In this document: positions 1 to 64,000 of the stretch, one piece after another
How the letters are laid out: the number at the start of each line of letters is the position of its first letter
Position numbering within the stretch: the first letter of the stretch is position 1
Assembly: GCA_963716205.1 (NCBI GenBank)
Contig: OY970290.1
Span: forward strand, 108,906-172,905
Reading direction: 5' to 3'
Source of the DNA: an uncultured bacterium
GTDB lineage: Bacteria; Patescibacteriota; Minisyncoccia; Phycocordibacterales; GWA1-40-21
Length of the DNA: 64,000 nt
Notes under the pieces: generated by a model
What the model saw: only the letters and a program-made list of their open reading frames with translations
Told to the model about the DNA's origin: nothing
Databases searched by the model: none
Made by a program: the position numbers and the translations under genes

Positions 1-2
1 CG

Positions 3-200
3 GTCAAAGTCGAGATACCGAAAGGATTGAAAGTGACTTCAGAAAAAGAAGTAATCGTCATAAGCGGAATAAACAGGGAATTGGTAAGCAGTTTCGCCGC
101 AAGCGTCCGGGCGATAAAAAAACCGGAACCCTATAAAGGCAAAGGTATCAGATTTGAGAAGGAAGTTGTCAGACGAAAGGAAGGAAAGAAAACCGCCTAA
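3..200 (+). CDS. rplF: 50S ribosomal protein L6, C-terminal part (gene begins upstream of the window)
   Basis: Frame-3 translation gives ...[65 protein letters not shown], a typical L6 C-terminus. It sits immediately before rplR, as in the spc operon. Confidence 0.8.
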
Positions 201-226
201 TCCAAAGAGCACTCAAAAATAAAAAA

Positions 227-577
227 ATGAAAAGAGTCAATAATAAAATAACAAAAATCCAGACACGACACGCGCGCATCAGAGCAAAGATTTCCGGAAC
301 TCCCGAGATGCCGAGATTTTGCGTGTATAAATCAAACACATCGGTCTACGGACAGATTATTGATGACACCAAAGGCATGACGCTTGCCGCATATTCGGCG
401 GACAAAGCAAAAGGAAAAGGCTTGGTGGAAAAATCAAAAAATGCTGGTATTGAAATCGCCAAGCTTGCGATCGCAAAAGGAATTAAAAAAGTCGTTTTTG
501 ACCGCGGCGGATTTATTTACACCGGCAAGATCAAGTCCTTTGCCGATGGCGCAAGAGAAGGCGGACTTATATTTTAA
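227..577 (+). CDS. rplR: 50S ribosomal protein L18
   Basis: 116-aa ORF ending ...FDRGGFIYTGKIKSFADGAREGGLIF (L18 family). Its position between L6 and S5 matches the spc operon. Confidence 0.85.
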   Translation: MKRVNNKITKIQTRHARIRAKISGTPEMPRFCVYKSNTSVYGQIIDDTKGMTLAAYSADKAKGKGLVEKSKNAGIEIAKLAIAKGIKKVVFDRGGFIYTGKIKSFADGAREGGLIF

Positions 578-585
578 TAAAAATT

Positions 586-1281
586 ATGGATACCACAGAA
601 GTAAAAACAAATACTAAAGCTTCGATTGCACCGATTCAAACAGGTGCTGCTGAACCCGCAAAAAATACCGTTGCCGATACTAGAAAACCTTTTGCAAGAA
701 AGGGATTGGAAGGCGATAGGGTTAAAAATTATCGAAGAAACTCCGGACCGAGAGTGGAGCGCGTGAAGCCGGAATTCGATCAGAAAATTCTCAATATCAG
801 AAGAGTCACCCGAGTGACCAAAGGCGGAAAGCGGATGAACTTCAGTATTTGCATGGTTGTCGGAAACAGAAAGGGATCCGTCGGTGTCGGCACGGGCAAA
901 GCCAATGACACATCGGCTGCCATCGATAAGGCATATCGAAACGCCAAGAAAAATGCGATCCAACTGAATCTGACAAAAACCATGTCTATTCCTCACGATG
1001 TTTCCGCGAAATATTCAAGCGGCAGAGTGATCATCATGCCGGCGCCGGGACGCGGAGTTTCCGCCGGAAGTGCCGTCAAAAATGTCATTGAGCTTGCCGG
1101 CATCAACGATGTCAGCGCAAAAATCATTTCTCCTTCAAAAAATAAATTGAATATTTCCCGCGCAGCCGTCCTCGCGCTTTCAGTTTTTGATAAAAGAAAA
1201 TTTGCCGGAGAACAAAAAGCAAAAGATGCCGAAATCAAAAAAGAGGGTGAAAATAAAAAAGAAGAGAAAGCTGAAAAATAA
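586..1281 (+). CDS. rpsE: 30S ribosomal protein S5 with a Lys/Glu-rich C-terminal extension
   Basis: Core motifs RVTRVTKGGKRMNFSICMVVGNRKGSVGVGTGKA and GRVIIMPAPGRGVSAG are S5 hallmarks. The C-terminal tail (KKEGENKKEEKAEK) is lineage-specific. Confidence 0.85.
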   Translation: MDTTEVKTNTKASIAPIQTGAAEPAKNTVADTRKPFARKGLEGDRVKNYRRNSGPRVERVKPEFDQKILNIRRVTRVTKGGKRMNFSICMVVGNRKGSVGVGTGKANDTSAAIDKAYRNAKKNAIQLNLTKTMSIPHDVSAKYSSGRVIIMPAPGRGVSAGSAVKNVIELAGINDVSAKIISPSKNKLNISRAAVLALSVFDKRKFAGEQKAKDAEIKKEGENKKEEKAEK

Positions 1282-1285
1282 ATTT

Positions 1286-1726
1286 ATGAAAATACACGAA
1301 CTCAAAAGAAAAACAAAGAACAAGAAATTTCCGCTCATCGGTCGCGGAGGAAAAAGAGGCAAAACATCCGGTCGCGGAGGAAAAGGGCAGACTGCCCGCG
1401 CGGGACACAAAGCGCGACCGGAGATGCGCGATACGATCAAAAGAATGCCAAAGCTTCGCGGTCACGGCAAAAACAGCAATCTTTCATATCAGAAAAAGCC
1501 GTTCGTCGTCAATGTCGGCGATCTTGAAAAAATTTTTGCAACTGGTGCAAAAATCACGCCGCAAACGCTTGTCAAAAAGAACGTGGTAAAAATGGAAGCG
1601 GGAAAAAATCCCGTCATTAAAATCCTTGCACTCGGTGACATTACAAAGAAATTCATCGTTGAACAATGTGCTGTTTCAGTAGAAGCAAAAGCAAAAATAG
1701 AGAAAGCTGGAGGTTCTGTAAAATAA
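1286..1726 (+). CDS. rplO: 50S ribosomal protein L15
   Basis: The track ORF starts at 1187 and overlaps rpsE. The ATG at 1286 gives MKIHELKRKTKNKKFPLIGRGGKRGKTSGRGGKGQTARAGHK..., a typical L15 N-terminus. It follows rpsE after 4 nt, with no L30 gene between them. Confidence 0.8.
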   Translation: MKIHELKRKTKNKKFPLIGRGGKRGKTSGRGGKGQTARAGHKARPEMRDTIKRMPKLRGHGKNSNLSYQKKPFVVNVGDLEKIFATGAKITPQTLVKKNVVKMEAGKNPVIKILALGDITKKFIVEQCAVSVEAKAKIEKAGGSVK

Positions 1727-1736
1727 TTTCATTTAT

Positions 1737-3008
1737 ATGAATTTTTGGAGCAAAACGAAATTAATTTGGGAAGACAAAGGTCTGAGGAACAGATTGCTTT
1801 TCCTTGCATTTGCTCTTGTCATCTCGCGATTGCTCGCGACGATTCCGATTCCGGGAATCGATGCGGCGAAGCTCAATGAATTCTTTTCCGGAAGCGAATT
1901 TTTCAGCTTCTTGAATATTTTTTCCGGCGGCGGTATGTCTCGGCTTTCCATCGTCATGCTCGGTGTCAGCCCTTATATTACTGCATCGGTCGCGATGCAG
2001 CTTTTGACGATGATTTCTGGAAAATTAAAATCAATGTATCAGGAAGAAGGCGAAGCAGGCAGAAGCAAATTCAACCAGATTTCGAGAGTTATCACGGTGC
2101 CGATTGCCTTGATCCAGGCATTCGGATTTTTGGCTTTGCTCGCGAGTTCTGGAATCATTTCCAATCTGACCCACACTCAGCTTATCGTCAATGTCATTGT
2201 CATTACCGCGGGCTCGATGCTTTTCATGTGGATCGGTGAATTAATGACGGAATTCGGCATCGGGAACGGTGTCTCACTTCTTATTTTTGCCGGAATTGTC
2301 GCTACTTTGCCGAATACCATCACCCAATTGAGTTTGATTTTTAATGTGTCGCAGATACCGATGTATATTTTGTTCGCGGCATTTTCACTTCTCGTCATTT
2401 ACGGCGTCGTATATATTTCGGAAGCTGAAAGACCGGTGCCGGTCACTTATGCGAAAACAATCCGCGGCTCAAAAGTTTCTGGAGGAATTTCCACCTATCT
2501 TCCGCTGCGGGTCAATCAGGCCGGAGTCATGCCCATTATTTTCGGCATGTCCATACTTCTTTTTCCGCAGATGATATTCAAATACGTGGCGCAGCTTGTG
2601 ACGAATCCGACGATAAAATCAGTTTCCTCCACGCTCAATAATTGGATTTCCAATCCATGGATTTATGCGGCGCTGTATTTTGTTCTCGTTTTTCTTTTCA
2701 CGTATTTTTACACTGCGGTCACTTTTGATCCGGATCAAATATCCAAAAATCTCCAGCAATCTGGAGCGTTCGTTCCGGGAGTCAGGCCGGGGGAAGCAAC
2801 ATCAGAATATTTGGGTAAAGTCCTGACACGAATCACTTTGCTTGGGGCAAGTTTTCTTGCAATTGTCGCGGTATTGCCGCTTGCCGTGAGATCAATCACC
2901 GGCATTACATCGCTTGCCGTCGGCGGCACAGCTCTTCTTATCGTTGTTTCAGTCGTCATTGATTTGATCAAGAAAATTGATGCGCAGATCACGATGCGGG
3001 AATATTAG
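1737..3008 (+). CDS. secY: preprotein translocase subunit SecY
   Basis: 423-aa polytopic membrane protein in the SecY family. It is at the canonical position after rplO. Confidence 0.9.
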   Translation: MNFWSKTKLIWEDKGLRNRLLFLAFALVISRLLATIPIPGIDAAKLNEFFSGSEFFSFLNIFSGGGMSRLSIVMLGVSPYITASVAMQLLTMISGKLKSMYQEEGEAGRSKFNQISRVITVPIALIQAFGFLALLASSGIISNLTHTQLIVNVIVITAGSMLFMWIGELMTEFGIGNGVSLLIFAGIVATLPNTITQLSLIFNVSQIPMYILFAAFSLLVIYGVVYISEAERPVPVTYAKTIRGSKVSGGISTYLPLRVNQAGVMPIIFGMSILLFPQMIFKYVAQLVTNPTIKSVSSTLNNWISNPWIYAALYFVLVFLFTYFYTAVTFDPDQISKNLQQSGAFVPGVRPGEATSEYLGKVLTRITLLGASFLAIVAVLPLAVRSITGITSLAVGGTALLIVVSVVIDLIKKIDAQITMREY

Positions 3009-3077
3009 AAAACACAAAAAGAGCACAAAATTTTGTGCTCTTTTTGTGTTTTAGGCGATTTTTGCTATACTCATTTT

Positions 3078-3707
3078 ATGATTACGATATTAAAAAAAGA
3101 AGATGCAATATATAAAAACATGCCGCCGATGGCATATGTTTTCATGGGAAGATCCGGCTCCGGCAAGGGCACGCAGGTCCAATTGCTCAAAGACGAATTT
3201 ACGAAAAAAAAAGTTAAATTTCTCCACATTGAAACCGGAGCACTTCTGCGCGAATATGCAAAAGGAGATTCGTATGTGCAGCGCATCGTCAGAAATTTGA
3301 TACAGTCGGGAGAGCTTGCGCCGGACCCAGTCATTATCGGATTGTGGATCAATTATATTGTCAGAAATTTTACCGGAAAAGAGCAGCTGATTTTTGACGG
3401 CGCACCGAGAAAACTCATCGAGGCAGTTTTTCTCGACAGCACGATGAGATTTTTAAACATACATAAATATCAGGTTCTCTATATCGATGTGTCCCGCGAA
3501 ACATGCATCAAACGCCTTACCTCGCGAAGCAGGAGCGATGATGTTGCAAGCGCGATAGAAAACCGCATGAATTGGTTTGACCGAGATGTTATGCCGGCTT
3601 TGGAATTTTTCAGAACCAACAAAGACTGCATTGTTACCGGCATCAATGGTGAACAGAAGCCCGAGGCGATTCATCAGGAAATCATGATAAAGATCCATCT
3701 GTTATAA
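3078..3707 (+). CDS. adk: adenylate kinase-like nucleoside monophosphate kinase
   Basis: P-loop GRSGSGKGTQ followed by an NMP-kinase-like fold, at the canonical position after secY. The track ORF starts at 3033. ATG 3078 lies about 8 nt after a TGcTATACT box, so the start is uncertain. Confidence 0.65.
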   Translation: MITILKKEDAIYKNMPPMAYVFMGRSGSGKGTQVQLLKDEFTKKKVKFLHIETGALLREYAKGDSYVQRIVRNLIQSGELAPDPVIIGLWINYIVRNFTGKEQLIFDGAPRKLIEAVFLDSTMRFLNIHKYQVLYIDVSRETCIKRLTSRSRSDDVASAIENRMNWFDRDVMPALEFFRTNKDCIVTGINGEQKPEAIHQEIMIKIHLL

Positions 3708-4478
3708 ATGGTTACTATAAAAACAAAAGAAGAAATAGCGATCTTACGCGAGGGAGGAAAGCGCCTGGCATTCATATTGGTTGAATTGAAAAATGCGGTG
3801 AAGCCGGGAGTTTCGACAAGTGATTTAAATTTGCTTGCGGATAAACTTGCAAAAGAAAAAGGAGACACGGCATCGCTTCTTGGCTATCGGCCGAAAGGCG
3901 CGAAGCGTCCGTATCCGGCATCCGTCTGCGTTTCTCTCAACGATGAAGTGGTGCATGGAATTCCGAATGAAAATCCGAAAATTCTCAAAGAGGGCGACAT
4001 TATTTCTTTTGACATGTGCCTGACCCATAAAGGGCTCATCACCGACTCTGCGATTACGGTGCCGGTCGGAAAAATTGATGCGTCCGCGAAAAAATTGATT
4101 GCCGTTACGGAAGAATCTTTATATGCCGGCATCAAATCAGCAAAAGGCGAGAAACATATCGGTGATATCGGTTTTGGTGTTGAGCGGGTGGCGAAAGCAA
4201 ATGGTTTCTCAATCGTTGAAGATCTCTGCGGCCACGGTGTCGGATACAAAGTCCACGAAGATCCGTATATTCCGAATTATGGCAGCAAAAGCAGCGGCGA
4301 AAAATTAAAACCGGGAATGGTTTTGGCAATAGAGCCAATGCTTACCGCGGGCGCAAAAAATGTCTATCTGGATAAAGACGGCTATACCTACAAAACCGTG
4401 GATGGATCGCTCAGTGCGCATTTCGAGCATACGATTGTCATTACGAATGGCGAGCCGGAAATTTTGACGAAACTGTAA
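3708..4478 (+). CDS. map: type I methionine aminopeptidase
   Basis: 256 aa with metal-binding motifs (FDMCLTHKG..D, CGHGVG, AIEPML, EHTIVIT). Canonical position after adk. Confidence 0.9.
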   Translation: MVTIKTKEEIAILREGGKRLAFILVELKNAVKPGVSTSDLNLLADKLAKEKGDTASLLGYRPKGAKRPYPASVCVSLNDEVVHGIPNENPKILKEGDIISFDMCLTHKGLITDSAITVPVGKIDASAKKLIAVTEESLYAGIKSAKGEKHIGDIGFGVERVAKANGFSIVEDLCGHGVGYKVHEDPYIPNYGSKSSGEKLKPGMVLAIEPMLTAGAKNVYLDKDGYTYKTVDGSLSAHFEHTIVITNGEPEILTKL

Positions 4479-4479
4479 A

Positions 4480-5502
4480 TCAATTATTGTTCGTATTTTC
4501 GTAATTATATACCAATGCGGAAATATCTTTAATGATACTCGCAAGGTCGGCTTCGCTTGCATCAGGATATCCTTTCGTCATAACACAGATAGTATAAGGA
4601 TTTTCGGCATAAACAATTCCGCAGTCGTGAAGTTCTGTTGCAGTGACTGCGCCTGTCGCATCAGTATCGACTCGTTCGCCGTATTTGTGGGATACAACAA
4701 TATTTGAAGGGATGCCGGCAACGAGAGCGCTGGTGAATGTCGTATGGCTCATGAGCGACAAAGCCTGTTCAGAATCGGCATCAGTCAAATAAGTCGTGTT
4801 ATATAAAATTCTCAAAAATGTTGAATAGTTTTTTGCGGAGATCGTAAAATCCGGTACCTCACTCGGCACCTCAATATTGAGATCATGATAAATATCATTG
4901 AGAATTGTTTGATTGGAATTATCCAAAAGCAAAGTTTCGGCACCGTTGTCGGAGTTCTCAATCATGTTGGTAATCAAATCTTTGACACCGTACGTTTTAC
5001 CTACAATCATGTTTGAAGGAAGATTAAAATCAATTGCATTTGCTTGATCCGCTATTGTTTTTGTATACACAAAATTTTGATTTAAGATTGACGGATCGAG
5101 CTGATCTTGGCGATAATAGGCAATCATAATGAGTACTTTCATCATGCTTCCCGGATGATATTGCGCATCTGCATTGACTCCTGCCCAGCTGTTTCCTGAA
5201 AGACTTGAAATATACACGGATATACTTTGCGCTTTTTGATTATCATATTCATTTTGCACGTAGCCGGTGATTTTCTGCTCAAGTATTTTATCTTCAAGAT
5301 AATATTTCGCATTGCCGAAATCGTAGCGGAGGAATGGAAAAACAAATTGATAGTCAAAATTATTTTCCCTGACGGGTTTGATGTTTTCAATCAGATTTTC
5401 TGTGTGCGCATTGTCACGGACAGCGCTTATCCAAAAACCTGCGCCAAAAGCAACGGCAAAAATGATAACGGATAATAATATGATATGCACTCGGCTTTTC
5501 AT
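4480..5502 (-). CDS. membrane-anchored class A beta-lactamase-like serine hydrolase (penicillin-binding fold)
   Basis: N-terminal transmembrane helix. Class A motifs are present: S-x-x-K (GSMMKV), SDN (ENSDNGAETLL) and a KTG-like HKYG. Convergent with map, and the stop codons abut at 4478/4480. Confidence 0.6.
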   Translation of the reverse strand: MKSRVHIILLSVIIFAVAFGAGFWISAVRDNAHTENLIENIKPVRENNFDYQFVFPFLRYDFGNAKYYLEDKILEQKITGYVQNEYDNQKAQSISVYISSLSGNSWAGVNADAQYHPGSMMKVLIMIAYYRQDQLDPSILNQNFVYTKTIADQANAIDFNLPSNMIVGKTYGVKDLITNMIENSDNGAETLLLDNSNQTILNDIYHDLNIEVPSEVPDFTISAKNYSTFLRILYNTTYLTDADSEQALSLMSHTTFTSALVAGIPSNIVVSHKYGERVDTDATGAVTATELHDCGIVYAENPYTICVMTKGYPDASEADLASIIKDISALVYNYENTNNN

Positions 5503-5544
5503 AGTGAATATTTTATCATAGCTGTGATATAATCAAACCACGGT

Positions 5545-8322
5545 ATGGCAGAGACTTTTATTCCCGAAAAATTGGAGCAAAAATTCAAAAACCCGCAGGA
5601 GGAGCTGGAATTTTTGCGCGCGCAGGTAATGCAACATGAAAAAGCGCTTGCAGAAAGAAATGAAACTCCGCTTCATGATGAAGTCATTCATCATGAGCTC
5701 GCTATTCATGCGGACAGGAAAAAAGACGATGTACTCGACAAGGATTATGTTCTGAAAAATCATGAAACGGAAGCGATTGTACTTGATTTGTCGCCGGAGG
5801 AGCATGATGCGAAAATTGCCGAACTTATTACGATTTTACAGGAGAAAGGCATTCTCAATACTCTTGCCGTCGTGGAAAAAATGAAAGATTCCCACGTGGA
5901 AGATGATTTTCAGCGATTTCTTGTCCAATACATCAAATCCGGTTTTTCTGTCGGAAAAAATGAAAAAGGTCCGGTCTGGCGCGCGCTTCACATGACCTTG
6001 TTTGAAGTTTCGCTTCCGGGAATTGCAAAAGACGACACGCAAAAAGGAAAGCATTTGAAGGAGCTTATTTCGAAAATGGAACAGTTTTATGCCGGCATGC
6101 TTTCCGTCGAATCAAATGATACCGACGGCGCGGGATATTTTTCGCTTGAGCTTGCGAGCGGAAATCATTCGAGCGAGATTATTTTTTATATCGCGGTGCC
6201 GGACGCAAAAAAATCGCTTTTTGAAAAACAGGCGCAGTCCATATTTCCCGATGTAAAAATCGTGGAGAAAAATGACGACTATAATATTTTCAATGAAGAA
6301 GGCGACTATGTCGGCTCGCAGGTGGAATTTCAGACGAATGATATTTTTCCGATAAAAACATACGGCGAATATGACTATGATCCGCTCAATGTTATTTTGA
6401 ACAGTTTTTCCAAAGTCGATAAAGACGGCGAGGGCGCTGCGATACAGATTATTGTTAAGCCAGCCAAATCGAAAACAATGAGTTTCTACAAGCGCGTGCT
6501 GAAAGAAATGGAAAAAGGTGACAAATTCAAAGATGCGCTCGAAAAAGCGGACTCATCGCTTTTCACGGTTTTGAAAGGAGTGGGAAAGGAACTCGTCAGT
6601 TCCGGTTCAAAAAAAGACGACAAAAAAACCGACAACACAGCTTCCAACCAAATGCCGATTGAACAAATCAAAAACAAAATCGCAAGCCCGCTTGTCAATA
6701 TCAATATCCGCATCATGGCGAGCGCGGTGACAAGGGAAGAAGCTGCAGCAATTCTTTCCGACATTGAATCTGCGTTCAATCAGTTTGAAAATACCAACGG
6801 CAACAAATTTATTTTTGATCGCATTGAAGGCAAAAATCTCCTGAACATGACACGCGATTTTTCATTTAGGATTTTCAGCGAAAAGAGCGCACTCTCGCTT
6901 AATCTCAAAGAATTGACCACTGTGATGCACTTGCCGGAAGTTGATTTTGCAAATACATCAGCGCTCAAACAATCCGTGGCAAATACCGCGCCGGCACCGC
7001 TTGATCTGCCGCAAAAAGGAATTCTGCTCGGAGTGAACAAATACCGCAACATCGAAACTCCAATTCATATAACTCCCGAAGATCGCTTGCGGCATTTCTA
7101 TATCATCGGTCAGACCGGCACCGGTAAGACGACGCTTTTGAAGACGATGATCCGCCAGGATATTTTAGCCGGTGAAGGCGTCTGCATGATCGATCCGCAC
7201 GGAAGCGATATCCAAGAAGTGCTTTCATTCATCCCGCCGGAGCGATATAAAGATGTGATTTATTTTGATCCGAGCTATACCGAGCGACCGATGGGACTCA
7301 ACATGCTCGAATATGACAGAAGATTTCCGGAACAAAAAACATTCGTGGTGAATGAAATGCTTTCCATTTTCAATAAATTATTCGATATGAAAACCGCCGG
7401 CGGTCCGATGTTCGAGCAGTATTTCCGAAATGCCGTCATGCTGGTAATCGAAGATCCGGAAACCGGTTCGACACTTCTTGATGTTTCCCGCGTGCTTTCT
7501 GACAAGGTGTATCGCGAATTGAAATTGTCCAAATGTAAAAATCCGATTGTCATTCAATTTTGGCGCGAGATTGCGGGCAAAGCCGGCGGGGAAGCGTCAC
7601 TTGCAAATATTGTGCCATATATCACGAGCAAGTTTGATGTTTTTCTTTCCAATGAAATCATGCGGCCGATTGTTTCCCAGGAAAAGTCCGCGTTTGATTT
7701 CCGCGATATCATGGACAATAAAAAAATTCTTCTCGTCAATTTGGCAAAAGGAAGGCTTGGCGATATCAATTCCAATCTCATCGGCCTTATTATTGTTGGC
7801 AAGATTTTGATGGCGGCGCTTTCACGCACGGATTCATTTGGAGAAAACTTTCCACCGTTTTATCTCTATATTGATGAATTCCAAAATGTCACAACGGATT
7901 CAATCTCGACGATCTTATCCGAAGCGAGAAAATATAAACTCGCCCTTACCGTGGCGCACCAGTTCATTGCTCAGCTGGATGAAAAGATAAAAAATTCCGT
8001 TTTCGGAAATGTCGGCTCGATGGCGGTGTTCCGTGTCAGCTCGGAGGATTCGGAATATTTGGTCAAACAATTCGCGCCGGTATTTACCGCAAATGATCTG
8101 ATGAATATCGATAATCACAATTCGTATGTGAAGCTTCTTGCAAACGGCAGGCCGGCAAAGCCATTCTCTATGGAGACCAATTTGCCTCCGCGCGGCAACA
8201 AACTGTTGCTTGAAAAAATAAAAGAAATTTCGTATCTTGCGTATGGCAGAGACAGGGCAGAAGTTGAGGAAGAAATATTGGCAAAATATAAAAAGCCGGA
8301 GCCGGCAATGCCGAAAATATAA
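5545..8322 (+). CDS. FtsK/HerA/TraD-superfamily P-loop ATPase with an unknown N-terminal domain of about 500 aa
   Basis: Walker A IIGQTGTGKTTLL followed by IDPHGS (HerA/TrwB-like), Walker B YLYIDEFQ, then ARKYKLALTVAHQF. Paralogous to the ORF at 46978..48750. A TATAAT box lies about 11 nt before the ATG. Confidence 0.6.
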   Translation: MAETFIPEKLEQKFKNPQEELEFLRAQVMQHEKALAERNETPLHDEVIHHELAIHADRKKDDVLDKDYVLKNHETEAIVLDLSPEEHDAKIAELITILQEKGILNTLAVVEKMKDSHVEDDFQRFLVQYIKSGFSVGKNEKGPVWRALHMTLFEVSLPGIAKDDTQKGKHLKELISKMEQFYAGMLSVESNDTDGAGYFSLELASGNHSSEIIFYIAVPDAKKSLFEKQAQSIFPDVKIVEKNDDYNIFNEEGDYVGSQVEFQTNDIFPIKTYGEYDYDPLNVILNSFSKVDKDGEGAAIQIIVKPAKSKTMSFYKRVLKEMEKGDKFKDALEKADSSLFTVLKGVGKELVSSGSKKDDKKTDNTASNQMPIEQIKNKIASPLVNINIRIMASAVTREEAAAILSDIESAFNQFENTNGNKFIFDRIEGKNLLNMTRDFSFRIFSEKSALSLNLKELTTVMHLPEVDFANTSALKQSVANTAPAPLDLPQKGILLGVNKYRNIETPIHITPEDRLRHFYIIGQTGTGKTTLLKTMIRQDILAGEGVCMIDPHGSDIQEVLSFIPPERYKDVIYFDPSYTERPMGLNMLEYDRRFPEQKTFVVNEMLSIFNKLFDMKTAGGPMFEQYFRNAVMLVIEDPETGSTLLDVSRVLSDKVYRELKLSKCKNPIVIQFWREIAGKAGGEASLANIVPYITSKFDVFLSNEIMRPIVSQEKSAFDFRDIMDNKKILLVNLAKGRLGDINSNLIGLIIVGKILMAALSRTDSFGENFPPFYLYIDEFQNVTTDSISTILSEARKYKLALTVAHQFIAQLDEKIKNSVFGNVGSMAVFRVSSEDSEYLVKQFAPVFTANDLMNIDNHNSYVKLLANGRPAKPFSMETNLPPRGNKLLLEKIKEISYLAYGRDRAEVEEEILAKYKKPEPAMPKI

Positions 8323-8343
8323 ATTATTAATTAAAAAATAAAA

Positions 8344-8916
8344 ATGAAAAACGAACGAACATTTGTGATGGTGAAGCCCGATGGAGTACAGAGATCTTTG
8401 ATAGGGGAGATTATTGGAAGATTTGAGAGGGTTGGATTAAAGCTGGTGGCGATGAAAATGATTTTGCCGAGCGCAGAGCTCGTAGAAAAGCATTACACAC
8501 TTGATCCCAATTGGTTCAAGACAAATGGAGAAAAGACGCTTGCCGGTTATATCAAAAAAGGAATCACTCCACCATCGCATGATCCGATTGTTCTCGCACA
8601 AGCAACATTAAGACGTCTTGCACTCTATATGTCGAGCGGTCCCGTGGTAGCTATGGTTTGGCAAGGGGCGCATGCTGTTGGTATTGTCAGAAAATTAATT
8701 GGAGGAACTGAACCTCTTACTTCAGACGTGGGAACAGTGCGAGGAGATTTTGTTTTGGATTCATACCAGCTTGCTGATACGGATGACCGAGCAGTGAGAA
8801 ACCTTGTTCATGCATCCGGCTCACCAAAAGAAGCAGAGGATGAAATCAATCTCTGGCTGACAAAAAAAGATCTGATTGACTATCGATTGGTCCAGGAAGC
8901 GATCTTGTACGAATAA
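8344..8916 (+). CDS. ndk: nucleoside diphosphate kinase
   Basis: FVMVKPDGVQRSLIGEIIGRFERVGLKLVAMK is the NDK N-terminal signature. An active-site His region (NLVHASGS) is present. Confidence 0.8.
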   Translation: MKNERTFVMVKPDGVQRSLIGEIIGRFERVGLKLVAMKMILPSAELVEKHYTLDPNWFKTNGEKTLAGYIKKGITPPSHDPIVLAQATLRRLALYMSSGPVVAMVWQGAHAVGIVRKLIGGTEPLTSDVGTVRGDFVLDSYQLADTDDRAVRNLVHASGSPKEAEDEINLWLTKKDLIDYRLVQEAILYE

Positions 8917-9006
8917 ACTTATCTATTTGCATTTTGAACAAAGCGGCTGTAATATTGAAACAGACGCTTTTTTCTTGAAAAATAAATAGAGAGAAGGAGA
9001 TTGAAA

Positions 9007-9759
9007 ATGAAACAGCCATACGTTGGCATCACCGGATTCCTGCTGTCTTCCGAAATTGAACTTATTATGAAACATTTTGAGACGATGTCCCGATCTGGTC
9101 GTTTGCTGATGGTTGGTGTTCTTGCAAGTTCACGAGATATGAAACATCGGCATCCGAATCGTTATCCGAACGAAGATTAAATTCCACTTATTTTTTCGAG
9201 ACATGATTTTCTTTTGAATCTGATTCATTACCATACAAACCAACCGGAAATTTTACTCGAAGAGCTTCGATGGATGACCGAAAAAGGAGATTCAAATCTT
9301 GATGGTTTTCAGTTGAATATGGCGTGGCCGAATCCGCGAGCCCTTGAGAAATACTGTCGTGCATATTCCGATATGCAGATTGTTTTGCAAATCGGTAATC
9401 ATGCTCTCGATATTGTTCATTATTCACCGGGCTTACTTGCTGAAAAGGTGAAAGAATACGATGGACTTATCGAGTATGTCCTTTTGGATGAAAGTGGCGG
9501 TCTCGGAAAACTTTTGGATGTGAAAAAAACAAGACGTTATCTTGATGCTCTTGCCGAAACGGGTATGGACATCGGTCTTGGCATCGCAGGCGGTCTTGGA
9601 CCATCAACACTTGATCATATCGACTTGCTTGCGAAAGATTTTCCGTCTCTTAGTATTGATGCCGAAGGTCGTCTGCGAGACCAGAATGATCATCTTGATC
9701 TGAATGTCACGCAAGAATATCTTCGCAAAGCTTTGGAGATTTTTTCCAACAAAGTTTAG
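9007..9759 (+). pseudogene. phosphoribosylanthranilate-isomerase-like (TrpF-family TIM barrel) gene interrupted by an in-frame TAA at 9178..9180
   Basis: A 57-codon ORF (9007..9180) is preceded by an AGGAG Shine-Dalgarno. The 181-aa ORF at 9214 (TTG start in the track) is in the same frame, separated by a single TAA. The joined product resembles TrpF: VGITGF, LMVGVLAS, YVLLDESGGLGKLLD, IGLGIAGGLGPSTL, LSIDAEGRLRD. Confidence 0.45.
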
Positions 9760-9886
9760 TCTCTTTAAAAAAGTTTTATAAACACTCTCGTTTTGGCGGG
9801 GGTGTTTTATTTTACGTTGCAAAATAAGGCTTAAATCAAAATCTGGTTCTTATACACAGGAAATCCCCAAAATCGCCATATTTTCC

Positions 9887-9914
9887 TTGACTTTATTTTC
9901 ATTTCCTATATACT
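9887..9914 (+). promoter_or_regulatory. sigma70-like promoter TTGACT-16-TATACT upstream of the 23S rRNA leader
   Basis: Near-consensus -35/-10 hexamers read directly from the sequence, located in the otherwise non-coding 23S leader. Confidence 0.5.
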
Positions 9915-9995
9915 CTTTGAACACAGAAATTATGTTTACAAAGAACCAATTTACTAAGCGGCTTCTATAGATGCATCTTTGATGTTGTCTCTACG

Positions 9996-10017
9996 AGCCG
10001 CCGAAAGGCGGTTTTTT
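9996..10017 (+). terminator. intrinsic-terminator-like hairpin CCGCC-GAAA-GGCGG plus a T6 tract inside the 23S leader
   Basis: Perfect 5-bp GC stem with a GAAA tetraloop followed by TTTTTT. It lies about 100 nt downstream of the promoter above and before the 23S start. Confidence 0.4.
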
Positions 10018-10232
10018 AAATTCTGAACGACTGAAACTTGTCAATTAAATTCTGTCCTCGCATCACCAATTTTATCCATGATAAGTGGATACGAAGGGTC
10101 TTTTATAGATGCGGGAGACAGGCAGGTGAGTCAGGCAACTTTTTTTGAAGAGAGTTGCACTGACTTAAAACTTATCAAAATATTAATTTATTTTGATGAG
10201 CAATCTGTTATATGAATTAATTTTATATAACA

Positions 10233-13645
<3,413 letters not shown>

Positions 13646-13747
13646 AATTTAAAAAGTCACGTTCGCATGTTTTAACCTGTTATGTGAAATGAATTCAAAA
13701 AATATTTTTTTGAGTGATTTTCACAGTAGTTTGAGTTGAATTTTTTG

Positions 13748-13858
13748 TTCTGGTGCTTTGTCGCGGGTGTTACACCTGATCTCATTCCGAACTCAGCAGT
13801 TAAGCCCCGTTGAGGCGATGATACTCTCTCTGAAGGGGAAAGTAGCTAGGCGCCGGAA
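13748..13858 (+). rRNA. rrf: 5S ribosomal RNA
   Basis: CCTGATCTCATTCCGAACTCAGCAGTTAAGCCCCGTTGAGGCGATGATACTC matches the conserved 5S helix II-III/loop C region. It lies about 100 nt after the 23S 3' end. Confidence 0.8.
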
Positions 13859-13881
13859 CAAAGAATTGAACTCCTTGAATA

Positions 13882-13914
13882 AAAAAGAGCTCCCACAAAT
13901 GGGAGTTTTTTGCT
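13882..13914 (+). terminator. rho-independent terminator after the 5S rRNA
   Basis: GAGCTCCCACAAATGGGAGTTTTTTGC: a stem CTCCCA/TGGGAG followed by a T-run. Confidence 0.7.
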
Positions 13915-13940
13915 ATAATACGTTTCAATATTTAATTTTT

Positions 13941-14702
13941 ATGTCCTGGGCAAGCCGAAGAAAAACAACATATATACTTATTTTTTTCATCATCGTAATC
14001 GTTATTATCGCTGCCATCGCGTTTTTCTTTTTCTACAAACCAGCATCGTGTTTTGACGGCATTCAAAACGAAGGCGAGACAGGGATTGATTGCGGCGGGC
14101 CATGCGCCATGCTTTGCCGCGCAAATTATGCCAATCCGACTGTGCTGTGGACGCAGTGGTCAAAAGTGACGAGCTCTGGCACTTACAATCTTTTGGCGTA
14201 CGCTGAGAATCCAAACATCGGTGTCGGCGCTACAAATGTTCCGTATGAATTTAAAATCTACGATACCAACAATATTTTGCTTGATGATGAAAAAGGCACT
14301 GCTTCGATCCCGGCAAATAATAATTTCGTCGTCTTCGTGCCGGGCATCAATATTTTTGATAAAATTCCGGCGCGGATTGATTTTGCATTTTCAAATGCGA
14401 TTATCTGGCAAAAAATTCCGGATCTTGAACAGGGGATTAATCTGGTTTCAAGCACGCTGACAAACGAAGATACCGCGCCGAAATTATTCGCTACATTGCA
14501 AAATACCACCGTAAGCACTATAAATAATATTCAGTCCGTGGCTATTATCTATGATCAAAACAACAATGCAATCGCCTTTTCAAAAACCGTGACGGATTCA
14601 ATCGGTCCGAATGCAAGCGCCAATATCGTTTTTACCTGGCCAGAGCCATTTTCCGCGCCGGTCTACAAGACCGATATTATTTCCCAGGTTTTATCCCAAT
14701 AA
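13941..14702 (+). CDS. membrane-anchored Cys-containing extracytoplasmic protein of unknown function, immediately upstream of the SEDS gene
   Basis: The track ORF 13758..14702 overlaps the 5S rRNA. The first ATG after the terminator (13941) gives MSWASRRKTTYILIFFIIVIVIIAAIAFFFFYK (transmembrane anchor), then CFDGIQNEGETGIDCGGPCAMLC. It ends 6 nt before the rodA/ftsW-like gene. Confidence 0.5.
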   Translation: MSWASRRKTTYILIFFIIVIVIIAAIAFFFFYKPASCFDGIQNEGETGIDCGGPCAMLCRANYANPTVLWTQWSKVTSSGTYNLLAYAENPNIGVGATNVPYEFKIYDTNNILLDDEKGTASIPANNNFVVFVPGINIFDKIPARIDFAFSNAIIWQKIPDLEQGINLVSSTLTNEDTAPKLFATLQNTTVSTINNIQSVAIIYDQNNNAIAFSKTVTDSIGPNASANIVFTWPEPFSAPVYKTDIISQVLSQ

Positions 14703-14708
14703 CATATT

Positions 14709-15872
14709 ATGCTGCCGGAAAAAAGAAACACTCCTCGGTCCGGATTTTTTTCAATGTTTTCCGATGTCAATGTCGACTGGATCATGCTCGGTTCTGTCCT
14801 TGTCATTTCTTTTTTCGGCCTCTTGACGATGACATCATTTAACGGAGACAATACTTATATTGTCAAACAAATTTTGTGGATTTTGATTTCCGTATTCGTT
14901 TTTTTCTATTTGAGCACTCTTGATTATGGCTTTTTGAAAAAAACCAAAGTGGTCACCTGGATTTTTGTCATTTCGATTATTTTACTGGTGACACTTTTTG
15001 CCGTCGGTCATATCGCGAAAGGTGCGGAGAAATGGTTTGCCATCGGCGGGCTTTCATTTCAACCGTCCGATCCCATCAAGCTCGGTCTCATTATTATTCT
15101 GGCGAAATATTTTTCCCGGCGACATGTGGAAATCGCAAATATCCGGCATATTCTGGTGTCGGGTTTTTATGCACTTGTCATTTGCGCATTGATTTTCTTG
15201 CAGCCGGATTTCGGAAGCGCGCTTATCGTATTTTTTATCTGGCTCGGAATGATTTTGGTTTCCGGTGTTTCCAAAAAACATTTGTTTGCCGTATTTTTCC
15301 TCGGACTCACGGCTTTTTCCGTATTGTGGTTTTACGGATTGAGGGATTATCAAAAACAGCGCATTATTAATTTTGTCCATCCGCTTTCTGATATCCAAGG
15401 GTCCGGATACAATGCGTATCAAGCGACGATCGCCATCGGTTCCGGCGAGCTGCTCGGCAAGGGAATCGGCTACGGCACTCAATCGCGCCTGAAATTTTTG
15501 CCGGAATATCGCACTGATTTTATTTTTGCTGCTTTCGCCGAAGAATGGGGGCTTGTCGGCGTCGGAATCTTATTTTTATTTTTCGGCATTTTGATATGGA
15601 GAATATTGAGGAATGCGTATTACGGAGCGACAAATTTTGAAATTCTTTTCGGACTCGGTCTTGCAATCATGTTTATGAGTCATTTCATCGTAAATGTCGG
15701 AATGTGCCTCGGACTTATGCCGGTAACGGGAATTAATTTTCCTTTTATGAGCTACGGCGGGACCAATCTTCTCGCCTCATTTACCGGTCTCGGAATACTT
15801 ATGGGAATGAGCAGATACCGACGAAGTGCGCATAAAGAAGCGACAGAAAAAGAATTTTTAGGACTCGAATAA
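14709..15872 (+). CDS. SEDS-family peptidoglycan glycosyltransferase (RodA/FtsW)
   Basis: 387-aa polytopic membrane protein with an FtsW/RodA/SpoVE-family core (PDFGSALIVFFIWLGMI..., GYGTQSRLKFLPEYRTDFIFAAFAEEWG). The true start may lie downstream of 14709. Confidence 0.8.
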   Translation: MLPEKRNTPRSGFFSMFSDVNVDWIMLGSVLVISFFGLLTMTSFNGDNTYIVKQILWILISVFVFFYLSTLDYGFLKKTKVVTWIFVISIILLVTLFAVGHIAKGAEKWFAIGGLSFQPSDPIKLGLIIILAKYFSRRHVEIANIRHILVSGFYALVICALIFLQPDFGSALIVFFIWLGMILVSGVSKKHLFAVFFLGLTAFSVLWFYGLRDYQKQRIINFVHPLSDIQGSGYNAYQATIAIGSGELLGKGIGYGTQSRLKFLPEYRTDFIFAAFAEEWGLVGVGILFLFFGILIWRILRNAYYGATNFEILFGLGLAIMFMSHFIVNVGMCLGLMPVTGINFPFMSYGGTNLLASFTGLGILMGMSRYRRSAHKEATEKEFLGLE

Positions 15873-15911
15873 CACTCTTGATAATTTGTTTCTGATATTT
15901 TACAATATACA

Positions 15912-18900
15912 GTGATGAGACTGCAAAAAACATACAGATATACTGCATTTTCGCTGTTCGCTTTGTTTGTTTTTTTGCTTGCTTCCCGCTATGTTTCCGC
16001 TACTATTTATAATCCCGGTGAGACGCTCAATCCTGATTGCATAATGGGATCGAGTAATTGCGGAGTGGATCTTTTTTCTTCATTTATTCCTTATACCGGA
16101 GCGACAACGACCATCGATCTCAACAGTCAATTACTTACCAATGTCAGTGCTTTGAATGTTACAAGTACGACAACAATCGGTCAATCGGTCCTTATAACTT
16201 CTGGAAATCCTGATGGAATCGGTACCTCCTCTCAAGATACCGGAAGTAATTTACTTGCAGAAGGAAGTATTTATGATTTTCATATTTACTCTTATAGAAT
16301 GGTGAATGGTGTACAAGTTTTTTCTCAAAACTACACGGACATTCCATTTACTGATGATAATCTTGGCGGAACTTATAGTATTGGATTGACGTGGGACACG
16401 GTGCCGGGAGTGAGCGGATATAGAGTGGTAATCGTTCGAGATGACGAGGATGCTTATTACAGCGATCATTCAATAGATACTACAAATGATACGATTGAAT
16501 ATGATGGACTTACCGATGTTAATCCGACCAGTAATGTAAGCCCGTCTTCTTATGTGTATTCTTCCGGCGGTTTTTTACAAGTTGATGGTTCAGGCAGCAT
16601 AGCAGGCAATGTAACCATCAATAATGATCTTACGAGCGCGACAACAAAACCGGCGACCGCTCTGACCGTTTCAGGGACAATTTTTAATGATATTGGCAAT
16701 TCATCCCAGATTTCTCAGATCGCCACCACATCTGTTGGAAATGATCCGCAAGGAATTGCTATTTCCGGCAAATATTTATATGTAACGAATCAAAATGATA
16801 ACACCTTGTCTGTTGTTAATATTTCGGATCCTCATCATCCAATACAGATTGCCACAACTTCTGTTCCCAATGGTCCCAATCATATTGTTGTTTCAGGTAA
16901 TTACTTATATATAGGTCTTGATGGAGGTTCCGGTCACATTCCCACGTGTACCTCCGGAGAAGATTGTGTAGCTATTATAGATGTTTCAAATCATTTTTAC
17001 CCAATAATAACCGCTATTGTTAATGTCGGGGAGGGTCCATACGATATCGCTATTTCTGGAAAATATCTTTATGCGGTTAATAATGTTGGCCACGCCATCT
17101 CTATAACAGATATTTCAAATCCTTATAATCCTTTTAACATCGCCTCCTTATCTGTTGGAAACACACCAAACGGTATTGTTATATCCAGTCACTATGCTTA
17201 TATAACTGACACAAATAACAATGATATTTATACTGTTGATATTTCAAATCCGTATCATCCAGTGCAAATTGCCACAACCTCGGTTGGAAATAATCCTTTA
17301 GGTGTTGCGATTTCAGCTCCATATCTTTATGTAGTTAATGAAAGTGACAATGATATTTCTATTGTTGATATTTCAAATCCGTATCATCCAGTGCAAATTG
17401 CCACCACTTCCACGTTATTTGGTACTTCAATTGGCGGTGATCCTGAAAATATTGTTGTCTCTGGCCGATATGCTTATGTAACGAATCCAATCGGTAATAC
17501 TTTCTCGGTTATAGATGTTTCGAATCCTTATTATCCGATACCGATTGCTGATACTATAGTCGGAAATTCTCCAAATAATCTTGCTGTTTCAGGAAAATAT
17601 GGCTATACAGTTAATACAAATGACGGTACCATTTCAGTCATTGATCTTGGAGGTATTGATACAGGGAATCTTTCAGCCGGTGCACTTGAAGCAGGAAATA
17701 TAAATGTCGACAATAATATTGATGTTGCGGGTTCCGTAAATATCGGCACTGCGCTTTCTGTTGGAGCTGGAGGAATTCTTTCCAACGGAGATCTTTCGGT
17801 AAACGGCACAACCACCACTTCAGGCTTGAAGATTTCAAATCTTTCAAACACTTTCCTTGCAGTTGACGCAGATGGAAATGTTATAGCTGCTTCATCATCG
17901 TTTTCACGTGTTTTTATTTACGCTTCAAGTTTGCCAGGTATTCATGACAATTCAAACCTAACAACTGGTGGTGGTACGGACGATACTGCGGTTTTGCAAT
18001 CAGCCATTAATAATATTTCTTCATACGGCGGCGGAACACTCGTTATTGACGGTGTTTTTCTTGTTTCTGGTTTGGTCGTTCCAAGCAATATCACGATTGA
18101 AGGCCTCGGATGGAATACGGGCTTCTATCGATCAAACTATGCCGATGTTCCGATTATCAGAAATGCAGACCCGTCGACCACTACAGTTATGGACAAAAAC
18201 ATTCAGATGATCAACTTTGCCGTAAACGCCAACGGAGGTAATCAAAATGGTTGCCCGCTTTTGACTGAGGGTGATTACTTCGTCCAAGGTATTGCCATGT
18301 ATGGCGTAGATAATGTAACCCTCGATAATTTGCATTTCATTAATACCAACGAAGTCGTCAGCAATTTCACTGGTGCTATAGCGGGTTGTAGTGCAGATAA
18401 CGACTCAAATTATAATTACGCGTTTTTCTTTAGTAACTGGTCTAATATTACCGTTGAAAACAGTTATATTGAACAAGGTATGCTTTCCGGAAATGATGGA
18501 ATACATTTTATCGGCTCAGGAAATAACGCAATCATCAAAAATGTAAGAGGTTACAGCGGTGATGATTTCATAGCTTTTAATAGCAGTGATTATCATGACT
18601 ATTCAAGTCCTAATTCCCCTAGCTGGGTTATTGAGGATGGTCCACAATCAAACATTTTGGTTGATGGAGTTAACCTTCAGAATTCAACAGAAGGAATTTC
18701 TTTCTTGAGTGGTTACGATATCTCAAATGTTCGTGTCGAGAATATTACAGGTACAACGACTGCAGAAACCATACATTTCTGGAACTGGTATGGCGGTAGC
18801 GGTTCAGTCAAAGATATTATTTTTGACAATGTGAATGCTGTGAGCACAGGAGATTATGTTTTTAAGATGGAAGTCGGCTCGAGAATTGATAACATGCAAA

Positions 18901-21122
18901 TTTCAAATTCTAGATGGGAAAACCAAATAGCGAACGGTCCATCATGGATAGGTGTTGATGGGACTGTTATTAATGATTTGCAAATAAACAATATGATCGT
19001 TGATGAGCCAACAACCGGAACGGATGCAGAGTCTTTAATTGGTTTAGTTGGCAGCAGTGCCTCAATCGGATCACTTGCAATTAACGGTCTTGATTGGGAA
19101 CGACCATCGGGTTCGAATCCAGCGGGTTACTATATTCTATCCGGAAATGGAGCAATTAACAGCACATCTATTGCTGATATTAACATTCCGCTTTTGAGCG
19201 GAATTGCCGAAAGTACTTTAACTATATCTACAAATCAAACAACTATGGGTGGCAGTTTGGTTGTTCCTGGATCTGTTTCAATTGGTAACAATGCACTTTT
19301 TCTCCAAGCTGGAAGTATTATGTCAACAGGAACAATGGCAATTGATGCGACGAATATTGGTATCAATACAGCTAATCCCGCAAATACACTTGATGTGAAC
19401 GGTACATTCGATGTCTCTATTCCTTTAGTAACTGAAACAGGGGCAATGGTCAGTACAAACGGCACTGATACCGTCCTTACTTATAATGGTTCTGGAACAT
19501 TTGATCCGGGAGCGTATGTAAGCGAGGTACAAGTTTTAGTTGTCGGAGGAGGGGGCGGAGGAGGAGCAAAAAGAGCGGGCGGCGGCGGCGGCGGCGGAGT
19601 TATTTATGATGCAACACATTCAGTTACAAATAATATATATACAATTACAGTTGGGGCTGGCGGAGCCAGAGACACAACAGAAAATGGCGGCTCAAATGGA
19701 TCAAATTCCATATTTGATAATTTAACCGCTATTGGTGGTGGTGGAGGAGGAGGAGATAATTCTAATGATGGTCATAACGGTGGCTCAGGCGGCGGCGGTG
19801 GTGCGGATAATGGCATTGGTACCGGAGGTTCTGGCACTATTGGTCAAGGAAACAATGGGGGCAGTGGTAATACAGCTGGAGAAGGTGGCGGAGGTGGTGG
19901 TGGTGCAGGCGGGGTTGGGGTGGCCAGTACAACTTACGGCATGGGTGGAAATGGCGGAAACGGCATTTTAAACTCAATCACAGGAACATCTACTTATTAT
20001 GGAGGTGGCGGAGGTGGCGGAGGTTTCTCAAGTGGTTATGCTGGAGGTATTGGAGGAGAAGGCGGCGGCGGAGCCGGTTCAGAGTCAAGCGGAGTTTCTG
20101 GTTTGAATGGAACAGATGGCTTAGGTGGTGGAGGTGGCGGAGGAAATGATTCAGCTGATGGAGGGACTGGCGGCAGGGGTGTGGTAATTATTTCATATCC
20201 AACAAATGATACTGCGATCAAAGCACTTACTATTATGAATTCTGGCAACATCGGCATCGGCACCACCACACCATCAGCCACTCTAACCATCGTCGGCAAT
20301 CCTGCAAGTACAACATTAAGACTTGCGAATTTCGGCGCAGGAACTCTCATGACCGACAGTCTTGGAAACGTCTACGACAATTCCGATGAACGATTAAAGA
20401 ATATTATCGGTACCTCAACCATCGGTCTTAACGAACTCGAAGGATTAACTCCCATCAACTACTATTGGAATGCCACCTCCGGTCTTGATATGACAGATGA
20501 AAACACCGGCTTTTCCGCACAGAATGTAGAGCAATATATTCCAAACGCAGTCGCCACCGATACACGAGGCTACTTAACTCTTCAAGATCGTCCGATCATT
20601 GCGGCACTCGTCAATGCGGTGAAAGAAATCGGATCATTCATCAGTACTATTGGAAATGGTCTTGCTCACCTGACCGGTATTGCTATCGGCACTTCCGACA
20701 AACCGGAGGGGATTACGATGTATGACGAGTCTACGGGACAGCCGTATTGCGTTGTCATTAATAATGGAATTTTGGTTAATAATCCGGGTGAGTGTACGAC
20801 AAAAAATTCATCGGTAGGCACGTCAGTAAGCACGACTGAAAGTATCACTACTACTTCAACGGATGAAATACCGGTTGAAAATTCTTCATCAAGTTCTACT
20901 CCGGCGACAAACACTCCCGATATCGCGAGTTCAACTGAATCCGCCTCATCCACCCAATCCATAACGGGCACTGATGCTTCCACAACTCCACAAGTATCAA
21001 CAAGTACTTCTGCTCTTGCGACAACAACACTCGAAGATATCATCGCTACGACAACTGAAAACACGGCTTCGTCGTCCGATGAGACTGATGCAACGAATAC
21101 GGCAACAAGCACCGGATCGTAA
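15912..21122 (+). CDS. giant secreted fibre-like protein 1 (1736 aa)
   Basis: N-terminal hydrophobic signal/anchor plus a conserved IYNPGETLNPDC.MGSSNCG motif. About 8 repeats of ISNPYHPVQIATTSVGN.P.G.A.S..Y.YV (LVIVD/beta-propeller-like, nt about 16660-17620). A PF12708-like signature DDTAVLQSAINNISSYGGGTLVIDGVFLVSGLVVPSNITIEG (nt about 17980-19060). A poly-Gly region (nt about 19540-20170). A C-terminal module with [12 protein letters not shown]...[10 protein letters not shown]...[15 protein letters not shown]...[18 protein letters not shown] that matches the endosialidase / tail-fibre intramolecular chaperone (S74) pattern. A Ser/Thr-rich tail. Confidence 0.85.
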   Translation: MMRLQKTYRYTAFSLFALFVFLLASRYVSATIYNPGETLNPDCIMGSSNCGVDLFSSFIPYTGATTTIDLNSQLLTNVSALNVTSTTTIGQSVLITSGNPDGIGTSSQDTGSNLLAEGSIYDFHIYSYRMVNGVQVFSQNYTDIPFTDDNLGGTYSIGLTWDTVPGVSGYRVVIVRDDEDAYYSDHSIDTTNDTIEYDGLTDVNPTSNVSPSSYVYSSGGFLQVDGSGSIAGNVTINNDLTSATTKPATALTVSGTIFNDIGNSSQISQIATTSVGNDPQGIAISGKYLYVTNQNDNTLSVVNISDPHHPIQIATTSVPNGPNHIVVSGNYLYIGLDGGSGHIPTCTSGEDCVAIIDVSNHFYPIITAIVNVGEGPYDIAISGKYLYAVNNVGHAISITDISNPYNPFNIASLSVGNTPNGIVISSHYAYITDTNNNDIYTVDISNPYHPVQIATTSVGNNPLGVAISAPYLYVVNESDNDISIVDISNPYHPVQIATTSTLFGTSIGGDPENIVVSGRYAYVTNPIGNTFSVIDVSNPYYPIPIADTIVGNSPNNLAVSGKYGYTVNTNDGTISVIDLGGIDTGNLSAGALEAGNINVDNNIDVAGSVNIGTALSVGAGGILSNGDLSVNGTTTTSGLKISNLSNTFLAVDADGNVIAASSSFSRVFIYASSLPGIHDNSNLTTGGGTDDTAVLQSAINNISSYGGGTLVIDGVFLVSGLVVPSNITIEGLGWNTGFYRSNYADVPIIRNADPSTTTVMDKNIQMINFAVNANGGNQNGCPLLTEGDYFVQGIAMYGVDNVTLDNLHFINTNEVVSNFTGAIAGCSADNDSNYNYAFFFSNWSNITVENSYIEQGMLSGNDGIHFIGSGNNAIIKNVRGYSGDDFIAFNSSDYHDYSSPNSPSWVIEDGPQSNILVDGVNLQNSTEGISFLSGYDISNVRVENITGTTTAETIHFWNWYGGSGSVKDIIFDNVNAVSTGDYVFKMEVGSRIDNMQISNSRWENQIANGPSWIGVDGTVINDLQINNMIVDEPTTGTDAESLIGLVGSSASIGSLAINGLDWERPSGSNPAGYYILSGNGAINSTSIADINIPLLSGIAESTLTISTNQTTMGGSLVVPGSVSIGNNALFLQAGSIMSTGTMAIDATNIGINTANPANTLDVNGTFDVSIPLVTETGAMVSTNGTDTVLTYNGSGTFDPGAYVSEVQVLVVGGGGGGGAKRAGGGGGGGVIYDATHSVTNNIYTITVGAGGARDTTENGGSNGSNSIFDNLTAIGGGGGGGDNSNDGHNGGSGGGGGADNGIGTGGSGTIGQGNNGGSGNTAGEGGGGGGGAGGVGVASTTYGMGGNGGNGILNSITGTSTYYGGGGGGGGFSSGYAGGIGGEGGGGAGSESSGVSGLNGTDGLGGGGGGGNDSADGGTGGRGVVIISYPTNDTAIKALTIMNSGNIGIGTTTPSATLTIVGNPASTTLRLANFGAGTLMTDSLGNVYDNSDERLKNIIGTSTIGLNELEGLTPINYYWNATSGLDMTDENTGFSAQNVEQYIPNAVATDTRGYLTLQDRPIIAALVNAVKEIGSFISTIGNGLAHLTGIAIGTSDKPEGITMYDESTGQPYCVVINNGILVNNPGECTTKNSSVGTSVSTTESITTTSTDEIPVENSSSSSTPATNTPDIASSTESASSTQSITGTDASTTPQVSTSTSALATTTLEDIIATTTENTASSSDETDATNTATSTGS
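17805..17895 (+). repeat. connector module (A/L)[10 protein letters not shown](K/N)[13 protein letters not shown](D/N)GNV(I/V)A, copy 1 of 3
   Basis: The same 30-35-aa module recurs at 23440..23555 and 24610..24725 inside giant protein 2. DNA identity is partial; codon usage differs. Confidence 0.6.
20251..20723 (+). repeat. 473-nt block encoding the intramolecular-chaperone module, copy A
   Basis: Almost identical to 25851..26323. The core (about 20385..20608 versus 25985..26208) is identical as far as I can read. The flanks differ only by synonymous third-position changes. Confidence 0.85.
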
Positions 21123-21178
21123 TTGATAATCTGATTTTTCTGTTCTATAATACATGTGAGTATTGCCAAGATTTTCAC

Positions 21179-24100
21179 ATGAACAGCAAACAAAAATTTC
21201 TTCAAACAAAGAGATTACGATACGCACTCTATATAGTGTTTTCGCTTTTATTTGTATTTTCTCTTCAAAGAGCTTTTGCTGATATTTACGCTCCGGGAGC
21301 GACGCTTAATCCGGACTGCACCATGGGTTCGGCAAATTGCGGGATAGATTTCAGTCTTTCTTCAAGTTCAGAACCTCTTTTTCTCGCAGCTTCTTCATCC
21401 CTTCTTTCTACCACGTCTGCTTCCGCACTGTATGTTCCATATACCGGAGCGAATCAAAACATTGATATTGGAACAAATAATTTGCTTGGAGACAATGTTC
21501 TTACTCTTCAATCTCCAAACGGATTTGCGTTTTCAGGAAACGCGACCGATAGTTTGGCGTTTGATTTGAATAACAGTGAAGTATTTTCGACTTTTAATAA
21601 TAGCAGTACAAACGCGAACGGCACGATTCAAGTTAATCCGGGTGACTTTGAAGCAAATTTTAACGATGGTTCAGGGAACAATGGAAATTTAGAGGTTTCA
21701 AATACCGGTGCCAATATAGATTTTTCTGATGGGAGCAATGGCAACGGAGGTTTCAGTTTAAATTCAGACGGAATGGATTATGGTTTTGGCAGTAGCGGCG
21801 GCGGAGGGGGTTTTGAAGTAAGCCCGGCATATTTTAGTTTTGATTCCGGTGACAGCAACAGTGATGATGTTGCTATTAACGTAGACAGCAGTGAGAGCTA
21901 CTCTTCATTTAATAATGGCAACGGAGCAAGTGGAAATCTTTTTGTTAATCCGGGTGACTTTGAGGCAAATTTTAACGATGGTTCAGGAAATTCCGGCAGT
22001 TTGAATGCCGCAAACAGCGAATTTGATTATCATGCCCAGACAAGCAACGGCATCGTTTCTGGTTTTGGAGACAATCAATCCAACTTTTTTATTGAAGACG
22101 CGAGCGGTACTAATAATTTCTTCATCGATCCGAATACGAGCAAAGGAAATACCATTCTCTCATCCGCGGGGAATATTGATTTTACTTCAAATGTAAGTAT
22201 TGGATCAATGATCAATACTAGCTCGAATGATAGCGTAAGCACCAGTTCAATATTAGGAATTCTCACTCCATCGGGGGCGTATACCGCTTTCGGAGATTCA
22301 ATCACGAATGGTTCGGGAGGATCACAACAATCTAATGCATACGTCAATTTGATATCCACAGATTTGGGAGTTACCAATCTGGTCAATTATGGATATCCGG
22401 GAGATTTTGCCTGCAATGTGGCGACGGAACAAGTTTTTCCGAATGAAAATCCGAATAATACTTCCAATCCCATTTATACTTTGATGGTAGGCACGAATGA
22501 AGCTATCAATAAAGGTGCGGGATCATACGAATCAGTATATGAAGCATGCGATCAAGCATCGCTTGCATGGCTTGCTGTTCCATCAGAGAATAAAGTATTC
22601 GGTACAAGCAGTTCAGTCGTACTTGCCGGATCATGGACTAATAGCAATACCTATACAACCGGCAGAGGCACATACCCAACCGTGGGAATCCAATCATCAA
22701 CCAACGGATCGGTGGCAACATTTCCGATCACGACGACCGGCGGACCAATTTATATTTGGTATCGTATTATTGATGGCAATGGCGGAACATTCACATACCA
22801 GCTTGATGGTGGATCGGCGGTATCAGAAAATGCATTTACCAATCCGGAAGTGGATGATAATAACAATGGCAATCAAGGCATTGCGCTTGCGAGAATCACA
22901 GGAGTTTCAGCCGGTTCCCATACTATTGCAATCACGGTTACTTCAGCCACCAATTCCGGCAATCTCGTGCCTATCATTGCGGTCGGTACTGCGCCGAGTA
23001 GTATTTCTTCCGGTTCACCGAAAGTTTTTCCTAGCGGCTTGATATATTATCAGGATGACGAGCTTTCAGCCTCAACTGCGGCATATAATGCTGACGCGCT
23101 TGCCGATGCAGATTTGCTTGCGGACGACGGTCTTCCCATTTATCCGGTCAATGTAAGAAATTATTTTACTATCGCATATGATGTTTCCGGAATATTCGGC
23201 GGACCGCATCCGAATGATCTCGGACACTCTCTCATACGAGATGCTTTTGAAGCGGAGATGCTGCAAGTCGCTGAGGATCTATCGACATCAAGTGAAAACA
23301 GTCTTTCTCTTCCATCCGTTGCATTTCAAGTATCTACCACAAGCAGTGCGGATGGTGTTGCCGATTTTATTTCATCTTCCGGACAGTCCGCACTCTATAT
23401 TGGAGCCGATGGAAATATCAGTATCGGCACCACCACTCCAACCACAGCGCTTTCTGTCATCGGCACGACAACGACAAGCGGTTTGAATATTTCAAATCTT
23501 TCAAACACTTTTCTCGCCGTTGATGCAAATGGAAATGTTGTTGCGACGACGAGTCCATCAGGCGGATCATCCCAATGGGCAACAACAAGTGTTGGTGTTG
23601 GTTATGATGTCCCGGGCATTTATTATAATATCGGCAATGTCGGCATCGGCACAACAAATCCGAACGATGAGCTTGTTGTTACCGGAACATCGACAACAGA
23701 TACCGTTGCATATTTTGGCGGTAATGCTGATATAGCTGGCAATGCTGTGATCGGTAATACAAACACTCTTGCTCAAGGTTTGTTTTTACTTGTCGGTCAC
23801 AGATACGCTCCTAATCTTCAGCAGATAAACATTGAGTCAAGCGATGACGGAATAAATTTCTCCGATTTTGAGCAAAATCCTATTTGGTCAAATCCTGACA
23901 ATGATTCTCCGGCCATTGCTGCTGCCCGAGACCCGTCCATTGTCTATTATCACAATATTTATTATATGGTTTATAGCGCAATACCGTATAATGGAGGCTT
24001 TGATTCGAATACTGTTTTTGGGCTGGCGACTTCTTCTGATTTGAAAAATTGGAATTTCGTCGGGGATATTTCCGTTACCTCAATCGGGACGGTGTATTGG

Positions 24101-26731
24101 ACATGGGCGCCTAGTTTGCTTGTTGATGCAAGTGGAAATTTGCACGTTTATGTTTCAGTTGCTCCTGATGGCAGCGATTCTACGTTCAGTATTTATGAAA
24201 TGCACCCGACAAATCCAAGTGCGACAACATGGTCTGTTCCAGCTCTCATGCTTGGAACAAATAAAATTGATGCGGATACAGTTTATAACAACGGAACATA
24301 TTATCTTTGGTATAAGAATGAAACGACAAAATATATCGAATATGCAACTTCTTCCTCGCCAACCGGCCCATTCACGGTGGCAGAGACAGGTAATTGGGCC
24401 GGGTGGGGAACAGGTTTTGAAGCTCCATGTCCGGTCCAGATCAGCGCCAATGATTGGAGAATTTATCTTGATGAATATCAGAACACGTCATTTATTCATT
24501 ACAGTGATTCATACGATAATTTTGCAACATGGACTGCTCCATTGCCGATATCCACGCCAATTCCTGATTTGGACAGTGTAAGCGTCATACGATTACGTGG
24601 TATTACCCCAAGCGCCGCGCTTTCTGTCATTGGTACAACCACGACATCAGGTCTCAATATTTCAAATCTTGCGAACGGTTTTCTTGCCGTTGATGCAAAT
24701 GGAAATGTTGTTGCGACGACATCAAGCGGTTCTCAATGGACAACAAATGGCTCCAATATTTATTATACGACTGGTAATGTCAGCATTGGCACCTCAACTC
24801 CCGGTTCCGCTCTTAGTGTGGATGGCGCTATTGATGCAACATCAATATTCAGTTCCAGCATAGGACTTTTGGGAAGTTCAATGCAACCGCTCACCGCAGA
24901 TATTATTGTCGTTGGCGGTGGTGGAGCAGGCAGTTCGGGCGGTGGCGGTGGCGGTGGTTTTATTGCCACCTCAACGGAGATTTCAGATGATCCGTATGTG
25001 GTAACGGTTGGAAACGGCGGAAGTGTTACCCATGGAAATGGTTATGATTCTATTTTTGGATCATTTGATGCGGTGGGAGGAGGAGCGGGAGCGGGTATTA
25101 ACTCGGGGAGTGGAGCTAATGGCGGTTCGGGTGGTGGCGGTGGTTCTACTTGCGGCGGTGGCCCAGTATCCGCTGGTGGTTTGGGAACAACAGGTCAGGG
25201 AAATAATGGTGGAAGTGCAGCTGCCGGAAATTGCATTGTGCCTTATACATCAGGCGGCGGCGGCGGAGCTGGAGCGGCGGGTCAAAATTCAACAGCAACC
25301 ACGAACGGAAACGGTGGAATCGGAACTACAAGTTCGATTACGGGAACCGTTACTTATTATTCAGGCGGCGGCGGCAGCGGAGATTATTACGGAACAGAAC
25401 CGTTCGGAACAGGCGGTCTTGGCGGCGGCGGCAATGGCGGAAATCCGGCAACGGCAGGAACGGCAAACACCGGCGGCGGCGGCGGCGGAACTATCAACGG
25501 CGGCACATCAGGCAATGGAGGTTCCGGTGTCGTTATAATAAAATACTTAACTTCCGCAGATGGCGATGGAACCGGAGGTATAATCACTCATGTCGGCGGT
25601 TACACCATTCATACATTTACATCAAGCGGAATATTCACACCTCCGCCCCCAAGTCCGGTAATATACAATATTACCTTAGACAACAATTTGTTCAGTTTTG
25701 AAAACGGAATCTCAGCACCGAATCTTGCTGTCGGCACAACATCGTCACCGATCACCCAATTCGATGTTTATGGTTCAAGTACAAATGATCTTGCCAACTT
25801 TGCTTCCTCTTCGGGACAATCCATTCTTTATATTACTTCGACCGGTAAAGTCGGCATCGGCACCACCACACCATCAGCTACTCTAACTATCGTCGGCAAT
25901 CCCGCAAGTACAACATTAAGACTTGCCAATTTCGGCGCAGGAACTCTCATGACCGACAGTCTTGGAAATGTCTATGATAATTCTGATGAACGATTAAAGA
26001 ATATTATCGGTACCTCAACCATCGGTCTTAACGAACTCGAAGGATTAACTCCCATCAACTACTATTGGAATGCCACCTCCGGTCTTGATATGACAGATGA
26101 AAACACCGGCTTTTCCGCACAGAATGTAGAGCAATATATTCCAAACGCAGTCGCCACCGATACACGAGGCTACTTAACTCTTCAAGATCGTCCGATCATT
26201 GCGGCACTTGTCAATGCGGTGAAAGAAATCGGATCGTTCATCAGTACTATCACGGACGGTATTGCACATCTCACCGGTATTGCTATCGGCACTTCCGACA
26301 AACCGGAAGGGATTACGATGTATAGTCCGAGTGGAAATGCATTTTGTATACAAGTTTCAGATACCGGACTGATTCAAAGTTCATCGGGAGAATGCAGCAA
26401 TGCAACCTCGACAATTTCTACCGCTTCAGTTGTTTCTTCAATCAGTCAAGCTTCTGATTCTTCAAATACATTAGCTACATCCACAGCTTCAACATCGGAT
26501 AATGTATTGCAGTCATCATCAACATCGGATGATGCAAGTTCTTCCGTTGCAACAACTTCCGATCAAGATACACCGGCAACTTCAACAAATACTACACTAA
26601 CTTCACCTATTGCAACAAGCACATCGGATCAAGCGACAACAACTTCCGATACTGATATAATCGCAACAACGTCTGAAAGCGCGACTTCGCCATCTGATAC
26701 CACGGATGCCGCGACAAGCACAGGTCAGTAA
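21179..26731 (+). CDS. giant secreted fibre-like protein 2 (1850 aa)
   Basis: Same N-terminal motif ([22 protein letters not shown]). SGNH hydrolase blocks: [14 protein letters not shown] and NDLGH (nt about 22250-23250). A GH43-like five-bladed propeller: [23 protein letters not shown] (nt about 23820-24570). A poly-Gly region (about 24900-25560). An S74-like C-terminal chaperone module nearly identical to that of protein 1, followed by a Ser/Thr-rich tail. Confidence 0.85.
25851..26323 (+). repeat. 473-nt block encoding the intramolecular-chaperone module, copy B
   Basis: See copy A. The offset between the copies is exactly 5600 nt. Confidence 0.85.
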
Positions 26732-26739
26732 TTATTTTT

Positions 26740-28530
26740 TTGAATATGCGCATTACATTTTATAAATATTATTTTCTTTTTTTACTCTTCTTTTTTTTCA
26801 TTCCCGCAATTTCTTTTGCCAATACCGGTACAATCGGAAGCACAACAAATGCTGCATGGAGCAATGAAATCGGCTGGATAAATTTTGCGCCAACAAACGG
26901 GGGAGTAGTTGTGAACGATTCATCTTTGACTGGTTCGGCATGGTCTCAAGATTACGGCTGGATTAATTTTGCCCCGACGAACGGCGGCGTGACAAATGAC
27001 GGACAAGGGAATCTCGGAGGAACCGCATGGGGGGATAATGTTGGATGGATTAGTTTTTCTGGAGTGACAATCAATACGACAACAGGAAAATTTTCAGGAC
27101 AGGCTACGGGCACAATTATTGGAACACTGACATTTGATTGTACCAATTGCGATGTTGCAACTGATTGGAGACCGACAACGGTTACTCCACCACCGTCATC
27201 TGGTGGAGGCGGAGGTGGAGGCGGAGCGCCGGGAGCTGGCGGAACAGGTGGCGGCAGTTCTCCATCTCCGACACCTACCCCTTCTCCAACCCCAACACCT
27301 TCTCCAACTCCATCTCCGACACCTACCCCTGAACCTACACCAACCCCAACTCCTGTTCCATCTCCAACACCCTCGCCAACCCCATCCCCCACACCAACAC
27401 CAACGCCAACCCCAACTTCCGGACCAAGTATAACTTCTGTTATTAGCGGATCAATTTCATCCGTCGGTTCATTTATTACTTCAGCCGCAAATGGATTCAT
27501 TACCAATTTAAATACTATTTATAACAACGCTCCGGCCTCGATAAAAAATACCGTTACTGTTACGAAACAATTTGTCCAGACAAAAACCGGTTCAGCTATA
27601 ACAAAAACAATTTCAACAATCGGTGTTGTGACGGGCATTTCACTTCCCGTTGCTGTTGCAGCAACTTCATTTTCAGATTTATGGCTTATTTTTGTAAGAA
27701 TGTTCGGATTATTCTTTGAAATATTTGGTATTCGCAAAAAATCCCGTCCATGGGGCACGGTATATGATTCCATCACCAAGCGTCCGCTTGACCCCGTTCT
27801 TGTCACTCTCATCAATGTTGAAACAGATAAGCAGATCACTTCAGCCATTACGGATATCGATGGGCGATACGGATTTCTCGTTTCTCCCGGCACATATCGG
27901 ATTGAAGCCAGGAAAACCGATTACACATCTCCATCGCTCAAGATGAAAGGCAGATCATTTGATGAAGTCTATAATGATCTGTATTTTGGAGAAAATATAA
28001 CTGTTGTAAATGAGGAAGAAACAATTACCAAAAATATTCCTATGGATTCAATATCGTTCAACTGGAATGAATTTGCCAAGACAAAAATGGATGTGAATAA
28101 ATTTATTAAAGGCAGAGACATTACCTGGGCCCGCATTTCCAAATTCCTTTTTGTCATCGGAGCTCTCGTTGCACTCATTGCCGTTCTCATTGTTCCAGAA
28201 CCGTATAATTTTATTATCGCCGGATTCTACATTCTCGCATATATATTGAACTATGTGGTATTTACGACGAAGAAAGCCGGCACTCTGATAGAAAAATCCA
28301 CCAATTTGCCCCTCTCATTTGCCATTATCAATATTTTTCGAGAAGGTGAAACGGCTCCGTTCACTAAGAAAATCGCTGACAAGTTTGGCGATTATTACGC
28401 GCTGGTTCCCAAAGGCAGATATTATTTGAAAGTTGAAAAGAAAAATGACGATGAGACCTATACAGCTCTTTTCCAGACATCACTTTTTGATGTGAAAAAT
28501 GGAGTGATCAATGTCAATATTACGGGATAA
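26740..28530 (+). CDS. polytopic surface protein: signal peptide, three Trp-rich repeats, a Pro/Thr/Ser linker, transmembrane segments and a carboxypeptidase-regulatory-like beta-sandwich
   Basis: Repeats [36 protein letters not shown] and [30 protein letters not shown] linker. Several hydrophobic helices. The segment [57 protein letters not shown] resembles CarboxypepD_reg. Confidence 0.6.
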
Positions 28531-28543
28531 TACAAAGACTATT

Positions 28544-29026
28544 TTACGGGGTCACATCGTAGCAGAGATCTGGATTTGAAGGTCCAATCGAACCGGAAAC
28601 ACAATTATCCGCTTGCCCGTTGAATCCGACATTAATATGTTTTGCGCTGGTAAGAACTGCATTTGCCGTACTTGAGAGCGCTATGCCCAAATGATACGAA
28701 GCGCAATCTGAAGAACAAACAATAGTATTTGTTATGTCGGTGCTCTGATATTTTATATTGGGATTTATCGACGGGATGTATTTTGGCACAAGGGCGGTGA
28801 TTAAATCAGTATAAGAACTTCCCGTCGGATAATATCCGTTGTCGGTAAAATACAACTGTAATGCTTTTTGGACCTGCTGCAAATCTTCTATTTTTGCGGA
28901 GTCATTTCCTTTATTTGTTGCGGAGCTTAACATAAAAAGCGCGACCGCGGAAAGGACGGCGATGATACCAATCACAATGAGCAATTCTATCAAAGTGAAT
29001 CCGTTTTTTTGTTTTTGATGGAACAT
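28544..29026 (-). CDS. type IV pilin / pseudopilin (class III signal peptide)
   Basis: The ATG at 29026 gives MFHQKQKNGFTLIELLIVIGIIAVLSAVALFML, the prepilin peptidase motif G|FTLIE followed by a hydrophobic helix. The track ORF extends upstream to 29092. Confidence 0.75.
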   Translation of the reverse strand: MFHQKQKNGFTLIELLIVIGIIAVLSAVALFMLSSATNKGNDSAKIEDLQQVQKALQLYFTDNGYYPTGSSYTDLITALVPKYIPSINPNIKYQSTDITNTIVCSSDCASYHLGIALSSTANAVLTSAKHINVGFNGQADNCVSGSIGPSNPDLCYDVTP

Positions 29027-29060
29027 GAATATTTTGTTACATTGATATGCCCGTATTCTA

Positions 29061-30209
29061 TCACATTGAATACATCGCGATAGTCTTTTCAATCATAGTT
29101 TTCAGACTGAATTCGAAGTCGATTTTTTTCTTCAGTTTTTTGCCGAAAATTTCTATTTTTTTGCGGTTTTCCAAAACGTATTCTATCGCCCGCTGTATTT
29201 CTTCTGAACTTTTCGATCGTATGAGGATTCCTGTTTCGTTATTTTCTACAATTTCCGGTATGCCGCCGACATTACTGGCAATGATAGGCAGTTCGGCGGC
29301 GCCGGCTTCAAGAAGTGCATAGGGAAGCGCTTCAGTCACGGAAGTTAGGGTGAACATATCAAAAGCTTTCAGATACATTGAAGCAGATTCGATTCTTCCG
29401 AGTAAGAATATTTTTTGTTCGACTTTCAATCTGCGGATCAATTGTTCCAAATTTTTCTTTTCCTCGCCGTCTCCAATGACGGTGAAAACAACATTCGGTA
29501 TTTTTGCAATCGCCTTCATGGCGAAGTTCAAACCTTTTGTTTTATGAAGCTCGGATATCGTGCCGATCCAGACCGGATTTTTTGAAAATATTTCCGCGGC
29601 GCTTGGATTTTCGCTAAGTATTTTTTGCGACAAGAACTCCCGGGCCAAAGTTTTCTCTTCAAAATCAATGGGTCGCAAGCCATTCCGTATGACAATCATT
29701 TTTTTATTCCATGGTTTGCCGATTTGATCATATGTTATTTTTGATACGGCGACCGTCTGGTGGGCAAGGAGGATAGTAAGAATATGGAAAAATCTCGCAA
29801 ATATTTTTTGCCACCACGGTCTATCTTCATTAAAAGCCCAGCCGTGCCCAGTGAAAATTATTTTTTTAATACCAACGATCCTTCCGACAAACGCTCCCAT
29901 ACCGCCCATTTTGGAGCTGTTGAGATGGATGATATCCGGTTTTTCCTTTTGAAAAATATGGAAGAGCTCAAAAAATAATCCGAATTCTTTCAGTATGTTG
30001 ATATTCCGTTGTGAATTTTTCAGTGGAATTGTTTTAACTCCGGCTTCATCAAGCTTTTTTTTCAGCTCGCTGCTGCCGCCGAGAAGGACAGAGACCTCAA
30101 ACTGTTCTCTCGGAATATTCGTGGCAATGTCATAGACATATTTTTGCGCTCCACCCCAATTTGATTTGGTGATGCAGATGAAAACCTTCTTTTTCGACTG
30201 TTCGGTCAT
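29061..30209 (-). CDS. glycosyltransferase family 4 (GT-B)
   Basis: EALPYALLEAGAAELPIIASNVGGIPEIV is the E-x7-E GT4 motif. Typical length of 382 aa. Confidence 0.75.
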   Translation of the reverse strand: MTEQSKKKVFICITKSNWGGAQKYVYDIATNIPREQFEVSVLLGGSSELKKKLDEAGVKTIPLKNSQRNINILKEFGLFFELFHIFQKEKPDIIHLNSSKMGGMGAFVGRIVGIKKIIFTGHGWAFNEDRPWWQKIFARFFHILTILLAHQTVAVSKITYDQIGKPWNKKMIVIRNGLRPIDFEEKTLAREFLSQKILSENPSAAEIFSKNPVWIGTISELHKTKGLNFAMKAIAKIPNVVFTVIGDGEEKKNLEQLIRRLKVEQKIFLLGRIESASMYLKAFDMFTLTSVTEALPYALLEAGAAELPIIASNVGGIPEIVENNETGILIRSKSSEEIQRAIEYVLENRKKIEIFGKKLKKKIDFEFSLKTMIEKTIAMYSM

Positions 30210-30257
30210 GAGCTTCCATTATATAAAAAAAATGCTACAATTTCTAGCACATAATTT

Positions 30258-31610
30258 ATGCGTATTTTCAACAAAAAAGAGCCAATACTCCTTTTTCTGG
30301 GGGATATCATCATCTTTGCCGTTTCTTTAATGCTTGCTCTTTTGATACGCGGAGGGGATGATCTTTTTTGGAAGACATATCAGAATTATGTTCTGCCGTT
30401 TGCCATTATATTTCTCCTGTGGGCGCTGGTATTTTTCATTGCCGGATTGTATGACAAATATACAACGATTCTGAAAGACAAGATTTCCTCGACCATACTG
30501 AATGCCGAGCTCGTGAACAGTGCTCTTGCCATCGCATTCTTTTATTTGATTCCGTACTTCGGTATTACTCCGAAAACTTTGCTCTTTATTGATTTGGTCA
30601 TTACATTCATTCTTATCTATGGATGGAGGATTTACAGTCATCAGCTTTTCGGACTGAAAAGAAAAGAGCCGGCGATCATTGTCGGCTCGGGCGATGATAT
30701 GAAAGAGCTTGAAAAGGAAGTCAATGACAATCCACGATCCGAGTTGCAATTCGTTTCATCCATCGATCTCGACAAAATATCGGGAATTGATTTTGTCGAT
30801 GAGATTGCAGACAGGATATACGCCGAGCATATCGGCATCATTGTCATCGATCTGAAAGACGAGCGCGTGGAGCCGATCCTGCCGCATTTGTATAATCTGA
30901 TTTTTTCCGGTGTGCGGTTCATTGATATGTATAAAGTCTACGAGGATGTTTTTGATCGCGAGCCGCTTTCGCTTGTCCGCTACAATTGGTTTCTGGAAAA
31001 TCTTTCATTCTCGCCAAAATTTACCTATGATACACTCAAACGTTTTGCGGATATTATATTCGGACTTGTCGGAGGAATCGTTTCTCTCGTTTTTTATCCG
31101 TTTGTTATTGTCCTGCTTTTATGCGACGAAGGACATGGTATTTTCAGCATTCAGGAGAGAATCGGCAAGGACAATAAGATCATAAAAATGTACAAATTCC
31201 GCACGATGAAAATCGCTAATGACGCGGGCAAGTGGAATACCGGCGAGAAAAATTACGTGACGAAGATCGGTAAATTTTTGAGAAAGACTCGTCTTGATGA
31301 ATTGCCCCAGCTTTGGAATCTGCTCTTCGGTGATGTTTCCCTTATCGGTCCACGACCGGAATTTCCCGATGCAGTGAAAACGTATGAAGAGGAAATTCCG
31401 TATTATGGTATTCGACACCTCATCAAACCGGGTCTTTCCGGCTGGGCAATATTGCATATAGCCAAGGATGCTCATCACGGTATCGGCATCAGCGAAACAA
31501 AAGAAAAACTTTCTTATGATTTGTATTATGTAAAAAATCGTTCATTTATGCTTGATGTTGTGATTACTTTGAAGACAATCAAGAAATTATTGTCGATTGC
31601 AGGAGAATAA
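30258..31610 (+). CDS. polyprenyl-phosphate sugar-phosphate transferase (WbaP/bacterial sugar transferase family)
   Basis: N-terminal transmembrane helices. The C-terminal domain contains KFRTM...LDELPQLWNLLFGDVSLIGPRPE, the bacterial sugar transferase signature. Confidence 0.8.
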   Translation: MRIFNKKEPILLFLGDIIIFAVSLMLALLIRGGDDLFWKTYQNYVLPFAIIFLLWALVFFIAGLYDKYTTILKDKISSTILNAELVNSALAIAFFYLIPYFGITPKTLLFIDLVITFILIYGWRIYSHQLFGLKRKEPAIIVGSGDDMKELEKEVNDNPRSELQFVSSIDLDKISGIDFVDEIADRIYAEHIGIIVIDLKDERVEPILPHLYNLIFSGVRFIDMYKVYEDVFDREPLSLVRYNWFLENLSFSPKFTYDTLKRFADIIFGLVGGIVSLVFYPFVIVLLLCDEGHGIFSIQERIGKDNKIIKMYKFRTMKIANDAGKWNTGEKNYVTKIGKFLRKTRLDELPQLWNLLFGDVSLIGPRPEFPDAVKTYEEEIPYYGIRHLIKPGLSGWAILHIAKDAHHGIGISETKEKLSYDLYYVKNRSFMLDVVITLKTIKKLLSIAGE

Positions 31611-31656
31611 AAATCCTGTTGCAAAATATCGAAAAATAGTTATACTAAAACGCATT

Positions 31657-33045
31657 ATGATCAAGAGAAGATTCTGGGCAGTTGTCCTCATACTGGTTGC
31701 CGCACTTATCGGATATTTTGTCTATGCAACGCAAAAAAATCCTTCATCGAATTTTCCATTCCGGCTCGGTCTTGATCTCGACGGCGGAACAGAGCTTGTC
31801 TACAAGCCGGATCTTTCAAGCACTTCGACAGTTCCAACGGATTTGGCGAGTTCAATGAGTGTTCTTCGCGATGTTATTGAGCGAAGAGTCAATACGTTCG
31901 GCGTTTCCGAGCCGGTCGTTCGTGTTGAGCAAGTAGGCTTTACCGGTTCATCCGACAACGAACAGCTGATCGTCGATCTTCCCGGAGTGACCAATATCGA
32001 TCAAGCGGTTGCTATGATCGGCGCCACACCAACACTTGATTTCCGACTTCTCGCATCAAGCTCCACCAATTTTACCGAAGCTCAATTGCAGGCGGAAATC
32101 GCATCGACGAGCATGGACAGCGTTTTTATTCCGACCGGTTTGACCGGAGAATATCTAGAGAGTTCACAGCTTCAGTTTGATCCGACATCCGGCGAGCCGG
32201 AAGTTTCGCTTCAGTTCAATTCAAAAGGCGCGGATCTTTTTGCAAGCATTACCAAAAACAATGTCGGCAGAAAACTTGCGATTTTCCTCGACGGATACAT
32301 GGAATCTTTGCCGACCATTCAGGAAGAAATCGACGGCGGACAAGCGGTCATCTCCGGCGGCTTTACCGGAAGTACCGGCATCAAAGATGCGCAAAGCTTG
32401 GTGAACAATCTTAATCTTGGCGCTCTTCCGATTCCGATTCAGCTTATTTCAACGCAGACGGTCGGCGCATCGCTCGGACACGACGCAGTCCAAGCTTCGA
32501 CGAAAGCCGGCATCATCGCGTTTATTGTCATTGCAATTTTCCTCATTTTGATTTACCGGTTGCCGGGGTTGCTCGCGGTCATCGCACTTTGTATTTACAC
32601 GATCATCAACTTGGCGATTTTCAAATTGATTCCCGTGACGCTCACTTCCGCCGGCATTGCCGCATTCATTCTTTCCGTCGGTATGGCAGTCGATGCAAAC
32701 ATTCTTATTTTTGAAAGAATGAAAGAAGAATTCAGAAGGGGACGGGAAATCGGCGACGCGGTCTCCGAAGGTTTCCACAGAGCATGGACATCGATCCGTG
32801 ATTCGAATATTTCCTCGATGATTACAGCAGTCATTCTTTATATGTTTTCAAGCACGTCAGTTGTAAAAGGTTTTGCACTCGTCTTCTTCATTGGCGTTGC
32901 CGTTTCCATGTTCACTGCGATCACCGCATCAAGAACTCTGCTTCTTGCGATCAAACACGATCACGCGGGCAAATTTCTAAAATGGCTTTTTGGCGGTTCA
33001 ATGAAAAATCCGGTTAGCACAGAAATTAACACGAACAAAAAATAA
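31657..33045 (+). CDS. secD: protein-export membrane protein SecD
   Basis: SecD periplasmic-domain motif RLGLDLDGGTELVYK and C-terminal transmembrane bundle. The track ORF starts at 31597 and overlaps the previous gene. ATG 31657 follows a TATACT box by about 10 nt. Confidence 0.8.
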   Translation: MIKRRFWAVVLILVAALIGYFVYATQKNPSSNFPFRLGLDLDGGTELVYKPDLSSTSTVPTDLASSMSVLRDVIERRVNTFGVSEPVVRVEQVGFTGSSDNEQLIVDLPGVTNIDQAVAMIGATPTLDFRLLASSSTNFTEAQLQAEIASTSMDSVFIPTGLTGEYLESSQLQFDPTSGEPEVSLQFNSKGADLFASITKNNVGRKLAIFLDGYMESLPTIQEEIDGGQAVISGGFTGSTGIKDAQSLVNNLNLGALPIPIQLISTQTVGASLGHDAVQASTKAGIIAFIVIAIFLILIYRLPGLLAVIALCIYTIINLAIFKLIPVTLTSAGIAAFILSVGMAVDANILIFERMKEEFRRGREIGDAVSEGFHRAWTSIRDSNISSMITAVILYMFSSTSVVKGFALVFFIGVAVSMFTAITASRTLLLAIKHDHAGKFLKWLFGGSMKNPVSTEINTNKK

Positions 33046-33046
33046 C

Positions 33047-33982
33047 ATGTTTATCGTCAAACACAGAAGAATATTTTATACGTTCTCACTTCTGCTTGTC
33101 GCCGCATCAATAGCTGCGCTCTGCACGTGGGGAATGTCATTCGGCATTGATTTTACCGGCGGTTCATCCGTTCAATTCCAATATGCAAACGGCAGACCAA
33201 GTATTGCCGCTGTTGAATCAGAAATCAATTCGCTCACATTTACTCCGTCCATCAAAGGCGAATATTCACTCGTGCCAAGCGGTACAGATAGCTATACTTT
33301 GGATTTAAGAACGATTACCGATACCGAACGATCGCTTTTGACCGGTGTTCTTTCAAGCGACGCTTCAAATACTCCGACCATTAGTCAGTTCAGCTCGATC
33401 GGTCCCGTGCTCGGACAAGAAGCCGCGTCAAAATCAATCATGGCGATTATTCTCGTGATTCTTTGTATCGTTCTTTTCATTACTTTTGCATTCAGGAAAG
33501 TTTCAGAGCCGGTCTCAAGCTGGAAATACGGCATGGTCTCGATCATCGCGCTCTGTCACGACATCATTATTCCGACAGGCGTATTCATAGTCCTCGGACA
33601 TTTCTTGCCGGGCTATCAGATCGATACACTTTTTGTCACCGCTATCCTTGTCATCCTCGGTTTCTCGATCCATGATACCATCGTCGTGTTTGATAGAGTC
33701 CGCGAAAATCTCAAAAACAATCACAGCGTGAAAAATCCAAAACCATTTGATGAAGTTGTTGGTGCGTCCATCAGTCAGACATTTGTGAGATCCATCAACA
33801 CTTCGCTCACCACACTTCTTGCTATTCTTGTTGTGTATCTCGTCGGTCCTGTCGCGACGCAGCATTTCGCTCTCGCGCTTCTTGTCGGTATTTTCTTCGG
33901 AACATATTCTTCGATCTTCATCGGTTCAAACTTGCTCGTGACTCTTCAGAAAATGCAGGAGAAGAAAGGAGGGAAGAAATAA
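33047..33982 (+). CDS. secF: protein-export membrane protein SecF
   Basis: 311 aa in the SecF family, immediately after secD. Confidence 0.8.
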   Translation: MFIVKHRRIFYTFSLLLVAASIAALCTWGMSFGIDFTGGSSVQFQYANGRPSIAAVESEINSLTFTPSIKGEYSLVPSGTDSYTLDLRTITDTERSLLTGVLSSDASNTPTISQFSSIGPVLGQEAASKSIMAIILVILCIVLFITFAFRKVSEPVSSWKYGMVSIIALCHDIIIPTGVFIVLGHFLPGYQIDTLFVTAILVILGFSIHDTIVVFDRVRENLKNNHSVKNPKPFDEVVGASISQTFVRSINTSLTTLLAILVVYLVGPVATQHFALALLVGIFFGTYSSIFIGSNLLVTLQKMQEKKGGKK

Positions 33983-33995
33983 TTAAAAAAGCCAT

Positions 33996-34032
33996 GAAAA
34001 AATCACCTTTTGAGGTGATTTTTTCATGGCTT
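33996..34032 (+). terminator. rho-independent terminator after secF
   Basis: AAAAAATCACCTTTTGAGGTGATTTTTTCA: a stem TCACC/GGTGA followed by a T-run. Confidence 0.65.
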
Positions 34033-34075
34033 TAAATAAGCCTTTTTTATTAAACTAGACTAACTCAAGAATTGC

Positions 34076-34103
34076 TTGACTTCACTCTTGTTATGAGTAT
34101 AAT
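34076..34103 (+). promoter_or_regulatory. 16S rRNA promoter TTGACT-16-TATAAT
   Basis: Consensus -35 and -10 hexamers about 290 nt upstream of the 16S 5' end. Confidence 0.6.
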
Positions 34104-34394
34104 AGCAAAGCTGTCTTTTAATAAGGATACGCCATTTTTTTTCACTAAAAAACGGCGATATCCAACGTTGTTTTCTTAAATAACATTTAGGAGGCAGTGT
34201 TCATTTACAACCGAATAGTACAAGATTTAAAGATACATCATTTTTTACATGAGAATGATGTATGAGATAGTGCGAGTCTAGTCTCAAACTCTAAAATCGT
34301 TTCAAGTGAATTAAATAAATGAATTATAGAAATATTATTTTTTATTTTGTTCCGTTTCCGAAACAAATAATTCTTCAAAAGATTATTTTATTTT

Positions 34395-35900
34395 AGAGTT
34401 TGATCCTAGCTCAGGATGAACGCTGGCGGCGTGGATAGGGCATGCAAGTCAAGGGGACCGCAAGGTCACCGGCAGACGACATAGTATAAAATAGGTAACG
34501 ACCCCAAAAGTCAGGAATAGCTCGTCGAAAGACGGGGTAATACTTGATGGTCTGCATTTTCGCAAGAAGGTGCAGTAAAGATTTATCGCTTTTGGATCGG
34601 CCTGTTCGGTATCAGCTAGTTGGTAGGGTAATGGCCTACCAAGGCTATGACGCCTAGGGGAGCTGAGAGGCTGACCCCCACCGATGGGACTGAGACACGG
34701 CCCATACACCTACGGGTGGCTGCAGTCGAGAATATTCGACAATGGAGCGAAAGCTCTGATCGAGCGACGCCGCGTGGAGGATGAAGTCCTTCGGGACGTA
34801 AACTCCTTTTGTGAGACGAATAAGTTATTGAATGGTCTAAGAATAAGAGGTTGCTAAACTCGTGCCAGCAGCAGCGGTAATACGAGTGCCTCAAGCGTTA
34901 TCCGGAATTATTGGGCGTAAAGGGTGTGTAGGTGGTTTTGTTAGTCTTCTGTTAAATCTCTGGGCTTAACCCAGAGCATGCAGGGGAAACGGCAAGACTT
35001 GAGAGTATGCGAGGGGTCTGTGGAACTCATAGGTGTAGCGGTGAAATGCGTTGATATTATAGGGGAACACCAAAAGCGAAGGCAGCAGACTGGAGCATTA
35101 CTGACACTGAAACACGAAAGCGTGGGTAGCGAATGGGATTAGATACCCCAGTAGTCCACGCCCTAAACGATGTTCTCTAGGTTTTCGGAGTATCGACCCT
35201 CTGAGAGCCACAGCTAACGCGTTAAGAGAACCGCCTGGGTAGTACGACCGCAAGGTTAAAACTCAAAGGAATAGACGGGGACTTGCACAAGCGGAGGATC
35301 ATGTGGTTTAATTCGACGGTAAACGAAGAACCTTACCAGGGTTTGAAACCTAGCTGAAGTCTAGGTAGAAACATTTGACGTCTCACAAGGACAGCTAGGC
35401 AGGTGATGCATGGCCGTCGTCAGTTCGTGGTTTGAATTGTTCCCTTAAGTGGGGTAACGAACGCAACCCTCGTTGTCTGTTATATATGTCAGGCGAGACT
35501 GCCCAGCCTTTTGGATACGAAGTTCACGCTTCGCGGACAAGAGGCTGGGAGGAAGGTGAGGATGACGCCAGGTCAGCATGTCCCTTTGATACCCTGGGCT
35601 ACACACGTGATACAATGGCACGTACAACGCGATGCGACGCAGTAAGCTGGAGCAAATCGTAAGAAAGCGTGCCCAAGTTCGGATTGAGGTCTGCAACTCG
35701 ACCTCATGAAGCTGGAATCGCTAGTAATCGCGGGTCAGCCATACTGCGGTGAATACGTTCTCAAGTCTTGTACTCACCGCCCGTCAACTCAAGGGAGCTG
35801 GGAATACCCGAAACCAGCGCTTGTCGCTGTCTACGGTAAGTTCGGTGACAGGGAGTAAGTCGTAACAAGGCACGGCTAGCGGAAGCTGGTCGTGGAATTT
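34395..35900 (+). rRNA. rrs: 16S ribosomal RNA
   Basis: Starts AGAGTTTGATCCTAGCTCAG. Internal landmarks: GTGCCAGCAGCAGCGGTAATAC, ATTAGATACCC, AAACTCAAAGGAATAGACGG, GTACTCACCGCCCGTCA. The 3' region reads AAGTCGTAACAAGG followed by a helix 45 CACGGCTAGCGGAAGCTGGTCGTG and then GGAATTTTTC. No CCTCC was found, so the 3' end is uncertain. Confidence 0.9.
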
Positions 35901-36099
35901 TTCAAATCGAACACGCTATCGTCTGGAAGTTTCTAGATAGATGCTGATCGGTCGGTTTTCAATGCCTCAATTGAGCATTGAAAAGGTTGTATGTTCCTTC
36001 ATAACATACTATGCAGTGGGAAAGACTACACAAAGTCCGCCTTCGGGCGGACTAGGAAACGGAACAAAATAAAGAATGATATTTAGTATACAAAAAACA

Positions 36100-36133
36100 G
36101 GTGCATCCGAAGGGGTGCACCTGTTTTTTGTAT
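36100..36133 (+). terminator. rho-independent terminator in the 16S trailer
   Basis: CAGGTGCATCCGAAGGGGTGCACCTGTTTTTTG. It is preceded by two further hairpins: CAATGC..GCATTG, and GTCCGCC-TTCG-GGCGGAC with a UUCG loop. Confidence 0.6.
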
Positions 36134-36210
36134 GCAATTTTTGAAATGGACTTTTTATTTTTCTTATGGTAATTTTATTCTCGAACGTTATTTCAAAGAA
36201 AGAGGTTTTG

Positions 36211-36368
36211 ACATGAATCATACAAATATTGCTGCGAACATAAAAACAGCATGTGAGCTCTTTAAAAAAAAAGAACCAAGGAGTAAAGATTTTTCCATAG
36301 TCTTGTTTTCAGCTTTAGTAGCGATAGTTTTTATTATTATTGCTATTTATCATATTTTTGCCAAATAA
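36211..36368 (+). CDS. small hypothetical membrane protein (52 aa)
   Basis: AAAGAGGT lies 7 nt before ATG 36211. The product ends in a hydrophobic helix (IVLFSALVAIVFIIIAIYHIFAK). The track ORF starts at 36132 and overlaps the terminator. Confidence 0.3.
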
Positions 36369-36497
36369 AATCTTTCGTTTTTCTAAAGAAAGCAAATCAG
36401 GAGATACTTGACAAATATGATATATATGCGATAATTAACACTAGAGAAAAATAAGCCATTCTCTTCAACATTATCTCGACACTTTGGAGGATTGGAA

Positions 36498-36641
36498 ATG
36501 TTCAATGCAAGCATGATTTTGAGAAAAGGTATCAAATTCTGTAACAGGCTCGATAATCAGTTCCACTTGTGGTGTAGCAAATTATCGCCGGTGGGTATCG
36601 CTGCCGTTATTGTTATTTTGATCATGTTGTTGCTTCGATAA
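36498..36641 (+). CDS. small hypothetical membrane protein (47 aa)
   Basis: GGAGGA lies 7 nt before the ATG. The product MFNASMILRKGIKFCNRLDNQFHLWCSKLSPVGIAAVIVILIMLLLR has one C-terminal transmembrane helix. It is not in the ORF track because it is shorter than 60 aa. Confidence 0.35.
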   Translation: MFNASMILRKGIKFCNRLDNQFHLWCSKLSPVGIAAVIVILIMLLLR

Positions 36642-36728
36642 ATTTTTTTAAAGCGGTGCGCTCTCGGTTTACCGGGGGCGCTTTTTGTTTGTATTTTGCA
36701 TAATTTTTTGCTATATTTCGGTTTGTCT

Positions 36729-36805
36729 GCGCGATTAGCTCAGGTGGTTAGAGCGCGTCACTGATAATGACGAGGTCCCAAGTTCGAGTCTTGGATCGCG
36801 CACCA
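36729..36805 (+). tRNA. tRNA-Ile (anticodon GAU)
   Basis: Cloverleaf by eye: acceptor GCGCGAT/ATCGCGC; D-arm GCTCAGGTGGTTAGAGC; anticodon loop CTGATAA; T-arm CCAAGTTCGAGTCTTGG; the 3' CCA is encoded. Confidence 0.85.
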
Positions 36806-36852
36806 AGTAAGACATTTTTATTTTGCCTAAATTGTTGTATCATCAGCCGAAT

Positions 36853-36934
36853 GGGCATGTGGTGGAACTGGTATACACGTACGCTTCAGAAGCGTATTCC
36901 GCAAGGATTGAGGGTTCGAGTCCCTCCATGCCCA
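36853..36934 (+). tRNA. tRNA-Leu (anticodon CAG), type II with a long variable arm
   Basis: Acceptor GGGCATG/CATGCCC; anticodon stem TACGC/GCGTA with loop TTCAGAA; long variable arm; T-arm GAGGGTTCGAGTCCCTC; discriminator A. CCA is not fully encoded. Track ORF 36767..37072 is spurious. Confidence 0.75.
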
Positions 36935-38580
36935 CAATCAGCGATGAATCGGCTTTGTAAGGCTTCAAATCCGTTTCTACACTTATATCCCAACGTATTT
37001 TCAGAAAGGGAAAGTTCGGAAAAAATTACCTTTACCATTTCGGCTTTTTCTTCTGAATTAGCCAGTTTGTAATATTCATAGCCATTTTTTAAGAGTTCGG
37101 AAAGTTTTATAATATCCTTTATTACTTCATGCATTGCAATATCTGAAATTTGCTCGGCATCTTGAAAGGTAACGAGCTCATTACTCAATTTATTTTCTTC
37201 ATCTAAAAATGCCTCGGGGGAGTATACACCACTTTTCAGTAAGGTAAGTTTATTAGTTCTTAGATAAGTAAGGTCTTCTCGCACTTTCTTTTTTCTTCTA
37301 TCGTTCTGTTCAATTTCTTTCAATCTTTTATTTTCAAAGGTTGTAATATCGTTTTTAGTCCTAGCATCTATTTCCGCAAGTTCAGCATCAGTAAAAGAAA
37401 GATTTGATATAAGCTCACCAACTTTTTCTTCAAGGAAGTTGAGATTGAAATTTTTCTTTGTATTATCACACCCTTTTGGACAACGAGTACCAAAATAAAG
37501 AATTCCTTTGCGAGTGTAGGGTGTATAGAGACGTTCGCAAACAGAACAGCGAATCATTCCTCTGTGAATATGCTTTATTTTGTCTGTGTAATACAAACTA
37601 GTTTTCTTTTTCTTTAACATCAATTGGACATTCTCAAACAACTCATCAGATATTAATGCCTCATGACTTACACTTGTTAGCCAGACACCTTCATTACCCA
37701 ATATTCTGCCGGTATAGAATTTATTACTCAAGATTTTCTGAAGACTATTAGCCTCTATAATTTTAGATACTTTTTCTTTATTTATTTTCTCGTCATCATC
37801 TTCGGCAAGCATTTCCTCCTTTGTTCTCCTAGGACGCATTGGATTAGTGGTGAATCCTTGTTCTGTTGCATATCGTGCAAGGTCGGCCAAAGACCAGTCA
37901 CCATTAGAATACATTTCGAACATCTTTTTTATAATTGGTGCTCTTATGGGGTCGAATGGCTTATGTTCCATTGTTCCTTCATTTAAGTAGCCTATGGGGG
38001 CTTTGTAAGTGCATACGCCTTTATTTCTCAAGTTCCACGTAGCAATGGTTACTTTCTCACTCGTAACCCTTGAATGGTGTTCTGCAAACATTCCATCTAT
38101 ATCCATGTGTAGTGCACCAGAGCTAGATTTATCATAAGTAGCATAAACAAAATGGACATCAACACCGCTTTTCATAAGTTTTCGTATAATAGTATCATCG
38201 CCTTGATTTCTGCTAATCCTATCCCAAGAAAAACAAATAAAACCTTTGAATAAACCTTTACTCAAAAATTGAACAAGTTTAAAAAATTTTGGTCGTTCTA
38301 TGTGGTACTGGACTGAACCATTTTCAGTAAATGTGAGAACATCATCTGTTTTGAATCCAGAATGTTTTTCAGAAATTATTCCATCAGTGCAAAAACCAGT
38401 AATGGTTAACGGGGCTATGTTGAACCTGTGATTAAAAGCATATTTTGTGTTTTCTGCTTTTTGAATTTTGATTGAATTTTTTTGGTTATCAGCCTCGTCA
38501 GTACTTTTTCGATTATAAATCAAATAATATTCCCTATATTTGCCACTATCAATTTCTTTTAAGATTTTTTCATCAATCAT
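36886..38580 (-). CDS. large serine recombinase (resolvase/invertase catalytic domain, recombinase domain, zinc ribbon and coiled coil)
   Basis: N-terminal YLIYNRKSTDEADNQKNSIKIQ (catalytic Ser in the Y-x-R-x-S-T motif). WDRISRNQGD (the SR motif). C-terminal CSVCERLY...RCPKGC zinc ribbon. The last about 16 codons are read from the complement of tRNA-Leu. Confidence 0.8.
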   Translation of the reverse strand: MIDEKILKEIDSGKYREYYLIYNRKSTDEADNQKNSIKIQKAENTKYAFNHRFNIAPLTITGFCTDGIISEKHSGFKTDDVLTFTENGSVQYHIERPKFFKLVQFLSKGLFKGFICFSWDRISRNQGDDTIIRKLMKSGVDVHFVYATYDKSSSGALHMDIDGMFAEHHSRVTSEKVTIATWNLRNKGVCTYKAPIGYLNEGTMEHKPFDPIRAPIIKKMFEMYSNGDWSLADLARYATEQGFTTNPMRPRRTKEEMLAEDDDEKINKEKVSKIIEANSLQKILSNKFYTGRILGNEGVWLTSVSHEALISDELFENVQLMLKKKKTSLYYTDKIKHIHRGMIRCSVCERLYTPYTRKGILYFGTRCPKGCDNTKKNFNLNFLEEKVGELISNLSFTDAELAEIDARTKNDITTFENKRLKEIEQNDRRKKKVREDLTYLRTNKLTLLKSGVYSPEAFLDEENKLSNELVTFQDAEQISDIAMHEVIKDIIKLSELLKNGYEYYKLANSEEKAEMVKVIFSELSLSENTLGYKCRNGFEALQSRFIADCGHGGTRTLNPCGIRF

Positions 38581-38589
38581 ACTTTTATA

Positions 38590-38793
38590 TTAATATTTTA
38601 TGATATCAAGTTTTTTTATTTTACCATCAACGATAGTATATCCTTCAGAAATCAAACGTTTGTGGATTTTTTTTAATATTTCCCCTAGTTCACCTAGAGA
38701 TTCAACAGTCTCTTTGGTGAAAATCAGCTCATCCCTGTTTACGGGGGGATAACAAGGATTTATGCTTAACTCCTTCATTTTAACAATTTCCAA
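38590..38793 (-). CDS. hypothetical protein (67 aa)
   Basis: ORF only. It lies between the recombinase and the P-loop protein on the same strand. Confidence 0.3.
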   Translation of the reverse strand: MEIVKMKELSINPCYPPVNRDELIFTKETVESLGELGEILKKIHKRLISEGYTIVDGKIKKLDIIKY

Positions 38794-38857
38794 CTTAATT
38801 CTCCAGTCTTAACTTTCTAGCACAATTCTACATATGCAGGGTTTAAACCGTTTTCTA

Positions 38858-40213
38858 CTAAAATATTTTGAGTAGTTCTTCCTCACTAATTCGACCATCT
38901 TCTGCAATGTTCATGACGTTCATATGTTCACTATCGCCAAGGTTTTCATCAATAATACCAAATCTTTCCTTCCAAAAATCAAGTCTTTCTCTGTTTTTAT
39001 TAGTATCAAGAATCCACCCATTACTTGTTCTTCTTGATTTGAGTTGCAGTTTTTTTCTAAGAAGATATCCGATTTTTTTAGGTGATAACATATCTTTAAA
39101 CTCAAGTTCAGTGTCATGATTTATAGCATTAGAAATTTCCTTCATAGTAAATTCTTTTTTGTCTATATCGTGTTCAAGTTTAAGAATAGTAAAGACAATT
39201 TCAGACTCTCTACTCTGACCCCTGTCAGCTATCAATTCTTGGTTATAATTTTGTATAAATTCCTTGAATTTTTCTTTCACCTCGTCAGATTCAATAATCG
39301 AAAGAATTGGAATTGCAATTTGTTGTAGCCTCGGTGTTATGCCACTGATTATGCCTTCGTGATATGCAAGGGGTTTAAAATAGTTTCTAAATCTCCACAT
39401 CAATAATTTATTTCTAATCATTCTAGCTTCTTCATAAAATTCGTCTGGGAGTCTGTGTGGTATATCCGTTCTCAGTATTCCAATACCCATTTCCTCAACA
39501 AGAAATCTACTCTCAAGAGCACTATCACTGAAGGTTTCTCTAGTGCCAACTATTTTTGGTGAATATACATCATATGCTTTTACTTCATAGGTATTGGCAT
39601 CACATCTAAGCACAGACCCACCTTTTTGAAATCCCATATTCAGTATTTTCACAATATCATCTGTAGTTTCGCTTGATTTATAATCAGCTTCATCTAGAAC
39701 AAGAGTTCCACCTATATCATTTAGAATTCTAAAAATTGGTGCTGAACTTGTAGCTCCACCCGTAAATATGGGTTTGTAACAAATTGAGCCAATTGTTCTT
39801 AAAAATCTACTCTTACCAGAACCCAAATCACCCAAAGCTCTTAGATAGGGTACTTCATTGAATCTATCATAAAGCCAACTAAGCATAACGTAATAACTAG
39901 AAATCTCTTCAAATTTTGGCGAGATATCTAAATATTTATGTATGAATACTCTTATTTCTTCAATGATTTTTTCGTTCGTTTCATACTCAACCGGTTCTGA
40001 TGGAAAGAGTATAATATTTTTGGTAATTAAATCACTTCTTCCATCTAGTGGCTGAAATTCACCATTAGAATTTTTTATAACATCAAGTCTTGTAATTTCT
40101 CCATTCTCATAAGATACGAACTCCGCCTTTTGATTGGCTGAGTCATATACCATTTCTACTATCTGATTATTTATTACTAACGATGCCTTTCTTTTTATCT
40201 TGCTATTTTCCAT
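38858..40213 (-). CDS. P-loop NTPase, putative replication protein (D5/VirE/P4-primase-helicase-like)
   Basis: Walker A LGDLGSGKSRFL followed by a Walker B-like LVLDEAD. At 451 aa, its size and context next to the recombinase suggest an element replication function. The family assignment is tentative. Confidence 0.4.
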   Translation of the reverse strand: MENSKIKRKASLVINNQIVEMVYDSANQKAEFVSYENGEITRLDVIKNSNGEFQPLDGRSDLITKNIILFPSEPVEYETNEKIIEEIRVFIHKYLDISPKFEEISSYYVMLSWLYDRFNEVPYLRALGDLGSGKSRFLRTIGSICYKPIFTGGATSSAPIFRILNDIGGTLVLDEADYKSSETTDDIVKILNMGFQKGGSVLRCDANTYEVKAYDVYSPKIVGTRETFSDSALESRFLVEEMGIGILRTDIPHRLPDEFYEEARMIRNKLLMWRFRNYFKPLAYHEGIISGITPRLQQIAIPILSIIESDEVKEKFKEFIQNYNQELIADRGQSRESEIVFTILKLEHDIDKKEFTMKEISNAINHDTELEFKDMLSPKKIGYLLRKKLQLKSRRTSNGWILDTNKNRERLDFWKERFGIIDENLGDSEHMNVMNIAEDGRISEEELLKIF

Positions 40214-40248
40214 GTAATTTTTATATTTATTTTATTTCTTAATAATTT

Positions 40249-40503
40249 CTAATCATTCAATCTATCCAACAATTCTTTTCTAGCTCTTTCGTATATATGG
40301 ACTGAAACAAGCAGTCTTTCATCATCTCTGTCTCCAAACTTATAAAGCCAATCCAATTCTTCTAGGGTCGGAGTTTTGATAAAAACGAATTCTTTCTGGT
40401 CGCCTTTAAGCGGATTTATTCCAACAATTTGTTGGCTATTGGCATACAGAAAAACTGCCAAGTTTAAATTTGTTATTCTCAAATATCTATCATCTATCTT
40501 CAT
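40249..40503 (-). CDS. hypothetical protein (84 aa)
   Basis: ORF only. It is the first gene of the leftward operon. Confidence 0.3.
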   Translation of the reverse strand: MKIDDRYLRITNLNLAVFLYANSQQIVGINPLKGDQKEFVFIKTPTLEELDWLYKFGDRDDERLLVSVHIYERARKELLDRLND

Positions 40504-41260
40504 AAATAGTTTTATTTAATTTTATTTTCAACTTCTTTTACATAAACAAAAAAGGAGGTCCTCTGACCCCATCATTGAAAAAAATATTCGACCAAAGCTT
40601 TGCAGGGGATGATAATGTATTAAATCCCCAATTCTTTATATTAATCTTAATGTTGTGTGTCAGAGGTCTAACGTTATGAACCCCTAATCAATTGCAAACT
40701 GTAAACGAACTTGTATATGTATTATAACATAATCCTTGACAGAATGCAAGGACTATTATCAAAAATATGTATCTTTATGCCAATATTTTGGTAGTATATA
40801 TTATTATACCCTTATTTATAGGCATATTTTAAAAATAATAGGAAAATACCTTTGAGATATATTATACAATAAAATAACCCCTTGACAGAGCTAAAAAGAC
40901 CATTTTTACCTAGATAAGGTCATTTTAATTGGTGTGAACATGTGAACTTTGTGTACATTGTACAGGTAGCTAAAGTGATAAAAGTTTCACTTTCTCCATA
41001 AAAAATATTTACCGCAAAAATACCAATATATCCAACAAAATTAGGCTTTTATTTGAATCTGGACATTGTATATTTGAACTATTTGATAGGTTAACTTTAA
41101 ATAATTCTTTTCCCTAATAAAACCCTCTCGGGGGGTATGTTGTTTAAATATTCTTTTTTGGTGCTATAATTAGCTGACAATTGAATAAGAAGTAATCTAA
41201 ACTAGCGAGTAATTGCTAGCATGATGAAAGGAAACCGATAAAGGATAAAAAACCCATCAT
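40504..41260. promoter_or_regulatory. AT-rich divergent control region of the element
   Basis: Two CTTGACAGA -35-like boxes (about 40733 and 40881). A TGAAC direct-repeat cluster (GTGTGAACATGTGAACTTTGTGTACATTGTACAGG, about 40930-40965). A TGcTATAAT box at about 41162. Confidence 0.4.
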
Positions 41261-41365
41261 ATGGGGCTTTACCTTTATCGGTCATATCGGGAAACTGGTA
41301 TGGATAGCGCAAGCTATCACCCATGTGGTGGGCTTTTTGTGTTTAAAAATTTAATCAAAATAATT

Positions 41366-41836
41366 ATGAAACCTACTATAAGTTATTTTGCTGATGCTTT
41401 AATGTCTTTTGGTTTATTGGGCGAAATTTATTCTGTAGCTTTCGCCTCTTTCTGGGTAGCGGTTTTGCTTGTTGTACTATTTTCTACCATGTTTATTGTC
41501 GGACTTGAGATGGCTATTGAAGACGTAATTTATAAAGATAAACTTAAAACTGCGCAACAAGCAGTTGTTGATGCACAAGGAGCACTTGATGAAGCACAGA
41601 AAGCTGTTGATGTAGCTAAACAAAATTCTGAAGAAGTGAATTTAAAAGCAATAGAGGCAATGAAAGAAATCAATACGAAGATTAGGGATGGTGAGAAAAA
41701 ATTGAATGAAGAAATGGCTATTGATGCTGAAAATTTTTATAAACAAAATCCAAATTTGAAATGGAATCCAACTGATAAGCAGGCAAAAGCTATAAAAGTC
41801 ATTAACGAAACAAAAAAATTGTTTGGAATTAAGTAA
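41366..41836 (+). CDS. membrane protein with a coiled-coil C-terminal region (hypothetical)
   Basis: The track ORF starts at 41261. The internal start at 41366 gives MKPTISYFADALMSFGLLGEIYSVAFASFWVAVLLVVLF (two transmembrane helices), then a heptad-like Ala/Gln/Lys-rich region. The start is uncertain. Confidence 0.4.
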   Translation: MKPTISYFADALMSFGLLGEIYSVAFASFWVAVLLVVLFSTMFIVGLEMAIEDVIYKDKLKTAQQAVVDAQGALDEAQKAVDVAKQNSEEVNLKAIEAMKEINTKIRDGEKKLNEEMAIDAENFYKQNPNLKWNPTDKQAKAIKVINETKKLFGIK

Positions 41837-41841
41837 AAAAT

Positions 41842-42837
41842 ATGAAAAAATATCTCTATATTTTAATTTTTACTTCTCTAATTATTCCAACTATTTCTTT
41901 TGCTGATTCTGGTGCATGTTCATACCATGATGGAGTTAATTGTTCTGCTGGACCTAATGTTTCAGACGGTACAGTTATTTGTAACGACGGTTCCAGTGAT
42001 AGTTCGGTTTTGTATATAAATATGAACGAATGTAATAATGTTCCTCCAATATACTGTCCTAGTTCTTGGACTCAAACTGATGTAGTTAGTACAAATAATT
42101 CTGTTGCTCAGCTTCAACAACAAGCAGACAACAATTTAAATGAATATGAGTCTGTTATAAGTCAAATAGAAAATGGCACATATCCACTAAATCCAAACCA
42201 ACAAAGTCAAATAAATAATTATAAACAACAGACTGAAGCCCTGATACAACAACAGCAAACAGCAAATCAAAACCTACAAAACGGAATGGCGATGTCAAAC
42301 TTTAGAGAAGGAGGTTCTTATTCACCCGACACCTACTCTCAGGTAGGAAGTAGTGCAGTAAATAATCTTACAATCCAAATGAATGGAACAATAGCTTCTT
42401 TGACCCAATCTTTTTTAAATACCGATGTTGGAATTGAAAAAGAACTTTATTCTGTAGAAGAAAATTCAAGTAATGGAAAAATAGGGCGACTTCTTAGTTT
42501 ACTAAACTGTAATCGTACTGATTTAGTTGTTCCAACAGAATCGACTTCAACTATTGAAGTAAATAACAGTGTTTCAGAAAATATAACACAGAACATACCT
42601 ACAACAACAGAGTCACAACAGCAACCTGTTATTGCACCACAAGCAGTCATTCAGTTTTCTCACACTAAAATTCCAACACCACAAGAAGTACAAAATTTTG
42701 GTCAATCATCAGGAACAGAAAGTAAAATACCAAACTTGAATACTGTTACAATGCCACGTACACTTCCAATAACACAACCTAAACCATCTAAATTTCAACA
42801 TTGGTATGATTGGCTAAACCCATTTAATTGGTTTTAA
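41842..42837 (+). CDS. secreted Cys-containing Gln/Asn-rich protein (hypothetical)
   Basis: Signal peptide MKKYLYILIFTSLIIPTISFA. Six Cys in the first 80 residues. A long Gln/Asn/Ser-rich low-complexity region. Confidence 0.45.
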   Translation: MKKYLYILIFTSLIIPTISFADSGACSYHDGVNCSAGPNVSDGTVICNDGSSDSSVLYINMNECNNVPPIYCPSSWTQTDVVSTNNSVAQLQQQADNNLNEYESVISQIENGTYPLNPNQQSQINNYKQQTEALIQQQQTANQNLQNGMAMSNFREGGSYSPDTYSQVGSSAVNNLTIQMNGTIASLTQSFLNTDVGIEKELYSVEENSSNGKIGRLLSLLNCNRTDLVVPTESTSTIEVNNSVSENITQNIPTTTESQQQPVIAPQAVIQFSHTKIPTPQEVQNFGQSSGTESKIPNLNTVTMPRTLPITQPKPSKFQHWYDWLNPFNWF

Positions 42838-42861
42838 AAATATGGTAGTGTGTGGAAATAA

Positions 42862-43737
42862 GTGCTAAAATTATATAATAATATGTTTAATTTTCTACAC
42901 AACATTTTATCAGCTATAGGTACAGCTATTATTTCTATAGGCTTACTTTTCGGTGGAACACATACAGTTCTAATAAAAGCTACTAGCACATCAGATATAA
43001 CTGTTGTAAGCACTTCTACTCCTCGAATTGTAACAAGTACTACAACTACTATCATCAATACAATTCAGGATAAACAAAATTATGAACCCCTTTTAGAAAC
43101 TTTTATAAATGGCAGAATAGAAAATTTTAATAACCTTAATCAATGGATTGCATCCACATCTGAAGTGTTTGATTCAAGACTGGATATGCTTAATAAATTA
43201 ATGTCTAGCAACCAAGCTACTTTTTTAGCAAGTAGTAACCCAACATTTAATTCAATTGGTCAAATGTTTAATCAGTTGTACCTCAATGACGCAAGTACAA
43301 CAAATAGTTATAAGTCACAAATTAATTTTATTGTTTCTGATATAAATTCTGCTATTACAACTCTCCAAACAAATAAAAATAATGCAAAGGGCACGTCTGT
43401 TTCAAAGCAAAGTTTTTTATCAGATGCTAATACACTAAATCAGTGGGATACTGCTTGGAGTGTTGCACAAAAAGCAGTTGTAACAGTTTTAACAAATTAT
43501 AATAACTGGGCAAATTATGCAGATGCTGGATACAATCAAGCATGGTCTTCCACTGATACATTTCTGAATAATTATTCATCAAATTATACTAACTACGTTA
43601 GTAGTAATTATATTCCACCAGTACAAGTAGTAAATTTGAATAATATACCTAAAATGCCGGTCGTTTGTACGTTTAATGCGAATACAAGTTTTAGTGGTGA
43701 TTCGGGTTATACAAATGGGTCTGGTATGTGCCAGTAA
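42862..43737 (+). CDS. membrane-anchored extracytoplasmic protein (hypothetical)
   Basis: N-terminal transmembrane helix (AIGTAIISIGLLFGG) followed by a Thr/Ser/Asn-rich domain. TATAAT directly precedes the ATG. Confidence 0.4.
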   Translation: MLKLYNNMFNFLHNILSAIGTAIISIGLLFGGTHTVLIKATSTSDITVVSTSTPRIVTSTTTTIINTIQDKQNYEPLLETFINGRIENFNNLNQWIASTSEVFDSRLDMLNKLMSSNQATFLASSNPTFNSIGQMFNQLYLNDASTTNSYKSQINFIVSDINSAITTLQTNKNNAKGTSVSKQSFLSDANTLNQWDTAWSVAQKAVVTVLTNYNNWANYADAGYNQAWSSTDTFLNNYSSNYTNYVSSNYIPPVQVVNLNNIPKMPVVCTFNANTSFSGDSGYTNGSGMCQ

Positions 43738-43755
43738 TATTCTAATTTCTCTATA

Positions 43756-44538
43756 ATGTCTGATTTTATTTTAAAATGGCAATCATTAATCGGTGCTTTA
43801 GTAGGAGCCGGCGTTCCATTTGCGCTTTTCCTTCTATCAAAATGGTACTTTGATAGAAAAGAATATTTATCAAAAGTACATAGGATAATTGTTGTTGCAA
43901 TAAATAATCTTATTGATATAGATAAAACAGTAAGAGATTTTTCTGATACACGGTTGGTTCAATTTATTGCTAGAATTGAAGAAGATACGACTCACAATGT
44001 TTACTCCCTTGGACTGACATATTTTCCCCTATTCGCCAAAACACCATTTCCAGATGATGTTATAAATTCTTCTACAATGAGTGGTTATGTGGATAATAAA
44101 ATAATTCAATTATTTTTAATGTCAAAGGATTTTGCATTAGGTGTAGATGATATAAAAAGACAGTTTGAGGGTATATTGGAAGCAAATAGAGTTATTGCAC
44201 TTGAGAAAGCAAACGCACCAGTGATTCAAAATGAATCCTTTAGGACAAATGTTGAAGAATATAGGGCCTTTTTAGAAAGAGATTTTTTTGGAAAAAATGT
44301 TCCCGTTTATCTTAAGGCTCTTGCTACCGGAGGAGTAGCATTACTCAAGTTTAAATCTTTTTGGTTTATAAAGTGGAATTTTAAGTTTAGGCCAGATTTC
44401 AAGTATTTTAAAGATATCCGTGCTTATAATGAATATATTGTCAAAACTCAAGACCGTATAGACCTATTTCTAAAAAAAGAAACTGAAGCAGAAGTAGAAA
44501 GACTATCTTCAAATCTTACCAAATCTTTAGTTAAGTAG
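43756..44538 (+). CDS. hypothetical membrane-anchored protein (260 aa)
   Basis: N-terminal transmembrane helix (LIGALVGAGVPFALFLL). No recognisable motifs. TATAAT abuts the ATG. Confidence 0.4.
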   Translation: MSDFILKWQSLIGALVGAGVPFALFLLSKWYFDRKEYLSKVHRIIVVAINNLIDIDKTVRDFSDTRLVQFIARIEEDTTHNVYSLGLTYFPLFAKTPFPDDVINSSTMSGYVDNKIIQLFLMSKDFALGVDDIKRQFEGILEANRVIALEKANAPVIQNESFRTNVEEYRAFLERDFFGKNVPVYLKALATGGVALLKFKSFWFIKWNFKFRPDFKYFKDIRAYNEYIVKTQDRIDLFLKKETEAEVERLSSNLTKSLVK

Positions 44539-44560
44539 AGATTAAAAAATAAATTCTTAT

Positions 44561-45304
44561 ATGATAGATAATAATTTGATTAAAAAACAAAAAGTAACAA
44601 CGAAAAGGAGACATTCAGTTTCAGAACCACTAGATGAAATAGAACTTTCTGAAGAACAACTAACTACTGCGATTACAGAAGCTACCACTGGTTCTATAGG
44701 TTCTAGTATCCCCATATTTAGAAAAGTGCTTGAATGGACTGAAAGAGTAAAACAAAATACAAAAGAAGAAAAATTAAAAATACTTCTTAAACATTACAGT
44801 GCCCACTTTGAGTCAATTGAGAAAGCAAATGAAACATTTAATTTTTTACTCGGGACACGTTCTGGGCAAGTATTGTTTTCAAAAATCGTCAACCTTTTAG
44901 ACAGTAACACTGACGAAGAAGCGATTGAACTTTTAGCAAATATCTTGAAGAAAATTTCAGATACTGATTTTGAAAAACAATTTGAACAGCATTTATATAT
45001 TTTGAGTCAAATTGACAAATTAACACCACAAGCACTTATTATGTTAAGCAAATATGAGATTTGGAAACAAGTCTCTCTTTCAGGTGGAACTACAACAAGC
45101 AAACATACAGTTCTTGGAGACTGGGATTCACAAGTTGCAAATTTTCTTGCTAGGTCCCTTAAAATAACAGATTCCAATACAGTTTTACGAATAGCCCATT
45201 CATTTCTTGAGTTAGAAAGTGCAGGTTTAATTTTTTTAGATGGTAGTTTTATTAAATTAGCTATTATTGGTGCCGAAATATATCAAATAATAATAAAAAA
45301 ATAG
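44561..45304 (+). CDS. hypothetical cytoplasmic protein (247 aa)
   Basis: ORF with no recognisable motifs. It is the last gene of the rightward block before a 230-nt intergenic region. Confidence 0.4.
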   Translation: MIDNNLIKKQKVTTKRRHSVSEPLDEIELSEEQLTTAITEATTGSIGSSIPIFRKVLEWTERVKQNTKEEKLKILLKHYSAHFESIEKANETFNFLLGTRSGQVLFSKIVNLLDSNTDEEAIELLANILKKISDTDFEKQFEQHLYILSQIDKLTPQALIMLSKYEIWKQVSLSGGTTTSKHTVLGDWDSQVANFLARSLKITDSNTVLRIAHSFLELESAGLIFLDGSFIKLAIIGAEIYQIIIKK

Positions 45305-45534
45305 TTTCTTCTATCATATAGTTTTTATATAACTATAAATGCATATCCAATGAACTTGTGAACATTATGAACGTTAGCATGGTATTAACTGACTTAACTC
45401 TTTAATACTAATTTTTATATCATTGCTCTGTTTGATTAGTTCTGAAAGCCAAGATATTTGCCCACAAATATTTGACATCCTTTCGTGAGGATGCTAGGAT
45501 GTTGGCTCGTTCTTATTATGTTTAAGGGGGCAAA

Positions 45535-45840
45535 ATGTCGAAGCGGAAAAAGATGGAAAATGACTTATTGAGGGATGCAAATCCTTTAATGGTCGAAGCT
45601 CATGTAGTTTCAAAAATAAAAGGGAGGACTCCATTGCCTTACGTGGAAATAAACGAACCGAAAACTCTAAAAGAGTATAAAAATCGTTATGGACACCTGT
45701 CGCTCATCCAAAACTTTTTTCAGGAAAAAAACTTGGAAGGGAAAATTCCACAAAGTTTGGTTCCTGAAAGCATGGCAAAGTCTCCTTACGGAGCTTCTGC
45801 GGCCAATCAATTGCGGAAGCATTTTTCGCCGGTTGGTTGA
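45535..45840 (+). CDS. hypothetical basic protein (101 aa), possibly frameshifted at its 3' end
   Basis: AAGGGGG lies 6 nt before the ATG. A TTGACA-17-TAGGAT promoter is upstream. The overlapping +1 frame (to 45907) continues as ...RRLVEKEGVETVRALRRAENEELVRV and ends just before the terminator. Confidence 0.4.
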   Translation: MSKRKKMENDLLRDANPLMVEAHVVSKIKGRTPLPYVEINEPKTLKEYKNRYGHLSLIQNFFQEKNLEGKIPQSLVPESMAKSPYGASAANQLRKHFSPVG

Positions 45841-45920
45841 GAAAGAAGGAGTTGAAACAGTTCGTGCTCTGCGAAGAGCCGAGAATGAAGAACTTGTCCG
45901 CGTCTAAACATAAGGGCGTA

Positions 45921-45954
45921 CCCAACAGCACTGTGCTGTTGGGTATTTTTTTTG
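45921..45954 (+). terminator. rho-independent terminator
   Basis: ACCCAACAGCACTGTGCTGTTGGGTATTTTTTTT: a 10-bp stem followed by a T-run. Confidence 0.7.
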
Positions 45955-45985
45955 CTCAATTTTTATTTTCGTGTAGTATAGGAAT

Positions 45986-46663
45986 ATGAAAAAATTCTAT
46001 GTCATTGGAACACCGATAGGGAACTTGGAAGATATCACGTATCGCGCAGTGCGAGTTTTTGGTGAAGTCGATCTGATCCTTTGCGAAGATACCCGAGTGA
46101 CGGCAAATCTTTTAAATAAATACAGCATCAAAAAGCCGACCATGAGCTATCATTCGCAAAGCAAGATTGCAAAACTTGAAAAAATAATCGAAATAATTGC
46201 CAATGGAAAAACACTCGCACTTGTTTCTGATGCCGGCACACCAACGATTTCTGATCCGGGCTCAATGCTTGTTTCAAAAATTCGGGAAAATTTTCCCGAC
46301 GTTGAAATCATTGTAATTCCGGGACCGAGCGCGCTGACCTCGGCACTTTCAATTTCTGGACTTCCGGGATCGGAATTTCTTTTCTTAGGATTTTTGCCGC
46401 ACAAAAAGGGAAGGGAAACGCTGTTCAAAGAAATTGCCGCGTCAGAACGAACGGTGGTGTTTTATGAATCTCCGCACCGAATATTGAAATCTCTCGAATT
46501 TTTGAAAAAATATGTCGTAGATCGAAAAGTTGTCATTGCACGGGAACTTTCCAAAATATATGAGCAGATTATTTCCGGCACGCCGACCGAAATTGAGAAC
46601 TATTTCAAAGACAATGCGGACAAAGTCAGGGGAGAATTTGTCGTCATGGTCAGCGCAAAATAG
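45986..46663 (+). CDS. rsmI: 16S rRNA (cytidine1402-2'-O)-methyltransferase RsmI (tetrapyrrole-methylase fold)
   Basis: MKKFYVIGTPIGNLEDITYRAVRVFGEVDLILCEDTRVTANLL...VSDAGTPTISDPG is the characteristic RsmI N-terminal region. Confidence 0.8.
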   Translation: MKKFYVIGTPIGNLEDITYRAVRVFGEVDLILCEDTRVTANLLNKYSIKKPTMSYHSQSKIAKLEKIIEIIANGKTLALVSDAGTPTISDPGSMLVSKIRENFPDVEIIVIPGPSALTSALSISGLPGSEFLFLGFLPHKKGRETLFKEIAASERTVVFYESPHRILKSLEFLKKYVVDRKVVIARELSKIYEQIISGTPTEIENYFKDNADKVRGEFVVMVSAK

Positions 46664-46700
46664 GATTTATTTTCATTTTATATTGTGCTAAAATAGCCCT

Positions 46701-46937
46701 ATGATAAAAATTTCAACGATTTTCGGGCTTGGTATACTGGTGATATTTACCCAATTTTTAGGATTGCCGATCGGCTGGAAAGATTTTATTTATATTTTTT
46801 CCGGGCTTTGCATCACTGTTTTATCAATGCTCATACGGCGGGAACTGCTTGATGTTCTCAAACAAATGCACACTGGACCTGTAAATACTGAAACATTTTC
46901 AGAGAGCAAGCCGCAACAAAACCAGCCTGAACAATAA
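46701..46937 (+). CDS. small membrane protein (78 aa, two transmembrane helices)
   Basis: ORF with two hydrophobic helices, followed by the terminator AAAACTCCCGCAAGGAGTTTTTT (46936..46958). Confidence 0.4.
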   Translation: MIKISTIFGLGILVIFTQFLGLPIGWKDFIYIFSGLCITVLSMLIRRELLDVLKQMHTGPVNTETFSESKPQQNQPEQ

Positions 46938-46977
46938 AACTCCCGCAAGGAGTTTTTTGTGGTATAATATTTCCCAA

Positions 46978-48750
46978 ATGGATCCCGAAAGAATCACATA
47001 TTTTGGCGAGACTGATTCGCGCAATAAGCGGGTAAAATTTGGCATTAAAGCCAAAGACAGGACCAAGCATATCTATGTCATAGGAAAGACCGGCATGGGA
47101 AAATCCACCGTTCTTGAAAATATGGCCATTCAGGATCTTCAAAATGGCGAAGGAATGGCATTTATCGATCCGCACGGCAACACTGCTGACAAACTCTTGA
47201 ATTATGTTTCCGCGGAAAGAATACATGACGTCGTGTATTTTGCTCCGTTTGATACCGATTATCCAATTTCATTCAATGTCATGGAAGATGTCGGTCCGGA
47301 CAAGCGGCATCTCGTCGTTTCGGGTTTGATGAGTGCGTTCAAGAAACTTTTCGGCGAGGAAAGCTTTTCCGATCGTATGCAGTATATTTTGCAAAATACC
47401 ATTCTTGCGCTTCTGGAATATCCGGGAGCGACGATGCTCGGCATCAACAAAATGTTGACAGACAAAGTGTACCGAAACAAAGTTATTGCCAATGTTACCG
47501 ATATGTCGGTCAAGGCGTATTGGACGCAGGAATATGCAAATTACACTGAACGTTTTGCTCAGGAAGCGATACCGGCAATTCAAAACAAAATCGGACAGTT
47601 CACTTCAAATCCTCTTATCCGTAATATCATCGGTCAGCCGAAATCGAGTTTTGATTTCAGGAAAATCATGGATGACGGCAAAATCATGATTATTAATCTT
47701 TCCAAAGGCAGAGTCGGCGAATCAAATGCCAATCTGCTCGGCTCGATGCTCATCACCAAAATTTATCTTGCGGCGATGTCCCGTGCCGACATATCGGAAA
47801 AAATATTGAAAAATCTTCCGAATTTTTATCTGTATGTGGATGAATTCCAGTCGTTTGCCAATGAATCGTTTGCGGATATTCTTTCGGAAGCCAGAAAATA
47901 TAAACTCAATCTGACCGTGGCGCACCAATATATCGAGCAGATGGCGGAAGAAGTCCGTGCGGCGGTTTTCGGCAACGTCGGCACGATGATTACATTTCGC
48001 GTCGGCGCATACGATGCCGAAGTGCTTGAGAAAGAATTTGCGCCGCAGTTCACCGCGGAAGACTTGGTCAATCTTGGAATCTACCAGATGTATCTGAAGC
48101 TTATGATAAATGGCGTCAGCTCGTTTCCATTTTCAGCGACTGGACTCCCGCCATTTCCCGAGCCGGTTATCTCCTACAAAAAAGAGATTATTGAAAGTTC
48201 CCGGAAGCAATTTGCTGTGCCAAAAATCGAAGTTGAAGGCAATATCCAAAAATGGCATGACGAAAGCAAGCCCGCGCCGAAAATCACAATTCAGCCGAAG
48301 CCATCAATTATGGCAAAAGAGATTCCGAAAAATTTTGAAATAAAAACACCAGTGCCGCCGGCTATCGCAAAAGAAAAACCCGTTTTGAAAGAAATAAAAA
48401 AATCAGTTGAAGAAAATGCGCGTAAAACAATGCCGATTCGTCCGCCGATTGAAACGGAAGTCGGGGAAGATTTTCTGCCACTCAAAGATTTTGCCAAAAA
48501 ATCCGTTTCTCGCAGCCAGAATAAATCAATGAGCAATGAAAATCTTTCGGATTTGAGATATGCTCTCGCTGCGGCGATGAAACAGAAATCGTCAGAAGCA
48601 TCAAAGCCGGAAGAAAAACTAATTACCGAAAAATCTGAAACGGTAGTGAAAGAGAAATCAGAACAGAAAAAAGAAGAACCGAAACAGCCGCATGGACTGA
48701 AGGAAATTTCCGAGCATGATTTAAAAAATATTTTCGGTTCTGAAGAATAA
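46978..48750 (+). CDS. FtsK/HerA/TraD-superfamily P-loop ATPase (paralogue of 5545..8322) with a Lys/Glu-rich C-terminal tail
   Basis: Walker A VIGKTGMGKSTVL, then IDPHGN, YLYVDEFQ and ARKYKLNLTVAHQYIEQ, collinear with the ATPase half of the first paralogue. The track start at 46957 is TTG; ATG 46978 follows a GGTATAAT box by 10 nt. Confidence 0.6.
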   Translation: MDPERITYFGETDSRNKRVKFGIKAKDRTKHIYVIGKTGMGKSTVLENMAIQDLQNGEGMAFIDPHGNTADKLLNYVSAERIHDVVYFAPFDTDYPISFNVMEDVGPDKRHLVVSGLMSAFKKLFGEESFSDRMQYILQNTILALLEYPGATMLGINKMLTDKVYRNKVIANVTDMSVKAYWTQEYANYTERFAQEAIPAIQNKIGQFTSNPLIRNIIGQPKSSFDFRKIMDDGKIMIINLSKGRVGESNANLLGSMLITKIYLAAMSRADISEKILKNLPNFYLYVDEFQSFANESFADILSEARKYKLNLTVAHQYIEQMAEEVRAAVFGNVGTMITFRVGAYDAEVLEKEFAPQFTAEDLVNLGIYQMYLKLMINGVSSFPFSATGLPPFPEPVISYKKEIIESSRKQFAVPKIEVEGNIQKWHDESKPAPKITIQPKPSIMAKEIPKNFEIKTPVPPAIAKEKPVLKEIKKSVEENARKTMPIRPPIETEVGEDFLPLKDFAKKSVSRSQNKSMSNENLSDLRYALAAAMKQKSSEASKPEEKLITEKSETVVKEKSEQKKEEPKQPHGLKEISEHDLKNIFGSEE

Positions 48751-48754
48751 CATC

Positions 48755-48892
48755 ATGTTGTTTTTTGCAACAATCATTTTTATTTTCTTGGCTTTGTTTG
48801 CCGCCATTTGGGCGAGAATGGAAGGCAGAAAAGAAAAAAAGCGCTTTGAAGAAGGTGGTCTTTCGGCGGAGGATTTTGAGATTACTGAATGA
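48755..48892 (+). CDS. small membrane protein (45 aa)
   Basis: MLFFATIIFIFLALFAAIWARMEGRKEKKRFEEGGLSAEDFEITE: one transmembrane helix. Not in the ORF track. Confidence 0.3.
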   Translation: MLFFATIIFIFLALFAAIWARMEGRKEKKRFEEGGLSAEDFEITE

Positions 48893-48895
48893 AAT

Positions 48896-50104
48896 TTATT
48901 CCAAGTTTTCCAGCTTTTCAAGAAGCTCTTTCCATTGAGGGATAATTTTATCTACGGAAAAATCGTGAGATCTTTTTTTTGATTTTTCCGCATACGATTT
49001 TATCAGAGCTTCATCATCCATTATTTTTATCAGTCCATTTGCCCATTCTTTTTCAAGAGCGTTGTCATTTTTTTGACGAGACGTGTATATAACGGGTAGG
49101 AGCAGTCCAAAATCGGCAAACTCTGCCTGTGTTATTTGATGAGTTGTTTTCGACAATGATAATTCTTCGCGTGGTCCGTAATCGCAATCCGTTGATATGA
49201 CAGGCAGTCCGCATGCCATGGCTTCAAGAACAACCATCGGGAAACCTTCCCTTGTTGATGAAAGAAAAAATAATTTTGCTTTTGCAAAATACGCGTAAGG
49301 ATTTTTTTGATATCCCAAAAAATATACATCGTATTCGTTTCTTATATCTTGCGTATTTTCATCATGGAAAACATGCAAACCGATTTTTTGACCATGGTGA
49401 ACCAATGTATTTTTTAGCAGTCCTTCTCCCAAAATAACCAGCTTGAGATTTTTTATTTTTTCACTTGCTCTTTGAAAAACGTTTAATAAAATCCACTGAG
49501 CTTTTTCCTCCATCAGTCTTCCGGCAGTTATTATTACTTTATTTGAAAAAATATCTGAATATCTTTCTTCAATATGTTCTCTCGATGCTATTTGTATTTT
49601 TTCCAATTCAATAGGATTGTAGATAACATCTAATTTTTGCGGATTTATTTTTACAAAACTTTCCAAATTGCGAGCTATACCGAAAGAAACCGGTACAATC
49701 ATGTCCGCAAGCGGATAGAGCAGTTTTATAAGAACATAATAAAATATCTTTTTTTTATTTTTAAATGCGTTTGTCAGACCGGTGTGTATGGTAATAACAG
49801 ATTTATTTTTCCAGAATAACTTGGAAATAATATTGACGAAATTTGCCCGCTCGATGAAACTGATGACAATATCATTTTTTTTGATTATTTTTCCAAGCCT
49901 GAAAGCGTACAGGGGGATGAAAATAGTTTTTACAAGAGCATTTGTTTTTGAAGTGTGCGCGCTGAGCGTTTTCACTGGAATATCAACGGTAAAATCTTTC
50001 TCATTTTCGAGCATGATGATTCCATCAGCGATTTTACTCGATAGAATTTGTGCAACCCGCTCTGCGCCGCCAGCCTTCAATGAATTGATCAAGATATATT
50101 TCAT
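48896..50104 (-). CDS. glycosyltransferase family 4
   Basis: EGFPMVVLEAMACGLPVISTDCDYGPREEL is the GT4 E-x7-E motif. Confidence 0.75.
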   Translation of the reverse strand: MKYILINSLKAGGAERVAQILSSKIADGIIMLENEKDFTVDIPVKTLSAHTSKTNALVKTIFIPLYAFRLGKIIKKNDIVISFIERANFVNIISKLFWKNKSVITIHTGLTNAFKNKKKIFYYVLIKLLYPLADMIVPVSFGIARNLESFVKINPQKLDVIYNPIELEKIQIASREHIEERYSDIFSNKVIITAGRLMEEKAQWILLNVFQRASEKIKNLKLVILGEGLLKNTLVHHGQKIGLHVFHDENTQDIRNEYDVYFLGYQKNPYAYFAKAKLFFLSSTREGFPMVVLEAMACGLPVISTDCDYGPREELSLSKTTHQITQAEFADFGLLLPVIYTSRQKNDNALEKEWANGLIKIMDDEALIKSYAEKSKKRSHDFSVDKIIPQWKELLEKLENLE

Positions 50105-51018
50105 ATTTTTATCTTTTTATTGTCCATCACATACAGATAATAAGCAATAGGTGCGATTGCTGGCGATATGATTTTAAGCCACACAATAGCAAGACAAGAG
50201 ATTTGTACGAAAATATTTTTCTTGGCATGAAAAGAAAAACGCAGATAATTTATGAAATTCCTGATTTTCCAAGCGGGATTGACGGGCAGTGAAAGAAATT
50301 CCTTATAATACAACAATGTGCCAAGCGGATTAGCCATTCGCAATCGCAGTGAAGATTTGGAATAGCCGTCTTTTTGGTATTCAACTACCAATAATTTTTC
50401 ATTGATGAAACGGGTTTTGTATTGTAAGCCGATTCTGTTGAAAACAATCGCCTCCGATATGAATTTTTCATTATTGATAATGGGGAAAGGGTATTTTTTA
50501 AAAATTTCTGTTTTAAAAAACCCCCATTTGTCACCTTTGACATTATACACATAGAAAGTTTCTATCCATGAGGAATCAAAAATATCTTTCGGAAATTTAT
50601 CACCTATCAATTGATTATTTCTATCAACACACAGAGACATAATTCCGGAAAATTCCTTCTGTTCAGTTTCCGGAATGCTTTGCCAGTAAAAAATCAGTTT
50701 TTCCAAAGCAGTATCGACACAATAATCATCCGAATCAATGTTGAGGAAAAATTTGCCCTCGGCCTCCTGTACTCCGAAATTAAAAGCCGATTGCTTGCCC
50801 TGATTTTCCTGCTTGAAATATCTGATGGGGATACAATTTTCTTTTATCCATGCAGAAACAAATTTTTCTGTGCTGTCAGTGGAACCGTCGTCAACAATGA
50901 TCCACTCAAAATCTTTAAACGTTTGTTTTTTCAAACCGTTGTAGACGTTCATCAAAAGATGACCTCGGTTGAAGGTGGCTGTGAATACGGTAAATTGATA
51001 TAGAATTTTGTTGCTCAT
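50101..51018 (-). CDS. glycosyltransferase family 2
   Basis: FTVFTATFNRGHLLMNVYNGLKKQTFKDFEWIIVDDGSTDST is the GT2 N-terminal signature. It overlaps its neighbours by 4 nt. Confidence 0.75.
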   Translation of the reverse strand: MSNKILYQFTVFTATFNRGHLLMNVYNGLKKQTFKDFEWIIVDDGSTDSTEKFVSAWIKENCIPIRYFKQENQGKQSAFNFGVQEAEGKFFLNIDSDDYCVDTALEKLIFYWQSIPETEQKEFSGIMSLCVDRNNQLIGDKFPKDIFDSSWIETFYVYNVKGDKWGFFKTEIFKKYPFPIINNEKFISEAIVFNRIGLQYKTRFINEKLLVVEYQKDGYSKSSLRLRMANPLGTLLYYKEFLSLPVNPAWKIRNFINYLRFSFHAKKNIFVQISCLAIVWLKIISPAIAPIAYYLYVMDNKKIKI

Positions 51019-51770
51019 TTTTTGAAATCTAATTTACGCTTGGCAATTATTCCTGCATAGGGAGAAAAGAACGAGTTATTGAAAGGTAAAAACCGAAGCA
51101 ACTTTCCTGACCCATTCAATAATTTTATAATGAGTTTCCCCCAATAATTATTGCCCGCGTCTTCCGCCCAAAAATCAAAGCCTCCAAACCATCCCCAATA
51201 AATGACATCAAATCCTTCTTTTTCTACTATTTCTTTCCATATAAATGGATCCATCGATGGTAGATAGTGTCGCTTCAGATTTTCTTTATCAAAAATGGAA
51301 TGAAGCATTTTTTGAATATAACCCCTAAAATTCGGTGTCGTTATCATCAGGTATCCATTTTTTTTCACTAAGGAAATATGTCTGGCAATAACTTCTTCAT
51401 AATTCGTAAAATGTTCAATAAAACCAAAAGAACAAACCACATCGTAGGTATGATGCATTGCGTATGTTAGGAAATTTTCCTGATAAAATTCTCCAATTTT
51501 ATATTTATTTTCAGCTAGCCATTTCGGCATGTCGATCTTGACTCGAGGAGTTAGATCAATTCCATTTAGAGAATATCCAAGATCTCCGAATACGCTCAGA
51601 TATCTTCCGGGAAAACACCCTACTTCAAAGGCGGTTTTTTCTTCAGTTATTTTTTTAATATACTTTCTTATGAGAGTATGTATTGGATCAAAATTACTCG
51701 GCTTGAAAAACACAAGTTTTTCATACGTGGTATCCCAATGATTTTGATTTGCCAGATTTTTTATTTCCAT
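51015..51770 (-). CDS. class I SAM-dependent methyltransferase
   Basis: Motif I AFEVGCFPGRYL and motif II DVVCSFGFIEH. Confidence 0.65.
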   Translation of the reverse strand: MEIKNLANQNHWDTTYEKLVFFKPSNFDPIHTLIRKYIKKITEEKTAFEVGCFPGRYLSVFGDLGYSLNGIDLTPRVKIDMPKWLAENKYKIGEFYQENFLTYAMHHTYDVVCSFGFIEHFTNYEEVIARHISLVKKNGYLMITTPNFRGYIQKMLHSIFDKENLKRHYLPSMDPFIWKEIVEKEGFDVIYWGWFGGFDFWAEDAGNNYWGKLIIKLLNGSGKLLRFLPFNNSFFSPYAGIIAKRKLDFKK

Positions 51771-51781
51771 TGCCTTGAATG

Positions 51782-52711
51782 TTAATTGATCATTTGATGT
51801 GGTAAAAAACTTTTCCTTTTTTTTAAATCAAGCAGAAAAAGGTAGAATTTTTTTCCAAATAATGCGCAACACGCCGTAACAATATTTCGTATGCTTGGAT
51901 CCATTCTGATCGAATCGGCAAAAGATTTTCTTGCCTCTGATGTTTCCCCAGCCAATAAATGCATTGTGCCCAAATGCCGATGATATACCGCAAAAATTTT
52001 CGGATATTTTTCGAGCAATGTTTTGTATTTTGAAATAAATCGTTCATAATCCGGAGATGCTCGCTTGAAATCTTTTGAAAAATTGGTTTCCTCGATATAA
52101 TAGTTGACTAACGTCTCATCAACAAAATCAATATCGTAGCCTGCCAGCACCACGCGGATTGTGAAATCCAGATCTTCAAAAATTTTAAGATTTTCATCGC
52201 GAGGACCGACAATATTGATGACAGCGCGAGGAATCATCATTGAACTATTGCTGAATGCATAATCACCGGCATGTAGCAGCACATCTTCAATGGATTTATA
52301 TTTTGATATCTGATGAATCCCTTCTATGTGCTTATTTTTAATCATAAGAACATTGCAGCTTACCAAACCAAGTTTTTTCATCGATTGCTCAAAAAGGTTA
52401 TATTGTTTTTCCAATTTGGCAGGGAACCATTCATCATCGTGGTCCAAGTAGGCGATATATTTTCCTGTACAGAATTGAATGGCATTGTTTTTCGGACTGG
52501 CTGCTCCGCCGGAATTTTCCTGCCGGATGTATTTAATCCTTGAATCCTTTTTAATAAATTGATCGACAATTTCCGCAGTAGTATCGGTAGAGCCGTCATC
52601 AATGATGAATAATTCAAAATCTTGAAGCGTTTGATTCAAAACGCTGTTTATTGTTCGCGGCAATAAATCGGCTCGGTTATATGTTGGAATAATGATTGAA
52701 ATTTTTGTCAT
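51782..52711 (-). CDS. glycosyltransferase family 2 (paralogue of 53721..54683)
   Basis: ISIIIPTYNRADLLPRTINSVLNQTLQDFELFIIDDGSTD...YLDHDDEW. The N-terminal 100 aa are about 60-65% identical to the ORF at 53721. Confidence 0.8.
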   Translation of the reverse strand: MTKISIIIPTYNRADLLPRTINSVLNQTLQDFELFIIDDGSTDTTAEIVDQFIKKDSRIKYIRQENSGGAASPKNNAIQFCTGKYIAYLDHDDEWFPAKLEKQYNLFEQSMKKLGLVSCNVLMIKNKHIEGIHQISKYKSIEDVLLHAGDYAFSNSSMMIPRAVINIVGPRDENLKIFEDLDFTIRVVLAGYDIDFVDETLVNYYIEETNFSKDFKRASPDYERFISKYKTLLEKYPKIFAVYHRHLGTMHLLAGETSEARKSFADSIRMDPSIRNIVTACCALFGKKFYLFLLDLKKRKSFLPHQMIN

Positions 52712-52725
52712 AAATACTATTTGAT

Positions 52726-53688
52726 TTATCTTATGTATTTTCCAATATTTTTTTCATTGTCGAATGTAAGATTGATGCCGTCAAAGAATGCCCGTATCAA
52801 TATTTTCGATCGTTCAACGGTGAATGTATGTATCCCCAGTTTTATAAAAGCATAAGCGATTTTCATTGAGATTCCAAACATGCCGTTGACACAGAGGGAT
52901 AATTTCGTTTGCGACTTTGTCATTAATGCCAGAGCATATCGATTCCTTGTCATGAAAAATAATTTAACCGAACTTACATTTTTATCAAAAGATGCCAGAG
53001 GAGACAAGATATCAGAAAACGTGTGGTCAATATCATCAATCATCGGCTGATAGGTTTTATATGTCGTGTAACCACTCTCGTTTATTCTGAAGAAGTATTC
53101 AGTATCATCGGCATACAAATAAAACGGTTCAAAAGGGGGATCCGTTTTTTCAATGGCCTTAAAAGGCATAAAAGTGCCGCCATATCGGAAGGCACCGCAC
53201 GGAAGATGTATAACTGGCTGGAAAACGCCGTTTTCTTTTCTTTTCTTAAATTTAAAATAATTTATTTTAAAAATTTCTTTTTTCGATACGGGGCGTGCCG
53301 AATTAAAATTATCATTGCGATTTGCCCGTAAAATGACATTCTCTTTGCCAGGGAAGTAGTTTAATATGTGTATAAAATAATCTGACCAGTTATTTTCAAT
53401 AACATTATCATCGTCGAGGAATAATACATAATCGCTTTTATTTTTTATAGCTTCAAGAATTCCTGCCCGAAAGCCGCCAGCAGAACCGCGATTTTCCTTG
53501 TGCCTGACCAAAATGATTTTCTTCTTTTGATCATTTTTTATATACGCGTCTATTTCAGCGCCATTTTCTGAACCGTTATCGACCAAAATAATTTTATCGA
53601 CACGGCTGTCGGAAATTACCGCATTGAGCGTTTTTTCCAAAAACACGAATCTTTTTCCGTATGTCACTGTTATGACGTTTATTTTCAT
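52726..53688 (-). CDS. glycosyltransferase family 2
   Basis: INVITVTYGKRFVFLEKTLNAVISDSRVDKIILVDNGSENG...FLDDDNV (DxD motif). Confidence 0.7.
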   Translation of the reverse strand: MKINVITVTYGKRFVFLEKTLNAVISDSRVDKIILVDNGSENGAEIDAYIKNDQKKKIILVRHKENRGSAGGFRAGILEAIKNKSDYVLFLDDDNVIENNWSDYFIHILNYFPGKENVILRANRNDNFNSARPVSKKEIFKINYFKFKKRKENGVFQPVIHLPCGAFRYGGTFMPFKAIEKTDPPFEPFYLYADDTEYFFRINESGYTTYKTYQPMIDDIDHTFSDILSPLASFDKNVSSVKLFFMTRNRYALALMTKSQTKLSLCVNGMFGISMKIAYAFIKLGIHTFTVERSKILIRAFFDGINLTFDNEKNIGKYIR

Positions 53689-53720
53689 TAAATTATTTTA
53701 ATCTGTTGACTACAAAAACT

Positions 53721-54683
53721 TCACGGCAAAAGCTGCTTAAATAATCGGACTATTTTTCTCATGGCGTTTTTTCCATGCGATAAAAATATATAGCTGTAAT
53801 ATATCAAGGCATATCCGGCGTCCCCGAATGATAATAAAAGATAGATGCATCTCACCAGCAAATTATTCGGGTTAATTTCAAATGATTTTTTCACATAGAA
53901 TTCCACTTTATCTTTTTTGTCATCGATAATAAACTGTCTGCCAAGATGAAAAAGCAATTTTGCATTATGTTTGAATTCAGCATGCTTATTGAGGATAATT
54001 TCAGCTTCCAAAAGCAGCTGGAGCTGATTAAAATTTTTCGTTATATTTGTCCTATGAATGTAGTAATTAAAAAGCGGATAATCAACGAAATCAAATTCGT
54101 AATTCTTTGATACTCGTATCCACATATCCCAATCATCCAAATATTTTAATTTCGTATCAAATGCACCGGTTTGAATCAAAGCTTCCTTTTTAATTAAAAT
54201 ATTTGTACAGCTCCAAATAAAATTTCCTGCTAAAATCGTATTAAAAACCTTACCGCTATATTTTATTTTATATTCAGTCTTTTTAATCTTATCTTTGCCT
54301 ACCGTTTCAATAATAGTCGCATTGCAGCCGACAAAGCCAACATTGGCAAAATTTGTTTTTTCAAACACCAAAAGCTGTTTTTCTAATTTTTCAGCCAGCC
54401 ACTCGTCATCCGAATCTAAAAAAGCGATAAATTCTCCCGCCGCTTTCTCTACGCCGACATTTCTGGGATTGGCAGGACCTCCAGAATTCTTTTGCCATAT
54501 ATATGCAATCCTAGCATCTTTTTCAATGAATTGATCCACCACTTTTTTTGTATCGTCAGTGGAACCGTCGTCTATAATAAGCAGCTCAAAATTTTTAAAG
54601 GTTTGATTCAAAACGCTGCTGATCGCTCGCGGTAATAAATCAGCTCTGTTATATGTTGGTATGATAACTGAAACTTTTGGCAT
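53721..54683 (-). CDS. glycosyltransferase family 2 (paralogue of 51782..52711)
   Basis: VSVIIPTYNRADLLPRAISSVLNQTFKNFELLIIDDGSTDDT...FLDSDDEW. Confidence 0.8.
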   Translation of the reverse strand: MPKVSVIIPTYNRADLLPRAISSVLNQTFKNFELLIIDDGSTDDTKKVVDQFIEKDARIAYIWQKNSGGPANPRNVGVEKAAGEFIAFLDSDDEWLAEKLEKQLLVFEKTNFANVGFVGCNATIIETVGKDKIKKTEYKIKYSGKVFNTILAGNFIWSCTNILIKKEALIQTGAFDTKLKYLDDWDMWIRVSKNYEFDFVDYPLFNYYIHRTNITKNFNQLQLLLEAEIILNKHAEFKHNAKLLFHLGRQFIIDDKKDKVEFYVKKSFEINPNNLLVRCIYLLLSFGDAGYALIYYSYIFLSHGKNAMRKIVRLFKQLLP

Positions 54684-54692
54684 GATGTTTTT

Positions 54693-55514
54693 TCATTTTT
54701 TATCGTTGATAACCATTATCAGGTTTTCTTTACTATTGACTCCGTAGGTAAAGCACTCGTTATCACTGAATACACTTTTGTTTTGTATGATATTTAAGCT
54801 AAAATATTTTGACAATTCATCAAAAAATTGCCGTTTCGACACCACACGCACATGATCTTCCTGTCCATAAAATAATAATCTCAATTCATCAGTATTGATA
54901 TTGCGATCTTCAAAATGATTGTAGAGCAATTCTGAATACGGCGTCTGCAAAATCGCAATTCCGCCTTTCTTCAAAACCCTTGATATTTCTTCCAAGGCCT
55001 GCACATAATCAGGAACATGCTCAAGGACATGATTGCAAATTAATATGTCAAAGTGATCATCTTTAAAATCTATTTTTGTAATATCAATTTTCTTCCAATC
55101 ATCTTGCCTTGGAAACAAATCACATTTAATATACTCTTTTGGCGCGAGTTGTCCAATTTTCCGGGTTAATGGATTTTCAGGGGCAAAATGCAGAATTTTT
55201 GCGTTTTCAAATTTATCCCAGAAAGACAGCTTATCGAAAAACATAAATAGATGCCTGTCCCTGTCGTTGCAGTAGCAATAATGGCAGCCGAAATTTTCCA
55301 TATCGCTGTCAACCATCTGTAAATATTTCGTTATTTTTTTGTTTTTGTTATCGGTACGAAATTTGTAAAAATATCTGAATTGTTCACCGCAGATGTAGCA
55401 CTTTTTTGTCTTTATTTGTTTATTTATTGCAAGAAAATACGGCTTTGCAATTCTTTTGGCTGTTTTTTTGAAAGATTCGAATATATTTTTCATTTTATTT
55501 TCCATTTTTAGCAA
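54693..55514 (-). CDS. SAM-dependent methyltransferase (Methyltransf_11-like) with an N-terminal Cys-rich zinc-ribbon-like segment
   Basis: KCYICGEQF...FGCHYCYCNDRDRH, followed by DILICNHVLEHVPDYVQALEEISRVLKKGGIAIL. Confidence 0.6.
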   Translation of the reverse strand: MLKMENKMKNIFESFKKTAKRIAKPYFLAINKQIKTKKCYICGEQFRYFYKFRTDNKNKKITKYLQMVDSDMENFGCHYCYCNDRDRHLFMFFDKLSFWDKFENAKILHFAPENPLTRKIGQLAPKEYIKCDLFPRQDDWKKIDITKIDFKDDHFDILICNHVLEHVPDYVQALEEISRVLKKGGIAILQTPYSELLYNHFEDRNINTDELRLLFYGQEDHVRVVSKRQFFDELSKYFSLNIIQNKSVFSDNECFTYGVNSKENLIMVINDKK

Positions 55515-56469
55515 CGGTGCTTGTTATCCATAATTTCATTTTTGGCAGGTTAAAAAACATGTAGGGAATTGATATATAATAGCAGATTGTGAAGACAAAC
55601 AGTATCAGGGGATCTTCCTTGTAATAGTTGAATATTTTTCGGTATTTGTTTTTAGATTCGAAATAATACTTTTTTGGCCAAAGAGCTATATTCACGAGCA
55701 TTGGCCGTATAAAATGCATCAATAATTTCCTTTTTTCCTTTTTGAAAGTTTTCTTTGCAAGTTTTCCGCTCTTCACTTGTTCGGTCAAAAGAAAAATATA
55801 GTTGTCTAAAAATACTTCGAGCAAATCATAACCGCCCTTTGTGCTTGGATGGATGGATTCAAATAATTTTTCATTATCAACGAATATCGATTTTCCGGAA
55901 TTGATTAATCCAAACATAACTTCCATGTGAGGAAATCGCAATGTTGCTCGCCTGCTGAAATTTTTTATTTTTGCAAAATCTTCCCTCCAGATTCCAAATG
56001 TCGGCATCCATGTCGCATAGAAAGATACATGCTGTATGAATGAATCAAGATTATCAATCAAACGAGTATTGAAATTCTTAAAAATACCGTTTGAGAAAAA
56101 TAAAATATTTTTTTTAATCTGATTTTCATATATGATTTCGATCATGGCATCAAGCGATCCATCAATATGTTTCAATGTGTCGTTGTTTAATTTCAGAAAT
56201 ACTCCTTTTCCATACGACAGAGATTTTTCCAAATTTGCGTCCACAATATTTGATTCATTTTTATAATACCTGACTTTTTCACCGTATAGTTGTATATAAT
56301 CAGACACTATTTTTTCTGTCTCGTCTCCGGAACAATCGTCAGATATTATTATTTCCACATCATTCGTTTCCGTAAATCTTTTTTGATTCGCGACGGAAAA
56401 AATAACCTCTTTCAAATACATCGGTCTTTTATAGGTCGGAATGCAAATGCTTAATAACGGATCGTTCAT
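55495..56469 (-). CDS. glycosyltransferase family 2
   Basis: LSICIPTYKRPMYLKEVIFSVANQ...EIIISDDCSGDETEKIV. Confidence 0.7.
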   Translation of the reverse strand: MNDPLLSICIPTYKRPMYLKEVIFSVANQKRFTETNDVEIIISDDCSGDETEKIVSDYIQLYGEKVRYYKNESNIVDANLEKSLSYGKGVFLKLNNDTLKHIDGSLDAMIEIIYENQIKKNILFFSNGIFKNFNTRLIDNLDSFIQHVSFYATWMPTFGIWREDFAKIKNFSRRATLRFPHMEVMFGLINSGKSIFVDNEKLFESIHPSTKGGYDLLEVFLDNYIFLLTEQVKSGKLAKKTFKKEKRKLLMHFIRPMLVNIALWPKKYYFESKNKYRKIFNYYKEDPLILFVFTICYYISIPYMFFNLPKMKLWITSTVAKNGK

Positions 56470-56473
56470 GATT

Positions 56474-57772
56474 TTAATTTTTCAAAAATATTCTTTTCAT
56501 ATCATGCCGTGTTTGTTTGAACAACAACAATGCAAGCGGACCGAGCGAATATGAAATGAGCGTCGCGTAAGCAGAGCCGATGATTCCATATCTTGGTATC
56601 CAGAGAATGTTCAATGTAACATTTATTATCATGGGTATAAAGGTTCTAAAAACCAAAACTTTTCTGTTATTTCCGGCTATGAGATACGTGTCGGTCAATG
56701 TCGATAAAAAGGTGCCTACCAAGGCCCAAATATATATTTGCAAAATTACGCTTGCGCCCATGAATGCAGGACCATAAATCAAATGGATGAGAAATGGCGA
56801 GAGTATCGTCATAACGAATGATATGCCAATCGCGAGCGCAAGAAGCAGATACGAAAGTTTTTTCAATCTTGCATGATACAGTTCTTCCGAAGTCTTTTTT
56901 GCATTTATAATAGCGGGGAATAATGATGAAACAAGAATGGTCGGCACAAAACCCCACACTTCCGCAAGTATGACTGCAACACTATAGATACCAACGGGTT
57001 TTGCACCGAGCATATTTTTGATAAGAACTTGATCTATTCGTGCATAAATCAAACAAAAAGCGCCGGTAAATATAAGCGGCCACGAATCGATCAATAATTT
57101 TTTCGCTATAGCTCCGTCAAATTTCCATGAAAATAATTTTCCCTCTATTTTTTTCTCGTAGAAGAACCAATACAGCATTGCATATAATACTGATCCGAAC
57201 AGAGTGACAAAAGCCAGATAGATGACGCCTTTGCCGCTCAATATGACTGTGACCTCAAGCGCATTGATTACAAAATTCACGATTGAAGAGATGATGGACG
57301 GATATTTTGATTTTACCTGCGACTGGAATTCAAAATTGATTATCTGGAAAGCGTTAAAGATAAAAGTTCCCGAAAGTATGACGATAAGTATTTTTGACAC
57401 ATCATCTTGCGCGAAAAAAATTGCAAAAATGCAAACAAGGATTGCTGTAATGAAACCAGCCATTAGTTTGATCATAAGAGCGGAACCAAGATACTCTTTC
57501 TTTTTTTCAGGGTATTTGATGAGCTCTCTATACAGGATGCTGTCGATGCCAAGTGTTGCCAAAACGGAAAAAATACTGATAAAGCTCAATGCATAGCTTA
57601 ATTGTCCGAAATTTCCCGGTCCCAATCTTCTGGCAATGATGATCGTTGCAAAAAAAGACAACACCATGCTGAATATTTGAGCGCCAAACATCCAACCGGT
57701 GTTTTGGAAATATTTTTGGAATCCGATATCTCGCCACTTTGCTTTTATATAAGCCATATGTGCATTCTCCAT
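56474..57772 (-). CDS. Wzx-type oligosaccharide flippase (MOP superfamily polysaccharide biosynthesis protein)
   Basis: 432 aa with about 12 predicted transmembrane helices. It is the first gene of the minus-strand glycan cluster. Confidence 0.65.
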   Translation of the reverse strand: MENAHMAYIKAKWRDIGFQKYFQNTGWMFGAQIFSMVLSFFATIIIARRLGPGNFGQLSYALSFISIFSVLATLGIDSILYRELIKYPEKKKEYLGSALMIKLMAGFITAILVCIFAIFFAQDDVSKILIVILSGTFIFNAFQIINFEFQSQVKSKYPSIISSIVNFVINALEVTVILSGKGVIYLAFVTLFGSVLYAMLYWFFYEKKIEGKLFSWKFDGAIAKKLLIDSWPLIFTGAFCLIYARIDQVLIKNMLGAKPVGIYSVAVILAEVWGFVPTILVSSLFPAIINAKKTSEELYHARLKKLSYLLLALAIGISFVMTILSPFLIHLIYGPAFMGASVILQIYIWALVGTFLSTLTDTYLIAGNNRKVLVFRTFIPMIINVTLNILWIPRYGIIGSAYATLISYSLGPLALLLFKQTRHDMKRIFLKN

Positions 57773-57839
57773 AATCCGTAATAGCTTAGCATTTTTGTGT
57801 TACAATAGCATCTGTAAAAAACGGAACAATTTTCATCAA

Positions 57840-58442
57840 ATGGACATCAATAAACTCAAATCCAACAAATTTTTGAGATGGTTATTTCGCAAACCGGCAT
57901 TTTTTACTGCGGATAATACAAAAATAAAAGGCGTTGAAATAGGCGCTTTCACTTATGGCGTTCCAATCATCGGCAAAGTGACGGATACTTACAGTTTGAA
58001 AATCGGCAGATTCTGCTCAATTGCCGACAATGTAAGAATTTTTGTCGACAGCGATCATAATCCCGATTCCATTTCAACATATCCTTTTGCAAACATATTT
58101 AAAGATATTCCGGAAATAAGCGGCAGATACACCGGCAACGGCAATATGGAGATTGGCAACGATGTATGGATAGGATCAAGCGTCTTAATTCTTCCGGGCG
58201 TTACCATTGGCGACGGTGCTATTGTCGGAGCAGGTTCCATCGTTACAAAAAATATTGAAGATTATGAAATTGTCGGCGGCAATCCAGCCAAGCATATCAG
58301 GCATAGATTTAGTCCGGAACAAATCAAATCTTTGAAAAAAATTGCCTGGTGGAATTGGGATTTGCAGAAAATTAAAAAAGATGTGCCGTTATTGTTGTCA
58401 GAAAATATAGACGAATTTATCAAAAAGCATGAAATAAATTAG
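57840..58442 (+). CDS. hexapeptide-repeat acetyltransferase (Vat/CatB xenobiotic/sugar O-acetyltransferase family)
   Basis: Left-handed beta-helix hexapeptide repeats (IGNDVWIGSSVLILPGVTIGDGAIVGAGSIVTKNIEDYEIVGGNPAKHI). The track ORF starts at 57795. ATG 57840 (MDINKL...) follows a TACAAT box. Confidence 0.65.
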   Translation: MDINKLKSNKFLRWLFRKPAFFTADNTKIKGVEIGAFTYGVPIIGKVTDTYSLKIGRFCSIADNVRIFVDSDHNPDSISTYPFANIFKDIPEISGRYTGNGNMEIGNDVWIGSSVLILPGVTIGDGAIVGAGSIVTKNIEDYEIVGGNPAKHIRHRFSPEQIKSLKKIAWWNWDLQKIKKDVPLLLSENIDEFIKKHEIN

Positions 58443-58503
58443 CAAAACCTTTTTATTTTTTTATGCTATAATCAAAAGCATTAAAATTTAATCACGAATT
58501 ATC

Positions 58504-60633
58504 ATGAATATGAAAAATGTTTCCAGATATGTTATTTTTATCGGCCTATGGTCGGTACTTCTCATTCCGTTTTATGTGGCGACCAGCATGTTTTTTCCGT
58601 TTATTTCCGGAAAAAACTTTGCGTTCAGAATCATCATTGAAATTATGTTCGCTCTCTGGGTATATCTCGCATATATAGATGTAAAGTATCGCCCGAAGCT
58701 CTCATGGCTTTTGAAAACAATCGGAATTTTTGTCATTGTCATGCTTATCGCGGATATTTTTGCCGTCAATCCGATGAAAGCACTGTGGAGCAATTACGAA
58801 AGAATGGACGGCTGGGTGACGATCATTCACATGTTCATGTATTTCCTCGTGCTCGGCTCAATGATGAAGGCGGAGAAAATCTGGCTGTGGTTTTTCCGAT
58901 CATCCGTAGCTATGTCCGTGATCATGTTTATCATTGCAATCGGGGAATATTATTCCGGCGGTCCGACAAATACCATGACAACGCTCGGCAATACGATTTA
59001 TGTCGCGGTCTATTTTCTTTTTAACTTTTTCTTTACGCTCATTCTTTTGTATAAAGATGTGATCGTCAAATCTGCCGGCACGCTGGCATCTATCTTTAGT
59101 AAATGGCTGACGTATGTTTATTTGATTGCGGCGATACTCTTTGCATACGGAGTTTGGATAACGGGAACACGAGGAGCGATACTTGGTCTTATCGGCGGCT
59201 TGATCATGACGGCAGTCATCATCATTATTTTTGAGAAAGAAAACAAAATAATGAAAAAACTTTCCGTGGCTTTGATTGTGGCGATTGTTATCGTTGTCGG
59301 AGGATTTTTTGCCGTCAAGAATACGCAGTTTGTAAAAAAGAATTCGATTCTCAACAGTTTTGCCGTTATTTCTTGGAATAGCATCAACGGACAGGGTCAA
59401 GCCAGACAGCTTATCTGGCCGCTCGCAATCAAAGGTTTTCTTGAAAAACCGATCCTCGGCTGGGGGCAGGAAGGTTTCAATTATGTCTTCAATAAATATT
59501 ATGATCCAAGACTGTATAATCAAGAACAATGGTTTGATCGGGCTCACGACGAGCCGCTCGATATGCTTGTTGCCGGGGGCGCGCTCGGGCTTCTCGCATA
59601 TCTTTCCATGTTTGTCGCCGCAATATATCTTTTGTGGAAAAAGAAAAATGTGCTCGGAGTGACGGATGCCGCGCTTATCGTCGGACTTCTCGCAGGATAT
59701 TTTTTCCAAGGGCTGTTTGTGTTCGACAATCTTTTCAGTTACGTATTTTTCTACACAGTGCTCGCATATATTCATTCGCGTGATGTGGAAAGCGGGGTTC
59801 ACGTCGTTCCAGTCAAAAATCTTCCGAAAGAAAAAAATAACGATGAAATGGCAAATTATGTTGTCTTACCCGTTCTCATTATCGCGCTGTGTACATCGAT
59901 TTATTTTGCAAACATAAAGCCGATTGAAGCGAATCTTACTTTGATCCAGGCGATGCAGCAATATCAGCAAGGTCCGTCAGAAAATCTGCAGTATTTCAAA
60001 AATGCATTCGCATACAATACATTTGGCAGTCCGGAAATTCGCGAACAGCTTATCACGATTGCGGCGCAAGTCGCTTCGACGGCGAGCATTGATGCGACAA
60101 CAAAGCAGGATTTTGTGAATTATGCCTATAGCCAAATGCAGGAGCAGTTGAAAGAGACTCCGCTTGATGCAAGGTATTGGTTTTTCACCGGAACATTTCT
60201 GGACAACATAAATCAGTATCAATTGGCGATCCCGTTTTTGCAAAAAGCAATTTCTCTTTCGCCGACGAAACAGACGATGATGTTTGAATTGCAGAAAGCG
60301 TATTCATACACCGGGCAATATTCTCAAGCGCTTGCGATCGCCAAGCAGGCATATGAGCTTGATACGGACGATGCCGATGCGCAGTCAAGTTATCTTGCCG
60401 CTGCAATATTGAATAATGATACCGCGCTTGCCACCGAGCTCTGGGGAAATGCAACGACCACGACAAACAGCACGATTTTGCAGGCGTATCTAATTGAAGC
60501 ATCCACTGCGCTGCAGGGCGGAGATGAAAAGACGGCGATCGCCGATGTGCAAAAAGATATTGCAATTGATCCGACTTTTGCAAGCCAGGGAAATTCAATT
60601 ATCCAGCAAATCCAAAGTGGCGCGATAAAATAA
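58504..60633 (+). CDS. O-antigen ligase / Wzy-like polytopic membrane protein with a C-terminal TPR-repeat domain
   Basis: Multiple transmembrane helices. GTRGAILGLIGGLIM is the Wzy_C-type motif. A large loop follows, then a C-terminal TPR-like region of about 230 aa (LAIPFLQKAISLSPTK...YSQALAIAKQAYELDTDDADAQ). Confidence 0.65.
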   Translation: MNMKNVSRYVIFIGLWSVLLIPFYVATSMFFPFISGKNFAFRIIIEIMFALWVYLAYIDVKYRPKLSWLLKTIGIFVIVMLIADIFAVNPMKALWSNYERMDGWVTIIHMFMYFLVLGSMMKAEKIWLWFFRSSVAMSVIMFIIAIGEYYSGGPTNTMTTLGNTIYVAVYFLFNFFFTLILLYKDVIVKSAGTLASIFSKWLTYVYLIAAILFAYGVWITGTRGAILGLIGGLIMTAVIIIIFEKENKIMKKLSVALIVAIVIVVGGFFAVKNTQFVKKNSILNSFAVISWNSINGQGQARQLIWPLAIKGFLEKPILGWGQEGFNYVFNKYYDPRLYNQEQWFDRAHDEPLDMLVAGGALGLLAYLSMFVAAIYLLWKKKNVLGVTDAALIVGLLAGYFFQGLFVFDNLFSYVFFYTVLAYIHSRDVESGVHVVPVKNLPKEKNNDEMANYVVLPVLIIALCTSIYFANIKPIEANLTLIQAMQQYQQGPSENLQYFKNAFAYNTFGSPEIREQLITIAAQVASTASIDATTKQDFVNYAYSQMQEQLKETPLDARYWFFTGTFLDNINQYQLAIPFLQKAISLSPTKQTMMFELQKAYSYTGQYSQALAIAKQAYELDTDDADAQSSYLAAAILNNDTALATELWGNATTTTNSTILQAYLIEASTALQGGDEKTAIADVQKDIAIDPTFASQGNSIIQQIQSGAIK

Positions 60634-60656
60634 TTGATCGCATCCAGATGGAAAAT

Positions 60657-60684
60657 GAAAAAATCCGCTTCAAGCGGATTTTTT
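60657..60684 (+). terminator. rho-independent terminator
   Basis: AAAAATCCGCTTCAAGCGGATTTTTT. Confidence 0.7.
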
Positions 60685-60708
60685 CATTTTATGCTATGAT
60701 ATTTTCCT

Positions 60709-63195
60709 ATGTTTTTAGATAATATTTTCGGCACGAGATATGATAAAATCGTAAAAGAAATACGGCCAATTGTTGAGACAATCGGCTCTTTTGAGGCTGA
60801 TTTGGAAAAGCGTGCGGATGAAGATTTGCAGGCAAAAACGGCTGAATTCAAATCACGAATTGCAAAAGGAGAAAGTCTCGACGATATCTTGCCGGAAGCG
60901 TTTGCGACTGTCCGCGAAACGGCAAAAAGAACTTTAGGACAGAGGCATTTTGACGTGCAGATGATTGGCGGCATTATTTTACATCGAGGAAATATTTCCG
61001 AAATGAAAACTGGAGAAGGAAAAACGCTTGTGGCGACATTGCCGGTCTATCTCAATGCTCTCACAGGTTTTGGCGTCCATGTCATTACGGTCAACGATTA
61101 TCTTTCGCGCAGGGACGCTGTGTGGATGGGACAGATTTACAATGCACTCGGGCTTACCGTCGGCGTCATCAATCACGAAGCGTCATATCTGTATGATCCG
61201 GCGCACATATCATCGCCGCAGGAAGAAACGGAACTCGATAAAAAAAGGGATGAACTCGGATCGTTCAAAGTCGTGCATGAATTTCTACGACCGTGCACGC
61301 GCCGCGAAGCATACGCGGCAGATATCACATACGGAACGAATAATGAATTCGGTTTTGATTACCTGCGCGACAATATTGAATATAATGTCCTCAATCTCCG
61401 CCAGCGCGAATATAATTTTGCAATTGTCGATGAAGTCGATTCCATTTTGATCGATGAGGCGAGAACACCGCTCATTATTTCCGCTCCGACCGCGGACTCG
61501 GAAACTTTGTATGATACGTTTACGAAAATTGTAAGGGGTTTTGTGCGTGACGAGGATTTTACCGTTGATGAAAAAAGAAAAGCGATCGAGCTTACCGATA
61601 GTGGCATTAACAAAGCCGAAAAAGCGCTCGGTGTGGAAAATATTTATACCGAAGGCGGCATCAAATACGTTCATTATCTGCAGACGGCAGTCCGCGCAAA
61701 AGCACTTTTTGAACTGAACAAAGATTACGTGGTCAAGGACGGCGAGATTGTCATTGTCGATGAATTTACCGGCAGACTTCAGCCAGGCAGGCGATGGTCC
61801 GAAGGGTTGCATCAGGCTATCGAATCCAAAGAAGGTGTCAAAGTGCAGAAAGAATCAAGGACTTTTGCGTCAATCACATTCCAGAATTATTTCAGGATGT
61901 ATAAAAAGATCGCCGGCATGACGGGAACCGCACTCACCTCGAGCGAAGAATTTTTCAAGGTCTATCACATGGATACCATTCCGGTGCCGACCAACGTTCC
62001 CGTTGCGCGAAAAGATTTCAATGATTTGATCTTCCAGACGGAGCAGGGTAAATTCAAAGCGTTGGCGCGAATGATCAAAGAAAAGAATAAAGCCGGACAG
62101 CCGGTGCTCATTGGCACGGTCTCAATAGAAAAAAATGAAATCTTTTCCGAATTTTTGAAACGGGAAGGAATTCCGCACAATCTTTTGAATGCAAAAAATC
62201 ACGAACGCGAAGGCGAGATCACCGCTCAAGCAGGAAAGCTCGGCGCGGTCACTGTCGCCACCAACATGGCGGGCAGAGGAGTCGACATCAAGCTCGGCGG
62301 AATGCCATTTGACCAGAGCCAATATGAAAAAGTCAAAGCGCTCGGCGGACTATGCGTTTTCGGCACCGAACGCCACGATGCACGGAGAATTGACAATCAA
62401 TTGCGGGGCCGCGCAGGCAGGCAAGGCGATCCGGGAGAAACGAGATTTTTCGTTTCGCTTGAGGATTCGCTCATGCGGATTTTTGCGAGCGATACAGTGA
62501 AAAAATTGATGAACCGATTCGGCATACCGGAAGACGAGCCGATAGAAAATTCTCTCATCACGCGATCACTTGAAGGCGCACAAACCAAAATCGAAGGATT
62601 TAATTTTGATACTCGAAAGCAGGTACTGGAGTACGACGATGTTTTGAATTTTCAGAGAAAAACGATTTATGAAAGGCGAAGGAAAATTCTGCTTGCCGAT
62701 ATTGCTTTCATCAAAGAAAGACTCACTGAAATCATAGTTGATGAAAATTCTCAGAAAATAATTGCGGAGAAAATTTCTGTGCTTGGTGAGGAAGAATTTT
62801 ATCGTATCGTGCGCATTACCATGCTACAAGCTATTGATATGTTCTGGGTTGATCATTTGGAAATAATGGATTATTTGCGTGGCTCAGTGAATTTGCGCGC
62901 CTACGGCCAACGAGATCCGCTTGTGGAGTATAAAAGAGAAGGATTGAGATTATTCAAAGATATGCAGGAAGCGACGAATACTCAGATTATTAATTTACTA
63001 CCGCATATTGGAGCTGGAGCATTTCAGGCAGCAGAAGCAAAGCTCAAAGAAACCCAAAAACACATGAAGGAAGCTGGCGCGGAGGGTAAATCTGATAATC
63101 AGTCGAGCATAACATCAAAGAAAGAAAAAATTGGCAGAAATGATCCTTGTCCATGCGGTTCAGGGAAAAAATATAAGAATTGTCACGGAAAATAG
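60709..63195 (+). CDS. secA: preprotein translocase ATPase SecA
   Basis: 828 aa with DEAD-like motor motifs (MKTGEGKTLVATLP, DEVDSILIDEARTPLIIS, TNMAGRGVDIKLGG) and a C-terminal zinc finger (CPCGSGKKYKNCHG). Confidence 0.9.
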   Translation: MFLDNIFGTRYDKIVKEIRPIVETIGSFEADLEKRADEDLQAKTAEFKSRIAKGESLDDILPEAFATVRETAKRTLGQRHFDVQMIGGIILHRGNISEMKTGEGKTLVATLPVYLNALTGFGVHVITVNDYLSRRDAVWMGQIYNALGLTVGVINHEASYLYDPAHISSPQEETELDKKRDELGSFKVVHEFLRPCTRREAYAADITYGTNNEFGFDYLRDNIEYNVLNLRQREYNFAIVDEVDSILIDEARTPLIISAPTADSETLYDTFTKIVRGFVRDEDFTVDEKRKAIELTDSGINKAEKALGVENIYTEGGIKYVHYLQTAVRAKALFELNKDYVVKDGEIVIVDEFTGRLQPGRRWSEGLHQAIESKEGVKVQKESRTFASITFQNYFRMYKKIAGMTGTALTSSEEFFKVYHMDTIPVPTNVPVARKDFNDLIFQTEQGKFKALARMIKEKNKAGQPVLIGTVSIEKNEIFSEFLKREGIPHNLLNAKNHEREGEITAQAGKLGAVTVATNMAGRGVDIKLGGMPFDQSQYEKVKALGGLCVFGTERHDARRIDNQLRGRAGRQGDPGETRFFVSLEDSLMRIFASDTVKKLMNRFGIPEDEPIENSLITRSLEGAQTKIEGFNFDTRKQVLEYDDVLNFQRKTIYERRRKILLADIAFIKERLTEIIVDENSQKIIAEKISVLGEEEFYRIVRITMLQAIDMFWVDHLEIMDYLRGSVNLRAYGQRDPLVEYKREGLRLFKDMQEATNTQIINLLPHIGAGAFQAAEAKLKETQKHMKEAGAEGKSDNQSSITSKKEKIGRNDPCPCGSGKKYKNCHGK

Positions 63196-63197
63196 TT

Positions 63198-63347
63198 ATG
63201 AAAAAATCTTCCCAAAAATCAATTGAACATCTTCACCATTTCCACTGTGTTTATTGCAGAAAGTGGTGGACAATTGGCGATGCGCCAAAATTAAAAAGAA
63301 TGTGGTGGTGCCCGTGGTGCGGAAAAGAAAATAAATTGAAAAAATAA
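63198..63347 (+). CDS. small zinc-ribbon protein (49 aa)
   Basis: MKKSSQKSIEHLHHFHCVYCRKWWTIGDAPKLKRMWWCPWCGKENKLKK contains two CxxC pairs. It starts 2 nt after the secA stop. Not in the ORF track. Confidence 0.35.
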   Translation: MKKSSQKSIEHLHHFHCVYCRKWWTIGDAPKLKRMWWCPWCGKENKLKK

Positions 63348-63349
63348 AC

Positions 63350-64000
63350 ATGCTATCAATTTTCTCCAAAAAGCCAGTTGTTGTCGTGCATTCCGGAAAA
63401 TTTCATCCGGATGATATTTCTGCTGTTGCGATCATTTCACTGTATCTCGGAAAATCAGTAAAAGTTGTTCGAAGTCGAGATCCGAAAGTTTGGGAAACTG
63501 CGGATTATATGTTTGATGTTGGCGGAGAATATGATCCGACAAAAAACAGATTTGATCATCATCAGCCAAGTTTTACGCTCAAACGAGAAAATGGTATCAG
63601 CTATTCTTCCGCAGGACTTGCATGGAAACATTTTGGAGAAAAAGTTGCGGGAAGCCATGAAGTCTGGCAAAAAATCGAAGAGAAAATTATCGAGCCACTT
63701 GATGCTGAGGATAATGGTATAGAATTATACAAAAATAATTTTGAAGGAATATCACCGTATACATTTGCCGATTATCTATTTGCTTTCAATCCTACCTATT
63801 TTGAGAAAAAACAAGGATCACTCAAGGCGTTTGAAAAAGCAATTGCCGAGGCAAAAAAAATGTTCAAGCGGGAAATCAAAAAAACAAAGGATAATCTGCG
63901 CAGTCAGAAAATTGTTGAGAAAATTTATCAGGAAACTTCGGATAAAAGACTTATTATTTTGAATGATGAATATTCCTGGCAAAATGTTCTGGGAAAATAT
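63350..64000 (+). CDS. MYG1/UPF0160-family metal-dependent hydrolase (partial; continues beyond the window)
   Basis: The ATG at 63350 gives MLSIFSKKPVVVVHSGKFHPDDISAV..., resembling the MYG1 N-terminal THsGxFHaDDv motif. The reading frame stays open to the window end. Confidence 0.55.
   Translation, partial: MLSIFSKKPVVVVHSGKFHPDDISAVAIISLYLGKSVKVVRSRDPKVWETADYMFDVGGEYDPTKNRFDHHQPSFTLKRENGISYSSAGLAWKHFGEKVAGSHEVWQKIEEKIIEPLDAEDNGIELYKNNFEGISPYTFADYLFAFNPTYFEKKQGSLKAFEKAIAEAKKMFKREIKKTKDNLRSQKIVEKIYQETSDKRLIILNDEYSWQNVLGKY

What the first reader, a model, noticed from the sequence alone, without database searches (positions are those of the whole stretch)
5545..8322. Paralogous FtsK/HerA/TraD-type ATPases outside any conjugative context
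The two proteins (5545..8322 and 46978..48750) share Walker A G.TG.GK(T/S), the segment IDPHG, YLY(I/V)DEFQ and ARKYKL.LTVAHQ. The first carries an additional 500-aa N-terminal domain with no recognisable motifs and no transmembrane helices. The second has a Lys/Glu-rich tail and sits right next to the integrative element. Neither has T4SS partners (no VirB4/relaxase) in the window. Candidate roles are DNA uptake, DNA translocation, or a defence/maintenance function.
Basis: partly seen in the sequence, partly recalled or inferred. Interest (0 to 1): 0.55.

Follow-up and report, generated by a model that had tools for sequence, protein, structure and literature searches.

The report
Two core coupling-type ATPases in a CPR bacterium
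Two related motor ATPases of the kind that normally feeds DNA into conjugation machines have become fixed, very slowly evolving chromosomal genes in an ultra-small (CPR/Paceibacteria) bacterium. One of them carries an N-terminal domain with the fold of the VirB4 secretion ATPase.

Summary
ORF A (5545-8322, 925 aa) and ORF B (46978-48750, 590 aa) are paralogs: 41% identity over 444 aa, E 4e-104, with all the quoted motifs. Neither has a transmembrane helix, and no T4SS or relaxase gene lies in the window.

The interpretation needs revising.
- The genome is a Paceibacteria (Candidate Phyla Radiation) chromosome, and both genes are vertically inherited core genes, not orphans beside a mobile element.
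- A sits in a conserved S5-secY-adk-map-A-ndk string.
- A's ATPase domain is more conserved than SecY or S5 in 30 of 31 genomes.
- B is an NTD-less sister clade. It lies in conserved synteny, so its closeness to the island is coincidental.

The nearest non-CPR relatives are DUF8128-type coupling ATPases. They are encoded next to Replic_Relax genes in Gram-positive, actinobacterial and archaeal conjugation modules, and in phage G.

A 2025 survey already counted about two VirD4-like genes per Patescibacteria genome, away from virB4. Published Tn-seq in a Saccharibacterium shows one of its two copies is essential.

The most likely role is soluble ring ATPases serving the CPR T4SS-like machine encoded elsewhere. 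A T4SS-independent housekeeping role is not excluded. I class this as a new variant of a known kind.

The parts
5545..8322 (+). ORF A, 925 aa: DUF8128 (VirB4-NTD-like) domain fused to a coupling-protein-type ATPase
   Evidence: Translation. Exact match P0001 plus more than 1,900 homologs, all ~925 aa and carrying PF26449, PF10412 and PF01935. Paralogous to B.
5545..5949 (+). A aa 1-135: helical N-terminal extension, absent from the shorter (~790-840 aa) family members
   Evidence: AF2 model shows helices 17-132. Representatives of 790-840 aa match only query residues ~140-490.
5962..6939 (+). A aa ~140-465: DUF8128 core, an alpha/beta domain with the VirB4/TrwK N-terminal-domain fold
7012..8184 (+). 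A aa ~490-880: P-loop ATPase domain with an all-helical insertion (aa ~597-710). Motif positions: Walker A 7108-7131, IDPHG 7189-7203, Walker B 7858-7884, ARKYKL..Q 7924-7962.
   Evidence: All motif residues are invariant in 65 orthologs.
8344..8916 (+). Nucleoside diphosphate kinase, the conserved downstream neighbour of A (21-nt gap)
   Evidence: Pfam NDK. NDK lies downstream of A in 49 of 64 evaluable species-representative loci, within 600 bp in 38 of them.
586..4478 (+). S5, L15, SecY, Adk and Map: the end of the ribosomal-protein/spc gene string that precedes A in most relatives
   Evidence: Pfam. Map lies upstream on the same strand within 4 kb in 50 of 70 loci. See also loci L001, L002 and L004.
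46978..48750 (+). ORF B, 590 aa: NTD-less paralog. ATPase core aa 1-430, with Walker A 47083-47106, Walker B 47824-47850 and ARKYKL..Q 47890-47928.
48265..48747 (+). B aa 430-590: variable Lys/Glu-rich tail with three short conserved islets (DFLPL, NLSDLRxAL, EIxExDL)
   Evidence: Composition and column conservation.
46701..46937 (+). 78-aa two-TM-helix ORF immediately upstream of B; a candidate membrane partner
   Evidence: Sequence. Homologs lie upstream on the same strand in 33 of 75 metagenomic B loci. No Pfam hit.
48755..48892 (+). 45-aa single-TM ORF just after B's stop codon; conserved only in close relatives
   Evidence: 8 of 71 loci.
45986..46663 (+). RsmI-like TP_methylase, a syntenic upstream neighbour of B that separates it from the island
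   Evidence: Pfam. Same order in L005 and L006.

Best explanation
A and B are two chromosomal, vertically inherited paralogs of the coupling-protein (VirD4/TraD/TrwB-like) branch of the FtsK-HerA P-loop ATPases. Both are fixed as core genes in Paceibacteria (CPR).

A keeps the ancestral architecture found on monoderm conjugative plasmids: a soluble N-terminal DUF8128 domain with the fold of the VirB4 N-terminal domain, followed by a T4CP-type ATPase with an all-helical insertion. B arose by duplication inside the CPR lineage. It lost the N-terminal domain and gained a Lys/Glu-rich tail with short conserved motifs.

Both have lost linkage to relaxase-like and T4SS genes. A is now embedded in the secY-adk-map-A-ndk string.

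Inferred mechanism: each forms a cytoplasmic ring ATPase, because all catalytic motifs are intact. Lacking its own membrane anchor, each is recruited by protein contacts to the Patescibacteria-type T4SS-like machine encoded elsewhere (VirB4, TrsD, VirB3, VirB6, VirB8 and pilins, near oriC). A would dock through its VirB4-NTD-like domain. B would dock through its tail and/or the small membrane ORFs next to it. There they would use ATP to select and feed a polymer substrate, either unfolded protein or nucleic acid, in a non-conjugative process.

Shown: paralogy, family, domain folds, synteny, conservation and plasmid relatives. Inferred: oligomer state, docking, substrate and the link to the T4SS.
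For: Paralogy and motifs.

CPR genome context:
- 23S (with a ~400-nt insertion) and 5S are unlinked from 16S.
- Homolog names are Paceibacterota, Taylorbacteria, Wolfebacteria and Minisyncoccia.

Coupling-protein affinity:
- PF10412 and PF12696 score above the gathering thresholds.
- The best NCBIfam hits are TraD and VirD4-like families.
- The only PDB sequence hit is TrwB.
- hhalign of the B profile against pSK41 TraK (VirD4-like) spans 303 columns. Against the VirB4-like TraE it covers only the Walker A region.

VirB4-NTD fold of DUF8128.

Plasmid and phage relatives covering both domains, placed in the T4CP slot beside Replic_Relax and apart from a separate AAA_10 VirB4.

The A and B clades are sisters, with the plasmid forms branching outside them.

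Core-gene status:
- Synteny in 80 species representatives.
- A's ATPase has a median 79% identity, against 69% for SecY and 65.5% for S5. It is higher than both in 30 of 31 genomes.
- B's core is ~80% identical across Parcubacteria.
- No copies on IMG/VR viral contigs.

Literature:
- 5,713 VirD4-type homologs in 2,918 of 3,035 Patescibacteria genomes, only 148 of them near virB4. virB4 is present in 80% of assemblies (PMC12102498).
- In S. epibionticum, two such genes lie outside the essential T4SS cluster and both belong to core, Patescibacteria-enriched families. One, SEML1_0142, is essential (PMC10633639 Table S1).
Against: - No T4SS gene is linked to A or B in the window, in 80 A loci or in 75 B loci.
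- I could not check whether this genome has virB4 at all.
- Canonical T4CPs have N-terminal TM helices. These proteins have none.
- Conservation higher than SecY is unusual for a secretion accessory. It fits a central housekeeping role at least as well.
- In S. epibionticum the second paralog (SEML1_0293) is dispensable although the T4SS is essential. Its orthology to A or B is unresolved.
- The neighbour-joining tree is crude.
Confidence: 0.45

Rival explanations
1. T4SS-independent exaptation. A and/or B are housekeeping translocases that act on nucleic acid or protein in a core CPR-specific process, without the VirB4 machine. Candidates are DNA/RNA import and nucleotide scavenging linked to Adk and NDK, or handing substrates to another envelope machine.
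For: - A lies in the adk-map-A-ndk string and is probably co-transcribed with ndk: the gap is 21 nt and no terminator-like site separates them.
- A's ATPase domain is more conserved than SecY or S5.
- T4CP homologs are almost never near virB4, and the 2025 authors themselves raise exaptation.
- SEML1_0142 is essential from the first Tn-seq time point.
- The weak NCBIfam CedD 'DNA-translocating ATPase' hit.
Against: - Gene order inside a ribosomal super-operon mostly reflects co-expression, not shared pathway.
- The adk-map-A-ndk order is specific to Paceibacteria. In S. epibionticum, adk-map is followed by ftsA-ftsZ.
- Deleting ComEC does not affect viability in S. epibionticum, so DNA uptake through ComEC is not essential there.
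- No partner for such a pathway was identified.
Confidence: 0.3
2. B, with the small membrane ORFs beside it, works with the adjacent envelope and polysaccharide genes (DUF4015-like hydrolase, GT4 glycosyltransferases, LTD protein). It would act as an energising ATPase for export or assembly of a surface polymer.
For: In 75 B loci:
- a DUF4015-like protein lies upstream on the same strand in 49;
- GT4 glycosyltransferases lie downstream in 44;
- the small two-TM protein lies upstream in 33.
In the window, a glycosyltransferase, methyltransferase and flippase cluster follows B.
Against: - No known polysaccharide export system uses a T4CP-type ATPase.
- The glycosyltransferase clusters are low-GC and variable in content and strand, which suggests neighbourhood rather than an operon.
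- In the window they are on the opposite strand to B.
Confidence: 0.08
3. The genes are remnants or cargo of a mobile element (ICE or prophage), or a HerA/MADS-like defence ATPase.
For: - B lies ~1.5 kb from a low-GC island that carries a serine recombinase at tRNA-Leu.
- PADLOC mad8 hits at E 1e-15 and 3e-17, plus weak HerA hits.
- phrog_5156 at E 1e-88.
- Homologs on plasmids and in phage G.
Against: - GC content at both genes is that of the core genome.
- Synteny is conserved across dozens of species that lack the island.
- Identity is 65-90% across orders, with purifying selection stronger than on SecY.
- No nuclease, Sir2 or methylase partner is nearby.
- None on IMG/VR contigs.
- Plasmid and phage relatives are only 22-29% identical and branch outside the CPR clades.
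Confidence: 0.03
4. They replace FtsK/SpoIIIE in chromosome segregation at division.
For: They belong to the same ATPase superfamily. ftsW is nearby (14709-15872). There is a weak FtsK_SpoIIIE Pfam hit.
Against: - The FtsK Pfam score is below its threshold (15.3 vs 24).
- A cultivated CPR bacterium has a canonical, essential FtsK with 4TM, alpha and gamma domains in addition to its two T4CP-like genes.
Confidence: 0.04

Closest known systems
Type IV coupling proteins (VirD4 / TrwB / TraD / DotL; Pfam PF10412, PF02534, PF12696)
   Same: - P-loop ATPase with Walker A, Walker B (DE) and the R-K-x...Q motif, and an all-helical insertion between the Walker motifs.
- Best sequence and profile matches.
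   Different: - No N-terminal TM anchor.
- No relaxase or T4SS neighbours.
- Chromosomal core genes with extreme conservation.
- Scores far below all NCBIfam equivalog cut-offs.
- A carries a VirB4-NTD-like domain that classical T4CPs lack.
DUF8128-type 'coupling' ATPases of monoderm and archaeal conjugation modules and of phage G. Examples: B. subtilis plasmid NZ_CP154917.1 WP_345805471.1, Embleya WP_331738717.1, C. botulinum pCBH AJD29139.1, phage G gp156; PHROG 5156.
   Same: - Same two-domain architecture, aligning over A aa ~200-914 in a single piece.
- The Bacillus protein is likewise free of TM helices.
   Different: - Only 22-29% identical.
- Encoded immediately upstream of a Replic_Relax gene, within Tcp/Prg-type T4SS operons that have a separate AAA_10 VirB4.
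- The CPR genes have neither neighbour.
VirB4 / TrwK (R388), PDB 7o42
   Different: - The ATPase domain does not match the VirB4 sequence families. There is no AAA_10 or CagE_TrbE_VirB hit, and TIGR00929 scores 22 bits against a cut-off of 643.
- It is not next to VirB3, VirB6 or VirB8.
- The canonical Paceibacteria virB4 lies near dnaA.
Patescibacteria 'T4CP homologues' of Quinonero-Coronel et al. 2025 (PMC12102498), and SEML1_0142 / SEML1_0293 of Southlakia epibionticum (Wang et al. 2023)
   Same: - About two VirD4-like genes per genome, away from virB4 and without a relaxase.
- Both Saccharibacterial proteins have a ~380-400-aa N-terminal region ahead of the P-loop domain.
   Different: Those studies did not separate the two paralog families, describe the N-terminal domain, or report the synteny and conservation. 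Orthology of A and B to the two Saccharibacterial genes is untested.
HerA / DUF87 helicase-translocases (HerA-NurA, HerA-Sir2, DptH)
   Different: No HAS-barrel-type N-domain match and no nuclease or effector partner gene. The sequence hits cover mostly the Walker A segment.

Membership tests
Type IV coupling protein (VirD4/TrwB/TraD) | T4CP-type nucleotide-binding domain (Walker A/B, conserved R and Q) detectable with the family profiles | tested here: met
   - PF10412 scores 29.6 (A) and 25.0 (B) bits against GA 20.5.
- PF12696 scores 24.1 and 22.4 bits against GA 22.
- hhalign against pSK41 TraK spans 303 columns, E 5.5e-4.
- The motifs are invariant in orthologs.
Type IV coupling protein (VirD4/TrwB/TraD) | All-alpha domain inserted in the NBD | tested here: inconclusive
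Type IV coupling protein (VirD4/TrwB/TraD) | N-terminal transmembrane anchor | tested here: not met
   Hydropathy scans find no N-terminal TM segment in A or B.
Type IV coupling protein (VirD4/TrwB/TraD) | Genetic association with a relaxase and/or a VirB4-centred T4SS | tested here: not met
   No such Pfam family in the window, nor among the conserved neighbours in 80 A loci and 75 B loci. The rest of the genome was not examined.
Type IV coupling protein (VirD4/TrwB/TraD) | Reaches a curated equivalog or subfamily cut-off (NCBIfam TraD, VirD4-like) | tested here: not met
   Best scores are 55.8 bits against 366 (SXT_TraD) and 39.3 against 250 (CD1115 family).
VirB4 | VirB4 N-terminal domain fold | tested here: met
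VirB4 | VirB4-type C-terminal ATPase (AAA_10 / CagE_TrbE_VirB / TIGR00929) | tested here: not met
   - No AAA_10 or CagE hit.
- TIGR00929 scores 22 bits against 643, at Walker A only.
- hhalign to pSK41 TraE covers 50 columns only.
- AAA_10 proteins branch outside the A and B clades in the tree.
VirB4 | Encoded with VirB3, VirB6 and VirB8 homologs | tested here: not met
   None in the window or in the syntenic loci. The canonical Paceibacteria virB4 is reported near dnaA, dnaN and rnpA.
Pfam DUF8128 (PF26449) | Match to the family model in the N-terminal ~490 aa | tested here: met
   Precomputed Pfam annotation lists PF26449 for the exact sequence P0001 and for all 120 listed homologs. The model is missing from the local Pfam copy, so hmmscan did not list it. 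One ortholog carries the name 'DUF8128 domain-containing protein' in a source record.
HerA/FtsK translocases | FtsK_SpoIIIE or HerA profile above threshold, with family-specific accessory domains (FtsK 4TM/alpha/gamma; HerA HAS barrel) | tested here: not met
   - FtsK_SpoIIIE scores 15.3 and 13.2 bits against GA 24, and HerA_C 13.9 against 22. DUF87 is above GA, but in A it covers mainly the P-loop.
- The N-domain matches VirB4, not a HAS barrel.
Anti-phage defence ATPases (PADLOC: MADS mad8, HerA-type systems) | Strong match plus the system's partner genes nearby | tested here: not met
   mad8 scores only 56-61 bits and HerA 25-30 bits. The neighbours are housekeeping genes in conserved synteny.

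The most novel reading that the evidence does not exclude
A and B are the motors of a CPR-specific, essential cytoplasmic translocation process that no longer depends on the VirB4 T4SS. One possibility is import or processing of host-derived nucleic acid for nucleotide supply, which would fit the adk-map-A-ndk string. Another is delivery of substrates to a different envelope machine. Under this reading, a conjugative coupling ATPase carrying a VirB4-type docking domain was domesticated into a housekeeping enzyme that evolves more slowly than SecY.
Probability: 0.25. Interest if true: 0.8.

Novelty: new variant of a known kind. Interest (0 to 1): 0.5.

Why it matters
CPR/Patescibacteria make up a large share of bacterial diversity, and they depend on host cells through poorly understood envelope machines. 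Their T4SS-like system is essential in the one species tested, yet it has been said to lack a coupling protein.

This analysis adds four points:
- The "orphan" VirD4-like genes form two distinct, ancient paralog families.
- One family carries a VirB4-type N-terminal domain, a plausible docking module.
- In Paceibacteria both families are under stronger constraint than SecY.
- In the cultivated Saccharibacterium, published Tn-seq already marks one of its two copies as essential.

Together these give concrete, testable candidates for the missing energising or substrate-selecting component, or for a new housekeeping use of a conjugation ATPase.

The analysis also defines a soluble DUF8128-type coupling ATPase class. 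It is paired with Replic_Relax genes on Gram-positive, actinobacterial and archaeal plasmids and occurs in phage G.

Tried and rejected
- **Defence or mobile-element reading.** PADLOC gave only weak mad8 and HerA hits. A scan of IMG/VR viral contigs with the DUF8128 alignment found no relatives. The island has no informative direct repeats and is absent from relatives. Rejected.
- **DUF8128 as a TrsD homolog.** TrsD is the split VirB4 N-portion of pGO1/pSK41. hhalign against pSK41 TrsD found nothing (probability 0.06).
- **Small TM ORFs flanking B as universal partners.**
  - The downstream 45-aa ORF is conserved only in close relatives (8 of 71 loci).
  - The upstream two-TM ORF is found in 33 of 75 loci. 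That is suggestive but not universal.
  - Neither ORF has a Pfam hit.
- **Sequence search of the PDB.** With A and with a B-family profile, only the TrwB P-loop region came up.
- **Exact look-up of A's encoding contig.** Nothing was returned, and this genome is not a GTDB species representative. I therefore could not inspect the rest of the genome for virB4.
- **AFDB fold libraries.** Unavailable.
- **Promoter and terminator scans.** Not informative beyond the lack of a terminator between A and ndk.
Full report
**Observation**

Both ORFs are real. A runs 5545-8322 on the + strand and is 925 aa. B is best started at the ATG at 46978 (590 aa), because orthologs begin MDPE..TYFGETD.

BLASTP of A against B gives 41% identity over 444 residues, E 4e-104.

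Hydropathy scans find no N-terminal transmembrane helix in either protein. B's last 160 residues are 32% Lys+Glu, against 14.5% in the core.

Pfam gives the predicted weak hits, just above the gathering thresholds: DUF87/HerA, TrwB_AAD_bind and TraG-D_C. NCBIfam hits are to TraD, VirD4-like and CedD models, far below their cut-offs.

I ran essentially every ORF in the window through Pfam. None is a VirB4, relaxase or other T4SS component.

**What the window is**

The window is a piece of a Candidate Phyla Radiation (Patescibacteria) chromosome.
- 23S rRNA, with about 400 extra nucleotides, and 5S lie at 10.3-13.9 kb. 16S is unlinked, at 34.4-35.9 kb.
- The gene content is ribosomal proteins, SecY, Adk, Map, NDK, FtsW, SecDF, SecA, a pilin-like gene, giant surface proteins and glycosyltransferase clusters.
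- A is identical to a protein recorded on a 681,747-bp contig.
- Named homologs come from Paceibacterota, Taylorbacteria, Nomurabacteria, Wolfebacteria and Minisyncoccia.

**A is a core gene in a housekeeping string**

More than 1,900 homologs were scored. The best 120 are all ~925 aa, 64-87% identical over their full length, and annotated PF26449 (DUF8128) plus the T4CP and DUF87 domains.

Three long contigs show the same gene order: ribosomal proteins, SecY, Adk, Map, zero to three variable genes, A, then NDK.

In 80 GTDB species-representative loci found with the N-terminal alignment:
- the DUF8128 domain is fused to the ATPase in 78 (the other two loci end inside the gene);
- Map lies upstream on the same strand within 4 kb in 50 of 70 evaluable loci;
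- NDK lies downstream in 49 of 64, within 600 bp in 38 of them.

In the window a beta-lactamase-like gene on the opposite strand is inserted between map and A. The same insertion is seen in L009 and L020.

In 31 genomes where S5, SecY, Adk, Map, A and NDK are all present, the median identity to the window proteins is as follows:

| Protein | Median identity |
|---|---|
| A, ATPase domain | 79% |
| Map | 70% |
| SecY | 69% |
| S5 | 65.5% |
| NDK | 64% |
| A, N-terminal domain | 58.5% |
| Adk | 44% |

A's ATPase domain is more conserved than both SecY and S5 in 30 of the 31 genomes. No CPR-type A gene occurs on IMG/VR viral contigs.

**B is also a core gene, and its closeness to the island is coincidental**

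All 8,000 scored candidates matched B. The ATPase core is about 80% identical across Parcubacteria lineages, while the tail varies in length.

A and B orthologs sit 25-26 kb apart on the same contigs.

In close relatives the order is RsmI-like methylase, a small two-TM ORF, B, a small one-TM ORF, then glycosyltransferases. There is no island between 16S/tRNA and these genes.

The low-GC island at 36.9-45.4 kb carries a serine recombinase at tRNA-Leu. It is therefore an insertion next to, but not part of, B's conserved neighbourhood.

Across 75 metagenomic B loci the recurrent neighbours are:
- a DUF4015-like protein upstream, in 49;
- GT4 glycosyltransferases downstream, in 44;
- the small two-TM protein upstream, in 33.

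The 45-aa downstream ORF is conserved only in close relatives.

**The N-terminal domain of A**

A search of 1.84 billion cluster representatives with residues 1-490 found 1,050 families at E<=1e-3. All full-length members are 790-1120 aa, so the domain is always fused to the ATPase. The first ~135 residues are an optional helical extension.

An AlphaFold2 model of residues 1-495 has mean pLDDT 76.8 and pTM 0.65. It was searched against the PDB in two ways.
- Foldseek independently ranked 14 TrwK chains first, with probability 1.0.

A profile comparison with TrsD of pSK41, the free-standing "VirB4 N-portion" protein, found nothing.

**Placing the ATPase domain**

At the sequence level the closest known families are coupling proteins.
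- TrwB is the only PDB sequence hit.
- TraD and VirD4-like NCBIfam models score best.
- The B-family profile aligns with the VirD4-like TraK of pSK41 over 303 columns. With the VirB4-like TraE it aligns only around Walker A.

**Relatives outside CPR**

PHROG 5156 (function unknown) matches A residues 165-915 at E 1e-88.

tblastn finds phage G gp156 (24.5% identity over residues 176-896), which sits next to a "VirB-like" gp155. It also finds ATPase-domain homologs in SPO1-like Bacillus phages.

548 plasmids carry 22-26%-identical homologs that cover the DUF8128 core plus the ATPase. They include Bacillus, Streptomyces, Clostridium (among them C. botulinum toxin plasmids), haloarchaeal and Sulfolobus plasmids.

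In three unrelated plasmids the homolog lies immediately upstream of a Replic_Relax (PF13814) gene. In two of the three it sits inside a Tcp/Prg-type conjugation operon with a separate AAA_10 VirB4:
- Bacillus subtilis plasmid: TcpC, TcpE and an AAA_10 VirB4;
- Embleya plasmid: PrgI and a VirB4-like protein;
- C. botulinum pCBH: followed by Replic_Relax only.

In these elements the protein therefore occupies the coupling-protein slot. The Bacillus version also has no TM helix.

A neighbour-joining tree of ATPase domains makes the CPR A and B clades sisters. The plasmid and phage forms branch outside them, and the AAA_10 VirB4s lie further out. The simplest history is a CPR-internal duplication of an A-like ancestor, followed by loss of the N-terminal domain in B. 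The tree is crude and should be redone with likelihood methods.

**What is already published**

Quinonero-Coronel et al. 2025 (PMC12102498) report the following:
- 5,713 VirD4-type T4CP homologs in 2,918 of 3,035 Patescibacteria genomes, only 148 of them near virB4;
- virB4 in 80% of assemblies, near dnaA, dnaN and rnpA in Paceibacteria;
- almost no relaxases;
- a note that the Southlakia epibionticum homolog is non-essential and may have been exapted.

Wang et al. 2023 (PMC10633639) state that the essential T4SS cluster lacks a recognisable coupling protein. Their supplementary tables nevertheless list two T4CP-like genes outside that cluster, both flagged as core and Patescibacteria-enriched families:
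- SEML1_0142 (1019 aa, P-loop at 381-800) is called essential at all three time points.
- SEML1_0293 (921 aa, PF10412 at 402-719) is non-essential.

The same organism has a canonical essential FtsK.

So the existence of about two orphan T4CP-like genes per CPR genome is known. The following were not described in the papers I could read:
- the split into two paralog families;
- the VirB4-NTD-like nature of DUF8128;
- the lack of a TM anchor;
- the secY-adk-map-A-ndk synteny;
- conservation exceeding that of SecY;
- the link to Replic_Relax-associated plasmid ATPases;
- the essentiality of one Saccharibacterial copy.

**Mechanism**

Shown: intact catalytic motifs, domain folds, conservation and genomic context.

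Inferred: A and B form ring ATPases that have no membrane anchor of their own and are recruited by protein contacts.

In VirB4, as reported for the R388 structures, the N-terminal domain contacts VirB3 and VirB8 at the inner-membrane complex. This is from my own knowledge and was not checked here. A domain of the same fold on A is therefore a plausible docking module for the Patescibacteria T4SS-like machine. B's conserved tail motifs, and the small membrane ORF beside it, could do the same job.

I rate this T4SS-coupled reading at about 0.45. A T4SS-independent housekeeping exaptation gets about 0.3. It is favoured by the extreme conservation, the operon context and the near-complete absence of linkage to virB4. 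Envelope-polymer export for B (0.08), a mobile or defence origin (0.03) and FtsK replacement (0.04) are less likely, for the reasons given under the rival explanations.

**Verdict**

The feature is a real and biologically interesting variant of a known kind: domesticated, soluble, coupling-type ATPases, one of which has a VirB4-like N-domain. It is of moderate interest because the broad phenomenon is published, and because it yields sharp, testable hypotheses in organisms that are now genetically tractable.

Noticed in passing
window 10296-13858 and 34388-35907: The rRNA genes are unlinked. 23S (3,351 nt against a 2,925-nt model, so a ~400-nt insertion) and 5S lie 21 kb upstream of 16S on the same strand. 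In relative L001, a LAGLIDADG ORF lies in the region downstream of ndk where no other gene was called.
   Followed up: partly
window 36886-45400: A low-GC (31-33%) island. It begins with a large serine recombinase (36886-38580, minus strand) whose 3' end overlaps tRNA-Leu (36853-36935). The rest is ORFs with no Pfam hit. The island is absent at the corresponding place in relative L005, and no long direct repeats were found.
   Followed up: partly
window 41194-41318: A LOOT RNA motif (Rfam RF03000, 88 bits, E 2e-15) lies inside the island and overlaps the start of ORF 41261-41836.
   Followed up: no
window 15912-28530: Two tandem giant ORFs (1736 and 1850 aa) carry LVIVD/beta-propeller repeats, Gly_rich_2 and a Peptidase_S74 (endosialidase-chaperone, tail-fibre-like) domain. 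A 596-aa ORF with only a weak repeat-protein (PARP) Pfam match follows. These are probably surface or adhesion proteins.
   Followed up: no
window 4480-5502 (minus strand): A beta-lactamase-family (Beta-lactamase2, PF13354) gene is inserted on the opposite strand between map and A. The same insertion is present in L009 and L020 but not in most relatives.
   Followed up: partly
L001 8571-9986: In a related genome, a bAvd gene and a reverse transcriptase (RVT_1) gene lie directly upstream of the A ortholog. This pairing suggests a diversity-generating retroelement, which was not examined further.
   Followed up: no
window 8344-8916: The NDK downstream of A is 190 aa (198 aa in relatives). The Pfam match is split into two stretches, which suggests an insertion or extension.
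   Followed up: no
L170 (Bacillus phage G) 4249-8391; also phages CP-51, JL, Shanette, PBC5: Phage G encodes a VirB-like protein (gp155) next to a DUF8128-type ATPase (gp156). SPO1-like and other Bacillus phages carry ATPase-domain homologs annotated as 'lipid A export ATP-binding/permease MsbA', an annotation this similarity does not support.
   Followed up: partly
PMC10633639 Table S1 versus PMC12102498 text: The 2025 survey says the S. epibionticum t4cp homolog is non-essential. The 2023 Tn-seq table lists a second T4CP-like gene, SEML1_0142, as essential at all time points. Its upstream neighbour SEML1_0141 (139 aa, hypothetical) is called growth-deficient at the first time point and essential at the next two.
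   Followed up: partly
window 28544-29092 (minus strand): A type IV pilin-like gene with an N_methyl prepilin motif lies next to glycosyltransferase and sugar-transferase genes. A similar pilin-like gene is found at the corresponding position in L001.
   Followed up: no

Follow-up and report, generated by a model that had tools for sequence, protein, structure and literature searches.

The cell-envelope locus at positions 13941–31610 of the window (the whole 64-kb stretch of DNA analysed here, from an uncultured bacterium) is composed of two layers, a conserved housekeeping backbone and a variable three-gene cassette located between the genes for RodA and a type IV pilin. The cassette encodes two giant fibre proteins and a membrane protein, termed E here, and we lean towards a reading in which the GWINF domain of E docks trimeric, glycan-active fibres for contact with a host or substrate. 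The source is an ultrasmall CPR bacterium of the Paceibacteria/Minisyncoccia type.

Conserved backbone and variable slot

The eight genes listed in the original prediction were all found, with the same limits and in the same order. Comparison with relatives confirmed a real cell-envelope neighbourhood, the backbone order 23S-5S-A-RodA-[slot]-pilin(-)-GT4(-)-sugar-phosphate transferase-SecD-SecF-16S being seen again in nine related genomes, so that the arrangement is beyond chance. The rRNA genes are split and bracket the locus, with 23S rRNA (10296–13646, + strand; Rfam LSU 2287 bits) and 5S rRNA (13749–13858, + strand; Rfam 5S 68.8 bits) on the left and 16S rRNA (34388–35907, + strand; Rfam SSU 1289.6 bits) on the right. 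The left flank (10296–13858, + strand) also precedes A-RodA in relatives L009, L037, L084, L085 and L086, and the right flank is the same in L001, L084 and L086. SecD (31597–33045, + strand) and SecF (33047–33982, + strand), a pair recognized by Pfam SecDF_P1_head and SecD_SecF_C, extend the backbone past the end coordinate of the original prediction (31597–33982) and are kept after the transferase in L001, L009, L084, L086, L236 and L238.

The slot is occupied by giant genes in four cases (the window, L001 together with L237, L085 and L037) and is empty in five of the nine backbones (L084, L086, L009, L236 and L238). In the L084 genome, a fibre+E pair flanked by MFS and RNase J genes is found on the backbone contig at a distance of about 380 kb, and in L239 this alternative MFS/RNase J site carries a fibre gene and a gene for a short GWINF protein. 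Since the slot varies while the flanking backbone stays, the run from A to the transferase is composite; the proposal of one contiguous surface locus holds for the conserved gene order, not for a single system, and with five of nine slots empty and fibre+E relocated once, the run does not form a single co-inherited surface operon. The fibre+E cassette is movable and the backbone is an ordinary conserved envelope run; the functional unit proper is the two giants plus E.

Protein A (13941–14702, + strand, 253 aa) is a bitopic membrane protein always encoded directly upstream of RodA. The original description as a membrane protein with four Cys was borne out: there is a single N-terminal TM helix (aa 3–31) and exactly four Cys (C37, C51, C55 and C59), invariant across 37 homologues and forming a four-Cys knot (CFDG..DCGGPC..LC, aa 37–59), together with two Ig-like beta-sandwiches, and no family was assigned in Pfam and NCBIfam profile searches. 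Position 13941 is the right start, as the longer ORF from 13758 runs into the 5S rRNA. The predicted SEDS gene (14709–15872, + strand; Pfam PF01098 FTSW_RODA_SPOVE 315 bits) proved to encode the peptidoglycan polymerase RodA, passing the NCBIfam equivalog TIGR02210 rodA_shape (347.0 bits, over the 336.7 cut-off) and scoring 283 bits against the FtsW model, under its 337.5 cut-off. A role in cell-wall synthesis is proposed for A and RodA. They resemble mrd-type cell-wall elongation pairs in the close coupling of RodA to an upstream bitopic membrane partner (the gap being a few nt in most relatives and 141 nt in L238), but A, with its four-Cys knot and two Ig-like domains, is neither a penicillin-binding protein nor MreC-like.

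The PilA-like type IV pilin (28544–29026, - strand, 160 aa) starts at the ATG at 29026, as in an independent gene call, and has a class III signal, MFHQKQKNG|FTLIELLIVIGIIAVL (Gly-1, Phe+1, Glu+5, hydrophobic helix), the N-terminus after the leader reading FTLIE. It scored 34.2 bits against Pfam N_methyl PF07963 (cut-off 21.2) and 32.7 bits against TIGR02532 (cut-off 16.3). The pilin gene had been described as isolated and convergent to the fibre genes; it is indeed convergent with E, but it is co-directional with GT4, 34 nt downstream, and lies directly 3' of GT4 in five genomes. The pilin belongs to the conserved backbone, not to the fibres. The GT4 glycosyltransferase (29061–30209, - strand; Glycos_transf_1 114.8 bits, Glyco_transf_4 64.3 bits) and the large polyprenyl-phosphate glycosyl-phosphotransferase (30258–31610, + strand; Bac_transf 177.6 bits) are likewise present as predicted. 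GT4 is divergent from this priming transferase, and its position is kept in all backbones whose contig reaches it. The transferase has a WbaP/CpsE-like architecture with 4–5 N-terminal TM segments, scoring just below the cut-off of TIGR03025 EPS_sugtrans (286.9 vs 295.55) and 154.8 vs 403 against the WbaP model. Further along the window, at 56.5–60.6 kb, are a Wzx flippase and a Wzy_C/O-antigen-ligase-like TPR protein.

Giant fibres and the membrane protein E

Fibre 1 (15912–21122, + strand, 1736 aa) starts with a signal peptide (15912–16001) and the N-motif YNPGETLNPDCIMGSSNC (16008–16061), followed by an LVIVD beta-propeller (about 16719–17681; Pfam LVIVD 88.7 bits), a region weakly matching a pectin-lyase-like beta-helix (about 17949–19301; PDB 8ikx, E=0.002), a Gly_rich_2 segment (19488–20198; Pfam 82.9 bits), a Peptidase_S74 chaperone domain from Ser1491 (20382–20831; Pfam 35.0 bits) and a Ser/Thr-rich tail (20832–21119). 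Fibre 2 (21179–26731, + strand, 1850 aa) has the same general layout, with a signal peptide (21179–21283), an 18-residue N-motif (21287–21340), an SGNH/GDSL-like hydrolase domain (about 22271–23278; Lipase_GDSL_2 24.5 bits, below the cut-off, with PDB 7zei at 1.2e-5 among the fibre 2 evidence) in which the GDSITNG and DLGH motifs are both intact, a GH43/GH32-like five-bladed propeller (about 23726–24598; Pfam Glyco_hydro_32N 29.2 bits), Gly_rich_2 (24893–25546; Pfam 58.2 bits), a Peptidase_S74 domain from Ser1602 (25982–26428; Pfam 34.7 bits) and a Ser/Thr-rich tail (26429–26728). The heads of the giants thus look like enzymes or binding domains, the enzyme assignments being weak.

The Peptidase_S74 matches (aa 1491–1547 of fibre 1 and aa 1602–1658 of fibre 2) were above the PF13884 gathering cut-off of 22 bits, and both fibres contain the SDERLK cleavage site (S-x4-K, Ser-Lys dyad), whose Ser and Lys do not vary among 14 aligned, diverse homologues. 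In PHROG, the giants matched phrog_2295 (2e-57 for fibre 1, and 1e-43) and, for fibre 2, phrog_18920 “tail protein” (6e-27). The original label of “adhesion-type” for the giants is therefore half right, as their heads resemble enzymes and they also have a self-cleaving chaperone domain of the phage type. A block of 473 nt is near-identical between the two genes (20251–20723 and 25851–26323, both + strand; blastn 95.6% identity) and spans the GIGTTTP stretch, the SDERLK site and the chaperone domain, the C-terminal regions matching at 66% over 309 aa. Outside this region the fibres share little, namely the N-terminal motif and short connector modules. The motif is a conserved Cys-loop, YxPGxTLNPDCx6C, directly preceded by AxA-type signal peptides in about 30 homologues. 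Both C-termini are acidic and Ser/Thr-rich, with 53–54% Ser+Thr in the last 110 residues of each fibre. An LPXTG-type sortase signal was absent from both fibres and from E, the sole LPXTG-like string being (I/V)PYTG near the N-terminus, and a C-terminal TM segment was not found in the fibres, which by sequence have no means of anchoring themselves to membrane or wall.

E (26740–28530, + strand), whose start codon lies 9–15 nt past the fibre 2 stop, is the probable fibre anchor. Its signal peptide (26740–26820) precedes a GWINF Trp-repeat beta-domain (26821–27174) with the three AW...GWI(N/S)F repeats originally noted (26854–26886, 26938–26970 and 27025–27057; aa 39–49, 67–77 and 96–106), a Gly/Pro/Thr stalk (27181–27444) and a membrane region of three TM helices, TM1 (27670–27723) and a TM hairpin (28099–28260). 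E includes an 86-residue Gly/Pro/Thr/Ser-rich stretch. Two carboxypeptidase-regulatory-like/transthyretin-like domains are present (27751–28050 and 28279–28527), with a seven-strand beta-sandwich, where a single one had been predicted. They are predicted to face the cytoplasm, the topology being based on hydropathy and the positive-inside rule only, and the AF2 model of E (mean pLDDT 64) is of low quality apart from the domains. E proteins without GWINF instead bear large adhesin-like ectodomains (Laminin_G_3, NHL, DUF285, Big_2 and GLUG), from which it appears that the C-terminal module behaves as a membrane anchor. In addition, short proteins made up of a GWINF domain, a stalk and a TM segment adjoin fibres in L088, L122, L038 and L239. 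About 3,200 protein clusters contain the GWINF domain, so its role may be that of a lectin or adhesin module in surface proteins generally.

Linkage of E to fibre genes and comparison with known systems

Among 80 E loci from different species genomes, a fibre gene was found within 1 kb on the same strand for 29 of the 58 GWINF-bearing E genes vs 0 of the 22 E genes without GWINF (Fisher p=1e-5). Reciprocally, in loci chosen by their S74 proteins, a GWINF/E gene lay within 3 kb of five of eight fibres with the N-motif vs one of 29 S74 proteins without it (p=7e-4); the loci being phylogenetically related, such Fisher tests overstate independence. Fibre-gene density around E was 2.0 per 10 kb in the first kb and 0.2 per 10 kb or less farther out, and where the fibre is upstream (the window, L001, L002, L007, L018, L025 and L026) the intergenic gaps are 3–27 nt. 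The pairing of fibre and anchor recurs in dozens of CPR species. The other half of the GWINF-bearing E genes (29/58) have no adjacent fibre gene, and L093 has three tandem fibre genes, two of them carrying the N-motif, without an E gene closer than 7 kb. In a promoter scan, sites were overall no more frequent than expected by chance. The adjacency of E and fibres points to joint function, not to contact.

The giants share several features with phage tail fibres and tailspikes of the endosialidase type, including a C-terminal S74 domain that contains the Ser-x4-Lys site, fibre segments that are rich in Gly or of the GIGTxxP type, and heads that are interchangeable and glycan-active (beta-helix, SGNH esterase and five-bladed propeller). 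In both, the N-terminal end used for attachment is conserved and the distal part varies. The near-identical chaperone block common to the two paralogues is likewise reminiscent of recombining phage fibre cassettes. Unlike phage fibres, however, the giants are encoded in a cellular chromosome without other virion genes, begin with a Sec signal peptide and a Cys-loop motif that is specific to cells (0/80 viral loci), are paired with the membrane protein E rather than a baseplate or adaptor, and carry about 100 extra Ser/Thr-rich residues past the chaperone domain. A phage virion tail fibre within a prophage was considered as an identity for the giants and rejected, as the neighbours are RodA, E, the pilin and GT4 and no phage structural families were found in Pfam and PHROG scans of the locus. 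Gram-positive sortase/LPXTG MSCRAMM adhesins with CnaB/transthyretin-like stalks differ in that the fibres and E are without LPXTG and no sortase gene is nearby; moreover, E is anchored through a membrane domain of three helices, and its transthyretin-like domains are those predicted to be cytoplasmic. In CPR bacteria, surface filaments have been reported for host contact, with type IV pili of Saccharibacteria acting in host attachment (PMC12206443). The present locus resembles the latter in having a bona fide class III signal pilin, but there is no pilus machinery nearby, the pilin is linked to GT4 and not to the fibres, and the fibres are Sec substrates unrelated to pilins.

Proposed mechanism and alternative explanations

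In the proposed mechanism, the giants would be exported by Sec, and removal of the signal peptide would expose the N-terminal disulfide-loop motif. On the model of phage tail fibres and tailspikes, the proteins would probably trimerise with help of the C-terminal Peptidase_S74 intramolecular chaperone domain, which may then cut itself off at Ser1491 or Ser1602 through the Ser-Lys dyad of SDERLK. E would supply the anchor, a GWINF beta-domain on a Pro/Thr stalk over three TM helices, with the GWINF domain docking the N-terminal motif of the fibres. The heads, an LVIVD propeller plus pectin-lyase-like beta-helix in fibre 1 and an SGNH esterase plus GH43/32-like propeller in fibre 2, could attach to glycans on the surface of a host cell or substrate and trim them.

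Four other explanations were weighed against this docking model. The original prediction took the run from A to the priming transferase as one surface system, with the pilin as a dedicated pseudopilin assembling or exporting the fibres. The genes are contiguous, the pilin lies convergently 13 nt from the E stop, the E-pilin adjacency is also found in the closest relative, L001, and of the three empty-slot backbones whose gene calls are intact, two (L009 and L238) also lack the pilin. This reading is nevertheless already contradicted by synteny and is very improbable: in L084 and L086 the pilin is still next to GT4 although their slot contains neither fibre genes nor E, and the relocated pair of L084 has no pilin near it, which leaves the pseudopilin idea unsupported. 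A pilin-like gene occurs within about 1 kb of E in only three of 82 E loci (L001, L065 and L067), the fibres carry classical Sec signal peptides, the 64-kb window contains no PilB/C/D/M or Gsp (T2SS) genes, and the pilin scores 40 bits against the GspG pseudopilin equivalog, far under the 88.85 cut-off. It is also hard to regard the giants as prophage leftovers, that is, captured tail-fibre genes lying idle in the cell, and we give this explanation almost no weight. Peptidase_S74, Gly_rich_2 and the two strong PHROG matches are in its favour, as are S74 cores up to 54% identical on IMG/VR viral contigs, but no capsid, terminase, tail-tube or integrase genes were detected in the slot with Pfam, both ORFs are intact and have signal peptides, a set of 80 S74-bearing IMG/VR loci (1.08 Mb) contained neither the N-motif nor E, there was a single weak match among 50,697 deposited phage genomes, and the fibre+anchor pairing is the same across many CPR species.

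A rather doubtful, though less remote, explanation is that the fibres are released exo-enzymes (glycan esterase, glycosidase and lyase) that would feed or prepare the cell, with E acting on its own as an adhesin or sensor that binds a glycan through GWINF, the two cooperating without contact. The enzyme-like heads fit this explanation, as does the lack of an adjacent fibre for half of the GWINF-bearing E genes; GWINF is very widespread as the N-terminal module of membrane proteins with a stalk, many of which probably lack a fibre partner, and Trp-rich repeats are typical of carbohydrate-binding modules. However, it leaves unexplained why one short N-motif is kept right after the signal-peptide cleavage site in a hypervariable fibre family and why this motif, not the S74 domain, predicts a neighbouring GWINF gene; furthermore, proteins of the S74 type usually form structural trimers whose N-termini attach them to a particle, as established for phage endosialidase-type tailspikes. 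It is also conceivable, if unlikely, that glycosylation couples the layers, with GT4, the priming transferase and the downstream Wzx/Wzy_C cluster (56.5–60.6 kb) building an oligosaccharide for the pilin, the E stalk and the fibre tails, a reading that is compatible with GWINF docking. The pilin directly downstream of GT4 in five genomes, the Ser+Thr content of the fibre tails, the 86-residue stretch of E and the presence of a flippase and a Wzy_C TPR protein are consistent with it, and known pilin O-oligosaccharyltransferases carry Wzy_C. These indications are purely circumstantial, the Ser/Thr tails are downstream of the predicted self-cleavage site and would be discarded, and GT4 and the transferase persist without the pilin or slot fibres in L009 and L238, where a cell-wall glycopolymer role fits equally.

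Extending the docking model, we tentatively suggest that the cassette might represent a previously undescribed two-part apparatus of Paceibacteria (CPR). GWINF, in the long E-type or the short stalk-plus-TM form, would be a universal socket on a membrane stalk for interchangeable, self-processing, phage-tail-fibre-like fibres recognized through the N-terminal Cys-loop motif YxPGETL[DN]PxCx6-7C. Fibre heads would be swapped like phage receptor-binding cassettes, and whole cassettes would land in hot spots such as the RodA/pilin junction. If true, such an apparatus would set the host or substrate specificity of these episymbionts.

A conserved envelope backbone with a variable slot

Gene calls and domain searches confirmed all the genes named in the original prediction, which had described one contiguous envelope and surface locus. 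Gene order proved to be conserved in relatives reached via protein E (a polytopic membrane protein, 26740-28530, +) and via the four-Cys membrane protein A, their rRNAs being confirmed with Rfam, but what is conserved is a housekeeping envelope backbone with a variable insert. The backbone was found in nine genomes, in part incomplete owing to contig ends, in the order (Adk-Map-beta-lactamase-like-TraG-like-NDK)-23S-5S-A-RodA-slot-pilin(-)-GT4(-)-transferase-(epimerase)-SecD-SecF-16S. A (13941-14702) has one transmembrane (TM) helix and four Cys, invariant in 37 homologues, the SEDS gene scored above the RodA equivalog threshold, and the transferase, described as WbaP-like in the prediction, is a large Bac_transf enzyme, slightly below the EPS_sugtrans cut-off but far below that for WbaP. 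Rfam placed the 23S, 5S and 16S rRNA genes at 10296-13646, 13749-13858 and 34388-35907, unlinked and in permuted order, with 16S ~20 kb downstream of 23S-5S and protein genes in between, so that the envelope locus occupies the gap between them. This arrangement is kept in the comparison loci L084 and L086 and partly in L001, L009, L037 and L085.

The slot between RodA and the pilin varied in content. In the window it holds a cassette of two giant fibre genes and E; in L001, together with L237 of the same sample, at least three giants and E, then pilin-GT4-transferase-SecDF-16S; in L085, a 1185-aa protein and a fibre with the N-terminal Cys-loop motif (N-motif), LVIVD and Peptidase_S74 (S74) domains, up to the contig end; and in L037, an 862-aa protein, E, a 907-aa S74 fibre and a TPR protein, then pilin-GT4-transferase. 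It is empty in L084 and L086, which retain the pilin, and in L009, L238 and L236, which showed no pilin. L002 and L084 belong to one 606-kb contig, on which the L002 pair (a 2688-aa fibre and an 804-aa E, flanked by MFS and RNase J genes) lies ~380 kb from the L084 backbone; at the same MFS/RNase J site, L239 carries a frameshifted N-motif/S74 fibre, then a short GWINF-stalk-TM protein. The best-supported reading of the slot is a hot spot for cassette insertion. No repeat or att-like scar was seen when the two cassette junctions, RodA-fibre 1 and E-pilin, were compared with the unoccupied slot of L084. A promoter and terminator scan returned a number of sites equal to chance; the best matches lay in the gaps upstream of fibre 1, fibre 2 and GT4, suggestive by position alone. 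The 768-aa TPR protein of L037 matched the Wzy_C-TPR protein of the window at E=0.014, and homology is not claimed.

The pilin, originally proposed as a dedicated pseudopilin of the fibres, starts at ATG 29026 (MFHQKQKNG/FTLIE), 34 nt downstream of GT4 on the same strand. Of 82 E loci, just three (L001, L065 and L067) had an ORF with a class III signal within ~1 kb of E, and no pilus or type II secretion machinery genes were found within the 64-kb window. The pilin travels with GT4 and not with the fibres, and the pseudopilin role is not supported. Some relatives have a small ORF (61-67 aa) directly downstream of GT4 on the same strand, upstream of the pilin in L001 (11484-11687, -) and L086 (12961-13146, -) and alone in L009 (2828-3019, -), where it encodes a C-terminal TM segment; in the window the pilin directly follows GT4.

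Elsewhere the window is consistent with an ultrasmall CPR bacterium, with a ribosomal-protein operon tail, two VirD4/TraG-like ATPases, a low-GC insert, a Wzx/Wzy-type glycan cluster and SecA, and named relatives of the locus proteins were from Paceibacterota, Patescibacteria, Nomurabacteria or Minisyncoccia. Both ATPases (5545-8322 and 46957-48750) have DUF87, TrwB_AAD_bind and TraG-D_C domains; the first, with DUF8128, is conserved upstream of NDK-23S in relatives and for that reason looks like a core CPR gene, not a plasmid remnant. The window 23S is 3351 nt long vs a 2925-nt model (3' region 13093-13646, ORF 12778-13101), with ~0.4-0.55 kb near its 3' end common to L085 and lacking a counterpart in the L086 23S; other insertions occur in relatives, a group I intron in L037 and a LAGLIDADG ORF between 23S and 5S in L084. 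The low-GC (31-33%) insert of ~8-9 kb (36886-45960), flanked by tRNA-Leu(cag) (36853-36935) and a TP_methylase gene (45986), has a large serine recombinase (36886-38580, minus) at its left end and, after it, seven ORFs that Pfam does not match, and contains a LOOT RNA (Rfam RF03000, 88 bits; 41194-41318) that overlaps, at its 3' end, the first part of ORF 41261-41836. The corresponding gap in the closest relative, L001, is ~770 nt and has no insert. It probably represents a mobile element that has integrated; a search for att repeats over 36.9-46 kb gave none. The glycan cluster (48896-60633) includes a GT4, five GT2, two methyltransferases, a Wzx flippase (56474-57772), a hexapeptide acetyltransferase (57795-58442) and a Wzy_C/O-antigen-ligase-like protein with TPR repeats (58504-60633), and because the cluster lacks a priming transferase, that step may be supplied by the Bac_transf gene at 30258.

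The giant fibres and protein E

The two giants, fibre 1 (15912-21122, +; 1736 aa) and fibre 2 (21179-26731, +; 1850 aa), share an AxA-type signal peptide followed at once by the motif Y-x-P-G-x-T-L-N-P-D-C-x6-C, short connector modules, a Gly_rich_2 domain and a 473-nt block, 95.6% identical between them, that spans GIGTTTP, the SDERLK site and the S74 domain, after which each tail is 53-54% Ser+Thr. The Ser and Lys of SDERLK are invariant across diverse homologues and correspond to the Ser-Lys dyad of endosialidase-type intramolecular chaperones. The predicted head of fibre 1 comprises an LVIVD propeller and a pectin-lyase-like beta-helix, whereas that of fibre 2 pairs an SGNH-like domain, whose GDS and DxxH motifs are intact, with a GH43/GH32-like propeller. 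LPXTG motifs and C-terminal anchors are absent from both giants. An (I/V)PY(T/S)GA string, LPXTG-like yet N-terminal, is conserved 9-36 residues past the Cys-loop motif in both fibres (16086-16103, 21434-21451) and close homologues. A small element with no Pfam description, PEGITMYD..TG.PYC..I.NG (or IEMKD..TGD.YC), follows S74 in many fibres (20703-20780 and 26303-26380 in the window; also L029, L037, L050, L052 and L068) and would belong to the fragment freed by the predicted self-cleavage.

The giants were strongly matched by PHROG profiles (phrog_2295, 2e-57 and 1e-43; a 'tail protein' family, 6e-27), and among deposited phage genomes there was one weak match only. By sequence they belong to the S74 family, and they failed the tests for virion components; a prophage origin was rejected on the PHROG, phage-genome and IMG/VR comparisons. 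In their mode of working they would resemble phage tail fibres and tailspikes with an intramolecular chaperone.

In protein E the three expected AW...GWI(N/S)F repeats were recovered (aa 39-49, 67-77 and 96-106), together with a signal peptide, three TM helices and two transthyretin-like beta-sandwiches where one carboxypeptidase-regulatory-like domain had been noted; the positive-inside rule would place both sandwiches in the cytoplasm. E has more than 650 homologues, nearly all in Paceibacteria-type genomes that often encode several of them, and their conserved architecture consists of signal peptide, Trp-repeat beta-domain (GWINF), variable stalk or Ig-like inserts, TM helix then basic residues, transthyretin-like domain, TM hairpin and second transthyretin-like domain. 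Homologues without GWINF bear other ectodomains of 1,000-2,000 residues, with Laminin_G_3, NHL, DUF285, Big_2 or GLUG, so the C-terminal module appears to act as a general anchor in the membrane. The GWINF domain (AF2 pLDDT ~85-93 in E) had no Pfam, NCBIfam or PDB sequence match; on its own it was found in ~3,170 cluster representatives (E<=1e-3), mostly proteins of 240-400 aa with a signal peptide, GWINF, a Ser/Thr/Pro stalk and a C-terminal TM helix. Another branch of the family has a ~215-aa Peptidase_M50 (site-2 protease-like) gene, absent from the window, directly upstream of E (L022 9338-9985, L049 9345-9992 and about a dozen other loci), often with a fibre gene downstream. Some E paralogues contain PG_binding_1 and can be compared, by domain type, with the extracellular proteins that carry peptidoglycan-binding domains and are reported to be highly expressed in Paceibacteria parasitising methanogens (PMC10936435).

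Linkage of fibre genes to GWINF

Linkage was assessed in 79 genome loci picked by an E relative alone, plus L001-L003 from E-homologue contexts, by calling ORFs and searching them with S74-region and N-motif profiles (80 loci once duplicates were removed). A same-strand fibre gene lay <=1 kb up- or downstream of 29 of the 58 GWINF-bearing E genes vs none of the 22 without GWINF (Fisher p=1e-5 over the 80 loci, kinship ignored), and fibre-gene density fell from 2.0 per 10 kb within the first kb around E to <=0.2 per 10 kb farther out. The reciprocal test used 69 metagenome loci picked by S74 match alone with a close S74 alignment, a set biased to relatives of the window's S74 domain; a broader alignment had no conserved stretch. 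There, an E/GWINF gene lay <=3 kb from 5/8 complete S74 proteins with the N-motif vs 1/29 without (p=7e-4, kinship ignored). At least one locus without the motif is also in IMG/VR (L139 = L164), so some motif-less S74 proteins are probably phage fibres. N-motif and E were absent from 80 IMG/VR loci with S74 proteins (1.08 Mb). From the E-picked, S74-picked and viral loci together, the specific association is that of the N-terminal Cys-loop motif with the GWINF domain.

A fibre-plus-socket reading and its rivals

As best supported by these sequence data, the cassette would encode fibres that are exported by Sec, form trimers, process themselves and carry glycan-active heads; E would hold them at the surface by docking their conserved N-termini on its GWINF domain. 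The cassette would sit in a hot spot of the housekeeping backbone. What the sequences show directly is the domain content, the motifs, the gene linkage and the changing content of the slot; trimer formation, cleavage, enzymatic activity, docking and contact with a host are inferred from these. Under the main alternative, E and the fibres function together without contact: half of the GWINF-bearing E genes have no adjoining fibre, and GWINF may be simply a lectin-like module. Set against these points is the pairing of N-motif with GWINF, from which a more specific two-gene module emerges, an N-motif S74 fibre plus a GWINF anchor. Backbone and cassette could also be coupled by glycosylation, with GT4, the transferase and the downstream Wzx/Wzy_C genes modifying the pilin, the E stalk and the Ser/Thr tails of the fibres, a possible coupling of circumstantial kind.

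CPR/Patescibacteria account for a sizeable fraction of bacterial diversity and, where cultivated, live attached to other cells; beyond the type IV pili of Saccharibacteria, we know of almost no molecular account of how they recognize and hold a host. The literature, incompletely covered, gave no description of S74 fibres or of the GWINF/E family in Patescibacteria, an absence of evidence only. As the contiguous locus is a conserved backbone plus a mobile insert, no function should be assigned to the pilin or similar neighbors from adjacency alone. If fibres docked on E do contact the host, a modular fibre-plus-socket system assembled from the receptor-binding parts of phages would account for a widespread family (~3,200 GWINF-domain clusters, >650 E-type proteins) and provide concrete candidate host-range determinants in Paceibacteria.

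Follow-up and report, generated by a model that had tools for sequence, protein, structure and literature searches.

Tandem genes of a CPR bacterium encode candidate Sec-exported surface fibres assembled from parts of phage receptor-binding proteins

The closest described cellular counterparts of the proteins reported here are the mosaic adhesive trimer (MAT) fibres of Bdellovibrio bacteriovorus. Those of the S74 subgroup consist of a signal peptide, a conserved N-terminal domain and a trimeric stalk that ends in S74 with an SDxxxK motif, and their cleavage and surface location have been demonstrated experimentally (Caulton et al. 2024, PMC10769870). A Gly-rich domain in the cyanophage Pam3 fibre protein gp24 is reported to recognise the receptor on the host (PMC9608196). 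The 64,000-nucleotide stretch of DNA analysed here (the window) contains two tandem ORFs (5.2 and 5.5 kb), both with a Sec signal peptide; we call their products P1 and P2 (Table 1). We favour, with moderate confidence, the view that a tiny-genome CPR (Patescibacteria) bacterium exports them through Sec as modular surface fibres composed of phage receptor-binding-protein parts, and that these bind polysaccharide on the surface of another cell and cut or deacetylate it locally.

Table 1. Positions of the features of P1, P2 and the partner gene in the window
Feature	Position	Strand	Remarks
P1 gene	15912..21122	+	1736 codons from GTG; database protein P0001 (1735 aa) starts at the ATG at 15915
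P1 signal peptide	15912..16001	+	aa 1-30; hydrophobic aa 10-33; cleavage between VSA and T predicted from the AXA rule
P1 type-1 N-terminal 2-Cys motif IYNPGETLNPDCIMGSSNCGVD	16005..16070	+	follows predicted signal-peptidase site
P1 seven-bladed LVIVD/YVTN β-propeller	16713..17681	+	aa 268-590; Pfam LVIVD and Lactonase 7-bladed propeller
P1 connector unit 1	17739..17903	+	aa 610-664; repeat family D3
P1 GH28-like right-handed β-helix head	17904..19196	+	aa 665-1095
P1 β-helix motifs	NxDG 18489-18506; GDD 18558-18575	+	conserved Asp residues
P1 connector unit 2 (IGINTANPANTL...)	19344..19481	+	aa 1145-1190
P1 Gly_rich_2 domain	19488..20207	+	aa 1193-1432; Pfam 4e-23; model pLDDT above 90
P1 terminal connector and Peptidase_S74	20217..20705	+	aa 1436-1598
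P1 predicted S74 cleavage between N1490 and S1491	Ser codon 20382-20384; SDERLK 20382-20399	+	
P1 post-S74 2-Cys mini-domain GITMYDESTGQPYCVVINNGILVNNPGEC	20709..20795	+	
P1 Ser/Thr-rich acidic tail	20796..21119	+	from composition
P2 gene	21179..26731	+	1850 aa (P0019)
P2 signal peptide and type-1 2-Cys motif	21179..21349	+	aa 1-34 (predicted cleavage between AFA and D) and aa 36-57
P2 Asn/Gly/Ser/Asp-rich repeat region	21476..22228	+	repeat family D4
P2 SGNH/GDSL esterase with inserted β-rich module	22274..23278	+	
P2 SGNH blocks	I GDS 22289-22306; III GTNE 22490-22501; V HPN 23201-23218	+	
P2 connector units	23390..23731	+	aa 738-851
P2 five-bladed GH43/GH32/GH159-type propeller	23816..24598	+	aa 880-1140
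P2 propeller candidate catalytic residues	RDP 23924-23938; IDAD 24263-24280; EAP 24416-24430	+	
P2 connector units	24605..24865	+	aa 1143-1229
P2 Gly_rich_2 domain	24893..25555	+	aa 1239-1459; Pfam 2e-15
P2 terminal connector and Peptidase_S74	25823..26305	+	aa 1549-1709
P2 predicted S74 cleavage between N1601 and S1602	SDERLK 25982-25999	+	
P2 post-S74 2-Cys mini-domain and Ser/Thr tail	26309..26728 (mini-domain 26309-26395)	+	
Conserved partner gene	26740..28530	+	596 aa; signal peptide, three W..E.GWINF repeats with Cys pair, Pro/Thr spacer, two TM-like regions (aa 290-332, 461-510), CarboxypepD_reg-like domains

The initial annotation had read both proteins as a signal peptide, a shared Cys-containing motif, heads, a Gly-rich region, an S74 module and a Ser/Thr tail, and this plan agrees with the ORFs, the Pfam matches and the composition. 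The N-terminal two-Cys motif, TIYNPGETLNPDCIMGSSNCGVD as read in P1, has a counterpart in P2; in both it directly follows the predicted signal-peptidase site. The type-1 motif is found at the corresponding place, behind the signal peptide, in P0002, P0015, P0017, P0088 and P0112 and in the fibres of loci L002, L004, L010-L012, L037, L042 and L151-L153. A connector of ~45 residues recurs between the heads of P1 and P2, and a unit of it also precedes the S74 site. Peptidase_S74 (PF13884), the module claimed from the start, scores 35.0 bits in P1 and 34.7 bits in P2 (Pfam, whole proteins; cut-off 22), and its predicted catalytic motif, SDERLK, is intact in both. SDERLK aligns with the solved phage tail fibre 8jov, and its Ser and Lys are invariant in nine homologues. 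The fold match is the ICA domain of MyRF (probability 1.00), for a part of the model that has moderate confidence only (pLDDT 40-80). The S74 blocks of the two genes (20251-20723 in P1, 25851-26323 in P2) are nearly identical, and appear to have been homogenised. Unlike in the phage and Bdellovibrio cases, S74 is not at the extreme C-terminus: ~140 residues follow, and Ser and Thr make up 48% (P1) and 53% (P2) of the last 120 residues.

The "poly-Gly region" of the initial annotation exists, but rather than a plain stretch it is a defined domain, matching Gly_rich_2 (PF21722) in both proteins. Fold matches to the model of the P1 copy include the Pam3 fibre (E 2e-7), the Bxb1 tail tip and ALK-GRD, as well as 229 viral models in BFVD at about 2 Å rmsd. 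By sequence and model, it is the receptor-binding domain with a glycine lattice that phage fibres carry (Pam3 gp24, Bxb1), not a linker.

Each protein had been credited with a carbohydrate-active head, which in P1 holds for the β-helix only. The LVIVD match put forward for checking is strong (E 1.4e-25; Pfam, whole protein), and seven repeats were counted by eye, but the propeller lacks an enzyme signature and has no known activity; it is a binding fold, not an enzyme. For the PF12708-like signature also claimed for P1, neither whole-protein nor segment scans gave a PF12708 match, and the region is GH28-like instead. Scanned alone, the β-helix stays below every Pfam threshold. It has 323 representative homologues, and 27 of the 43 aligned match GH28; its profile finds polygalacturonases at 1e-15. 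The model (pLDDT 85.7) resembles GH28 enzymes and phage tailspikes. GH28 enzymes have four classical motifs, of which NxDG and GDD alone can be recognised here; the Asp residues of these two are conserved among homologues. Profile and model place this head in the pectin-lyase fold, as a predicted relative of GH28.

For P2 the claim of a carbohydrate-active head stands. The Asn/Gly/Ser/Asp-rich region contains two 76-nt direct repeats (21632-21707 and 21944-22019) and matched no family when scanned. The SGNH segment scanned alone exceeds the cut-off of PF00657 (Lipase_GDSL, 30.2 versus 23.6), which upholds the SGNH identity, although PF13472, the family originally named, is under its own cut-off; in block V, the Asp normally found three residues ahead of the His is missing. 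The propeller first called GH43-like is of a broader GH43/GH32/GH159 type, with GH32N at 29.2 bits in the whole protein (Pfam; cut-off 22.1), GH159 Ch_Gaf159A at 1e-6 and phrog_18920, a "tail protein", at 6e-27. A chance origin of 5.2- and 5.5-kb ORFs with such E-values is excluded by a wide margin.

Three heads of enzyme type (GH28-like, SGNH, GH43-like), a cleavable signal peptide, and neither a C-terminal wall anchor nor a TM segment in P1 or P2 would also suit freely secreted multi-domain polysaccharide degraders that scavenge sugars, with S74 serving trimer stability only and no role in attachment or recognition. The homologues of the β-helix head, mostly stand-alone proteins of 400-900 residues, point the same way. 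We consider this unlikely: a phage-type receptor domain, an LVIVD propeller and several connectors would be costly for a simple exo-enzyme, and the N-terminal motif, itself conserved, goes together with a membrane protein encoded by the adjacent gene. Moreover, the family has expanded in CPR genomes with swapped heads, the pattern of receptor-binding proteins. The proposed distribution check found the fibre module in multiple copies: a Kaiserbacteria MAG has six or more loci, and another Patescibacteria MAG has five or more.

The suggested kinship with phage fibres is borne out by PHROG tail families, which match both P1 and P2, and by the HK620, Sf6 and Det7 tailspikes, which are among the fold matches. 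Every conserved module has a phage counterpart, S74-bearing eCIS fibres are documented in the literature, and an integrated low-GC element lies ~10 kb downstream of the fibre genes, all of which could be taken to mean that P1 and P2 are fibres of a phage-derived particle encoded elsewhere (prophage remnant, tailocin or eCIS), or cryptic phage genes. We judge this to be highly improbable. Among the ORFs scanned in the window (150 aa or longer, a subset of all its ORFs), none showed a capsid, terminase, sheath, tube or baseplate family, and the fibre genes lie between rRNA and FtsW on one side and SecDF/16S on the other. Housekeeping genes lie between the low-GC island and the fibre genes, and those ORFs of the island that were tested match no structural phage families. 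Virion fibres assembled in the cytoplasm would not need the Sec signal peptides that both proteins carry, and the Cys mini-domain after S74 occurs in loci of CPR genomes, whereas none of the best 80 matches among viral contigs has it. As the initial annotation had it, the locus belongs to the chromosome and is not a prophage. The CPR-type source that it assumed is supported by unlinked 16S and 23S genes and by best database matches that are all to Patescibacteria.

FtsW is encoded 39 nt upstream of the fibre genes, and a pilin, GT4, Bac_transf and a polysaccharide cluster follow downstream. The SEDS, pilin and glycosyltransferase genes cited as evidence for a cell-envelope locus are nearby, but they are not kept in the loci of relatives. 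Taken with the very acidic, Ser/Thr-rich composition of P1 and P2, this setting might suggest a structure of the cell's own envelope (an S-layer-like coat) or remodellers of its own wall or glycans; LVIVD/YVTN propellers are frequent in surface-layer proteins. We find this explanation quite unlikely. The upstream neighbour differs in the closest relatives (L004), and elsewhere the fibre gene and its partner are found among ribosomal and other housekeeping genes, so the envelope setting in the window looks incidental. Also, the head sets differ between the close relatives P0002 and P0003, which would be unexpected for a housekeeping coat.

The partner that is kept, which the initial annotation had left unnoted, encodes a membrane protein with GWINF repeats. 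It adjoins type-1 fibres in the window and at L001, L002, L004, L012 and L059, a variant-motif fibre at L008, and a fibre with a different N-terminus at L154. Overall, it is the direct neighbour of such fibres at about ten unrelated loci, where the surrounding genes vary. Searching from the GWINF side, we found a fibre gene directly adjacent in four of five homologues; four of the ten type-1 fibres examined have no GWINF neighbour. The computation shows that the gene pair is conserved, as it does the identities of the domains, the intactness of the catalytic motifs and the chromosomal setting.

For the surface fibres that we favour, we infer trimerisation, cleavage, docking and target as follows, with the fibre shape suggested by homology. 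Removal of the signal peptide would place the conserved two-Cys motif at the mature N-terminus. The C-terminal S74 domain, an intramolecular chaperone, would nucleate the trimer and then cleave itself off at the SDERLK serine (S1491 in P1, S1602 in P2), releasing ~245 residues that comprise the chaperone, the CPR-type two-Cys mini-domain and the Ser/Thr tail. The mature fibres would be about 1460 (P1) and 1570 (P2) residues long, with the glycine-lattice receptor-binding domain close to the distal tip and globular heads strung on the connectors: an LVIVD propeller and a GH28-like β-helix in P1, an SGNH deacetylase/esterase and a GH43-type propeller in P2. From gene adjacency, we propose that the membrane protein encoded directly downstream provides, with its GWINF-repeat ectodomain, the docking site that anchors the fibre N-terminus at the cell surface. 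The CPR bacterium may be an episymbiont; the fibres would bind the surface polysaccharide of a presumed host cell and cut or deacetylate it locally, in a manner proposed by analogy with phage tailspikes and Bdellovibrio MAT fibres. P1 and P2 are probably surface fibres that grip and erode another cell's coat. The recurring connector, the apparent homogenisation of the S74 block and the conserved GWINF neighbour are newly noted here.

To call this "not a described system" was an overstatement, given the MAT fibres and the names that PGAP/NCBI assigns to CPR homologues ("tail fiber domain-containing protein", "beta-propeller fold lactonase family protein"). These direct homologues, from Magasanikbacteria and other Patescibacteria, have 1-3 thousand residues and LVIVD with or without S74; they carry automatic names only, and our literature search found no paper describing a CPR version of the fibres.

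With those phage fibres and tailspikes that have an intramolecular chaperone at the C-terminus (K1F endosialidase, T5 pb1; PF13884), P1 and P2 share the S74 Ser-Lys dyad after an IGIGT..P motif, and enzymatic heads within the fibre: a propeller as in endosialidase, and a β-helix as in the HK620, Sf6 and P22 tailspikes. Some deacetylating phage tailspikes carry SGNH esterases, which the SGNH head of P2 resembles. P1 and P2 differ in being non-viral, Sec-exported and about three times longer, with two heads each, a non-terminal S74 and no virion-adaptor N-terminus. The Gly-rich domain shares its fold, with high confidence, with receptor-binding tips of the type of Pam3 gp24 and phage S16 gp38 (TNF-like with a glycine-rich lattice, Gly_rich_2); it is 35-52% identical to many viral copies and, in the mature protein, would be close to the distal end. 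Whereas gp24 depends on a separate chaperone, gp25, here S74 is in cis.

MAT fibres and P1/P2 are both cellular (non-viral), signal-peptide-bearing and multi-copy, with a conserved module directly after the signal peptide, distal domains that are swapped and, towards the C-terminus, an S74 that carries SDxxxK. The long stalk, putative in P1/P2, has Gly/Pro loop motifs in both (V-G-G/N-x-x-x-P-x-x-x-L in MAT, [IV]G[IL][GN]T..P...L in P1/P2). A bacterium-on-bacteria lifestyle would also be common to both, the host of the CPR organism being presumed. The phylum is different, and CPR entries are absent from the published list of MAT-like proteins (PMC10769870). By description, the N-terminal module is a short two-Cys motif in P1/P2 and a β-rich domain of ~130 residues in MAT. 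P1/P2 carry GH28-like, SGNH, GH43-like, LVIVD and phage Gly-rich domains along the fibre where MAT has a single adhesive tip, an extra two-Cys mini-domain and Ser/Thr tail beyond S74, and a conserved neighbouring membrane protein; the CPR organism is of monoderm type and does not share the periplasm-invading lifestyle of Bdellovibrio. By analogy, P1 and P2 are probably a CPR variant of the fibres shown in 2024 in this predator.

The tandem genes for P1 and P2, two giant proteins with Sec signals and fibre-like modules, are present in public data as predicted proteins (P0001 and P0019) on one contig of 681,747 bp. Both N-termini consist of a basic-hydrophobic signal sequence ending in an AXA-type site (VSA/T in P1 and AFA/D in P2, the slash marking the site). 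The shared Cys-containing motif claimed in the initial annotation is indeed found directly after the signal sequence of both proteins (IYNPGETLNPDCIMGSSNCGVD in P1, a counterpart motif in P2); it is a 2-Cys motif of ~22 residues, accompanied by a 'PYTGA..ID' stretch. A hydrophobic-segment check revealed no second hydrophobic anchor in P1 or P2; one further short hydrophobic stretch of P1 is located inside its beta-helix. Both proteins are acidic, with few Lys and Arg residues. Pfam gave nothing significant on residues 1-270 of P1 or on the repeats at residues 40-365 of P2, and NCBIfam gave no match over its cut-offs. Among sigma-70-like sites in the 13.6-29.3 kb stretch, the top two sit exactly in front of the two genes; the site total equalled the shuffled expectation, which makes this weak evidence, and the scan was not relied on. 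The site of P1 stops 8 nt short of the ATG, which would give a near-leaderless mRNA if real.

Positions of the features discussed, in the window and in homologous loci (L-numbers)
Feature	Position	Strand or direction	Remark
Coupling-ATPase gene, first	5545-8322		among housekeeping genes
23S rRNA	10296-13646		3351 nt
5S rRNA	13749-13858		follows 23S rRNA
ORF overlapping 5S rRNA gene	13758-14702		mechanical start
Sigma-70-like site, P1	15878-15906		upstream of P1
P1 ORF	15912-21122	same as P2	1736 codons; ATG at 15915 is start of P0001
Connector-plus-S74 block in P1	20251-20723		473 nt
Sigma-70-like site, P2	21123-21151		upstream of P2
P2 ORF	21179-26731	same as P1	1850 codons
Connector-plus-S74 block in P2	25851-26323		473 nt
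GWINF gene	26740-28530		begins 9 nt after P2
16S rRNA	34388-35907	same as 23S rRNA	20 kb off
tRNA-Ile/tRNA-Leu	36729-36935		beside serine recombinase
Low-GC island	~36886-46000		31-36% GC, against about 43%
Serine recombinase	36886-38580	minus	first gene of island
LOOT RNA motif (Rfam RF03000)	41194-41318		inside island
ORF overlapped by LOOT motif at its start	41261-41836		
Coupling-ATPase gene, second	46957-48750		just past island
Surface-polysaccharide cluster with following Wzy_C-like gene	48896-60633	minus (Wzy_C-like gene plus)	GT4, GT2, further ORFs, Wzx-like flippase
GWINF gene, L001	10928-12619		
GWINF gene, L002	10663-12609		
GWINF gene, L004	11213-13633		
GWINF gene, L008	10680-11570		
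GWINF gene, L012	6532-8070		
GWINF gene, L059	1228-2070		
GWINF gene, L151-L154	10001-~11900		
Diversity-generating retroelement pair, L155	6414-7803		~2 kb from GWINF-type gene

The module that defines P1 and P2 as fibre-like is Peptidase_S74 (PF13884; S74), an intramolecular chaperone and autoprotease. As had been predicted, it scores above the gathering cut-off of 22 bits in both proteins (35.0 in P1, 34.7 in P2), covering the full profile (1-57/58), and the Ser-Lys dyad S-D-x-x-x-K is present. The profile match begins exactly at the Ser of SDERLK in both proteins, this sequence aligns to SDERLK of the solved phage fibre 8jov, and its Ser and Lys are invariant in nine homologues (alignment A1). 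The S74 part of the model, which is of moderate confidence, matches the structure of the MyRF ICA domain, a known S74 member. The ~105-residue S74 region is not the extreme C-terminus: ~140 residues follow, comprising a small 2-Cys domain (GITMYD..TG.PYC....NG.L....G.C) and a Ser/Thr tail of 110 residues, on which Pfam found nothing significant. The mini-domain is present at CPR genome loci, where matches reach query residues 192-199 (L001-L007 and L021), and is lacking from the best 80 viral contig matches, none of which goes beyond query residue 163. Scanning for loci relied on a second alignment, A2, as A1 was too diverse.

The two genes share a 473-nt block, encoding the connector and S74, at 93-100% identity; its edges are sharp and its flanks are at background identity, which indicates that gene conversion has recently acted on the chaperone module only, the heads differing. 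The connector, ~45 residues before the S74 Ser that end in L..D..GNV, recurs along P1, P2 and the giant homologues, always between globular parts. Its motif [IV]G[IL][GN]T..P...L occurs three to four times in P1 and five to six times in P2, and resembles the capping-loop motif of the mosaic adhesive trimer (MAT) fibres of Bdellovibrio and of other S74 proteins. Judged from these repeats, the arrangement is compatible with heads carried along a stalk built of a repeated unit.

The first head of P1 is a beta-propeller, as the initial annotation had it: Pfam matched LVIVD repeats (PF08309) in the whole protein with E 1.4e-25, and the seven LVIVD units in residues 268-590 point to a seven-bladed fold, one without an enzyme signature. 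The region following it had been likened to PF12708. An AlphaFold model (pLDDT 85.7, pTM 0.88) is a right-handed beta-helix, with GH28 exopolygalacturonases as the top Foldseek matches (2uve and 2uvf, probability 1.00); other best PDB matches are the AlgE4 epimerase, the PfbA adhesin and the HK620, Det7 and Sf6 tailspikes. When the beta-helix alone was searched against 1.84 billion representatives with index-free HMMER, 323 homologues were returned, mostly proteins of 400-900 residues; a search with residues 595-1640 had been swamped by poly-Gly words and gave only 14 matches. Among 43 aligned homologues, 27 match GH28 (PF00295), seven Beta_helix and four PF12708, and the profile finds plant polygalacturonases (1e-15) and an exo-polygalacturonosidase (3e-10). 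No Pfam model matched the P1 beta-helix itself even at E up to 5, PF12708 included. The earlier assignment was therefore right at the level of the fold but not of the family, and 'GH28-like' is the better name. GH28 membership is incomplete: the Asp of GNDG is invariant among the homologues and that of GDD nearly so, but GHG and RIK of the classical set (NTD, G/QDD, G/SHG, RIK) are not recognisable by eye. A tblastn search with residues 595-1436 gave no match in 50,697 GenBank phages, and phrog_2295 matches the same stretch at 2e-57.

P2 carries two further heads. The proposed SGNH esterase is recovered by PF00657 when the segment is scanned alone (30.2, cut-off 23.6), but PF13472 (GDSL_2) stays under its cut-off. 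Owing to an insertion of ~150 residues, the PF00657 match spans only the first half of the profile; blocks GDS, GTNE and HPN are located around the insertion and supply the block I Ser, II Gly, III Asn and V His of SGNH enzymes, block V lacking the Asp. The five-bladed propeller of P2 scores above the cut-off of 22.1 bits with the GH32 N-terminal propeller profile (29.2 in the whole-protein Pfam scan, 33.2 in a further scan). It matches the solved GH159 galactofuranosidase Ch_Gaf159A (7zei) at E 1e-6, GH43 enzymes more weakly (E 1e-3), and a PHROG 'tail protein' family at 6e-27. Possible Asp/Asp/Glu residues were located by eye in RDP, IDAD and EAP. This head is a candidate propeller glycosidase of GH43/GH32/GH159 type, its GH43 membership being incomplete. 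With such heads P1 and P2 might also be free scavenging enzymes, a reading we consider rather unlikely; we prefer to regard them as fibres held at the cell surface.

What had been described as a poly-Gly region is present in both proteins, but it is a domain of the phage-fibre receptor type, not a linker. Whole-protein Pfam scans matched Gly_rich_2 (PF21722) at 4e-23 in P1 and 2e-15 in P2. In the P1 model, built from a 21-row alignment, the first 250 residues have pLDDT above 90 and almost no DSSP structure, which we read as a predicted lattice of extended glycine strands; both the profile match and the glycine-lattice fold of the family are thus found. Foldseek against the PDB matched the fibre of cyanophage Pam3 (E 2e-7), the tail tip of mycobacteriophage Bxb1 (4e-5) and the glycine-rich domain of ALK/LTK. 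Among predicted viral structures, 229 matched with E no higher than 1e-3, at 35-52% identity and an r.m.s. deviation near 2 Å; they belong to cyanophages, pelagiphages, haloviruses and algal viruses.

The best matches of P1 carry LVIVD repeats and, in many cases, S74; they are proteins of 1,000-3,000 residues encoded by Magasanikbacteria and other Patescibacteria, and NCBI labels some of them 'tail fiber domain-containing protein'. One homologue of 2688 residues (P0003) has LVIVD, SGNH, GH43, Gly_rich_2 and S74 in a single chain, so heads have been shuffled between genomes. A scan of species-representative genomes located the C-terminal module at 70 loci, mostly in Patescibacteria and often several per genome, the remainder in Bacteroidota, Acidobacteriota, Bdellovibrionales and Omnitrophota. 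N-terminal modules come in two alternative kinds: type 1 is the 2-Cys motif, and the other is an 'I.YQGKL' module seen in 34 of 120 giant LVIVD proteins. The latter, (I/V).(Y/F)QGKL...LYD...GG..L(Y/W)T, occurs for example in P0004-P0012 and P0105 and at L005, L015, L020 and L023; none of these fibres lies beside a GWINF gene in this sample. It may correspond to the N-domain of MAT fibres.

The window begins with S5, SecY, Adk, Map and Ndk, followed by 23S and 5S rRNA and FtsW, then P1, P2 and the GWINF protein, with a pilin and GT4 on the opposite strand, and later Bac_transf, SecD/F, an unlinked 16S rRNA and tRNAs. Unlinked rRNA genes are common among CPR genomes. They support a CPR organism, as do the small size of the contig and the best matches, which all come from Patescibacteria; the nearest relatives of the source genome are Microflora Danica-type MAGs (L001, L004). 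The genes had been placed outside any prophage, and the locus is chromosomal: ORFs scanned with Pfam and PHROGs across the 64-kb window contain no capsid, terminase, sheath, tube or baseplate family, and housekeeping genes surround the pair. A prophage context was rejected. That P1 and P2 are fibres of a phage-derived particle (phage, tailocin or eCIS) is likewise highly improbable, since no such structural family was found in the scanned ORFs.

Several other features of the window were recorded. The 23S rRNA gene, longer than its 2925-position model, carries at least one insertion. For the ORF that overlaps 5S rRNA, a match to a WxL-interacting-protein host-binding domain is weak and falls under the threshold. 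A low-GC island begins ~10 kb downstream of the fibre genes, with housekeeping genes between. Most of its ORFs are without a family match, its only phage-like signals are one weak Rz-like spanin match and one PHROG of unknown function, and its LOOT motif scores 88 bits (gathering score 46). The island is probably an integrated mobile element unconnected with the fibre genes. The two TraG/VirD4/HerA-like coupling-ATPase genes are recognised by weak DUF87, TrwB and TraG-D_C matches. After the polysaccharide cluster lies a plus-strand gene for a Wzy_C/O-antigen-ligase-like protein with TPR repeats.

The GWINF protein, encoded directly after P2, starts with a signal peptide and carries three W..E.GWINF repeats with a Cys pair; the rest consists of a Pro/Thr spacer, hydrophobic segments and CarboxypepD_reg-like domains. 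For the repeats, Pfam has no matching family. Homologues are encoded directly beside S74 fibres at L001, L002, L004, L008, L012 and L059, with 57-72% identity in the closest loci. Among complete S74 ORFs, in small counts from partly related genomes, a GWINF neighbour accompanies five of ten type-1 fibres (six of ten with P1), none of ten type-2 fibres and two of 26 others. Looking in reverse from five GWINF-type homologues on unrelated contigs, we found a fibre gene directly adjoining in four: type 1 with S74 at L151 and L153, a type-1 protein of 361 residues without S74 at L152, and S74 with a different N-terminus at L154. The GWINF membrane protein is a conserved direct neighbour of fibre genes, at about ten loci and mostly of type 1. 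The outer neighbours of the pair vary: the window has FtsW, L004 has an unrelated membrane protein, and L151 and L154 have Peptidase_M50 and rpsL. A functional link of the fibres to FtsW was rejected because of the other upstream gene in L004. At L155, in one related genome, a diversity-generating retroelement pair (bAvd and reverse transcriptase) lies near a GWINF-type gene.

The C-terminal transmembrane and CarboxypepD_reg module of the GWINF protein is widespread in Patescibacteria, with varied ectodomains (VWA, HYR, PG-binding). We read the GWINF protein as a membrane-anchored, wall-spanning holder and, from gene adjacency only, propose that it docks type-1 fibres. P1 and P2 could instead be a component of the organism's own envelope, which we judge quite improbable. 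Homology with phage S74 proteins and Bdellovibrio MAT fibres leads us to propose a different course: after Sec export, S74 would nucleate a trimer and cleave itself off at S1491 (P1) and S1602 (P2), leaving a mature fibre that is held N-terminally and has the receptor domain at the distal end, the enzyme heads lying along the shaft. Such a fibre would act on surface glycans of another cell. A bolder reading, less likely than not, is a two-part CPR host-contact organelle derived from phage receptor-binding proteins, in which self-processing trimeric fibres with exchangeable depolymerase/deacetylase heads and a phage-type tip are gripped by their 2-Cys N-terminus in a wall-spanning GWINF membrane dock, both together setting which host an episymbiont attaches to and opens. 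That the source organism lives as an episymbiont is an assumption drawn from its phylum.

Type IV pili are the main handle on CPR host attachment so far. How ultrasmall CPR/Patescibacteria recognise and hold their hosts is described as largely unknown in a preprint (bioRxiv 10.1101/2024.11.25.624915). P1 and P2 are concrete candidates, with a predicted self-cleavage site, three assayable enzyme heads for host wall glycans, a receptor tip of a kind for which work on phages is now establishing the rules of specificity, and a candidate docking partner encoded next door. Expansion of the family, and its shuffling from genome to genome, suggest that it tracks host range; if the two-part organelle exists, fibres and dock would determine the host cell chosen by the episymbiont.

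Our literature search found no relevant paper joining S74, intramolecular chaperones or tail fibres to CPR/Patescibacteria surface proteins. The claim that the system is not a described one was nevertheless overstated, given that the MAT superfamily has been described and NCBI already names CPR homologues tail fiber domain-containing proteins. For MAT fibres, cleavage at the Ser of SDxxxK, surface location and glycan binding have been shown experimentally, and MAT-like proteins are listed for Oligoflexia, the PVC group, Micavibrio, Myxococcales, the FCB group and Omnitrophica, with no CPR (PMC10769870). P1 and P2 would extend to a second, very distant lineage the Bdellovibrio idea that bacteria living on bacteria reuse phage receptor-binding hardware. 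[quoted passage not shown] The MAT stalk is a trimeric beta-helix/prism with a capping-loop motif, and a related motif recurs in P1 and P2, as seen in their sequences alone. Five features set the CPR version apart: the N-terminal module, the presence of several enzyme heads in one chain, a phage Gly-rich receptor domain joined in cis to S74, the extension after S74, and a conserved membrane partner. Despite these differences the MAT superfamily is the closest described system, and the CPR fibres are therefore a variant of a described fibre class, not a categorically new system.

Follow-up and report, generated by a model that had tools for sequence, protein, structure and literature searches.

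Peptidase_S74 domains (PF13884) are the terminal domains of phage tailspikes and fibres such as the K1F endosialidase (3GW6) and T5 pb1, and contain an SDxxxK dyad (PMC4690869, PMC8326128). According to its title, the study of Schwarzer et al. 2007 (cited in PMC4690869) treats the domain as common to otherwise unrelated phage fibres. The lysine is located at position +5 from the serine in endoNF (S911/K916) and also in MyRF (S587/K592), a eukaryotic membrane-bound transcription factor (PMC8326128). The folding-sensor arginine of endoNF and T5 pb1 lies 14 residues before the serine (PMC8326128, PMC4690869). A cellular system of similar design is found in Bdellovibrio bacteriovorus, which lives on other bacteria. 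In the S74 subgroup of its mosaic adhesive trimer (MAT) fibres, the SDxxxK domain cleaves itself, in Bd3182 at S782 (Caulton et al. 2024, PMC10769870). That paper makes no mention of gene conversion, shuffling or paralogues, and the words 'duplication' and 'recombination' appear in its methods sections only.

The two genes described here, A and B, are predicted to code for very large, secreted, fibre-like proteins and lie in a 64-kb stretch of DNA (64,000 nucleotides, the window) from a Patescibacteria-like bacterial chromosome. Their neighbours include 23S and 5S rRNA, FtsW/RodA, a pilin-like gene, glycosyltransferases, SecD/SecF and 16S rRNA. An assignment as phage or prophage tail-fibre genes was rejected because of these chromosomal neighbours and because the best phage matches, including the nearest match to the S74 module, are only 29–39% identical at the amino acid level.

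All features are on the plus strand. In the ORF list, gene A (15912..21122) encodes 1736 residues and is sequentially composed of a signal peptide, an LVIVD β-propeller, a stalk unit, about 520 residues with no Pfam match, a Gly_rich_2 domain, a stalk end with an S74 chaperone, a Cys loop, and a Ser/Thr tail. The Pfam matches are LVIVD (1.4e-25), Gly_rich_2 (4.4e-23), and Peptidase_S74 (1.8e-8). Gene B (21179..26731) encodes 1850 residues. Its N-terminal part consists of a signal peptide, a GDSL/SGNH hydrolase-like domain, a stalk unit, a GH32N-like propeller, and a second stalk unit; its C-terminal part consists of Gly_rich_2, an insert of about 77 residues, the stalk end with the S74 chaperone, the Cys loop, and the Ser/Thr tail. 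Pfam matches in B are Lipase_GDSL (30.2 bits), Glyco_hydro_32N (33 bits), Gly_rich_2, and Peptidase_S74 (2.2e-8). The signal peptides of both proteins are of Sec type as read from the sequence, and a surface location is probable.

Promoter-like sites precede A (15878..15906, TTGATA-17-TACAAT, 10/12 in a consensus scan) and B (21123..21151, TTGATA-17-TATAAT, in the 56-nt spacer, 11/12 and the best in the scan). They are only suggestive, and the total of such sites is not above that of shuffled sequence. Gene B is followed by a 596-residue ORF (26740..28530) with no significant Pfam match. Its tblastn homologues lie 3′ of S74 fibre genes in four relatives (L001, L008, L023, and L074), which makes the ORF product a likely fibre partner.

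Like MAT fibres, A and B are chromosomal, multi-copy, and phage-fibre-like, carry signal peptides, are mosaics of domains, and contain an S74 domain with SDxxxK (PMC10769870). Bdellovibrio genes are found among the homologues of the A/B module, with 35–39% identity. A and B differ from MAT fibres in being larger and in carrying propeller and hydrolase-like domains. The N-terminal domain of about 130 residues that defines MAT has no match in the first 260 residues of A and B at the sequence level (BLASTP against the L005, L006, and L033 fibres); the Patescibacteria proteins instead share another N-terminal motif, Y-x-P-G-x-T-L-N-P-x-C. Phage S74 proteins differ from A and B in being encoded by virion genes, rather than by bacterial chromosomal genes with Sec-type signal peptides.

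The S74 module scores above the curated PF13884 cut-off of 22 bits in both A (35.0 bits) and B (34.7 bits). A predicted Ser-Lys dyad is contained in the motif SDERLK (20382..20399 in A, 25982–25999 in B), which spans Ser1491-Asp-Glu-Arg-Leu-Lys1496 in A and S1602 to K1607 in B. The Ser, Asp, and Lys of SDxxxK are at least 90% conserved in an alignment of 33 homologues. In an AlphaFold2 monomer model, the core of the module has a pLDDT of 90–96, and residues 130–162 form a long helix. A Foldseek search with this model returned the MyRF ICA (7dc3) as the best structural match (E = 5e-5, probability 1.0, target-normalised TM 0.64), followed by endoNF (3gw6). MyRF shares the Ser–Lys spacing but is only 22% identical and serves solely as a structural and mechanistic reference.

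The module agrees with phage S74 domains in the dyad, the predicted fold, the long C-terminal helix, and the placement directly after the fibre stalk. The label of chaperone module in the original prediction finds support in the Pfam match, the motif, and the fold match to the MyRF and endosialidase chaperones. The module is not C-terminal as was proposed, since about 133 diverged residues (the Cys loop and the Ser/Thr-rich tail) lie beyond it; in phage proteins, nothing follows the S74 domain. The position of a conserved arginine also differs. Arg1470 (20319–20321), which is an arginine in most close homologues, precedes the serine by 21 residues in A and B, versus 14 in endoNF and T5 pb1.

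The segment preceding the dyad (20244..20381), to which Arg1470 belongs, would contribute the 46 C-terminal residues of the mature fibre. It has a pLDDT of only 52–67 in the monomer model. By analogy with the phage endosialidase, T5 pb1, MyRF, and Bdellovibrio Bd3182, the chaperone would bring about folding and trimerisation of the stalk before releasing itself by means of the Ser-Lys dyad. Self-cleavage is predicted at Ser1491 in A and Ser1602 in B, and the fibres are probably trimers.

The Gly_rich_2 domain lies at 19488..20198 in A and at about 24893–25546 in B (Pfam). In the model, that of A (pLDDT 92) is a polyglycine-rich fold resembling phage fibres, with Foldseek matches to the Pam3 fibre (7ypx, 1.7e-6) and the Bxb1 tail tip (9d93, 3e-5). 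T4-like phages have mosaic tail-fibre adhesins with glycine-rich motifs. In A and B, the polyglycine-rich domain likewise adjoins a constant cassette, so that a variable, putatively binding part would stand beside a constant assembly part, a likeness at the level of fold only. Gly_rich_2 has a very wide distribution, with more than 3998 matches, and pilin-like proteins also carry it.

The most prominent feature of the locus is a repeat shared by the two genes. As predicted, two near-identical blocks lie in the same reading frame as direct repeats with a start-to-start spacing of 5600 nt. Positions 20251–20723 and 25851–26323 align without gaps over 473 nt with 21 mismatches, an identity of 95.56% (MAFFT, blastn). 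The predicted limits hold as an alignment, but an identity profile places the true 5′ limit 7 nt further upstream. The full cassette spans 20244..20723 in A (residues 1445–1604) and 25844..26323 in B (residues 1556–1715), or 160 codons in the profile and the codon table. Its edges are sharp. At about 20244, a single 30-nt step of the profile takes in the whole climb in identity; the drop comes past 20723, and in-register identity beyond the block is about 33%, the random level. It is the longest and most similar repeat of the window, where other paralogue families reach at most 70–79% over 70–224 nt.

The longest exact run between the copies is 224 nt (20385..20608 in A and 25985..26208 in B), in agreement with the predicted identical core. 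It extends from the codon following the predicted cleavage serine to the onset of the long C-terminal helix. As read from the sequence, the cassette is one functional unit, in which the fibre's predicted 46 final mature residues are joined to a predicted Peptidase_S74 intramolecular chaperone/autoprotease.

The changes outside the core had been described as synonymous only. This is true for 15 codons of 20253–20723, but a patch in the 3′ flank (20651..20672 in A, 26251–26272 in B) contains 10 mismatches in 22 nt and three amino acid replacements. Here, Gly-Asn-x-Leu in A (GNGL) corresponds to Thr-Asp-x-Ile in B (TDGI), and one codon differs at all three positions. The patch sits in the predicted C-terminal helix. 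All four bases occur among the 24 mismatches between the repeats, and most of these mismatches are third-position transitions (C/T and A/G).

Elsewhere, the two genes are mostly diverged even at the protein level, as stated in the original prediction, but several parts remain recognisably homologous. Amino acid identity is 40% in the signal-peptide region and 49% in the Gly-rich domain; at the nucleotide level, the stalk unit reaches 79–81% over 90 nt and the last 40 codons reach 72%. The stalk unit belongs to a repeat family (17778..17893 in A; 23435–23550 and 24605–24720 in B) with 72–84% nucleotide identity and 64–67% amino acid identity in BLASTP. A and B are collinear over about 580 residues, with 49% amino acid identity in the Gly-rich flank on the 5′ side of the cassette, 97% in the block, and 34–41% in the tail on its 3′ side. 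The diverged tail (20724..21119 in A, 26324–26728 in B) contains a Cys-x15-Cys loop, a Ser/Thr-rich stretch, and a conserved end motif. Both flanks are those of old paralogues.

Synonymous and nonsynonymous divergence was calculated per segment by the NG86 method along both genes, an analysis that the original prediction had called for. The block has a dS of 0.17 and a dN of 0.017, and in the core dS is 0, with none of 52 synonymous sites changed. The flanks are near saturation, with a dS of 2.1 in the Gly-rich domain and of 1.4 to saturated in the tail. The parts of the block outside the core show a dS of about 0.3–0.4, and dN/dS is about 0.07 in the 5′ flank of the block. The stalk end contains nine synonymous and two nonsynonymous differences (dS 0.29). 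Given 21 variable codons among 160, an invariant run of 74 codons has a permutation P value of 1e-5.

The history of the block was further assessed with three informative relatives (L001, L074, and L075), with identities of 50–76% in the module and a frameshift in L074. A-type and B-type orthologues of the diverged tail are present among them in the alignment. In the tail just 3′ of the block, over about 35 residues, A groups with L001 and L075, and B with L074, at 58–60% identity, versus 29% between A and B. The counts are 21/36 for A–L001 and 21/35 for B–L074 versus 10/35 for A–B (Fisher P = 0.017 and 0.015). In the chaperone core the relationship is reversed, with 76/76 identical residues between A and B versus 40/76 for A–L001 and 58/76 for B–L074 (P = 1e-13 and 2e-6). 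Between orthologues, the block and the tail are similarly conserved (58% vs 58% for A–L001, P = 1.0; 71% vs 60% for B–L074, P = 0.23), whereas between A and B they differ strongly (97% vs 29%, P = 8e-19). Cross-type blastn alignments, of A to L074 and of B to L001, end at the 3′ edge of the block, whereas same-type alignments continue into the tail. The modules of the three relatives may themselves have been converted too.

The contrast in dS, the incongruence with orthologues, the non-random clustering of differences, and an independent assembly break all argue for gene conversion between the old tandem paralogues A and B, with the 480-nt cassette overwritten at least twice. We consider this the best explanation, with a probability of about 0.8. 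Non-reciprocal homologous recombination, presumably of RecA type, would have copied the cassette from one gene over that of the other. An older event would have covered the whole cassette, as the dS of the non-core part suggests, and synonymous changes and one small patch would then have accrued under strong purifying selection. A later, recent event would have covered the core of about 224 nt. The prediction of a conversion that homogenises only the chaperone module thus stands, but 'recent' applies to this core only. The last 38 residues of both copies appear A-type, and the core is without a clear donor signal. The parts that possibly differ in specificity remain diverged on either side of the cassette: 5′ of it the propeller, hydrolase-like, and phage-fibre-like Gly-rich domains, and 3′ of it the Cys loop with the Ser/Thr tail.

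Other explanations account for the data less well. One or both genes could have acquired the module from a third source, such as another S74 gene or foreign or phage DNA. The view is confined to 64 kb of the genome, so a donor copy could sit elsewhere; S74 fibre genes are often multi-copy, with 13 in Bdellovibrio (PMC10769870) and five in one 20-kb Leptospiraceae locus; and the block looks mosaic, in part A-type and in part without a clear signal. However, no third copy exists within the window, the best matches in genome, metagenome, and phage collections are only 55%, 40%, and 39% identical in amino acids, respectively, and an exact 35-mer of the core has 0 matches. In addition, A and B carry the copies as direct repeats next to each other, and no arrangement is more prone to exchange. 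Even with a third source, the module would have entered an existing homologous site through homologous recombination, and the mechanism would remain conversion. An outside donor is thus unlikely. An artefact of assembly or polishing, which would have created either the duplication itself or the perfect 224-nt identity through mis-mapped reads, is less probable still. The window is not error-free, as it shows three clustered 1-nt indels relative to Logan contig L073 (run ERR11563597), which matches 26278–34310 at 99.95%; polishing cross-talk between paralogous copies yields exact identity and could in principle exaggerate the core. However, L073 comes from an independent k-mer assembly and breaks exactly where the shared 31-mers end. 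Its start is the first B-specific 31-mer beyond the final run of shared 31-mers (start positions 26273–26277), and it carries the B-specific base at 26308, so both copies with their diagnostic bases are present in the raw short reads. Both copies are also in frame within long intact ORFs, the flank differences are nearly all synonymous, which is a biological signature, and contig L075 of a relative likewise begins within its own chaperone core.

Two further possibilities are highly improbable. If the module were merely more constrained than the rest since an ancient duplication, recombination would not be needed. Many chaperone residues are indeed nearly invariant across phyla, and dN/dS in the block is low. 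Yet constraint on the protein cannot hold synonymous sites at the dS of the core and block next to flanks at 1.4–2.1, the block of the orthologues is no more conserved than their tail, and the core is without an RNA-structure signal (z = 0.22). Programmed variation, in which the copies are template and variable repeats of a diversity-generating retroelement or cassettes of site-specific shuffling, is suggested by the location of the repeat in surface-protein genes and by its host, as Patescibacteria carry diversity-generating retroelements targeting surface proteins. It is opposed by the mismatches, which are mostly third-position transitions and not adenine-specific, by the in-frame position of both copies in full-length genes, and by the lack of inverted repeats. 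No reverse transcriptase or recombinase was found among the neighbouring genes scanned.

Gene conversion between A and B has well-known counterparts. Bacterial paralogues evolve in concert by gene conversion, for example the duplicated tuf genes and the rRNA operons. A and B resemble these in the near-identity of synonymous sites along a tract, the diverged homologous borders, and the incongruence with orthologues. They differ in that homogenisation is limited to one internal 480-nt domain cassette within otherwise saturated genes, whereas the classic cases involve whole genes. The repeat is a clean case of ordinary recombination and not a new kind of system, and current understanding stands. 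Similarity limited to the module is also observed in tandem S74 genes of other phyla. The tandem-gene block of Leptospiraceae locus L011 has the same 5′ boundary, about 130–138 nt before the Ser codon; a Saprospiraceae block (L046) starts nearer this codon, at about −40 to −60 nt.

It is doubtful that the identity of the cassette is kept for a reason rather than by neutral exchange, but two such readings are conceivable. Mixed trimers could form because the chaperone helix drives trimerisation and both genes share the chaperone. If so, the products of neighbouring genes with one shared chaperone, each gene with a promoter-like site of its own, could co-assemble into combinatorial fibres, and the helix patch GNGL/TDGI might keep the chains apart. 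Alternatively, stalk end plus S74 would be a standard recombination cassette through which episymbiotic Patescibacteria bring fibre bodies and tails into new combinations, the cellular equivalent of host-range cassette exchange in phages; the 5′ boundary recurring in L011 would fit this reading. Crossing over between the 480-nt direct repeats would result in loss or duplication of 5.6 kb and in an A-head/B-tail chimera, not in the swapping of enzyme heads suggested in the original prediction, and no such chimera was found among the relatives.

With this locus, concerted evolution confined to one domain is well documented for a bacterial lineage that is uncultured and host-dependent. Short-read assemblies break in the S74 module, as in L073 and L075, so such genes are probably truncated or missing in many metagenome-assembled genomes. 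The cassette marks the border between a constant assembly unit, the stalk end plus chaperone, and the variable fibre parts, which is useful for annotation and engineering. Patescibacteria thus carry chromosomal phage-fibre-like proteins with a predicted self-cleaving chaperone. This design is shared with the prey-recognition fibres of Bdellovibrio, making A and B reasonable candidates for host-attachment fibres.

The giant fibre-like genes A (15912-21122, plus strand, 1736 residues) and B (21179-26731, plus strand, 1850 residues) lie in tandem and share a near-identical block. The 473-nt block of the original prediction aligns without gaps and with 21 mismatches (95.56% identity), and its two copies share one reading frame at a spacing that is indeed 5600 nt. 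At about 20244 the in-register identity profile climbs above 90% in a single 30-nt step, and it falls again after 20723; outside, identity is about 33%, the random level. The block thus spans 20244-20723 in A (160 codons) and 25844-26323 in B. The predicted identical core of about 224 nt corresponds to the longest exact run of 224 nt (20385-20608 and 25985-26208). The block is the longest and most similar repeat within the 64-kb window, where the remaining paralogue families reach only 70-79% identity over short stretches.

The flanks of the core had been predicted to differ only synonymously. Fifteen codons do differ in this way, but a patch at 20651-20672 contains three amino-acid replacements (GNGL in A, TDGI in B), and one of its codons differs at all three positions. 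Six of the eight third-position differences in the 5' part (20279-20384 versus 25879-25984) are C in A and T in B, the other two being T/C and G/C. This directional bias, C in A and T in B, recurs at the first 3' difference (20609).

The block encodes the end of a stalk (residues 1445-1490 of A) and, from Ser1491 (Ser1602 in B), a Peptidase_S74 intramolecular chaperone (ICA). The PF13884 match is above cut-off in both genes. An SDERLK motif is present, and its Ser, Asp, and Lys are each at least 90% conserved in 33 homologues. Further module signatures in the homologues are GFSAQ and an 11-residue motif. The core of the chaperone model has a pLDDT above 90, and the ICA domain of MyRF (7dc3, E = 5e-5) ranks first among its PDB fold matches, ahead of the K1F endosialidase chaperone (3gw6). 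A PDB sequence search gave only a weak MyRF match (E = 0.75). In MyRF, endosialidase, T5 pb1, and Bdellovibrio Bd3182, the Ser and a Lys five residues on constitute a dyad that cuts the chain after the trimer has folded (PMC8326128; PMC4690869; PMC10769870). In the phage proteins, an Arg in the stalk of the neighbouring chain serves as a folding sensor (PMC8326128; PMC4690869). Within the block, 21 residues ahead of the Ser, is R1470, at a position that Arg occupies in most close homologues. The block is thus plausibly a self-contained unit of the chaperone and the stalk piece on which it acts. The exact core begins with the codon immediately following the Ser codon.

At their N-termini, both proteins have a Sec-type signal peptide, as read from the sequence, and a shared motif, Y-x-P-G-x-T-L-N-P-D-C. 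The motif is followed in A by LVIVD propeller repeats, a stalk unit, about 520 residues lacking a Pfam match, and a Gly_rich_2 domain, and in B by a GDSL-hydrolase-like domain, a stalk unit, a GH32N-like propeller, a second stalk unit, and Gly_rich_2. The last 580 or so residues are collinear: the Gly-rich domain (49% identity) precedes the block, apart from about 77 extra residues that B has ahead of it, and a Cys-x15-Cys loop, a stretch rich in Ser/Thr, and an end motif common to both come after it. This collinear old paralogy on both sides of the block argues against a fresh fusion. The Cys-loop segment forms a small β-sheet domain in the model.

The Gly-rich domain model (pLDDT 92) matches the folds of the cyanophage Pam3 fibre (E = 1.7e-6) and the Bxb1 tail-tip protein and, more weakly, the glycine-rich ligand-binding domains of ALK/LTK. 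Gly_rich_2 (19380-20243) has more than 3998 database homologues. Several of these (within proteins P0029-P0148) have an N-terminal methylation motif like that of type IV pilins, and one domain is thus displayed on pilin-like proteins and S74 fibres alike. The stalk units (17778-17893, 23435-23550, and 24605-24720) are 72-84% identical between A and B in nucleotides and 64-67% in amino acids. They carry the motif with which the cassette's first 43 residues are marked (IGTTTP...L.V.G...N....L..D..GNV), with no SDxxxK after it, and may be relics of former gene ends or interdomain linkers. A 76-nt direct repeat in the 5' part of gene B (21632-21707 and 21944-22019), 96% identical over its first 47 nt, marks a duplicated internal unit.

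Synonymous divergence between A and B, estimated by the Nei-Gojobori method, is far lower in the block than on either side. The Gly-rich domain on its 5' side has a dS of 2.1 and a dN of 0.57. The values drop to 0.29 and 0.02 in the 5' part of the block (20244-20384), to 0 and 0 in the core (20385-20606; 0 of 52 synonymous sites changed), and are 0.41 and 0.047 in the 3' part (20607-20723). In the tail on the 3' side, dS is 1.4 to saturated and dN 0.57. With 21 of 160 codons variable, an invariant run of 74 codons has a permutation P of 1e-5. The block therefore has two or more layers: the full 480 nt were homogenised in an older event, and the core in a recent one.

Relatives allow the block to be compared with the tail, the 36 residues that follow it, as residues matched over residues compared. 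L001, a contig with a single 2688-residue gene bearing an A-like propeller, and L074, with a shorter frameshifted gene, each have a homologue of the window's 596-residue ORF next; L075 is syntenic with the window on the downstream side. A and B match at 10/35 tail residues and 76/76 chaperone-core residues. The corresponding values are 21/36 and 40/76 for A and L001, 16/34 and 29/43 for A and L075, and 21/35 and 58/76 for B and L074. Identity in block versus tail is 97% versus 29% between A and B (P = 8e-19), compared with 58% versus 58% in the A-L001 control (P = 1.0) and 71% versus 60% in the B-L074 control (P = 0.23). The orthologues thus show no such contrast, which indicates that the module is not intrinsically better conserved than the tail and was exchanged within this genome. 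DNA alignments between types end at the 3' edge of the block, whereas those within a type run on into the tail. The last 38 residues of the block match A-type relatives at 30-32/38 and L074 at 25-26/38 in both copies, and so look A-type in both genes. The core, only slightly nearer L074 (33/43) than L075 (29/43), gives no clear signal for direction.

In L074 (9708-10333), the frameshift splits a B-type fibre gene between SDERLK and the rest of the chaperone; either the long-read assembly is in error here or the gene is a pseudogene. A 390-residue ORF upstream of the L001 giant gene does not match the window's FtsW, and synteny is therefore not claimed there. The 596-residue ORF (26740-28530) has a Pro/Thr-rich linker at 27260-27427 and no significant match in Pfam or NCBIfam. 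In four relatives (L001 11198-13612, L074 10570-11394, L008 about 11250-11600, and L023 about 11070-11429), a homologue of this ORF comes directly after an S74 fibre gene, which suggests a conserved fibre partner.

Near-identity could also arise in assembly, and polishing may have exaggerated the identity of the core. The block itself is probably not an artefact. The contig L073, which stems from another assembly (Logan run ERR11563597) and was reached through the exact product of a downstream gene, equals window 26278-34310 at 99.95%. It starts at the first 31-mer unique to copy B, the last 31-mers common to both genes starting at 26273-26277; a break at 26278 is forced in a k = 31 graph if the reads hold both copies with their diagnostic bases. 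The opposite end of L073 lies just short of the 16S gene, and L075 likewise begins within its chaperone core. Searches for the exact products of gene B and FtsW and for the predicted partial tail of A gave no match. An exact 35-mer of the core had 0 matches in JGI metagenomes, and a protein-guided scan of these metagenomes found nothing above 40%, hence no second strain. An RNA structure holding the nucleotides of the core in place is ruled out as the reason for its identity, the structural signal being absent (z = 0.22), and the pattern of the 24 mismatches between the copies rules out a diversity-generating retroelement. The sole differences between the window and L073 over 8 kb, one mismatch and three 1-nt indels, cluster in 9 nt (window 27224-27232, L073 947-952; net +3 nt, in frame). 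They may reflect a local error of assembly or a micro-variant where Gly-rich sequence is encoded.

The locus is bacterial chromosome, not phage. On the plus strand, the 23S rRNA gene (10296-13646) is followed by 5S, an FtsW/RodA gene, genes A and B, and the 596-residue ORF. Two minus-strand genes come next, one pilin-like and one for a GT4 glycosyltransferase, and after them a sugar transferase, SecD, SecF, 16S rRNA (34388-35907), and two tRNAs. This context, together with only distant phage matches (best 29-39% identical), rules out a prophage origin. Patescibacteria genomes supply the nearest module homologues and the syntenic contigs, among them Kaiserbacteria and Saccharibacteria MAGs and GCA_028865965.1, with a SecD 81% identical; the GCA_028865965.1 lineage and MFD03726.bin.1.60 count among the nearest relatives.

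The rRNA genes are unlinked, which fits Patescibacteria, and lie on one strand in an unusual order (10296-13858; 34388-35907): 23S and then 5S come first, and 16S follows only after about 20 kb of protein-coding genes, the two giant ones among them. The 23S match covers 3351 nt against a 2925-nt model, hence insertion totalling about 430 nt, and its interior has no ORF of at least 110 residues. GC content is 0.31-0.36 at 36000-46000 and 50000-58000 and 0.42-0.48 elsewhere in the window. A LOOT RNA (RF03000) lies at 41194-41318, and a row of genes on the minus strand at 50-58 kb, which have weakly similar paralogues, is possibly a glycan-synthesis island. The best two sigma-70-like matches of a 15.6-kb scan (15878-15906 and 21123-21151) both open with TTGATA and lie in the short spacers upstream of A and B. 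The scan total of 40 sites is not above the 36.2 in shuffles, and these sites are only suggestive of promoters.

The repeats are direct and adjacent, with sharp limits, near-identity at synonymous sites, and a history incongruent with that of the orthologues. The dS contrast, the limits, and the incongruence uphold the predicted gene conversion between paralogues; the observation is real, and its first reading is supported with corrections. The process is supported as classical gene conversion, here confined to one domain cassette. RecA-type homologous recombination between misaligned tandem genes would copy a tract between A and B without crossover. Every event would renew identity and ease the next one, so that the cassette would evolve in concert while the rest of the genes is too diverged for pairing. 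Purifying selection on the chaperone (dN/dS about 0.07) would keep both copies functional. After secretion, each protein would trimerise on its chaperone, fold its stalk, and cut at the Ser. The cut would free the chaperone and tail, leaving the stalk end as the distal tip with the Gly-rich domain behind it. In T5 pb1, chaperone cleavage unmasks the receptor site (PMC4690869). Deletion or duplication of 5.6 kb, with a chimera of A body and B tail, would result if a true crossover took place in the repeat; no such product was seen.

By its profile match, Ser-Lys motif, and fold, the module belongs to the Peptidase_S74 chaperone family. A and B appear to resemble the MAT S74 subgroup of Bdellovibrio, which is chromosomal, signal-peptide-bearing, mosaic, phage-fibre-like, and self-cleaving (PMC10769870). 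They are not assigned to it, as the MAT-defining N-terminal domain is absent at the sequence level. At least two modules within about 20 kb are present in 11 of 111 fetched S74 loci, and in several of these the similarity between copies is far higher within the module than in adjoining sequence. Module nucleotide identity is 82-89% in L011 (Leptospiraceae), 91-98% in L030 (Bacteroidales), 83% in L084 (a metagenome contig, lineage not given), and about 82-91% in L046 (Saprospiraceae). The distance from the start of the shared block to the Ser codon is 107-134 nt in L011 (132-134 nt in three of four pairs), about 40-60 nt in L046, and 138 nt in the window. The three parts of the window block are 93%, 99.6%, and 89% identical between flanks that cannot be aligned. 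The window is the most extreme module-limited case among these loci, yet not unique. The mechanism itself is of moderate to low interest; the finding matters somewhat more for the fibre proteins of Patescibacteria and for assembly gaps in such genes.
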